A stretch of DNA of 43,720 nt from Reclinomonas americana ATCC 50394 (taxonomy: Eukaryota), in assembly GCA_048213135.1 (NCBI GenBank), contig PS015078.1:1-43720 (forward strand). The letters are read 5' to 3'. Positions 1 through 43,720 of the stretch are shown here, in pieces. Position numbers and translations under genes: made by a program. The notes beneath the pieces were generated by a model that had not been told where the DNA came from, made no database searches, and saw only the letters and a list, made by a program, of their open reading frames with translations. Position 1 is the first letter of the stretch. The number at the start of each line of letters is the position of its first letter.

Positions 1-1533
1 GGCGGCCACGACCAACTCGAGGAGCGCTTGTCCCTGCAGTTTGTCGAGCGGCTGCGAGTCCGTGGCACAGAACAAGAGCTGTGTCGCGTCCGTCACGCGG
101 CTCACGCGACTCTCGCGACATTGCCGTTGCAGATCGCGCCTCCAACTGCATCGCACTTGTCAACAACAATCGCGCCCCACTCGTGTGCACTAACGCATGT
201 GTTCAACCCACTTGGACGACAGTTTCCACGGTGCCTTGCGCATCCTCCTCCAGTGCGCCGTCTCCTCCTCGAGCGTGTCAAACGCCGGCCGACTGCCTCC
301 TCGGCGATCGCCAGCAGAAGCCAANNNNNNNNNNNNNNNNNNNNNNNNNNNNNNNNNNNNNNNNNNNNNNNNNNNNNNNNNNNNNNNNNNNNNNNNNNNN
401 NNNNNNNNNNNNNNNNNNNNNNNNNNNNNNNNNNNNNNNNNNNNNNNNNNNNNNNNNNNNNNNNNNNNNNNNNNNNNNNNNNNNNNNNNNNNNNNNNNNN
501 NNNNNNNNNNNNNNNNNNNNNNNNNNNNNNNNNNNNNNNNNNNNNNNNNNNNNNNNNNNNNNNNNNNNNNNNNNNNNNNNNNNNNNNNNNNNNNNNNNNN
601 NNNNNNNNNNNNNNNNNNNNNNNNNNNNNNNNNNNNNNNNNNNNNNNNNNNNNNNNNNNNNNNNNNNNNNNNNNNNNNNNNNNNNNNNNNNNNNNNNNNN
701 NNNNNNNNNNNNNNNNNNNNNNNNNNNNNCTGCCGCCGCCGCGTCGCCAACAGGCGCCACCGCCCCTGACGAGGTACCGTCGTCCACCACCGCCATCAGC
801 GGCGACGACACACACAGCAGCAGCCACTCCAGCGAGAACTCACGCTGCGCATCGGAGTGTAAACAACAGAGGACCTCCTTCTGTTTCTTCCTTCCCCCAT
901 GACGCACCTCCGCCGCCTCTCCCACACTCCGTATCAACTGCGTCAACGAGTCACGCACCAACGCCCCAAACGGCTCAATGAACGCCCTGTACTTCTTGCT
1001 GCCACTCAGCTGCCGCCGGATCATGTGGGCAAACTGCGCACAGAAGCTGTGCGCAAACCCACAGTCGGTCGGTCCCAGAGACAGTTGTCCACGCGTGGGA
1101 ACGAGAGACGCAACGACTGACACACACACTGACACAGCTCGGTGGCTACGCTCTCCGACAACTCGTTCCTGGCAAACAGACAGCACAGCACCGGCAGCTC
1201 ACCATGCTGCGCAAAGTACAGCGTCACTCCCGACGCGCGAAACATGCGCAACGCCAACGACGATCCCGACGACGAAGAAGAAGAAGAAGTCGCCTGCGCT
1301 TTGCTCTGTAACACCGACAGCATTCCACAGATCTTGATCAGCGCCACCTCGCGGTCTGCGCAATTGAAGTGAGACCAAAGTGCGAAAAAAACNNNNNNNN
1401 NNNNNNNNNNNNACTGAGAAGAAAGATGAGGACCTTCTTCATCAATCACACTCGGCATGCCAAAGCCATTGACAAACTGCTGATGATAGATCGGTTGCGA
1501 GATGTCACAGTTGAGCAGAAGAAAGCCATTCAT
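1..1533 (-). CDS. Spliced gene, N-terminal longin-like domain protein (3' end runs out of the window; interrupted by gaps)
   Basis: ATG at 1533. Exons 1533-1434 and 1355-1115 and the following ones join in frame through GT-AG introns: MNGFLLLNCDISQPIYHQQF...DREVALIKICGMLSVL...LRMFRASGVTLYFAQHGELPVLCCLFARNELSESVATELCQCVCQSFCAQFAHMI. The beta-beta-alpha-beta-beta-beta-alpha-alpha hydrophobic pattern resembles longin domains (by eye only). Confidence 0.5.
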
Positions 1534-1624
1534 CGCGCGCACTCTGGCCACAAAGCAAACAAAACACGAAATGGACAGTTGCTGCTCGCTCTGTCCATGA
1601 TTGACCCGGCATACAACAAAATCG

Positions 1625-2597
1625 ATGGCGGAGGTGGACGCAATGCTGTGGGCCAGCCCGAGTCGGGCGACGCTCAACGTTTCGTCTCCAACGCACTATG
1701 CACACACACGCACTTTCGTTGTTTCGCGTTTAAGTGTCGTGCTTGCGTGTGCGCCATTTCGCTCTCTCTCTCGCACACACGCACAAACGCTCTCTGTCTT
1801 TTGCGTGTTGCGCATATCGCTCTCTTGTGTGTAGTGTGCATACGCGTTCACGTGACTCACACGCACGCGCGGAACATTATGTGCCTGTCTGTCACTTTTG
1901 TGTGTGTGTGTGTGTTTGTAACCGTCGAAAGCCAACGACGCACTCGCCCGTGTTCGTCGTTACAATCACACTCACTCACAAGACACTTTCTTTCTCACAC
2001 ACACACTGTCTCTTGCTCTCTCGCACGCATTCCGTGCATGTGTGTGTGTGTGATGAAGCTCACTTTGGTTTATTGAGTGTTTTGGCGCGCGCGCTCACAC
2101 TGGCTGTTTATCATTGCCTTTGCCAATGTGGATGCACAGAAGATGATTGACTGGTTGATGCGTGGCACTGTGCAAACTGTGGACATTCTGCCTTCTGCGG
2201 CGGCCTTGGCGGTTCCAGGCGTGATTGGCCTGGTGATTTTTGTGACCTTGGCGCGCCTGATTGCCGGCAAGCTGTTTGGGGGCAAGAACGGGAGCATGGT
2301 GGCGCTCATTCTGCGGAGTGAGGTCTTCTTTGCGGCGCACATGGCGCTCTTTGTGGCCGGTGTCCTCGGCTACTCGGTGTTTACGCAGACGCAGCAGGTG
2401 CGTGTCAGTTGGGAATTGATGGGGTTTGCATGTGTGAGATGAGCAAGCGTGGAGGCTGGGAGGGTGGAGGCAGTGTCTTTGTGCGTGGGATGCAGTGTGT
2501 GTGTGTGTATGAGTGGGGGCGAGAGAGGGAGAAAGGGAGAGAGAGAGTGAGGGAGAAAGAGGGTCCCCGGAGACAATGTTTTGCAAGTGAGTAAGAA

Positions 2598-2637
<40 letters not shown>

Positions 2638-4382
2638 GAGAGAGGGTGGAGGCAATGCGTGTGAGTTAGTGATTACTCGTGCGTTCGAGTGCATGTTTGC
2701 GTCTTTGAGTGTCGGCAACTGGTAGTGTCTGTGAGCGTGGAATGCGTGTGTTTGCAAGTGAAAGGAAGTGCCTGTGTGTGACTGTGTGAGAGAAGGTGCA
2801 GGCAATGTGCATGCGTATGTTTGAAGAGTGTATGGGCAGTGTGTCTTTTGTGGATACATCGCGAGTTTCTTGCGTGCATCTTTGCATGTCAACAAACTGG
2901 CACAGAGAGAGAGAGAGAGATATGCATGTGCCAGGTTGTGTGGGATGAGCGTGTGTCTGTGAGTGTAGATGCGTGCGTGAGTTAGTGTGTGTGTGCTCGC
3001 CGTTGAGTGTGCAAGTATGAAAGAGTCTCTTTAATGTCTTTCTCTCCCTCTCTTCCCTCTCTTCTTCTCTCCATCCTTCTCCCCTCCCCCTCTCTCCCTC
3101 TCTCCCTCTCTCCCTCTCCTCCCTCTCTCCCTCTCTCTCCCTCTCTCCCTCTCCTCCCTCTCTCCCTCTCTCTCCCTCTCCCCCTCTCTCCCCTCTGTCC
3201 CCCTCTCTCCCTCTCTCTCACATCTTTCTCACCACCCCATTTTTTGTGCCTCCGCAGACTGTCGTCGACATCCCGTACATTGGCGAGGTCTCGCGAGAGT
3301 ACTTTGTCAAGGCGTACTTCCTGGCAGAGCTGTCGGTGGCGTGCATTGCGCTGCTGCAAAAGATTGTGTATCTGTCGCCCTTTGCAGTTGCGTTTTGCTG
3401 CTCGTTTTCCTCTCCTTCCGCTTTATCGCTTAGTGTGCATTCGCAGGCCATTTGGGCGCTGTTCAAGGTCGCCTTCATCCTGCTGGTGCTGGAGAAGGGC
3501 TACCTGAACGCATGCATGAGTGCTCTGCTGGTGGCCAATCTCGCTGGCATGGTGGAGCATGCTGCTGTCGCTCTGTGCTCCCTCAATGTCCGCGGCTTCC
3601 AGCTGTACGCCGCCGCGCTCTACTGCATCGTGCACGCCGTGTGCAAGATCGCCTTCCCGATTCGTCTGATTGTGTCGTGGTGCGTTGGGGTCCACCTGTT
3701 TTTGTGTTTCTCGTACATCTTTTGGTTTCCAAACAAAGCACTTCACTTGCCAAATGCCTTGCTCCCCTGCGTCTGTGTCCCTCGTTTCCCTCTCCTCCCC
3801 TCCTCCCCATCCTTCCCCTCCTTCCCCTCATTCCCCCTCCCTTCTTCCCCCGACCTTGCATCCCTCCTCCCCCTCCTCCCCCTCCTTTCCCTCCTTTCCC
3901 TCCTGCTCCTCATTCCCCCTCCCTCCCTTCTTTCCCCGACCTTGCATCCCTCCTCTCTACTCCCTCCTCGTACTGACGAGGGTTGGTTCAACAGGTTCAC
4001 CACGGTCAAGTCGGACCGATCGGCTCTCATTCTGTGCGTCGTGTTTTGTTTTCCCCCTTGTCGGTGATCGCGCTGCTGACTCCTGATTTATTGTGACAGG
4101 GCGGGCGAGGTTCTCGTCGTGCTGGCCGTTGTGCGCGCCCTCTTTGCGCAAGCTGCGCTGCTCGTCACGGTGCGCAACGCCCACGCCTACCGCAACACCA
4201 ATGTGGACGTGGCGACCACCCGCATCAAGACCGTGTCGGTGAGGCTGAGAGGGAGAGAGAGGTTGTTGTTTTTCTCTGTCTCTTTTATTTACAAATTGCG
4301 CTCGCAGCACTGGTCGTGGCTCCTTGGCGAGGTCGGCGAGATTGCCGGTTTCATTGAGGGTCAGGCGCAGGCCACTGTCCTG
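1625..4382 (+). CDS. Multi-pass membrane protein, 5' exons (weak TLC/TRAM-like pattern); continues in 4546-5166(-) and 5736-6401(+)
   Basis: In-frame exons MAEVDAMLW..|KMIDWLMRG..|TVVDIPYIGEVSREYFVKAYFLAEL..|..|HWSWLLGE..QATVL, with several hydrophobic helices and consistent GT-AG phases. Confidence 0.65.
3035..3240 (+). repeat. Intronic polypyrimidine (CT-rich) tract; similar tracts at 3780-3965 and 18378-18625, (GA)n at 32402-32464
   Basis: Directly visible. The tracts lie inside modelled introns. Confidence 0.9.
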
Positions 4383-4545
4383 GTGCGTGCGCCGCCTGCA
4401 GAAGCCATATGCTTCTCTTTGCTGAATATCGCCTTGTTGCTTGTTTTGGGGGTTTGCANNNNNNNNNNNNNNNNNNNNNNNNNNNNNNNNNNNNNNNNNN
4501 NNNNNNNNNNNNNNNNNNNNNNNNNNNNNNNNNNNNNNNNNNNNN

Positions 4546-5166
4546 CTGCTGTTGCTTCTTCTTGCCACCGCGCTGCTCCTCCGCTGCCGGCTCGTCCTCC
4601 TCGGCGGCCTCGGTCTTCTGCGAGCGAGTCTCTGGCTCCTCCGTCTTGACCTTCTTGCCGCCCTTCTTGCCACCCTGCGAGGTGGCCAGCTTGGCCTTCT
4701 TGCCGGCGGCATTGCCACCCTTGGCATCCGAGCCGCTCTCCACTGGCGAATCGTCGAGGTTGCGCAGCTCGGCTTCCTCCTCGGTGGCGTCCACCGTCGA
4801 CGAGGCCTTGGTGGCGGCCGTGTCGAGCTCCACTGGCTGTGAGGGCGCGCGCTCACCGTCGGCCGCAGCCGTGGCAGTGGTGGTCGTGGTGGTTGTAGTG
4901 GTAGTAGTGGCGGCAGCGGAATCCTTCTTCTTGCTGCCATCCTTCTGGCCTTCCAAGTTCGGGGTCTGGGAGCGCGACGTGGCCGCCGAGTTGGCCGCCG
5001 AGTTGAGGCGCGACATGTGCTCGAGGGTGGGGCTGTCGAGGTACTGGATGTCGGTCACCCAGCGCGGATCAAACTGCTGGCAAATGACCTCGAATGCCTG
5101 CGCAATCTGCGACACGATGCGATCGGCGGTCTCGTTGACCGTGATGCGCTCGGGCTTGAAGGCCTC
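4546..5166 (-). CDS. Internal exon of the 1625-6401 gene, on an inverted contig (K/E/T/A-rich)
   Basis: Open frame EAFKPERITVNETADRIVSQ...GGKKKQQQ. Reverse-complementing the contig completes the acceptor (tttgca+g|GAG) and joins QQQ to QQKAAGK at 5736. Confidence 0.65.
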
Positions 5167-5735
5167 CNNNNNNNNNNNNNNNNNNNNNNNNNNNNNNNNN
5201 NNNNNNNNNNNNNNNNNNNNNNNNNNNNNNNNNNNNNNNNNNNNNNNNNNNNNNNNNNNNNNNNNNNNNNNNNNNNNNNNNNNNNNNNNNNNNNNNNNNN
5301 NNNNNNNNNNNNNNNNNNNNNNNNNNNNNNNNNNNNNNNNNNNNNNNNNNNNNNNNNNNNNNNNNNNNNNNNNNNNNNNNNNNNNNNNNNNNNNNNNNNN
5401 NNNNNNNNNNNNNNNNNNNNNNNNNNNNNNNNNNNNNNNNNNNNNNNNNNNNNNNNNNNNNNNNNNNNNNNNNNNNNNNNNNNNNNNNNNNNNNNNNNNN
5501 NNNNNNNNNNNNNNNNNNNNNNNNNNNNNNNNNNNNNNNNNNNNNNNNNNNNNNNNNNNNNNNNNNNNNNNNNNNNNNNNNNNNNNNNNNNNNNNNNNNN
5601 NNNNNNNNNNNNNNNNNNNNNNNNNNNNNNNNNNNNNNNNNNNNNNNNNNNNNNNNNNNNNNNNNNNNNNNNNNNNNNNNNNNNNNNNNNNNNNNNNNNN
5701 NNNNNNNNNNNNNNNNNNNNNNNNNNNNNNNNNNN

Positions 5736-6401
5736 CAGCAAAAGGCTGCTGGCAAGAGTGCGTCAGCCTGCATTCTCACCTTGTACCGGCGTAGGTGGTG
5801 CTCACGTGATTGCTTTTCCCCATCCTTGCAGAGAAGGGCATTCCGGGAGGCAAGGCCGAGCAAGAGGCAGTGAAGAAGGGACTGCAGAATGTGGCCGCCG
5901 AGGCAGAGGTGCGTGTGAGTGTCAACAATTGGCATTCTGCGGCTGCATGTGACTGACTTGTGTGCGTGTGCAGCCAAAGAAGGACGGCGAGATGACGAAT
6001 ACCGACGAAATCGACAATGACGAGCTGGTCGACATGGGTGGCGTCTTTATTGTGTACGTCGACCTGGGCGCTGGCCTGCTGGACATCAACTTTGCACAAC
6101 AGCTCATGCACACTTCGTTGCGTCGAGGTTTCCTTTCCCCTTGCCGGTAGACACACACTTGTCGACTCACACATGCAATGCCAACAGAGCGGCCTTCCAC
6201 TCGTACGTGGAAGTACCTCAAGGGGCCAATTTCAACTACCTGCGTCTGCTTCTGTACTACAGCCCGTACCACTTCTGCCGCACTCGACCAACAGCCGCCG
6301 AGTACTGGCCGACAAAAGCACCTGTGGGCAAGGTCACGATGGCTTGCTTGACGGCCGCTGGTTCGCTGGCAGGCTACCTCGCGGCAACAGCAACACAGTA
6401 A
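5736..6401 (+). CDS. 3' exons of the 1625-6401 gene (unknown C-terminal globular region)
   Basis: Four in-frame exons QQKAAGK|KKGIP..|PKKDG..DMGGVFIVYVDLG..MHTS|AAFHSYVEVP..TATQ*. Donor at 6117 is GTTGCGT. Confidence 0.65.
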
Positions 6402-6523
6402 GTTCATGGTTGACAATCGCGGAGAGAAAAGAGAACGAGAGAGTTTGTAGTAGTCGGCTGCGTGTCTTCATACTGGTGGGCTGTAACAATAATGAAGAGA
6501 AAAAGCAACGTTTGGTCAACATT

Positions 6524-8652
6524 TCATTTCACGCTGGCGTCCCGTTCGCTTCCCTGTCTGCTGCCTGCGCCTGCCCTTGCGCTTGTCGACAGCGATTTGA
6601 CCACGACACCCTCCAGGTGAATGTCCAGCGGGTCGTACACCTTCTCATCGGCAATGCTGCCGGTGGCTGCGCTGTCGGCCGACATGAGATCGGGTTCCGG
6701 AGCGCCGGCAGCAGCGGCTGCTTTCCCGCGTTCACTGGATGGTGGAGCGTCGTTGTCGGCGGCGCTGCGCAGCGATGGCGGTACACTGCCCGACGCTGCG
6801 AGAGATTGGGGGAAGTGAGACGACGGCGATCGACATGCGACTTCTCTTCACCCACCTCGTGACAGATGAGCGTGCGGTGGCAGAACCGACATTTCTGTGG
6901 GCGGTGAGGGTGAGAAGCCTGACGACGCCCCCCTTCGAAAAAAATATGAGATCGCCTCACTCACCCAGCAGCTTCTCAATGTAGGGCAACACTGGTCGCG
7001 ACTCTTCCTCCTCCTTTTCTGAGCGATCCTCGGCGACGTGCCAGCTGCCGCGTTCGCCCAAGTGACGCGGAGTGGGAATGTGTGTCGCGCATACAGGGTG
7101 TGTCACGTAGATCTGCACGAACGGCAAGGCGTTCTCAGCGATCCGATACACGACGTGGCGAAGGGTAGCATCGTTACTCACTGGCAAGTGATAGTGCCCC
7201 ACGAATCCATCGGCCAGACACAGCTTGATAAACACGCGATACGTCAACTCAATCAGCAAACCACGCGTGGTTGGCGGCGTGTCGGCGGGAACAGGCAGCG
7301 TGATTTTCTGCCAAAGAAAACAACGACCCACTCAGGTCCACGCCACTTCCCAGATGAAAGAGAGTGTGAATGCTCTCACCTGGAGAACAGAAAAATCGCC
7401 AAACTGCACCGAGGCGAGATCGGTGACACTGCGGTACGGGTACCCGTACGCCTGTGTCGACAATATTCTCTGCAAGCAGGCTTCCCCCGATACCACCTTC
7501 GGCAGGTTCTTGGGCGTGCGCACTTCGCCCTCGGGAACCGCCACCGGCAACATGGGCATCAGCTGACTGAGTACCCTGTTGCGCTCCTCGGCGAGCATCT
7601 CGAGAGTCTTCTTACGCGACCGCGTAGACACGGCCACACGCACACTCGAGTCCGCACCGACGCTATCGCCCCCGTCACCAGCTGTAGCACCATGAGTGAC
7701 ACCGTGGAGAACAATGTCTTCTTCGCTCTCATCGTCACTTTCGTCACGTGGCTCCAACGGAGAAATCGCAGTTCCCCTTGGTGTGCTGTTGTTTTTGTGC
7801 GGCGTGAGTGCAACGAAGAGGGGAAAGGAGAAAATAGGGAAAAGAGTGGCGAACGCAACATTACTTCGGCAGGCAAGAACACGGCGACATGCACGTGGCC
7901 GCCGGCAAACTGCAAATGCTGCACCGATAACCTGCACAACCCTCGTCAACGACTCTGCTTGGTAAACAACACGCTGCGTGCACAACCACCGACCTGTACG
8001 GGATCCCATGCATGTCCACTGACACTTGGCGGTACGCGTCGCTCACACTGAGTGGACACCGCTCGAGAATCGCCAGGTCGGCGGAGGAGCGCAGCCATCG
8101 TGGTTTATCCAAGTTGTCCAATCGCGGCACCGACAGTCCGTTCTGGTGCGGTTGCTTGGTGCCGGGCAGCAGCACTGCCGACGAGTGGCAGCGCACTTCG
8201 AGGCGGTACGAGATGTGACCGCGGCCACCAAGCAGCGACAGCGACGACAGGGTCTTCGGCAGCGTCACATCAAACGTCGCCTCGTAGTAGCCGGGCAGGG
8301 CAACCAAGAAAATGTGCTCGTCGTCCACGAGTCGCAAGCCAACACGCGAGCTGGTCGTGCTACTGAGCGCCTCACTGGCCTCTGCACCCCCATCGCGATC
8401 GTCACCCGCCTCACGCGTCTTGTGCGGTCGCACCACCCACGGCGCACTGGAGCCCGAATCTGTGCGCGCACGCATGAGATCAACGAGCAGACGACACGCA
8501 GCAGCAGCGCAGCCGCACTCAACTCTCCTGCACACGAATGCGCGAGAGGGGCACATCGAAGAAATACTCGCTGTCGGTGCTGTCGGTGTGGCCCTCGGGG
8601 AACGACGATCGCAACCACGGATCGATATCCTCGGGCAACTGCCGAACCGCCT
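6524..8652 (-). CDS. Alpha-arrestin (arrestin N/C domain) protein, main part
   Basis: Arrestin_N-like LPGYYEATFDVTLPKTLSSLSLLGGRGHISYRLEVRC and Arrestin_C-like KITLPVPADTPPTTRGLLIELTYRVFIKL. Multi-exon; the exact 3' exons are less certain. Confidence 0.7.
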
Positions 8653-8783
8653 CTGCCCACACGATTGATTACTCAATTGCCTTTTCCCATTGGCCACCAC
8701 ACTCCGAGCCGGTGAAGANNNNNNNNNNNNNNNNNNNNTGTCATGTCCCACGGATATCTTTCTTCCCGCCGTCAGTCGTCAAG

Positions 8784-9266
8784 ATGGGGTGCTCTCACAG
8801 CGACAACAAGCAGGCGCACCAAGCAAGCGACGCGTCTCTTGTTGCGCCCACTCCCGCACAGCCCTCTGTGCAAGCATCGTCACTGCCCGACTTGAGCAAT
8901 CGCCATCGCGGTCGTCGACGCACAGGAGGTGCTGGGGAGGGCAAGCTCGCGGGCGACGATGCGTTTGGCGAGTTGAGCAGTGTCAGAGCATATCCGTTCC
9001 CGCGCGCAGTGGGCGCTGGTGAATCGCAAAGTGGAACAGGAGGAGTGTCGCGCACGTTTCCCACCATGCCAGTGGTGACCTCGTTGCAGGTGCAGCCTGT
9101 GCGCAATGGAGTGGTGTACAATGGAGGTGCGAGTGTCGGCGATGTTGTCATGATGATCGTTTTCTGAAGAGGTGGACGGGGCACACAGTGTGTCGTGGAA
9201 CGATTCGGTTTGAGTTTGCGGAGACGCGCACGGTGTATGATCTGCGTTTGTGTATGGTCGGCAAAG
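8784..9266 (+). CDS. First two exons of the alpha-arrestin gene, on an inverted contig
   Basis: MGCSHS...VVYNG|VCRGTIRFEFAETRTVYDLRLCMVGK matches the first arrestin-N strands. Flipping the contig gives donor gtgcg+t and a phase-1 join G|AG, reading MVGKEAVRQLPEDIDPW. Confidence 0.65.
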
Positions 9267-9304
9267 GTGCGNNNNNNNNNNNNNNNNNNNNTTCTCATGC
9301 GCTT

Positions 9305-10371
9305 TTACGGTCGGAACTGGCCTGTGTGTGTAAAGGCAGTGTCACGCGTGGTGGTGGCATTGCCGCTGAGCTTGAAGGAGACCACGGGTGTGAGACCGCT
9401 GCTGGCGGCATAGGCGACTAGCGCGTCGACGTCGAACGTCTTGGCGGCGCGCGCAAATTGGCTTTCCGGCTGCCCTCCTTCGTCTTCATCATCGCCGTCG
9501 CCCTGCTTGACACTGCCGCGACTGCTGCTTGCGTTGCTGCCGCGTGGCATCTCCAAGTGCGAGCGGATCTGCGTGCGATCGTAATCGACGCCGGTTTGCG
9601 CCAGCAGCACATCGTGCACCTGGTCCGTCAACGCCCTCCAGTACAGATCGCGCTGCGTCTGACGCGCCTCCGCCTCCTCCTGCTTGGCCTGCGCCACCAG
9701 CGTCTCCTCAAACAGCACATGCCGGTCTCGCTCCGCCAACTGCGCCAGTGTCGGATGCAAGGCCGCCGCCGTCGGATTCCCGCGCCCAAAGAAGAACGCT
9801 GTGTCACTGACCGCCTGCTGCGGAGTCGACGAGGCATACAAGCCGCCAAACTCCGCACGCAGCGGCTCCAGCACCGATCGGATAGCCTCACACGCTGCGT
9901 CCTTCTCCAGCAGCAACGCATACATCGGATCGGCACTCAACGCCACTGGATCCTCGCGCTCTCCCGCAGCACCGCTCAGCGACTCGCAGAACTTGGACGC
10001 TCGTGCGCGACTCAACCGTAACCTCGTCTCCTGTGTGGCGCAGTCAGCAATGGAACACGCACACAGCAAAGAGCAGGCGCAGTGAGAGAACAGAACGTCG
10101 ACGACATGAAAGCCCGACTTGACAATCGCGCTGCGGATGGCCATGAACCATGCGGCGGCATCGGGCTTGACGCACAGCACCACACTGCGGCACACACTGA
10201 GCGTGAGACAAAGAGCAAAGAGAGGAAGTAAAGAGTGTGAAAGAACAACTTGACAAACCGATTCGTGGGCGCCGGCTTCTCTACAACAACCGGCTCCGGT
10301 TCTGGCTCCGGTTCGGGTGCCGCTTTCCCCGCCTTGCCTTGCTTCCCACCTGCAGCGGCTTTCGGCGGCAT
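9305..10371 (-). CDS. Protein with a degenerate nucleoside-diphosphate-kinase (NDK/NME group II-like) domain
   Basis: MPPKAAAGGK..|VVLCVKPDAAAWFMAIRSAIVKSGFHVVD|ETRLRLSRARASKF..PMYALLLEKDAACEAIRSVL..GLYASSTPQQAVSDTAFFFG follows the NDK motif order, but the catalytic His is absent. Confidence 0.6.
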
Positions 10372-10462
10372 TATACAACAACAAAACGCAACAAGGACAG
10401 TGCGAGCAGGATTCCCGCGCAATCCACTTCTGTGTTTGCACCCTTGGCTTGGCGACAACACC

Positions 10463-12341
10463 ATGTCTGATGAGCAGCCGCATGTGAGGCACCTCTCTCT
10501 GTGTGTGCGTGTGTCTCTGCATGTGCGTTGCTTCTCATTGTGTGTGTGCAGGAGGAGCAGCAGCAACATGCGCCTGTCGACGATGCCGATGTGCTTATGC
10601 TTGCCTCAATGGCGGCGGCTGTGCACTCGTCTGAGAGGAGAGGGCGTCGTCGGCACTCACAGATGCACAAAAGAGGCGAGGAGGAAGAGGAGGACGAGGA
10701 GGATGATGATGATGACAAGGCGGTATTCGTTGCGGGTGAGGAGGCGGGGCGGCCGCCGCGTCGCAAGAGGCGACGTGTGCAGGCGGTGGTGGTGCCGCCA
10801 GAGGAGATTCTTGATGTTGGTAAGTAGGTGTGTGTGTGAGAGAGAGAGAGTGGTCGGTCATTTTGATTGCGATATTAATCACGGCTTGTGCGCAGATGCC
10901 GAGGAGAGTGATTATGATGGTGGTGGCAATGGTGGCGGCGGTGCTGGTGGTGATGATGAGGATGAGGATGCGAGCTTGCAGCTGGCCATTGCAATGTCGC
11001 TGGAGGCGTGCAATCAGCGACCGCCGGTACCCGCCGCCGGTAATGGCGGTGCATTGCCGCCTCCGCCGCCGCCGGCGTCGCTGAGTGGTGCGTGTGCTGC
11101 TGCGGGTGTGTTGAGTGCGTGCTGGAGTCGACGTTGAGTGGCGTTGTTTTTGTGCAGTGCGTCGTGGTTTCCAGCCCAACATGCCGGAGCCTTTGGAGGA
11201 CGACCCGGCGTTGCGCGAGGCCATTTTTTTGTCGCTGATTAACACGCCGCCGGCGGCGACCGCGCGTCGCAATTGTTGCGGGTTTCTTGAGTGAGGGTGC
11301 TACTGCAGCTTCATGTTTGCTGACTTTGCAGCGCTCGTTGATGGAGCTCTGTCACCGTCGCCGTCCTCGGCTGCCAATGGGGCGTCCTCGTCGCATGGAG
11401 CGGCAGCCGCTGCTGCAGCCGCTGCTGCTTTGGCGTCCATGCCACTCTCACCGGCCTCAGTGCCGTTGCCAGCGGCCGTGCCGGCTGTTGTCGATCCGCA
11501 GGCTCTTGCGCTCATGGTCTCCAAGGCAATCGCGGCGCAAAGTCCACTTCAACCCGAAAAGCCCAAACCGGTGGCGGAGCGTGGCGGTACGTCTCTCATG
11601 CCTCCTTCCTCCAACCGCACACTTCCTGAGAGTTCTTGATAGCTCCGGTGCCCGTGTTGACCAGCGAGCTGGGAACCCCGGTTCCCAGCGGGACGCCACC
11701 GTCGCTTGCGCGACGACCGAGTGCCGGTCGACCGTCGCACGTGGTCTCGTCATCGTCGTCGTCATCGTCTTCGTCGACGCTGTCGTCGCCGTCGGGCTCT
11801 TCATCCACCTCGACTTCCACATCAGCGCCGTCGTCGTCGGCATCGTCGGTCATGGCCGCGTCTCCACTGGCGCGCCTCCCCTCGGCCGCACCGCTGGCGG
11901 CCGGCATGCGGTTTGACGGCGTCGGGTTCTTCTTGAACCGAATTCCACTCATTGCCGCACCCGACAATGTGACTCGCCGCTGTTTGCTGCTGGAGGAGGT
12001 CATTGTGAAGGTCTGTGTGCGAGTGCGTCAGTTGGCGGCTCATGGTGCTGACACAACTCGGTACAGCGTGAGCTGAAGCGAGCTGTGATGTTTACGTATT
12101 GCATGGATGACGACTTTGCGAATTCGTACTTGCCGGTGGGTCGTGTGCCGCTCACGNNNNNNNNNNNNNNNNNNNNCGACAGCCACAAGTTCCCCATTCC
12201 CTACCTGCACCCACCGCCCCAGTACATGGACCAGCTGCCGTGGTTCACTCCGTTGCGTTCTCTGGTCAGGAGAGCCTTTTTACATGCATCCTTGACTGAA
12301 TTCTGTGCCGTTCAAAAAACGACAGAGGCTTCAGCGACTAG
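10463..12341 (+). CDS. TDP1: Tyrosyl-DNA phosphodiesterase 1-like protein with N-terminal UIMs; catalytic middle missing at gap 12157-12176
   Basis: UIM-like DEDASLQLAIAMSLEA and DDPALREAIFLSL. TDP1 N-terminal pattern FFLNRI..LLLEEVIVK|RELKRAVMFTYCMDDDF..LP and C-terminal FPIPYLHPPPQYMDQLPWF. Confidence 0.65.
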
Positions 12342-12448
12342 CGCGGCACTCGGAGAGAGGTGGGGGGAAAAGGAAAGGGAGGCAAGAATGAAGAAAATCG
12401 TTCTCGTTTCACTTTTTCTATATAAAGAAGACGACGCTCTCGCACAGC

Positions 12449-13289
12449 TCACAACTCGTCAAAGTTAATGTCGCCCTCCTCGGCGTCTGCCTCGGCCTCC
12501 AGCTGGTCGAGCTTGTCCTTGAATCCTGGCGGCTCAAAGTCGCCACCCGCCTTGATCATCTCATTGGCCATGGTGCGCATGTACGGCGTCGTCTGCACCA
12601 CCTCATCGTCCTCCATCGAGTTGGCCTCGCGCTGCAGACGCGGTCGCGAGCGCACCAGGCGCTGCCCGCGCCAGCCGTACTTGTCCTCGTTGAGGATCTT
12701 GGTCTCGTCGTCCAGCTGCGCGCCAGGCATGTCGCGCTCATCCAAAAAGTCCATAGTGTCGGGATTCGTCAGCTCCTCGTACGTCAAGTTGGTGGTGAGA
12801 CTCTCGTTGATATCCGGGCACATGTGCACCACATTGATGCACCACTTGTCCGGCAACTCGTTATCCGTGTACTTGCGCAGCGCCGGGTACAAGTCGTCCT
12901 CGTACTTGTCAAACATGAGCTCGCACTGCGCGCAGTCACAAAAACAAGAGAAGAAGTTCAGCGCTCAGCTGCTCATGGTCGCCTAATCGCTGCATCAACT
13001 GCCCGCACCGTACGCTGCAATCTGCGCGACTGCAATCTCGTGTACGACACGTCCTTCTTGGCGCGCATCTTGGGCGTCATCAGCACCCACTGATCGCGTC
13101 CACGCACTCCATAGTTGCGGCATTGCACGCAGACGCCGTCCATGGCGTCGAGCACATGCGCCTCCGATCGCCGATACGCCTTTCGTGCGTAGCCGCGCTC
13201 CGTCAGCTGCCCAGTCACCATAGCCTGCCCGTTCTCAAACTCGGTCTCGTCCAGCCGATCGAGAAGCAGTCGGATCGACAGTCGGCATC
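12449..13289 (-). CDS. Canopy (CNPY/DUF3456) saposin-like ER protein; 5' end lies in the gap
   Basis: GCRLSIRLLLDRLDET..AYRRSEAHVLDAMDGVC..LQRT|CELMFDKYEDDL..ELPDKWC....MC matches the CNPY pattern (Y.RSEAHL..C, C....EYEDE..KLC). Ends in FDEL*. Confidence 0.8.
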
Positions 13290-13670
13290 CTGCACGCACA
13301 AAATGACACGTGTCNNNNNNNNNNNNNNNNNNNNNNNNNNNNNNNNNNNNNNNNNNNNNNNNNNNNNNNNNNNNNNNNNNNNNNNNNNNNNNNNNNNNNN
13401 NNNNNNNNNNNNNNNNNNNNNNNNNNNNNNNNNNNNNNNNNNNNNNNNNNNNNNNNNNNNNNNNNNNNNNNNNNNNNNNNNNNNNNNNNNNNNNNNNNNN
13501 NNNNNNNNNNNNNNNNNNNNNNNNNNNNNNNNNNNNNNNNNNNNNNNNNNNNNNNNNNNNNNNNNNNNNNNNNNNNNNNNNNNNNNNNNNNNNNNNNNNN
13601 NNNNNNNNNNNNNNNNNNNNNNNNNNNNNNNNNNNNNNNNNNNNNNNNNNNNNNNNNNNNNNNNNNNNNN

Positions 13671-14007
13671 GCCCCACCAATCGCTGCATCTCCTCGCCAG
13701 TCGCCAGCGACCACACGCGAACAGTGGTGTCTTCACTCCCACTGACGATGTGCAGACCATCGAGGGTGGTGGCGACAGAATTCACCCATACAGTGTGTCC
13801 CTCCAACCGTCGACTCTCCTCTCCACTCGCGAGGGACCACACGCGAATGGTGCAGTCCCAGCTCCCACTCACAACTTGCAGACCATCGGCAGTGATCGCA
13901 ATGCACGACACCGTATAAATGTGTCCCTTCAAGACCTGCGGAAAACGTGTGACACACAGACGAGCAGCCACAAACAAGTAGGAGAGTGTGCGAACCTTGG
14001 TTGTCAT
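13671..14007 (-). CDS. WD40-repeat protein, paralog A (truncated by gap)
   Basis: MTTK|VLKGHIYTVSCIAITADGLQVVSGSWDCTIRVWSLASGEE... Intron 1 and repeat 2 are nearly identical to paralog B. Confidence 0.8.
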
Positions 14008-14394
14008 TGTGCTCCGTCGTTGCGTGTGAGAGTGCAAGAATATCGTCCTGCTACTCCGACGTGACGTTGCACTTGCCTCGCTCGAGTGAAAATGGTGCAA
14101 CACAAGTGGAGCCGCGACCATCAACACGAATGTACTAGGCAAATTGTTGTCGACGTCGTCTGTTCGCGAGGACTGGTGCGTGTGTCAAATGACGTCCGAT
14201 CGCATTGTGTAAACTCGAGCTCGATTGAAACGCAGAGCAGTGAGAATTCTGCATTACTTGTAGTTGTGTAGTGAACCTCTCAGGACGTCAACGGTAGCGA
14301 GATCTAGAGCTGTGCGCTTGTGCGTATACTGCAACGAATATCGAGATCGCGACATCTTGCAATCATTTTTCTCACCTGCATTCTCCAGGGCACC

Positions 14395-15677
14395 ATGTCC
14401 GCTGGCGGAAGCGGCGATGCACCCGTGTTGCGAGGTAACGAACGCAACGTTCTTGTCTGGCGCAACTACATCTCCGACAGCATCAGCAATCTTGCCAATG
14501 TCAACGAGCTCTTTGTCGACCGCATGCAAGTCGGGCTGGACCAACTCAGCAGCTTCAGCATCCTGGCGTCTCTGCTCTTCGGCTTCTCTATTGCTTACAC
14601 AGAGGTGCGTTCGCATTCACTACTAGTAGGAGCACGCAACTCGTGCGCCGCCGCAGCGTAATTATATTGCCTTGCAGCTGCATCGGGTCACCGCGTCGCG
14701 CTCCTCTGGCGATGAATGTCGCACTCGCATCCAGAACATATCCCCTGATAGCGGTGTGGTCGGCAGGTTCGGCGCACTGCCCTCGCAAGGAGGGCTCTCG
14801 GTTGTCATCCTGGTCATCTGGCTGGCGTTCCTGATGCTGCTTATTCGCAACTCGAAGTACCTGCTGCGTCTCAAGACTGCGGTGAGCATCAACGCTCGTG
14901 GCATTACTGCGCAATACGCTAATCATGCTCTCACCTACAGCTGGGATCTGGCGCGGAGTGCCGTGTCAAGTCATTCGAGCGAGACATTCAGTGGGTGCGC
15001 GAAACCAGACACCTGCAGTTGCTGGAGGACGCGTGTTATGCCCTTGTGAACCTCAGAAACCTTCGGCTCGAGGTCACGGAGGAGGCACAGCGCATTGTGG
15101 CATGGCTTGGGTGGACGCTACGATATCTGATGGTTCTGTTGGGAGTCCAGGTCTGCTCAAGTAGTGCGTTGCTGCTGGGGTGCCGTGTGTGCTTCCTCAC
15201 AGAAGGCTTTGCCACGCACAGTTGGTATCCAGGTTCCAGTTGACAGGGATGGACTGCCACGAGGGAAACACTGTCATCGCAGCTCTGGCGGCCGGGGCGT
15301 GGGCATGGCCAGTGGCCGTTCTCCTCCTTTCAGGAACGTGGACGCCCGCGACACCGGCAGATCGGCGTGCGGCCCCTGCTCCATCTGTTGATGTCCAACG
15401 CACCACATCCGCAGTGCGACAGAGAGATGGCGTCTCAGCAGCAAAGCGTTGGTGGCGTGCATGCGACACGTTGTCTGTCATCCGTCGCGTCATGGGTGCT
15501 GTTTACCCATTCCGCGACGACGCCGACACTGCAGAAGTTGTGGACAACGATTATGGTTCATGCTGGCACCGGTTCCGAACGTGGGCAGCACACTTCGACC
15601 AACTCAGCAGAGACATCAAGAGCATCGCAGACGACATGGGTCGTTTGACGCATGATCCGTGGTCGCCGTACGCGTAA
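14395..15677 (+). CDS. Four-TM membrane protein; TM1 resembles Orai-family TM1
   Basis: Four in-frame exons. TM1 DQLSSFSILASLLFGFSIAYTE, TM2 GLSVVILVIWLAFLMLLI, TM3 IVAWLGWTLRYLMVLLGV, TM4 VIAALAAGAWAWPVAVLLL. Confidence 0.55.
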
Positions 15678-15795
15678 CCACAGCCACATGAGGCCTCCGT
15701 CAGCAACCACAGATACAATAAAGGCAGTAGGAAGTAGGGGCACGGTATGCACCAGAGATCTTGAGCGAGTGGCGGCACACTCTCCACAACAGGCA

Positions 15796-17003
15796 TCACA
15801 CCGACCACCACTCTATCGCCCGCCGTTCAATCACTCTTGCATCCTCCAGTACAAAACACCGCAATACGACATCGACGAGCACCCAGTCACGATCATCCTC
15901 GTCGCCAAAAAGCTCGTTGACGGCCTGCACGGCCAATCGCGCTGAAGACACCTCCTGTTGTGCGAGCCCGCGTGGCGTCGACCACACTCGTACCGTCCTT
16001 TTTCCGCTGCCAATGACAATATGCTGACCGTCGGCAGTGATGGCGAGAGAGACCACATCATCAAAGGGTTCCTCGAGGCGTCGCATCAATATCTCCTCAC
16101 CACTCGCCACAGACCACACTCGAACTGTTTTGTCGCAACCTCCGCTGACAACGCACTGCCCGTTGGGAGTCACGGCAACCGACAGAACTCCATCAGCGTG
16201 CCCCTGCAACCGTCGCACCTCCTTGCCAGTCGCCAGTGACCACACTCGCACAGTCCTATCATGACTGCCACTGACAATGTGCAGACAATCGGGTGTGGCA
16301 GCGACAGACATCACAGTCTTGGTGTGGCCTTGCATGCATCGCACCTCCTCGCCACTCGCCAGCGACCACACTCGGATTGTGTTGTCCATGCTGCCGCTCA
16401 CAACGAACTGACCATCGGGTGTTATGGCGACAGAACGCACAACTAGAGTGTGCCCATCCAGCCGTCGCACCTCATCACCACTCGCCAGCGACCACACTCG
16501 AACGCTCTTATCGCTACTTCCACTCACCACGTGCTGGCTATCGGGAGTGACAGCAACACACCGCACCCCAGAAGTGTGCCCCACCAATCGTCGCACCTCC
16601 TCGCCAGTCGCCAGCGACCACAGTCGCACAGTGGTGTCTTCACTCCCACTGACGATGTGCAGACCATCGAGGGTGGTGGTGACAGAATTCACCCATTCAG
16701 TGTGTCCCTCCAGTCGTCGCACCTCCACTCCGGTTGCCAGTAACCACACGCGGATTGTGGTGTCCTTACTCCCACTCAGAATGTACCGACCATCCGGAGT
16801 GACGGCGACCCTTCCAATTGGATATGCACATCTTTTCAAGACCTGCGGAAACCATGAGACACACAGACAGCAGCCACAAACAAGCAGGAGAGTGCGCAAG
16901 CCTTGCTTGTCATTGTGCTTGTGCGACCTGTGTCGAAAACACGCAATGAGAGAGAGAGAGAAAGAGCAGGCGACCACAAACACGCACGCACCTTAGTCGT
17001 CAT
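15796..17003 (-). CDS. WD40-repeat protein, paralog B (about 7 highly similar 42-aa repeats plus a short C-terminal tail)
   Basis: Intronless exon 16842-15796 of GH..V.SVAVTPDG..IVSGS.D.TVRVWSLA(S/T)GEE units, plus a short first exon (17003-16992 or 16913-16902). Confidence 0.85.
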
Positions 17004-17501
17004 CCAAGTGTGTGTGTGTGTGCGTGTGTGAGAGAGAGAGTGTGCGAAATTGACTCGCGAAGTGTATTGTCTCTTATCCTTGTGATCTTCGTTGTGTGCC
17101 CTGCTCGTCTGTGTGTGCGAGNNNNNNNNNNNNNNNNNNNNNNNNNNNNNNNNNNNNNNNNNNNNNNNNNNNNNNNNNNNNNNNNNNNNNNNNNNNNNNN
17201 NNNNNNNNNNNNNNNNNNNNNNNNNNNNNNNNNNNNNNNNNNNNNNNNNNNNNNNNNNNNNNNNNNNNNNNNNNNNNNNNNNNNNNNNNNNNNNNNNNNN
17301 NNNNNNNNNNNNNNNNNNNNNNNNNNNNNNNNNNNNNNNNNNNNNNNNNNNNNNNNNNNNNNNNNNNNNNNNNNNNNNNNNNNNNNNNNNNNNNNNNNNN
17401 NNNNNNNNNNNNNNNNNNNNNNNNNNNNNNNNNNNNNNNNNNNNNNNNNNNNNNNNNNNNNNNNNNNNNNNNNNNNNNCGCAGACACACACACACACACA
17501 C

Positions 17502-18030
17502 CGTAGCCAGTGAGCGCCAACTCGCGCATCTCAGGTGTCGCTTGTTCCATGTGAGCGGGACCCGCAGCACCCGCTGTGTCACTGTCATTCAGTCCCGATC
17601 CAGCGCTATCGAAGGCAACCAACGCGACGCACGCACCTACTTCACGCAGCACCGGCAGTCCCTCCAGCGCCTCATCTACTCTCCACGGATCGCCGTCGCC
17701 CACTCGTTTCTTCACGATACACACGTACATGATAAGTACAGCGGCAACCGCCAAGTCGTCGAAGCACACAAACTCACCACGTAATCCCGCCACATTACGT
17801 GCTGATCAAGAGGCTGCAAAAAAACGAACATGAGCAGCTGGTAATCGTCAGCCCGTGTGTTGGTAGTCAAAGAGAAGCACACAACTGTCTTGTGTGGATC
17901 CGCGGGAATGCAGACGAGAGAGCCAGATACGTTGAACAAGGTCTCCTGTGGGAGGGAGAGAGAGAGAGTGAGAGAGAGAGGGAGAGAGAGGGAGAGGGAG
18001 TGACAGAGAGGGAGAGGGAGTGTGGTGTTG

Positions 18031-18073
<43 letters not shown>

Positions 18074-18329
18074 CACCTGTACGCGCACAGTGAGCAGTCC
18101 ACTCGTTGGCACCAACTGCACCGAGGCCACATGGTGAAGGTTGCCTGCACGGATTCTCATGCGCCCATCACTGGTCACGTCCACAATGAACTCCACCGTT
18201 GGGAGCTCCTCCAGCTTGCTCACAGGTCGCACTGTGTGTGTGTGTGTGAGAGAGAGAGAATGAGTGAGAAGACACAAAGAGAGTGACACAAGAAGGAAGC
18301 ACGAAACAGGTGTCGCGTCGCGCGGCCAT
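17502..18329 (-). CDS. Unknown-family gene A, 5' exons (inverted contig)
   Basis: MAARRDT|LRPVSKLEELPTVEF..AGNLHHVASVQLV..|..SLVCIPADPHKT|PLDQHVMWRDYV|..DEALEGL..ELAL aligns with the N-half of gene B (19283-21095). Confidence 0.65.
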
Positions 18330-18629
18330 TCTGTGTGTCTCTCACTTTGTACACACANNNNNNNNNNNNNNNNNNNNTCTCTCTCCTCCTCCTCTCTCCT
18401 CCTCTCTCTCCTCTCCTCCTCCTCCTCCTCTCTCTCTCTCCTCTTCCTCCTTCTCCTCCTCTCTCTCTCTCCCTTCCCTTTCTCCCTCTCTCCTTCTCCC
18501 TCTCTCCTTCTCCCTCCCTCCCTGCTCCCTCTCTGTCTCTCCCTCACTTTCTCCCCTGCCCTTCCCCCCATCTCTCTCTCCCTCTCATACTCTCAATTCT
18601 CTCTTCCTTTCTCTTTCCCCCTCATTCAG

Positions 18630-19220
18630 TTATCGCGAAGGCGTTCTCGGCAACGTGGTGCGCGACATTCGTCTGTCACTGGTGGATCCCAAGGCGCGCC
18701 TGGCGGCCAAGCTCTCTGACAGGCTGTTGAAGGAGATCAACGATTACGAGAGGGCCATTATGCACATTCGTCAAAACGTTGCGCTTGCGTCCATCCATAT
18801 CACTCTCGCCTTCCCTCTCTCTCAACACCCGCGCGGACGGGCGCACACAGGCGAGAACGCATGCCGAGACACTGCCGGCGGACCGCACGGTGATCCTGCT
18901 GTGGCACTGCCTGGACGACAATTGCGAGGCGCGTCTGGCGTTCTTGGAGAGACTTCGCACGGCCGTGATGAGCGGCAACAAATCCATCAAGGAGTTGCGC
19001 ACCATTCGGGAGAGGGATAGGTGCTGGGGGAGTTCTGACGAGGTCTCGTCTGCGCAGCCTGGGCGCCTCGTTCGAGATCGACGAGTGGAAGCGCTTCTAC
19101 TCACGACGAGACCAAGTGCAACAGCAGCTGCCGGAGCTCGCCGATGCCTCCACCGTTGCCGGCGCGGTAACAGCCAGTGCGCTTCCGTACGGTGGCGACA
19201 GGGGCACCGCGCGACGTTGA
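18630..19220 (+). CDS. Unknown-family gene A, 3' exons
   Basis: YREGVLGNVVRDIR..YERAIMHIRQN|ARTHAETLP..LWHCLDDNCEARLAF..IKD|LGASFEIDEWKRFYSRR..* aligns with the C-half of gene B and shares intron positions. Confidence 0.65.
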
Positions 19221-19282
19221 TCGAGAACGCAGAATGTACAGTGTTTTTTTGGCGCGAATCACTGTATTTCCGAGCAACGAAG

Positions 19283-21095
19283 ATGATGGCGGCGAGTGCA
19301 TCGGCACACGATCGTGCACCCTCTCTCTCCTCGGCACAGTGCCGTCTGCCGCACGAGCTACCAGTGAGCAATCGCCTTACTTTCAGCGGCTGGACTCATG
19401 CGGGTCAGTGTGTCTGCGTGTTTCAAAGTTCCCGCGCTCTGCCTCCTCATGTGATCACCTCCCCGCAGTGCGCACACCCACGCAACTGGAGGACCTTCGC
19501 GTGGTGGAACTGTTGATGCCAGTGGGCACTGAGAGTGGCCCCAGTCATGCGCGTCGCCTGGTGCCCGCCGGCAACCTGCACTATGTGCGATCACTGTCGC
19601 TGGTGGCGCGAGGACAAGTCGTCATTGATGTCGACGATCATCGTGCAGACGGTGGTGAAGATGATGACAAGGTGCAGGCGTTTCGTATGAAGGCCTCACT
19701 GCTGTGCATCCCCTCGGACCTCTTGCGCACAGTTGCGTCGACGATCAAGACTGTGGAGGTTGTTTTCATGGCGCCTTCTCACAATTGTCTTGCAGCCACT
19801 GGATCAACATGCGCTGTGGACCGACTACCTTGTTTCGTGCGAGCTCATGTGTGAGACGATTGTGCTGCAGCGCTCACTTCCCTCGCACGCAGAATCGACA
19901 TGGGATCCGTGTCATTCCCACACGATCGCCGTCGCCGTCGCCTGTCTCGTCGGTCTCATCGAGTGGTACGTACTGTGGCGGTGCCGTCTGTGTTGTTCTC
20001 GTGAGGTTCATATGATCTTGTGGTGGGGTTCGTTTGCAGATTCGTCGGCATCTGCGTCGACGGAGGTGCCGGTCGGCGACTCGATGGACCTGTGCTTGGC
20101 GATGGCGCAGTCGTTGGACCCGGCGCTTGAGGGCTTTGCTGCACTCGACGGAGAGGCGCAGCTGCAAGGTTTGTTGTTGACTTGAGGGGGGATGCAGTGG
20201 ACGCATGCAGGCTGACGCACGTTGTCGTCGCACAGCGCTGCGCAAGATCGGTGTTGGATTCGAACCTCTCGACTTGGAGGCCTTTGGTGGCCACGCAGAC
20301 CAGCAGGAGCTGGCATTGCTGAGTGTGGAGTCTCTCGCGGCACTGGTATGGCTCTTCTGCCTGCTCTCCGAGTCAGAGGGTCGGACATTCACCACAATAT
20401 GTGTATGCAGCGCGATCGGCGTCGACACTACTTGGACATGGTCACCGCGAGGGCGCAGGTTGGTTTTGTGCTGCACCAGCTCGGAAGCATGTACATGCGA
20501 CTGAGAGAGGCTGACGCGCGGTGAGTGGAGGGACACGCCACACACACGCACTGTCTTTTGTGGCAAGTCCCTCAATGCACTGGCAGGGCGCTGAGCGGGG
20601 TGCTGGGCGATTTCACCAAGGAGCTGCGACGAAGTACCTCCAGCGCCGACGGCGCCCGCATGAGCTTCTCCAGTCACCGCATCCTGCAAGAGGTATCAAC
20701 GTACGAGGAGGCCATCGCCTCTGTAATTACGCTGGTGTGTTCGTGGTGCGTCTCGCAGTCGTTATGTTTCATCGAGCGCTGAATCAACTTCGTGCGCAGG
20801 CCTCGGTGCACGTCGACGCGCTACCAGTGATCAACGAGACCGTGATCATGCTGCGCGAGTGCCTCTTTGAGGCGTGCGAAAGCCGCCTCGCGTTTGTCTT
20901 TCGCGTCCGCGAGTGCGCACATGGACGACGCGAGCCGAAAGAGTTGCGAACACACACCTCACCGCGTTGCGCTCTTTCTGCCTGCTCAGCTGACGAACAC
21001 ACAGCTTCGGCTCCGGTATCGAGCACGACGAGTGGGCGCGGTTCATGGAGCGGCGAGCGTACCTGCTGCAAGAGCTGCCCGACGGTCTCACGTGA
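19283..21095 (+). CDS. Unknown-family gene B (tandem paralog of gene A)
   Basis: In-frame spliced model ..VRTPTQLEDLRVVEL..AGNLHYVRSL..CIPSDLLRT|PLDQHALWTDYL..GVLGDF..LRECLFEACESRLAF..KD|FGSGIEHDEWARFMERR..*. Confidence 0.65.
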
Positions 21096-21380
21096 GGATC
21101 CGGAGCAAAAAAAAAACCACAATCTCTGACAACTCGGAATCCAAACGACGTCGAGCCACGTGGCGCCGTCGATCCGCCACTGCGCTTGCAGCCTCGGCAA
21201 AGTCGCACTGCTCTATGCGTTGACACACGACAACGCACATGNNNNNNNNNNNNNNNNNNNNNNNNNNNNNNNNNNNNNNNNNNNNNNNNNNNNNNNNNNN
21301 NNNNNNNNNNNNNNNNNNNNNNNNNNNNNNNNNNNNNNNNNNNNNNNNNNNNNNNNNNNNNNNNNNNNNNNNNNNAGAAC

Positions 21381-21704
21381 CTTCCGAGAGCTCCATGAAT
21401 CGCGCCTCTGCCTGCTTCTGCTTGACGGGGTCTCCGGCGAACTTGTCTGGGTGGTGCTTTGGCACGAGTTTCCTGCGTGGATATGCTGTGAGTGTGCAAA
21501 GACAGACAGAGTGTGTGTGTGTGTGTGTGTGCGAGAGGCTCCCAACCTGTACGCTCGTTTGATTTCGTCAATGGTCGCCGTGCGACTGACACCGAGCACC
21601 TCGTACGGTGAACGGCGACGACCCGCACCCGCTGCAAAGATGCACCAACATGATAGACCGACGCAGAAGGCGCACAGAGTCAGCACGAGTAATCGCTGTC
21701 GCAT
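21381..21704 (-). CDS. DnaJ/Hsp40 protein with signal peptide (ERdj-like), exons 1-2 on an inverted contig
   Basis: Hydrophobic leader, then SPYEVLGVSRTATIDEIKRAYR|KLVPKHHPDK..AEARFMELSE, containing the HPD motif. Confidence 0.85.
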
Positions 21705-21855
21705 TGAGTGACGGAATGCAAAGAAGAGTCCTCTGACAGCGTCCTCTGAAGGTGTATTCTCTTCCTTGTGCTCTCTCTCACANNNNNNNNNNNNNNNNNN
21801 NNCCTCTCGCGCACTCTCTCTTCTTCCCTCGTGTCTCTCATGCCTTCTGCTACAG

Positions 21856-22214
21856 CATACGAGACGCTGTCGGACCCAGAGAAGCGACAGCACTACGATG
21901 TGTATGGGGATGATGTGGGTGCAGGCGCCGGATCACATCGCCAGCAGCAGTACCAGCAATGGAGAGACATGCAGCAGGAGCAGTATCAGCAGTGGCAGGA
22001 GAAGTGGCGACGCCAGCGTCGCCAGCCGTTCTTCTCGTCGCTGTTTGAGAACCTGTTCCGCGGCTTTGGCGGTGGTGAGACCGCCGACGAAGACAATGAT
22101 AACCACGCCAGTGATAGAGGAGAGCAGGCGACGGCGGAGGATGGCGACAGCTGGCCGTGGCTGTACGTGGCGTCCTTTGTTGTCGCCTGGTTGCAGAACG
22201 CCGGGAGACAGTGA
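21856..22214 (+). CDS. DnaJ gene, last exon (J-domain helix IV, Q-rich region, C-terminal hydrophobic segment)
   Basis: AYETLSDPEKRQHYDVYG is the direct J-domain continuation of ..FMELSE, with a phase-1 join G|CA. Confidence 0.85.
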
Positions 22215-22242
22215 TCGTATAACCACATCTTATAGTACACTG

Positions 22243-25230
22243 CTATCTCTCATCGTCATCGTCATCGTAGTCGTCATAGTCGTCGTCGTCGTCGTCACCA
22301 TCGTCGTCGTCATCACCCTCGCCATAGTTACCGCCATTGTCGGCCTCATCGTCCCCGTCGTTGGCTTCGTCGCTGAGCTCGCCGTTTTGCCACCGTGCGA
22401 TCTCTGCGCGACAGAGCATCGTGTGAACACAACTTGCGATCCGAGTGCAAGAACAAGGACGATCAAAGACCTGCGCCGTCATCGCCGTCAGCATCCTCCC
22501 ACGAGGTCAAGTCTTCCGCGAAATCGGCACCCGTCAGTGCCGACGGCATGTCGTGTCCGCGGCTTATTCTCGCAGGTGGGTCACTGCACGCAGAAGAATA
22601 CGTCAACAACACACAGACACGCATGGAACCGCACGTGGAGTCACGCAACTGCTGGTCGGCAGAAAGAGTGGGAATCACGGGGGGCGAGCACGGAGACGCC
22701 GAGATGCTGTCATCGTCCGAGGACAGGCTCTGCGACAGCATGTCAGTCGCGACTCACTCCTTCGTTGAGCACCTCGCTCCACTCACCCCATTGCTCTCCT
22801 CTTCCACGTCTGCGGCCTGAAGTGGCGTCAGGGAGTGCGGTCGCGGCATCAGCGCACGGATCGAGTCCTCCTTCTGCCTCTCGTCGACCACAGTAAATGG
22901 GGCCACCACGCGGCCCCTGTGGTCAGAGGGGCGAGCGAATCAGTGAAAGCTCAATAACAGACGACGCGCCTGTGCACACACACTTACGCACCGCAATGCC
23001 GGCTCTCGTTTCAGGTACGACACGTCGACAATGGGCGGTCGTTTCCTTCGTAGTCGCTTGTAGGCATTCGCCGTCGTCGCGATTGCTGTCACACAAGCAC
23101 ACGGTCAGCATGCATGGCGTCAACTGTGAATGTCAGCACTTTTCCAGCGACGCACCGGCGGTGAGAGCCACATGTGGACTGCTGTTCGTGTGCTTGGAGC
23201 GCACGAGCCGCGCCAAAATGTCCACGCTTTCGAGTTTCGGCGAGTAGTGTCCGGGGTCCGACTCGCGCACGTGCTCCACACGCTGCGGTGCATGTAATGG
23301 GGGATGAATGCCGGGAAAACGCGGCTGCGGTGCGACGAGTGGTCTGAGCTCCGGCAGCGACTGGGCGTTGCCGACTTCGAGAAGCGGGTGCCGGCCAGAA
23401 GCGTTGGCCGCCGAGGTAGCAGCAACGACGAAATCCAGCGGACCCTCATGCGGCTGCTTTTGGTGATGGTGGTGGTGATGGTGGTGTGGTCCCTATGTTG
23501 TTTTCCAAAGTGAGTGGAAGCCAGCAACGTGCTTGATGGATTGCACAACTGACCTTGCCGTAATGTCGCTGCTGGTCAGAGTCCGCGCCAGCGGGTGGTC
23601 GAGCCGCAGTTGGCGACAGCATGGTCTCCATCAGGCCATCCGTGTTCTGCAACGTCAGTCGGTGGTGTTTGCGTGGTGCCATGGCAGCTACAACGAAATA
23701 GATCGATGAGCAGCAAGCACAACACGAAAAAATCCTCAGCCAGAGCAGCATGCGCAACTTGGACCGCTTCGTGTGGGCGAGGGCGGGAGCGCATTGGGAA
23801 TGTGATTCACAAACATCTCCAGAGTGCTGCTGGTGCCCGCGGCGACTCCGCTCGTTTGCAGTTGCAATTCAGATACGGGATACAGTTCGTGAACAGCCGC
23901 CGGCCAATGTGATAGTAGCGAGCGACTGCGCACTCGCTCTGGCGCCAATCGGGTTCCCGTGATCCCTCCTGCATCCAGACCAAGGTCCGACTTGGCTCCG
24001 GCTGTTACTCTGAAATTCGTGGCGGCAGCTGCAGCAGCAGCGGCGGCGACTGCGGCGGCGGCCACGGCCGTCGTCAACGGCTGCGGACTGAACAGTGTAC
24101 TGCTCAGTGCCGGATTGGCCACTGCCGACGGCCCAATGCCCCCCTCCAGCACGCCGCCGGCCTCGCCAATCTCCTGCCGCACTGAGCCCGGCCGCGAGCC
24201 GTGTCCATTCTCCAGAAAGATGTTCTGATTCGGTAATCTCGTCAACGCAACCGGTGGCGGTCGTGCCACGCGGGTGGCACGAGAGTCACTCATGTCAGGC
24301 ACCTCCACAGCGTGCGGCGGACACGAGATGAGCCCGCGCTCCGTCAGCGCCAATGGCGGTCTCCGCAGCATTCTGCGTCCTCCCAGCATCAGCATCGCAG
24401 ACTGCCGTCGCCATTCGTCTCACTTGCATCATCGACACCCACTACACACCTTCCACCCATGCCCGTATCCAGCCACTGTCGCACATACTCATCCGCCGAC
24501 GAACCATCTGCACACACGAGAGTGAGCTCGAGCACCCTCCACGCGCTTCAAAAACACCACTCCGTTTCGCAATACCAGAGAGATTGGCAGCAATTGCAAC
24601 CTGCTGCCAAGTGACACCGTCCGACAAGTTCTGCGGACACGCGCGGGAGAACAGGTGAGAGAGACGCACACACGCGAGAACAGCGACCAGAGGGGGGCGC
24701 ACCGAGGGGACCTTTGCCGCATGTCTCCACTGCCCGGGAACATGCCGCTTGCGAATCTTCAACGAGCTTGCCGGCGGCACCCCTGTCATCATCATCGCAG
24801 CGACATCGACTGCTGCAGCTGCTCCACTTCCACCTCCACCACCTCCCAACTGCGACACCTCGTGCGCCTCCTCCTCTGCCGACGTCGATCGGAGGTGCGA
24901 GTGAGTGTGGTACGGCTGCGGCAACAACTGTGGAGGTCCTCGTGTCCGCGACAGAGAGCGATAGTGCCGTTGTCGCTCTTGACTCAATGCGTCACGCAGT
25001 GCGTCGCGTTGTTGCGAACGTAATAGGTCGACCGCTGATTGTTGTTTGTAACGATTGATTAATGAGAACCAATTATGAGTGCGTGCCGCGAGGATGAGGA
25101 TTCACACACGCACACACACGCACACTGTCTCTCACGCTGTCTATCCACGCACACACATGCGCGCAGAGAAGCAGAGGAAGAAAGAGACAGACTGCGCTCT
25201 TGACAAACCGTCTCTCACAGCGGCCTCCAT
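22243..25230 (-). CDS. Large low-complexity hypothetical protein (multi-exon, acidic C-terminus)
   Basis: Chain of in-frame GT-AG exons from MEAAVRD|AVDLLRSQ.. to ..DDDDDER*. No recognisable domain. Confidence 0.5.
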
Positions 25231-25418
25231 TTGCTCGCGCGCGCGTGTGTCGCGTGGAGTGGCACACACAAAGAGCGCGACCAACACACACACGCACACA
25301 GGCAGGCAGAGACACACACAACGCGCGCTCACACTGAGGAATATCGAAGGTGACAATCAGCGCACAGTGAGTCATGTCCGTTGGCGCGTGCCTTTTGCTT
25401 CTTTGTGAGAGAGAAAGA

Positions 25419-26261
25419 ATGGAAGTCGAGCGTGTGCTTTCGTTCAGCACGCAGCGTGATGGCGATTGTGTGCCACAGCCGCATCGAAAGCGACGCAAGC
25501 ATGTGGTGGAAGAAGAGGAGGAGGAAGAGGCGGAAATTGTTGAGCATGAGGAGGCGCCTTGTGTGCAGTACCAGCCGAAGCAGAGGTGAGTGTGTGAGTG
25601 AGTATGTGCGTGTGTGAGAGAGACTGAGACTCATGTCTGTGTTGCAGGCCACGGATGTTTATCCCGATTCGTGCGGGTGCCGGCGTGTTCGATGCCGATG
25701 TGATCTTCCCGTACACAGTTCCGTCGCCTTTCCTCCTTGTCGCTCACAGTGTGCGAGGGTGTATGTTCATTTGTATGTCGACTGCAGCGCTCGTCGGCCA
25801 CGATATATGGTCCGCTGCATACGGACACGCTGTTGAATCCGGTTTCGTACGATCGCATCACCTTCACCGAGGGTGCGTCGGTGGATGTCCTTCTCTTTGT
25901 TTACTAGATGCATCGCTGATATGCGCTTCGTGTACGCGTGCAGGTCAATTCTTCATGGGCAAGGACCACTCGTTGCGTGCTTTCGCTTGTGTGTGATTCT
26001 TCACACACGATGATGACTGATCGACGGTGCAGAACATGGATGACGACGCTTACGGGCCCCAGCATCAACTTTTGGAAGGTGGGGCTGGCTGGCGTTGCGC
26101 CGAGGCCTTTGTTGTCTCCGCCCCTCTTTTGCTCACTGAATCGCTCGCAGTACGACGAGGCCAAGAGGAACTTCTACGTGGCCTACTCGCTGGCGTTCGA
26201 CAACAGCGAGTCGACCGCCATGCAAGAGTTTGTGCAACTGCGTGCCTTCTTCTGCTTGTGA
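25419..26261 (+). CDS. Hypothetical protein (possible PH-like fold in the C-terminal half)
   Basis: Six in-frame exons MEVERVLSF..|PRMFIPIRAG..|..|GQFFMGKDHS|TWMTTLTGPSINFWK|YDEAKRNFYVAYSLAFDNSESTAMQEFVQLRAFFCL*. Confidence 0.55.
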
Positions 26262-26400
26262 CGAGAAGACAGAGAAATATAACAAATGCCTCTTCTGCGA
26301 TTCACTACTACTGCTCGGGGAAAAAACGAACAACAACTCATTAGCCAGGCTCCACTGCCGCCGGCTGTGCATCACCACTCTCATCCTCCGTACGCTTGTT

Positions 26401-28338
<1,938 letters not shown>

Positions 28339-28567
28339 AGTCTGTGTGTGTGTGTGAGTGCGTTGCTCCTACAAGTGCGAAAGATATGCTATGTGGGACA
28401 GATTGGTTTGTCTCTTCCGTGCTCGCCGGCGGGAAGGCAATCGACGCGGAGTGCGAGAGAAGGAGAGTCTCCGATTAGCGCGCGTTTGTGTGAGAGCAAA
28501 GCTCCGGCCGTTTCTTTCTTTTGCTAGTCCTCCTGTGAGCAAGCATCAACTGCATCCGAAGAAAAGC

Positions 28568-31765
<3,198 letters not shown>

Positions 31766-31859
31766 ACAGACTTCACGTAGAGAGAAATGTTCCGATGTCC
31801 CTCGTCCCGCGTTCTCTCAATCACACACTTCAAGTCCACTTCAAGCCTTGTGAGAGAGA

Positions 31860-32398
31860 ATGCTGAAGGCCAAGGCATTGCCGCCCGTTCTGGAACAAGC
31901 CGTCGACCACGGCGTGCGAAGTGCTCTGTTGAGTGAGCGACACTAAGACACAGAGATTCGCACACACATACACACACGTGTGAGAGATGCCACGCGTGCA
32001 ACACATGCGCGCGCTCTCTCATACACACACACGCACACAGCGAGAGAGAGAAATGACGCAAGAGAGTGTGCGCGTGTGTGTGTGCAGATGTGAACATGTG
32101 CACTCTCTCACACACGCTCTTCTTCTTCTTCTTCCGCAGTCTGTTCAATGGTGAGGGCAACCTGCTTGCGGGCAAGAGCACGGAGGGCATTGATGAGCAG
32201 TTGTTGTCGGCGATTGTGTCGAATGTGTGGAAGAGCATTGAGTCGGTGGGTGCGGGAGGTCAGCGACCTGAGGCTCTCGACTTTATGCTGGCCGACTTTG
32301 AGGTGAGAGGGAGAGAGAGGAGGAGGAGGAGAGAGAGGGAGGAGAGAAAGAAGGGAAGGGGAGAGTGTGATTGAGAGACGGAGAATAGGAATGCTGGG

Positions 32399-32465
<67 letters not shown>

Positions 32466-33354
32466 GACGACGACGAGAGAGNNNNNNNNNNNNNNNNNNN
32501 NNNNNNNNNNNNNNNNNNNNNNNNNNNNNNNNNNNNNNNNNNNNNNNNNNNNNNNNNNNNNNNNNNNNNNNNNNNNNNNNNNNNNNNNNNNNNNNNNNNN
32601 NNNNNNNNNNNNNNNNNNNNNNNNNNNNNNNNNNNNNNNNNNNNNNNNNNNNNNNNNNNNNNNNNNNNNNNNNNNNNNNNNNNNNNNNNNNNNNNNNNNN
32701 NNNNNNNNNNNNNNNNNNNNCTATGAGAGTTTGAGCAATGACAGAGCGCATCATGCAGCCGCTGCGCCTGGAGTGTGCTATCAAGAGTGTCACATTCACC
32801 TCCATTAAGTGTGACTTAGGAGAGTGTGACATTCAGTCACTGTGGCAGAGACTTGCAGATTGCACTTGAGAGCGTGGCATTCAGTCCTACTGTAGCGCTT
32901 GCGTTCGAGAGCATGACACTCTGTCACTGACTCGCAGTCCGCACCCAAAAGCACATCATTCAGCCACTGTGGCCGAGGCGCACAGCTTGTTCCCGAGAGC
33001 GTCACATGCAGCCACTGGTGACAACTCACAGCTTGCACTGAGAGCGTCACATTCACCCGCAATGAGAGCAACGCACATCTTGCACCCGATAGCATGACAT
33101 GCAGTCTCTATTCACACTTGTTGCACTCAAGAGCGACCACCATCTTCGTCGCGTCACACACGCTTTGCATCACTCTGACTCACCCTTCCGTCTTTTGTGT
33201 GCTTCAGGGCGGTCGCCTCTGCGTAGTGCCGATCTCCAAGGTGCTGCTGTGCTTGGTGGCTACCTCCAACACGCCGTTCGGTCTGCTGCGATCCAAGGCT
33301 GTGGTGCTGCAGCAAGCCATCTCGGTGCCCTTCAGCCAGATCATCGAGCAATAA
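31860..33354 (+). CDS. LAMTOR2: Ragulator subunit LAMTOR2 (roadblock fold)
   Basis: Exons 31860-31927, 32140-32302 and 33208-33354: MLKAKALPPVLEQAVDHGVRSALLFNGEGNLLA..SAIVSNVW..FMLADFEGGRL..LLCLVA..FGLLRSKA..PFSQI, colinear with LAMTOR2. Confidence 0.93.
32743..33140. repeat. Degenerate tandem array, about 10 units of 37-48 bp, in LAMTOR2 intron 2
   Basis: Core approximately TTGCACYCGAGAGCRTSACATKCAGYCACTG. AGAGY/AWAGC anchors at 32743, 32784, 32821, 32869, 32908, 32948, 32996, 33041, 33089 and 33130. Confidence 0.75.
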
Positions 33355-33479
33355 TGAGGCGATATGCCTCGTTGTTGTTGTCGTCTCTCTCCTTGTTTCT
33401 TTCTCCCTAAATCGTTTGAAATGCATTTTGTTGGTCGTTGTTCTTTTTCTCGTCTTGTCGTCGTCGTCGTCGCACTTCA

Positions 33480-35446
33480 TTATCTGGGCGCCTCGAGCGG
33501 TCGAATCAGTGACTGGAAGCGTGACCAGCTCGGTGTGCGGTGCGGCTTGAGGAGATGGAACACGCGAGAGGTGAGCTGGCGCAATCGCTCGCCACGAGTC
33601 AGCAGCGTGTACCAGCGGTGTTGCAGGCGGCGGCGTTGCTCTGCAGCAGGTCGGCGATCAGGGGGTTTTTTAATCCTTGCACACAATCGTGTCGGCCAGT
33701 GTACGTACCTCGGTGTGCCAGCATGTAGGCCGCTTCGTCGTGCTTTGCGGCGTCCACACGCCACGACTCGAGCGTGGCATCGGCGAGTTGTTCGAGGTAG
33801 AGATCGGCGAATGGCAGGTACAACTGCGCCACACTCGCGGCCACCACCACGTCCACGTCCCACAACAAGAGTCGACGCAATGTGCGACTCACTTGCTGCG
33901 GAGCACCACAGATTCGTGTGAGTTGAATACTTGGAAGGCGATCGACAGCAACGAAAGAATGGCCAAACCAGTGTCTGCAGCACGATATCGAGCACAGCTC
34001 GATAGTACTCTGTGTCCTCCAGTGGCGCATCGTCAACCGGCAGCACTGCGATGGGTTGCGCGTGAGAAGCGTGCCACGATCCCAAAGTATGACAGTGTCT
34101 GGCGAACCGAGTGCAGAGTCGAGGGGCGACGGTTGCACGACATGTGACTCGGAGGCAAAGAGACCGCATGTCGACGCCGCAGCCTCGGCCATTTGTTGCT
34201 CCTGTGCCAACAGCGGGCACACGACTGCAGAAGAAAGAGAGTGAGCGAGGCCAGACGATGCTCCCAAAACGAGCACGACTCCCGCAACAGAATTCATCAC
34301 GATCTGCCGCCTCCATGGTCGACGCCGGCACCAGCAGCACAAACAACACATTTTCCTAAAGAGACAGCCACGCGTGAGCGCACGTGAGGTGAAGATGTGG
34401 GCGCTCAGGATGTACAATAGCACACCAGCAGCGGTCCGGATTCTGTGTTGGCGGCCTCGTCGAGCAACTGACGCACGACACGGGCGACCACCTGCCAGTG
34501 TGACGCTGCCTCGCACAGTCGCCGCATCATCTAGCGAATGATCGGTGAGGCAGCAGCGGTAAACACACAGAAGACTACAGATGCACACGTACCGCAAACC
34601 GCACGGCGAATTCGGGCTGCCGAAAGAGAACCACACTCGACTCTGCGCACACGAACAAGTCGGCGACAATGAACGACGACGAGACAACTCGCACGACCAC
34701 GCACCAGCATACGTGCGCAGCTCGGCGAACCTATTCCCCGCCTTCTCGCCACCATCCACAGGCGCAGCCGCCACTGCAGCCGGCACCGGCTCCGCAGCCA
34801 CATACTCATCCATGATCACCACTGCCTTGGTCCACGACAACAACTCCCGCATCAGCTGCACCGACAGTGAGCAGTGCTGCAACGCGGTGAAGCACTCCTC
34901 GCACCGCCAAGCACCTCATCGACAGCCGGCATTCTTGCCACTGCCTCTTCGGAACGCGTCTCCTTCTCGCCACACTGCTGCTGCACCTGCACGAGATACT
35001 CGACAGCTGCCGGAGGGAGCACCTCGCGTACAATCGCCGGAACCTGTCCACCACTGACCACACTCAGCATGCGCTCCGCCAGCACCACACTGCATCATCG
35101 CATGAGCTGAGGGGGGAAGGTGATCGCCGACATGCAAAAAGAGACTGACTGACCGTGTCTCTTGCAGAAATCGCTCCACAGTCGCCTCTGTCACTCGCCA
35201 CGCATCACTCAGCTCGCGTACGATTCTCTGCTGCTCCACTGCATCGCACACAACGAATGCCTGCATTCACTCAGCATTCACAGAGGGAGTGTGAGAGAGA
35301 CAAGTGACAAGGAGTACCTGTTCCACAGAGTGCGCCCAGTGCATTGCGCGTGCGGCATTCTCCTCATCGCCACTGCACAGCTGGCGACACGCAGGTAGCA
35401 GGTGCGTCCACACATAGTGCGCCTGGTCGCGCACCTCCTCACCCAT
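33480..35446 (-). CDS. Putative Fanconi anemia group F (FANCF)-like protein
   Basis: N-terminal DEENAARAMHWAHSVE, then LLWDVDVVVAASVAQLYLPFADLYLEQL and RLQHRWYTLL..LRQ..PSWSRF. These resemble the three conserved FANCF blocks in the right order (by-eye comparison). Confidence 0.5.
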
Positions 35447-35506
35447 ACGCGACAAGAAAGCCTGTCCTCTGTCCTCTTCATTCTCTTGATCATCGCCTCT
35501 GAGCAC
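35447..35506. promoter_or_regulatory. Putative minimal bidirectional promoter (60 bp between divergent ATGs)
   Basis: ATG at 35446(-) and ATG at 35507(+). Inferred only from the gene models. Confidence 0.35.
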
Positions 35507-35783
35507 ATGTTTGATCGCTCCAACCGCCTTCTCACATACGCCGTGGCACTTGTCGTCGGTGTCTCCTCTGGTGTGTACATCTGGAACGAGCCACTGAAGA
35601 ACCAGTTGCGCTCAACAAACAACAAACACACATGCGCATCTGTTGTCTCTCACACGTGCGTTGTGTGCTTCGTGCAGCTATGCTCAGAGACGCGTAGAGA
35701 TTGCTCAGCAGCAGCAGCAGAAGCAGCAGCAGCAAGAGCAGTCGTCGTCGTCTGGTGGCACGTCGACATCGACCTCGCAGTAA
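35507..35783 (+). CDS. 67-aa single-TM microprotein, PIGBOS1-like
   Basis: Exons 35507-35604 and 35678-35783: MFDRSNRLLTYAVALVVGVSSGVYIWNEPLKNHYAQRRVEIAQQQQQKQQQQEQSSSSGGTSTSTSQ*. Confidence 0.6.
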
Positions 35784-35863
35784 ACATTTCCGTCCGTTCA
35801 TCATTCCGTCGGTTTCGGCAGTTTCTTTGGCGTGTGCGCGTGTGTGCCTTGGCCAGTGGGCCC

Positions 35864-36392
35864 ATGAGCCTCGAGTTCTTCGCCAAGTACGGCAAGCGCA
35901 AGAGCTGGGAGCCGTATCAGGCACCCAAGCGCAAGCTGATCCCGTTTGAGACGTTTTTCGAGGTGGTACACGAGGAGCGGCTGGAGACGGTTCAGAAGGA
36001 TGTGTTGCGTCCGATTCTCCACGCACTCGAAAGAAAGCACTGCTGTCTCTCGTTGTTCTCTCACACCGACACACAGTCCGATCTTGTTCTCGTTCACGGG
36101 CGAGGATCCAGTGTACGAACACTATCAGCGCGTGAAGCAAAAGCTGCGTGAGGATTCGCGAGTGGATCGCGCGGTGGTGGAGGACAAGCTGCGCGAGCTG
36201 GAGGAGCAGAAGCAGGCGGTGTTGACGCAGACGGAGATCACCATTGCGCATTTCGTCAGCACCGAGATTGTGGAGAAGCAGCAACGGCCGTATGTGATGG
36301 CCAAGAATCGCCAGCACAAGGCCGCTGTGCAGGTGCATCACGACAGCGCAAAGCCCATGCGCAAGAATGCACAGCCGCATGAACGACGATGA
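35864..36392 (+). CDS. Small hypothetical coiled-coil protein (2 exons)
   Basis: MSLEFFAKYGKRKSWEPY..QKDV|PILFSFTGEDPVYEHYQRVKQKL..* joined through the GTTGCGT donor at 36004. Confidence 0.6.
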
Positions 36393-36556
36393 TGAATGTA
36401 AAAAAAAACAACAATCTGTTATTATTACTACAACATTACACGAACTGGTCACACTGGGCACGCCACTTCTTAACATGCGGCGGCCGCGACGGTGACGGAG
36501 TGCATCCTTTCAACTTAAAGGAATGCAAAACTACTAGGGTGGGCAACTGCGAGCGG

Positions 36557-39500
36557 TCACCACAGGTACGCCAGAGCGTTGGATGTCGGCGTTGTTGACA
36601 GCAGCGACGCGTCACACACCGATGCCTGCATGAAGGGGATAAGCCAGTCGACACTGCTGCAGCAAAAGGGAAAAGGCGACTGACCTTGAAAGTGGTACTG
36701 TCACACGTCTGGGTGTTGCAAATGCCCGCATTGAAGGTCGTCGAGCAGAAGCCACGAATGGCGACGCCGGTGTTGTCCGAGCCTTGTGCTCGAGGCCGTT
36801 CCTGCACAACATACACACTTTCAGATCGATGGACGGCACGCTGACAGAAGAGAGCGGCAACGCACCACAATTTTGCCGCCTCTACAAGTCCACAGTTCCA
36901 CCGAGGTGTACTTGGTGCCGGCGTTGCCGGCCATGCAGCAGCAGTTGGCGGCGAATGTTCCCCAGTTCGTAAAGCCAGCAAACTCGTAATCTTGAAGCAC
37001 CGAGCACGTTCCCTGTGATCGAAACAGCGTCAGCCTGACACACGTATGACACACGAGCACTCGCGGCGACAACAACGCAACGACGACATCGCGAATCGGA
37101 TAAAATTTGGGATCCGAGGAGTCGATCACGAGGCCCACCAGTGCCACGCCAAGGATGAGGAAGGCACCAAAGCCTGCGAGTTGCGCGAGTAAGAACCGTG
37201 TGTGCATCAAGAGACGGAGCAGCATCCACGCACCAATAATCAAAAAGTAATTGGAGGTCAGCTTGAGATTGTACTCGTTCAGCTGCCGATCCAGCACCAA
37301 CGACAGGGGCACGGTGACGACTTTGTTCTTGTCCGACCGGTTCACCACTTGTACTTTTGTGGATCGGTAGGCTTGCACGTCCTGCATACCACCACCACCG
37401 CCGTCAGTGAGATGCGTGAATGCGAAGAAGAAGAACCCACAGAGGGCCTCCACGCAACTCGATGGTGCAGCGGAACGACGGGGTTCACCGCCGACTGAGG
37501 TCTCGACTGCGACGGGGCAGCCGGTGTTGTCATCCAGTTATTTCCTGGCACACCGTCGGCCGGTGCAATCGCCACGGCGGCGGTATTGGTGTTCGCCGCA
37601 ATCTCCGCGTCGCGGCGTTTCTGTGCGAAGAGCGTTGGTCACGGTGACGACTGACAAGTGTGCCTCCGTGAGCGACAAACCATATAGCTGGCACGCGCAA
37701 AGCGCTGTCGGCAGTAGTCGAAGAAGAGGCCGATGATGATGCACAGGCCCGGCAGCGCCACGTTGACACCGAGTAGGACGTACAAACCCTCCGGTGGGAA
37801 GCGAACATTCAGGCTGAACAACAGGAACACAATGGCGTTGCTGATGTTGCAGATCGACGTCACCGATGCCAGCGCATCCTACACGCCTGGTCGTCAGTGC
37901 ACACGTACAGTCGAAGGGACATTATAAAGCAAGCAACGCACCAAAAAGCCCGACACGTACGGTCGGCAGAACAGGAGCAAGCAAGTGAAAATGACATGCA
38001 CGCCGAGCATGACGCTGGTGGCCACGGTGGGATACTGCGCGGTGAATCGATGAGTGATCGGGGGCAAGCCGTGCGAGCAAACAGCGAGAGAAATGCGTAC
38101 CGGGAACAAGAAAATGGCTGTCACGACAAGCGTCTGGAGCACTCGGCGATGAGAACACAATGTGGCCGGCATGCACACAACACAATCATAGGAGACGCAC
38201 GAATTTCTGCACAATCTGGATGACCTTCCAGTAGCGCCACTTGTAGGCGTACGACGAGTACAGCATCTGCGTGACAGAAATTGGTGAGCTAAACAGAGCG
38301 GCACGAGACAAAAAACTATCGTCCAACTCAAGCAGCACCTTGGCGGAATTCTCCGTCACGGCGACTCGCACGCGCCACTCGACACGCTGGCGCTCTCGGG
38401 GCGGCAACGACGCAAACTCCTCATCAGTGAGGTTGACGTCTTCACCGCGCACCGGCAACACACGGAGGAACTTGACGCTGTTGCGCGTCAAGTACCAGTA
38501 CAGCACTGCATGCAGGCGAAGCCAGCCAGTCAGCAAAAAATGGATGGCTCGTCATCAAGACGAAGAGCAGATAATGTGCGAGCGCAACTTGGAATGCCGA
38601 CGCAGTACAGGAGGAACGCCAGGCCAGCACCCGGTGCGTAGTACGGCCAGATTTCGCCCGTGCAAGACAGCGTCGGGTCCGCTTGCTGCGCCGCCACAAA
38701 GAAGCGCACAGTTGGTGAGCCACCACCACCACAAGATCTGTGCACACACAGCACGCAACAAGACGCAAGTCGGTTTCACCCGGACACAAGTCCGAGATCC
38801 CGCAGTTGTTGAGCCACGTGCACGACTCGCACATGGCGGTACGGCGAGCGAGAGACGACAGCGCTGTGCACTCGAAAATCAGACGCATTTCGCTTTCTCG
38901 CGACGCTGCCACACGACAGACACACACACCTTCACTCAGGCGCACCGCGCGGCTGACGAAGCGAGAGCCGGAGCCGCACGTCTGCTGAGTGCATTTGGCC
39001 ACGGCGAGAATCGTGTTGATGATGGGGACGTAGATGAGCGAGAGGCCAAACACGAGGCCCTTCAGCACCACCTTCTTGATAAAGAACTGCATCATGACGA
39101 GGAAGACGCGGCCACGACGGAACAGGTTGAGCGTCCACTGAAGCAGCAGCAGACCACCAGTGCCGGTCATCACCCAGCTGCACGCCAACAGTAAGCATCA
39201 AGGACAGTGACTACGGGAACGATGAGGGAGAGACTGACCTAATAACGAATCCAGCAGCACCCAAGGCGTCCTGCACGGTGCTGAGTCCGACCTTGTCGCC
39301 CGGAATGACACCGGCGGCGAGTAGGCCGAGCGCAATGAGGAAAATGGCAAAGATAAAGTCGCGCAACAAAATGCAGCAGTCTGTGCGGCCGAACGGTCAG
39401 AGGCGATGGGCGACAACAAAGGAGGCGAACACGGAAGAAAAACGCAACGCTTCTTCTTGGCGCGAGCCATGCTACGGCGCAGAGCCATCGCAGACAGGTT

Positions 39501-41300
39501 GTCGGGATCGACCTCCGAATCGCCACCGTCCGAGTCGTCGTCTGAGTAGTCCTTGACAGGAATGCTGCACGCATTTCCAAGTGTTAGGTTCGCGCCAACA
39601 ACGAATCCATCGACACTCGTGTGTGCGACGCAACGCCGATGAATCGTTGCGCACGGGTGCCATGAGACCGCCACCAGACGACTTGTGGAAAGCATTGGCC
39701 GCTGACACACAATGAAAAGTGAGTGAACAGTTTGTGGGAAAAAAACATGACCGCCGTGCTCATGCTCACCTTCAGCGCGGTTGCTGACAACCTTGACGTG
39801 GCGACCGCCAACGCCACTCGACGAGACATCTGCAAGGTAAGATACATGCGGTGAGCAACAACCCTTTGTGGCATTCATAATGGAATCACACGGCATCGCA
39901 CCCTTGACAGAGCGTGCGACATTGATGGCGCGCGACTGTTCCTCCGCGCCACTCGGGCGTCGCGTGGACTGCATAAGATGGACTCGGTGAGCAGGCGACG
40001 AAAAAGAGGCACGCATGTGTGTGTGTGTGGGAAACGCACGGATGCCATCTCCACTGTGCCTGGGATGGATGGTCGCACGGCCCAGTCGGGTTTGTTGCCG
40101 TCGAGAATCGAGTCGGCGAGCGACGGGCGCTGCTGACGGCTGCGTGACTCACTCGGAGAGTTCTCTGGTGACGTGTGCTCCGCTGCGCTGACGGACGACA
40201 GCTGCGATGATTCGCGGCTGGATTCGTGACTCGAGGGGCGACTCGACACGCGCCGGCTGACCGGTCGCGACGGAGCCTGCATGAATGTGTTGAGCTCCTC
40301 CGCCGTCGCCTGGCCCGGACGTGGAATCGGCAGCACATCACCCGTCTCGGGGCTAACGTCAAGACAAGGAGTGAGCGTGGCAGAGCAGCAACAGCGACGG
40401 AGAGCATTCACAGCGCACTTGATGTAGTAGCTCATGATCCAGTCGTAGTCGTCGTAGCCAAAGTTACCAATGCCGAAACCACTGGCGCGACGCGGCGCCT
40501 CCACAGGCGGTTGTCGCTGCACCGACGGCATGTGCTGCGGAAGCTCATGCTCCTTGCTACCAGCCGCCACCTCCTGCGGCGGCGCATACCCATCATCTTC
40601 ATCGTCGCGCGCATACGACTTGCCACACCGATTCGCCAAGCAGTACACCATCCACACCAGCAGACACATGCCCACCAGACTGCCACCAAAGATGAGCAGG
40701 AAGTCGACGGGCACGACTGTCGCCAAGTCGGATCGTGGCAGGAACTTGGCAATGGCGCCCACAATCAGCGCAGTGGCACCCGACAGCAGTGTCAGGTACC
40801 ACACCATGATCACCATTGACTTGAACACGACAAGCAGCAGTGCGGCAATCAGCAGTGGCAAGCCGACAAGAAGAAGCAAGAACATGCTGAGAGAAATCGC
40901 GAGTCAGTCATTGAGTGATGGAGATGGAGAGAGGCAGGCAAAATAATGCACCCGCGAAAGTCGAGCACTGGAACCCATGGAAAGGCATAGCGCAGGCCCA
41001 CGTTGAGGTAGTTGAGCTGCAAGTGTGCACATATCAGACACTTCTTCGTTCTCTCTCTCTCTCGTTCTTTCTCTCTCTCTTTCTCTCATTGTTCACGCAC
41101 CCACTTGGCGTACTTGGACCAGCCGTCGGGCACCAGCACGTCGTGGTTTTGATTGAGTGCAAAGAACTGCGCGAGAAGGTCGTGCGCGTGTGTGAATCTT
41201 ACACTTTATGTCTCTCACAAGCGCGCGCGCGCGTGCACACACACAGAGAGCGTACCTGCAAGTAGGTGACGAGAATTTCAATCACCTCCGCGAGGCCCAT
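36557..41300 (-). CDS. Large multi-pass membrane protein with Cys-rich loops (protist GPCR/TRP-C-like TM family)
   Basis: MGLAEVIEILVTYLQ|FFAL.. with many TM helices; RLQADPTLSCTGEIWPYY..LYCVGIP, LYSSYAYKWRYWKVIQIVQK, CRPY motifs; Cys-rich C-terminus ending LAYLW*. Confidence 0.7.
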
Positions 41301-41417
41301 TTTCCTTGCGCGCGCACTCACTCACTCTCTGCAAGTTGTTATAAATGATGTTCGATTGCAGAGAGTCGGTTCACCTTTGCCGTGACATGACAATTGCATC
41401 CTTATGTATACTATCAC

Positions 41418-43720
41418 TCACAGTGGCTGTGCCAACAAGTGCTCCTGTAGCTCACTGTCCAAGGTGACCAGATCGTCGCCGGGTCTGCGAGGCCGTTTCA
41501 GCTGTACATGCACGGTGGGCGGTGAGTAGAACGCACGATATTTCCGATATCTTGCAAAAAAACGTCACCAGTAGTCCAGTGTGCACAGGCGGTGGGGCAG
41601 GGCGTTTTCGGGATACAGTGATAAGAGGGGCAGAGGCATGGGCAGGTGGGGGCAGTGGTACAGGGCAAGGAGTTAGGCGAGGGGAAGTGACAGGCGAGGC
41701 AAAGGCAGAGGGACCAGTCCACGTCCGCAGCGGCTGCTGCGCGGCACACGCATACAGTCAGACAAAACACAGCGTGTGGTAAGCAAGGCAGCGTGCAGTA
41801 CCGCGCGAGGTGGAGTCGACGGCGGCAGCAGCAGGGTGGACGAGGAAGGATGACCGCACTCGTCTTCGTCGTTGGAGAGAAGCGGCACAGACAGGTGGGC
41901 AAGCGATGGGGTCGTTCTGCGCGCGGGAGGGGAATCGCATGTCGGTGAGTTTCCATTCCCACTCTCCATCTTCACGCAAGATAGCTTCGCAACTCGGGAC
42001 ACCGAAGCATCATGGTCGTAGCGTCATCCTCGGCACTGCACGAACAATGCAATGAGACAAAAAAGGCACCGAAAATAGATTTCTCGCGCCACTCGCAACA
42101 CAAACGTCTCGAAACGCAACAACTCTTCTGCAGCCGAGGGCGCGACCAATGTGATAACAGAGCAGGCGGGACGCAGCAGCGGCGACGGCACAGCATTCGC
42201 CAATGACGGCGGCGGAACAAGTTCAAATGTGGACTGGACAGCTATTGGAGCGGATGACGACGACGACGACGACGACGGCGGCCTGTGCTCCCAGTGATGA
42301 GACACGTAAGACAATACGCACACGGGGGTAGTGGCAAACGCAACGGCATGTCATCGAGCCACCACTCCAACAGTGAATCTCGCTTGCTGCACATTCACGA
42401 AAGGCAACCAGTCAGACCCAGAAAACGCCCCCATGTGGCCTCTCTCGCGCAACTTCAACATGGAGAAGAAATCCTCATGCTGTTGCTGCTGCTGCTGATG
42501 CAACGAAGGAGGTGGTGGTGGAGGTGGAGGTGGAGGAGGCGGAGGCAAAGCTAATGCAACAGCGGGTGGTGGTGGTGGCGGCGGTGGAAGCAGAGACAGC
42601 GGCAGTGGCAGCCACTGCATCACTGCAGGCGCCTCTGCTGCTGCTGGCGCATACACAGCCGCCAGAGCGGGGATGGAGACGGGCGTGGAGACAGCCGGTG
42701 ACACACTGACGACCCCCGCAGATGCTGACTGCTGCTGTTGCGTGCGCTGGTGCGGAGTCGGTGTCGCCAGCAACTTCTTGCGACGATGTTGAAACCACGC
42801 AGTGATACGTGCCGCGGGCATGCCAGTTTGCGTCACCAACAGCTCACGCGTACTCTTCGCCAAGTACGGCGACTCGGCAAAGGCCGCCTCCAAAATCGCA
42901 AGCTGCTCGTGAAGGGGTGAGCACACAGGCGGCCTCTGTCTCTGTCTCCTTCCACACACACNNNNNNNNNNNNNNNNNNNNNNNNNNNNNNNNNNNNNNN
43001 NNNNNNNNNNNNNNNNNNNNNNNNNNNNNNNNNNNNNNNNNNNNNNNNNNNNNNNNNNNNNNNNNNNNNNNNNNNNNNNNNNNNNNNNNNNNNNNNNNNN
43101 NNNNNNNNNNNNNNNNNNNNNNNNNNNNNNNNNNNNNNNNNNNNNNNNNNNNNNNNNNNNNNNNNNNNNNNNNNNNNNNNNNNNNNNNNNNNNNNNNNNN
43201 NNNNNNNNNNNNNNNNNNNNNNNNNNNNNGCACGCACCTGCTCAGCAGAGGCCAGCTGCTTGCGCGCAGAAGCAGACGAGGACGAGGACGACATGTCTGC
43301 GTGTTCCGTCTCCTTCTTGGCTGCCAACCGCCGCCACTCATCGACAAAGGGCGCAAAGCGCGGGCACACCTCGAGGTGCTTGCGCAGCAACTGCGCAGAC
43401 TCCTTCCCGTGAAAGAGCGCCACTCGCTCGTGCTTGCGCGCTCCATCACACTTGTGCACGGTGCCATCGTGCGGGTCCACAGGCGCGCACGGGCACAGCA
43501 AGGCAGTGTCGACTGCGCTGGTGCTGTGCTCGGAGGTGCAGGCGAGCTGGGCGCGCTTGAGGCGGCTGTGGCGGCCGAGCATGACTGCGCGGGAGCCGGG
43601 CGGGTGCGGCGTGTCTAGGTGGTCCAGGTGCTCGCATAGCTCCTGCAGTGTGCGGAAGGAGCGCGGGCACAGCGACGACACGCAGCGGAGAAACGTGGTC
43701 GGCCGACCTCCGCTCATCGC
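41418..43720 (-). CDS. Zn-finger plus homeodomain transcription factor (5' end outside the window)
   Basis: C2H2-like CVSSLCPRSFRTLQELCEHLDH. Homeodomain EQLAILEAAFAESPY..RELLVTQTGM..RITAWFQHRRKK (about 42935-42770). P/Q-rich tail joined through four phase-2 GTTGCG introns to the stop at 41418. Confidence 0.75.

What the first reader, a model, noticed from the sequence alone, without database searches (positions are those of the whole stretch)
1114..42453. A second, abundant class of 5' splice sites shifted by +1 nt (GTTGCGT / GTTGAGT / GTTGTGT / GTTYYGT)
Seen: besides ordinary donors (GTGCGT, GTGAGT, GTCAGT; G at +5), about 34 modelled introns start GTTG[C/A/T]G, the same motif with an extra T so that G falls at +6. 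Plus strand: 3387, 6117, 11275, 12252, 18778, 18994, 19732, 20943, 25972, 30115, 31092, 31394, 31928, 35605, 36004. Minus strand: 1114, 7859, 8523, 17885, 22649, 23758, 26471, 27300, 27483, 37081, 37458, 38588, 38759, 39448, 39634, 41993, 42120, 42344, 42453. Five more fit GTT-Y-Y-GT (1679, 10096, 18307, 19832, 25718). The cut site is fixed by protein homology and frame in HPPD (3 introns), SQT1 (3) and LAMTOR2 (ct|GTTGAGT). Established: U1 can read rare atypical GUUAAGU-type human donors by +1-shifted pairing. Inference: here this is a major splice-site class, very roughly a third of the introns, which implies an adapted U1/U6 recognition step or variant snRNAs.
Basis: partly seen in the sequence, partly recalled or inferred. 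Interest (0 to 1): 0.88.

Follow-up and report, generated by a model that had tools for sequence, protein, structure and literature searches.

The report
Abundant one-base-shifted splice donor GTTGCGT
In this unidentified intron-rich eukaryote, about a third to a half of the introns checked start with GTTGCGT instead of the usual G|GTGCGT-type signal, a one-base-shifted intron start known in humans only as a rare oddity.

Summary
All 34 listed coordinates carry GTTG[C/A/T]G on the stated strand, and 5 of 5 carry GTTYYGT.

GTTGCGT occurs 29 times against 10.8±3.1 in shuffles. This matches the excess of the ordinary donor heptamer GGTGCGT, 28 against 10.5±2.9. Inside gene spans found without any donor motif, GTTGCGT lies 18:1 on the sense strand; GGTGCGT lies 14:1.

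Ten listed sites are fixed as GT..AG donors:
- 3 in HPPD, against 120 homologues.
- 1 in LAMTOR2, colinear with a solved structure.
- 3 in a tandem paralogue pair.
- 3 in the AAMP/SQT1-like gene, by frame and GT-AG enumeration only.

That is 10 of 17 supported introns. A motif-blind gene model picks GTTGCG as its commonest donor, 10 of 65. Sixteen listed sites remain unsupported.

The two classes are discrete. Base -1 is G in 7 of 7 ordinary donors and 0 of 10 GTTG donors. Both therefore fit one motif, G-[G/T]-TGCGT, cut before its first GT. This favours +1-shifted U1 pairing over a bulged U.

Whether U1 or U6 is adapted cannot be tested: no genome, snRNA gene or RNA data were available. I rate it a new variant of a known kind, of high interest.

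The parts
26400..27930 (-). HPPD (4-hydroxyphenylpyruvate dioxygenase) gene. Six introns, three of them starting GTTGCGT.
   Evidence: Pfam glyoxalase/HPPD hits; 120 homologues; tblastn exon chain; reading of the frames.
27477..27483 (-). Shifted donor ACT|GTTGCGT. 79-nt intron ending GATGCAG| at 27405.
   Evidence: It is the best-scoring junction in a dinucleotide-blind scan with 40 homologues. Against 120 homologues it scores 196.2, versus 185.6 for a GC donor 3 nt downstream and 186.3 for a cut after the G.
27294..27300 (-). Shifted donor GCT|GTTGCGT. 73-nt intron ending GGTGCAG| at 27228.
   Evidence: Top junction. It scores 165.3 versus 158.5 for the GC alternative. A cut one base later gives the same mRNA, because the next exon starts with G.
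26465..26471 (-). Shifted donor ATC|GTTGCGT. 66-nt intron ending GCGTGCAG| at 26406. The last coding exon holds only TG plus TAA.
   Evidence: Splicing gives ...RGN-L-stop. 75 homologues end exactly RGNL, and the other printed tail types also start with L. It scores 251.4 versus 247.4 for every alternative, including read-through.
28788..31765 (+). AAMP/SQT1-like WD40 gene. Three of its six introns read between 29981 and 31765 start GTTGCGT.
   Evidence: WD40 Pfam hits on exon ORFs; frames. The orthologue assignment rests on my recollection of AAMP. Orthologues could not be fetched.
30115..30121 (+). Shifted donor GAC|GTTGCGT. 64-nt intron ending GATGCAG| at 30178.
   Evidence: Frame logic and the motif-blind model. 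There are 18 frame-compatible GT/GC..AG pairs. Two other GT donors (30127, 30130) share the strong acceptor.
31092..31098 (+). Shifted donor GCA|GTTGCGT. 62-nt intron ending CATGCAG| at 31153.
   Evidence: It is the only GT donor among 7 frame-compatible GT/GC..AG pairs. The motif-blind model picks it.
31394..31400 (+). Shifted donor AGT|GTTGCGT. 65-nt intron ending TCCACAG| at 31458.
   Evidence: 5 frame-compatible pairs exist. Among GT donors it is the only one with a good acceptor (5.4 versus -7.0 and -2.0).
31860..32302 (+). LAMTOR2 (p14) exons 1 and 2. Exon 3 lies beyond the N run at 32482-32720.
   Evidence: Exon 2 aligns to residues 24-75 of p14 chain 1vet_B (E 0.005). Frames.
31928..31934 (+). 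Shifted donor TCT|GTTGAGT. 212-nt intron ending TTCCGCAG| at 32139.
   Evidence: 22 codons plus the split codon CT|T make residue 23. Exon 2 then starts at residue 24 of p14, which is exact colinearity.
18630..19230 (+). Paralogue P1, a small gene of unknown function. Both of its introns start GTTGCGC.
   Evidence: tblastx matches to P2; frames.
18778..18784 (+). Shifted donor AAC|GTTGCGC, phase 0, 73-nt intron. The homologous intron in P2 starts CTG|GTGTGTT (20735).
   Evidence: Same position and phase in both paralogues, and equal residue counts across the junction.
18994..19000 (+). Shifted donor GGA|GTTGCGC, phase 2, 64-nt intron.
   Evidence: Homologous to the P2 intron at 20943. The exons are conserved and the intron interior is not. 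The longest identical run spans GAGTTGCG.
20587..21095 (+). Paralogue P2.
20943..20949 (+). Shifted donor AGA|GTTGCGA, phase 2, 62-nt intron.
3387..3393 (+). Probable shifted donor GCA|GTTGCGT in a TMEM135-like gene. 60-nt intron.
   Evidence: Chosen by the motif-blind gene model. Weak TMEM135 Pfam hit nearby.
6117..6123 (+). Probable shifted donor TTC|GTTGCGT.
   Evidence: Motif-blind model. The acceptor is uncertain: a 71-nt option appears.
8517..8523 (-). Probable shifted donor AGA|GTTGAGT. 64-nt intron.
   Evidence: Motif-blind model.
36004..36010 (+). Probable shifted donor TGT|GTTGCGT. 73-nt intron.
   Evidence: Motif-blind model.
38582..38588 (-). Probable shifted donor CAA|GTTGCGC. 83-nt intron.
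   Evidence: Motif-blind model.
39442..39448 (-). Probable shifted donor AGC|GTTGCGT. 68-nt intron.
   Evidence: Motif-blind model.
27788..27794 (-). Ordinary donor GAG|GTGCGAT in HPPD, given for comparison. The other ordinary donors are at 27132 and 26910 (-) and at 30322, 30537, 31267 and 20735 (+).

Best explanation
GTTGCGT (less often GTTGAGT or GTTGCG[C/A]) is a second, abundant class of 5' splice site in ordinary GT..AG spliceosomal introns of this genome.

Shown: the intron begins at the G of GTT. Removing GTTGCG...YAG restores frame and homology. The motif is as over-represented and as sense-strand-specific as the ordinary donor G|GTGCGT.

Inferred: both classes are one recognition motif, G-[G/T]-T-G-C-G-T, read by U1 in a single register. 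With G at the second place, the first GT starts there and the first G stays in the exon. This is the ordinary donor, with -1 = G. With T at the second place, the first GT starts one base earlier. Cleavage then falls one nucleotide upstream of the U1 register, so G sits at +6, T at +7 and -1 is not G.

This is +1-shifted U1 pairing, with the cut site set later when U6, U5 and Prp8 take over the GU. Whether the organism's U1 or U6 differs from the textbook sequences is open.
For: Cut site.
- HPPD: GT..AG at 27483 and 27300 is the top junction in a dinucleotide-blind scan with 40 homologues. It is best or tied against 120 homologues at 3 of 3 junctions.
- Splicing at 26471 recreates the conserved C-terminal RGNL-stop.
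- LAMTOR2 exon counts are exactly colinear with p14.
- Two paralogues share intron positions and phases. One intron is GTTGCG in both. The other is GTTGCG in one and GTGTGT in the other.

Abundance and specificity.
- GTTGCGT 29 against 10.8 +/- 3.1; GGTGCGT 28 against 10.5 +/- 2.9.
- Sense:antisense 18:1 and 14:1.
- GTTGCG is the commonest donor hexamer in a model given only GT..AG: 10 of 65, while GTTGCG is 65 of 5565 GT sites (binomial P 5e-9).

One register.
- -1 is G in 7 of 7 ordinary donors and 0 of 10 GTTG donors (Fisher P 5e-5). It is G in 0 of 12 GTTG donors of the motif-blind model and in 6 of 65 of all GTTGCG occurrences.
- Among the 17 supported introns, +3T always goes with +6G (10 of 10), and non-T at +3 always goes with +5G (7 of 7).
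- For 31092 the minimum-energy duplex with a textbook U1 end is exactly the shifted register (+1:C9, +3:A7, +4:U6, +6:C4, +7:A3).

Precedent: shifted and bulged U1 registers, and cut sites set by U6, are established in human cells (PMC4856993, passages read).
Against: - No transcript evidence. No RNA run was listed, so every junction is inferred from protein colinearity, paralogy or frame.
- Only five genes carry the 17 supported introns. The three AAMP junctions lack orthologue support.
- With a textbook U1 5' end (recalled, not this organism's) the predicted duplexes of GTTG donors are weak, +0.5 to -4.0 kcal/mol, against -4.7 to -11.8 for ordinary donors. The full shifted register is the optimum in only 1 of 10. 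Plain U1 pairing may therefore not be enough.
- The absence of G at -1 is suggestive, not proof of register.
- 16 of the 34 listed sites are unsupported by my models.
Confidence: 0.6

Rival explanations
1. Bulged-U register. U1 pairs in the ordinary register (+1G:C8, +2U:A7). One of the two U's at +2/+3 bulges out, and pairing resumes at GCGU.
For: A bulge +2/+3 register is a described human register, with 68 predicted and 54 curated 5' splice sites (PMC4856993, Table 3). It gives as many pairs as the shifted register.
Against: In this register an exon-end G would add a C9 pair, exactly as in ordinary donors (7 of 7 G). Yet -1 is G in 0 of 10 supported and 0 of 12 motif-blind GTTG donors. No duplex prediction chose it.
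Confidence: 0.12
2. Dedicated or altered snRNA. Either the organism's U1 5' end is re-tuned (for example to pair with the C in GUGCGU), or a second U1 variant complementary to GUUGCGU serves this class, perhaps with a matching change in U6.
For: All seven positions of GTTGCGT are at least as conserved as in the ordinary class: +3T 10/10, +4G 10/10, +5C 9/10, +6G 10/10, +7T 7/10. Predicted pairing to a textbook U1 is weak. Expressed variant U1 genes exist in humans (PMC3561869, search listing and abstract only).
Against: No snRNA gene is in the window (0 Rfam matches) and no genome is held, so there is no direct evidence. From general knowledge, the U1 5' end is nearly invariant across eukaryotes. 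The shared -1/+1 logic of the two classes is explained more simply by a single U1.
Confidence: 0.18
3. Mis-placed boundaries. Either these are GC-AG introns preceded by an exonic GTT, or the cut falls after the G (TT..AG-plus-one introns).
For: The GC reading is always in frame, being 3 nt away. At 27300 the cut-after-G reading gives the same mRNA.
Against: The GC donor scores lower at 3 of 3 HPPD junctions (185.6 vs 196.2; 158.5 vs 165.3; 247.4 vs 251.4). The cut after G scores lower at 2 of 3. The GC reading would also break the exact p14 colinearity and the equal spacing in the paralogues. An exonic GTT in all three phases has no rationale.
Confidence: 0.03
4. Chance, or a non-splicing motif. 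GTTGCGT would be a compositional or regulatory word unrelated to intron starts.
For: GTTGCG followed by C, A or G shows no strand bias (13 sense, 10 antisense). It overlaps the common palindrome TGCGCA, which occurs 88 times.
Against: 0 of 100 shuffles reach the observed count. Sense bias is 18:1. Ten sites coincide with homology- or frame-defined exon ends.
Confidence: 0.01

Closest known systems
Shifted-register 5' splice sites of human genes (Roca & Krainer 2009, as summarised in Tan et al. 2016, PMC4856993; passages read, original paper not held)
   Same: GU at the cut site. All U1 pairs are displaced by one position, so G lies at +6 and U at +7. The cut site is fixed after U1 leaves.
   Different: In humans this is a rare atypical class. 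All validated non-canonical registers together are 1.5% of 201,541 5' splice sites. Here the class is 10 of 17 supported introns and 14 of 40 modelled ones. It has its own tight consensus, GTTGCGT, and excludes G at -1.
Bulge +2/+3 register 5' splice sites (Roca et al. 2012; Tan et al. 2016)
   Same: An extra U after GU, followed by an otherwise ordinary donor.
   Different: 68 predicted and 54 curated human sites. That register should keep the exon-end G, which is absent here.
Cryptic 5' splice-site choice in C. elegans unc-73(e936) and SNRP-27 mutants (Zahler lab, PMC6140464; passages read)
   Same: The donor position slips between neighbouring GU dinucleotides during the hand-over from U1 to U6/PRP8. 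G at +6 is noted at shifted sites, in 14 of 26.
   Different: Those are mutant or alternative sites in a few genes, not the constitutive signal of a large share of introns.
Ordinary GTGCGT/GTGAGT donors of short-intron eukaryotes
   Same: Same genes, same intron lengths (57-79 nt typical in both classes), same YGCAG|/ACAG| acceptors.
   Different: One extra T after GT, and no G at -1.

Membership tests
U2-type GT-AG spliceosomal intron | Intron starts GT and ends AG; removal restores the reading frame and protein colinearity | tested here: met
   10 GTTG introns.
U2-type GT-AG spliceosomal intron | Purine at +3 and G at +5 (the usual donor consensus GTRAGT/GTGCGT) | tested here: not met
   +3 is T in 10 of 10. 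+5 is C in 9 of 10 and A in 1 of 10. G sits at +6.
U2-type GT-AG spliceosomal intron | Branch-site-like CTRAY and a pyrimidine-rich stretch before YAG | tested here: inconclusive
   CTGAC/CTCAC-like words are visible in several printed intron tails of both classes. They were not scored systematically.
U2-type GT-AG spliceosomal intron | Spliced junction seen in RNA | not testable with these tools
   No RNA run was listed.
Shifted-register (+1) 5' splice site | G at +6 and U at +7, taking the places of +5G and +6U | tested here: met
   +6G in 10 of 10; +7T in 7 of 10. Only the form with T at +7 is strand-biased.
Shifted-register (+1) 5' splice site | The intron's +1G takes the place of the exon-end G (pairs with U1 C9) | tested here: met
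   Indirect: -1G in 7 of 7 ordinary and 0 of 10 shifted donors.
Shifted-register (+1) 5' splice site | U1 pairs more stably in the shifted register than in the ordinary one | tested here: inconclusive
   With a textbook U1 end (recalled), the full shifted register is the optimum in 1 of 10. The other duplexes are weak or partial. The organism's own U1 is unknown.
Shifted-register (+1) 5' splice site | Rescue by U1 suppressors designed for the shifted register | not testable with these tools
   Needs experiments.
Bulge +2/+3 register 5' splice site | Ordinary pairing of -1G, +1G and +2U kept, with one U bulged | tested here: not met
   -1 is never G in the class: 0 of 10, and 0 of 12 in the motif-blind model.
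GC-AG intron | Donor dinucleotide GC at the cut site | tested here: not met
   A GC cut 3 nt downstream scores lower at 3 of 3 HPPD junctions.
U12-type (minor) intron | Donor of the RTATCCTT type (motif recalled) | tested here: not met
   None of the 10 donors resembles it.

The most novel reading that the evidence does not exclude
This lineage has rebuilt 5' splice-site selection so that two donor grammars coexist on equal terms. In one of them the cut lies a nucleotide upstream of the U1 register. That would need co-evolved machinery: a re-tuned or second U1 5' end, and a U6/Prp8 active site that tolerates one extra nucleotide between the scissile bond and the U6 helix. The organism would be a natural system for studying how the cleavage site is chosen after U1 leaves.
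Probability: 0.25. Interest if true: 0.92.

Novelty: new variant of a known kind. Interest (0 to 1): 0.8.

Why it matters
From general knowledge, a purine at +3 and G at +5 are among the most constant features of spliceosomal introns. Shifted or bulged U1 registers are treated as rare exceptions: 1.5% of human sites for all validated registers together (PMC4856993).

A genome that uses a one-base-shifted donor for a third or more of its introns matters in three ways:
- It shows the register between U1 binding and cleavage is evolutionarily flexible.
- It gives hundreds to thousands of natural substrates for studying the U1-to-U6 hand-over.
- Standard gene finders and splice-site models will mis-annotate a large share of genes in this organism and its relatives.

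Tried and rejected
- RNA evidence: no RNA holder was listed for 32721-42700, so read laying could not be used.
- Whole genome: none is held.
- Earlier notes: none on this genome, and none mention the motif.
- snRNA genes: 0 Rfam matches in the window.
- AAMP/SQT1 orthologues: a word-index search with the last exon and a full HMMER search with a 50-aa exon returned only generic multi-WD40 proteins. tblastn of 14 shorter hits showed no colinear orthologue. Scoring the AAMP junctions against 40 generic WD40 proteins did not resolve them.
- TMEM135-like gene: no homologue found.
- Relatives: 80 metagenome loci encoding HPPD were fetched. The 11 examined have uninterrupted HPPD matches where enough of the gene is held, and none is close (best 76% identity). 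So no related genome could be compared.
- Protein atlas on one exon of the 36.8-40.8 kb gene: only a weak TRP-family lead at 0.76.
- First statistics: a simple 'ORF-bridging' test did not separate known donors from other GT sites. A self-trained codon model was noisy. Both were replaced by a codon model trained on verified exons and a dynamic-programming gene model.
- Pfam: many ORFs gave nothing.
- Literature: searches for GTTGCG with splice terms (59 papers, 15 listed, primer noise only), for GTTGCGT/GUUGCGU/GUUGCG/GTTGAGT as whole words (1 unrelated paper), and for bulged U1 pairing in protists (9 papers, none relevant) found no description of such a donor class. Genome-paper supplements could not be seen and may hold donor tables. 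Roca & Krainer 2009 and Roca et al. 2012 are not held.
- Organism: not identified. The best HPPD hit is 78% identical and unnamed.


Full report
**What the window is.** It is 43,720 nt, 54% G+C, with 15 runs of N. It comes from an intron-rich eukaryote with short introns. No whole genome is held. No RNA run was listed. The window has no Rfam match, so no snRNA gene. The organism is not identified: the closest HPPD protein in the large protein collection is 78% identical and unnamed.

**Is the motif there, and beyond chance?** All 34 listed coordinates carry GTTG[C/A/T]G on the stated strand, and all 5 'GTTYYGT' sites exist.
- GTTGCG occurs 65 times on both strands against 25.4 expected from base composition. 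The next base is T in 29, C in 21, A in 9 and G in 6. The preceding base is G in only 6 of 65.
- The heptamer GTTGCGT occurs 29 times against 10.76 ± 3.13 in 100 dinucleotide-preserving shuffles; none reaches 29.
- The ordinary donor heptamer GGTGCGT behaves the same: 28 against 10.45 ± 2.91. Both words exceed chance by about 18 copies.

HPPD lies on the minus strand (Pfam hits; 120 homologues; exon chain by tblastn; frames).
- I slid donor and acceptor ±18 nt without any dinucleotide rule and scored the spliced peptide against 40 homologues. The top junctions were 27483|GTTGCG…AG|27405 and 27300|GTTGCG…AG|27228.
- Against all 120 homologues, GT..AG as read scores 196.2, 165.3 and 251.4 at the three junctions. 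A GC donor three bases downstream scores 185.6, 158.5 and 247.4. A cut after the G scores 186.3, 165.3 (same mRNA) and 247.4. Read-through scores 113.5, 103.0 and 247.4.
- The third intron is the most telling. AAT C|GTTGCGT at 26471 joins, after 66 nt and a typical GCGTGCAG| acceptor, to TG-TAA. This gives …RGN-L-stop. 75 homologues end exactly in RGNL, and every other tail type printed also begins with L.

**LAMTOR2.** Exon 2 (32141-32302) aligns to residues 24-75 of p14 (1vet_B, E 0.005). Exon 1 has 22 codons from the ATG at 31860. The split codon CT|T then makes residue 23, so the count is exact. The only in-frame donor for that acceptor is CT|GTTGAGT at 31928.

**A tandem paralogue pair.** Two small genes on the plus strand (18630-19230 and 20587-21095) match each other in two exon blocks (tblastx, 54% and 47% identity).
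- Their introns sit at the same positions and phases.
- One intron starts GGA|GTTGCGC in the first gene and AGA|GTTGCGA in the second.
- The other starts AAC|GTTGCGC in the first and CTG|GTGTGTT in the second.
- In a DNA alignment the exons are conserved and the intron interior is not. The longest identical run spans the boundary, GAGTTGCG.

**AAMP/SQT1-like WD40 gene.** WD40 hits on exon ORFs are and the frames. The three GTTGCGT donors (30115, 31092, 31394) rest on frame logic only.
- Two searches for orthologues returned only generic WD40 proteins (checked).
- I enumerated all frame-compatible GT/GC..AG pairs.
- 31092 is the only GT donor among 7 pairs.
- 31394 is the only GT donor with a good acceptor among 5 pairs.
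- 30115 is one of three GT donors that share the strong acceptor, among 18 pairs.

**Tally.** 17 introns are supported in five genes. Ten start GTTG (nine GTTGCG, one GTTGAG). Seven are ordinary: GTGCGA ×2, GTGCGT, GTGAGT, GTACGT and GTGTGT ×2. Intron lengths are alike in the two classes:
- GTTG class: 79, 73, 66, 64, 62, 65, 212, 73, 64, 62.
- Ordinary class: 65, 76, 57, 67, 471, 68, 65.

Acceptors are the same YGCAG|/ACAG| type in both.

**Evidence that does not presuppose the motif.** I trained a codon model on verified exons and an acceptor matrix on 16 verified introns. I then ran a dynamic-programming gene model in which a donor is any GT. No donor sequence entered the training.
- It predicted 65 introns and recovered 8 of the 16 verified ones, so it is crude.
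- Its commonest donor hexamer is GTTGCG, 10 of 65, ahead of GTGCGT (4) and GTGCGA (3). GTTGCG is 65 of 5565 GT sites (binomial P 5e-9).
- Six of the ten lie outside the training genes: 1252, 3387, 6117, 36004, 38588, 39448.
- Within the gene spans of this model, GTTGCGT is 18 sense, 1 antisense and 10 outside. GGTGCGT is 14 / 1 / 13. GTTGCG followed by A, C or G is 13 / 10 / 13. The T at +7 therefore belongs to the signal. The GTTGCGC/A/G forms are, as a group, not reliable donors, although three are supported in the paralogues.
- A second pass with a two-class donor matrix recovered 14 of 16 verified introns. It predicted 40 introns, 14 of them GTTG (35%). That pass is circular for donor details and serves only for the proportion.

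| Sites | Count |
|---|---|
| Supported by homologues, paralogues or frame | 10 of 34 |
| Chosen by the motif-blind model | 6 |
| A model exon ends there | 2 |
| No support from my models (1114, 7859, 12252, 17885, 22649, 23758, 25972, 35605, 37081, 37458, 38759, 39634, 41993, 42120, 42344, 42453) | 16 |
| GTTYYGT sites chosen by the motif-blind model | 3 of 5 |

The 16 unsupported sites are not refuted. Most lie in genes without detectable homologues.

**Two discrete classes, one motif.** Among the 17 supported introns, T at +3 always goes with G at +4 and +6 (10 of 10). Non-T at +3 always goes with G at +5 (7 of 7). This is not what independent positions would give. The exon's last base is G in 7 of 7 ordinary donors and in 0 of 10 GTTG donors (Fisher P 5e-5). 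It is also G in 0 of 12 GTTG donors of the motif-blind model.

Aligned on TGCGT, the classes read G-G-TGCGT and G-T-TGCGT. In each, cleavage falls before the first GT. The base before the GTTG intron (A, C or T) behaves like the -2 base of ordinary donors (A or T in 7 of 7).

**Mechanism.** The simplest reading is that U1 binds both classes in one register. The G that is the exon's last base in ordinary donors is the intron's first base in the GTTG class. The later steps (U6, U5, Prp8) then take the GU that lies one nucleotide upstream.
- Shifted registers, bulged registers and cut sites set by U6 are established for human sites. There they are rare: validated non-canonical registers cover 1.5% of 201,541 sites, and the bulge +2/+3 register has 68 predicted and 54 curated sites (PMC4856993, passages read).
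- In C. elegans, slippage between adjacent GUs during the U1-to-U6 hand-over is affected by SNRP-27, and G at +6 is noted at shifted sites (PMC6140464, passages read).
- A bulged-U register would keep the exon-end G, which is absent here, so I rank it lower.
- With a textbook U1 5' end (recalled; the organism's own is unknown), predicted duplexes are -4.7 to -11.8 kcal/mol for the 7 ordinary donors. They are only +0.5 to -4.0 for the 10 GTTG donors. The complete shifted register is the optimum in one case, 31092.
- So either proteins carry much of the recognition, or the U1 end is re-tuned. A U1 that pairs with the C of GUGCGU would give five contiguous pairs with UGCGU. This step is inference and cannot be tested here.

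**Novelty and limits.** My literature searches found no description of a GTTGCGT-type donor class. Supplements and most subscription papers could not be seen, and the organism is unknown, so a genome paper may already hold such a table. There is no transcript evidence. The supported set comes from five genes in one 44-kb window. I rate it a new variant of a known kind, the shifted U1 register, made remarkable by its abundance and tight consensus.

Noticed in passing
26398-26471 (-): The last coding exon of HPPD carries only two coding bases plus the stop codon (TG-TAA) after a 66-nt intron. A gene finder would almost certainly miss it and add eight spurious residues (RCVFLMYV).
   Followed up: yes
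18630-19230 and 20587-21095 (+): Tandem pair of small paralogous genes of unknown function. They share intron positions and a conserved motif (…I[DE][EH]DEW.RF…). The one exon ORF I scanned (19171-19851) has no Pfam family.
   Followed up: partly
15826-16992 (-) and 13672-13968 (-): An intron-less WD40 ORF with very regular 126-nt repeats. A second WD40 fragment 3 kb away is up to about 70% identical to it at protein level. The gene is possibly duplicated or split by assembly gaps.
   Followed up: no
whole window: The palindromic hexamer TGCGCA occurs 88 times against about 25 expected. It overlaps many GTTGCGC sites that show no strand bias. It may be a separate regulatory or compositional signal.
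   Followed up: no
29633-29980 (+), 32300-32480 (+) and elsewhere: Long (TG)n, (GA)n and (GTA)n-like microsatellites fill introns and spacers. Heptamers such as GTAGTAG (29 copies) and TGTGTGT (183 copies) top the enrichment list.
   Followed up: no
35399-36148 (+), 12976-13314 (-), 2077-2439 (+): Pfam hits to PIGBOS1-like (E 3e-6), DUF3456/canopy-like (E 3e-6) and, weakly, TMEM135 (E 0.014). Together with animal-like HPPD and LAMTOR2, these hint at a holozoan or early-fungal-type gene set. The organism was not identified.
   Followed up: partly
36612-40816 (-): A large multi-exon gene for a membrane protein with no Pfam family on the exon ORFs scanned, and only a weak atlas lead to TRP-type channels (0.76).
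   Followed up: partly
L001-L080 (metagenome loci): In the 11 loci examined, HPPD relatives at 51-73% identity match without interruption wherever enough of the gene is held. None shows the intron pattern of the window.
   Followed up: partly
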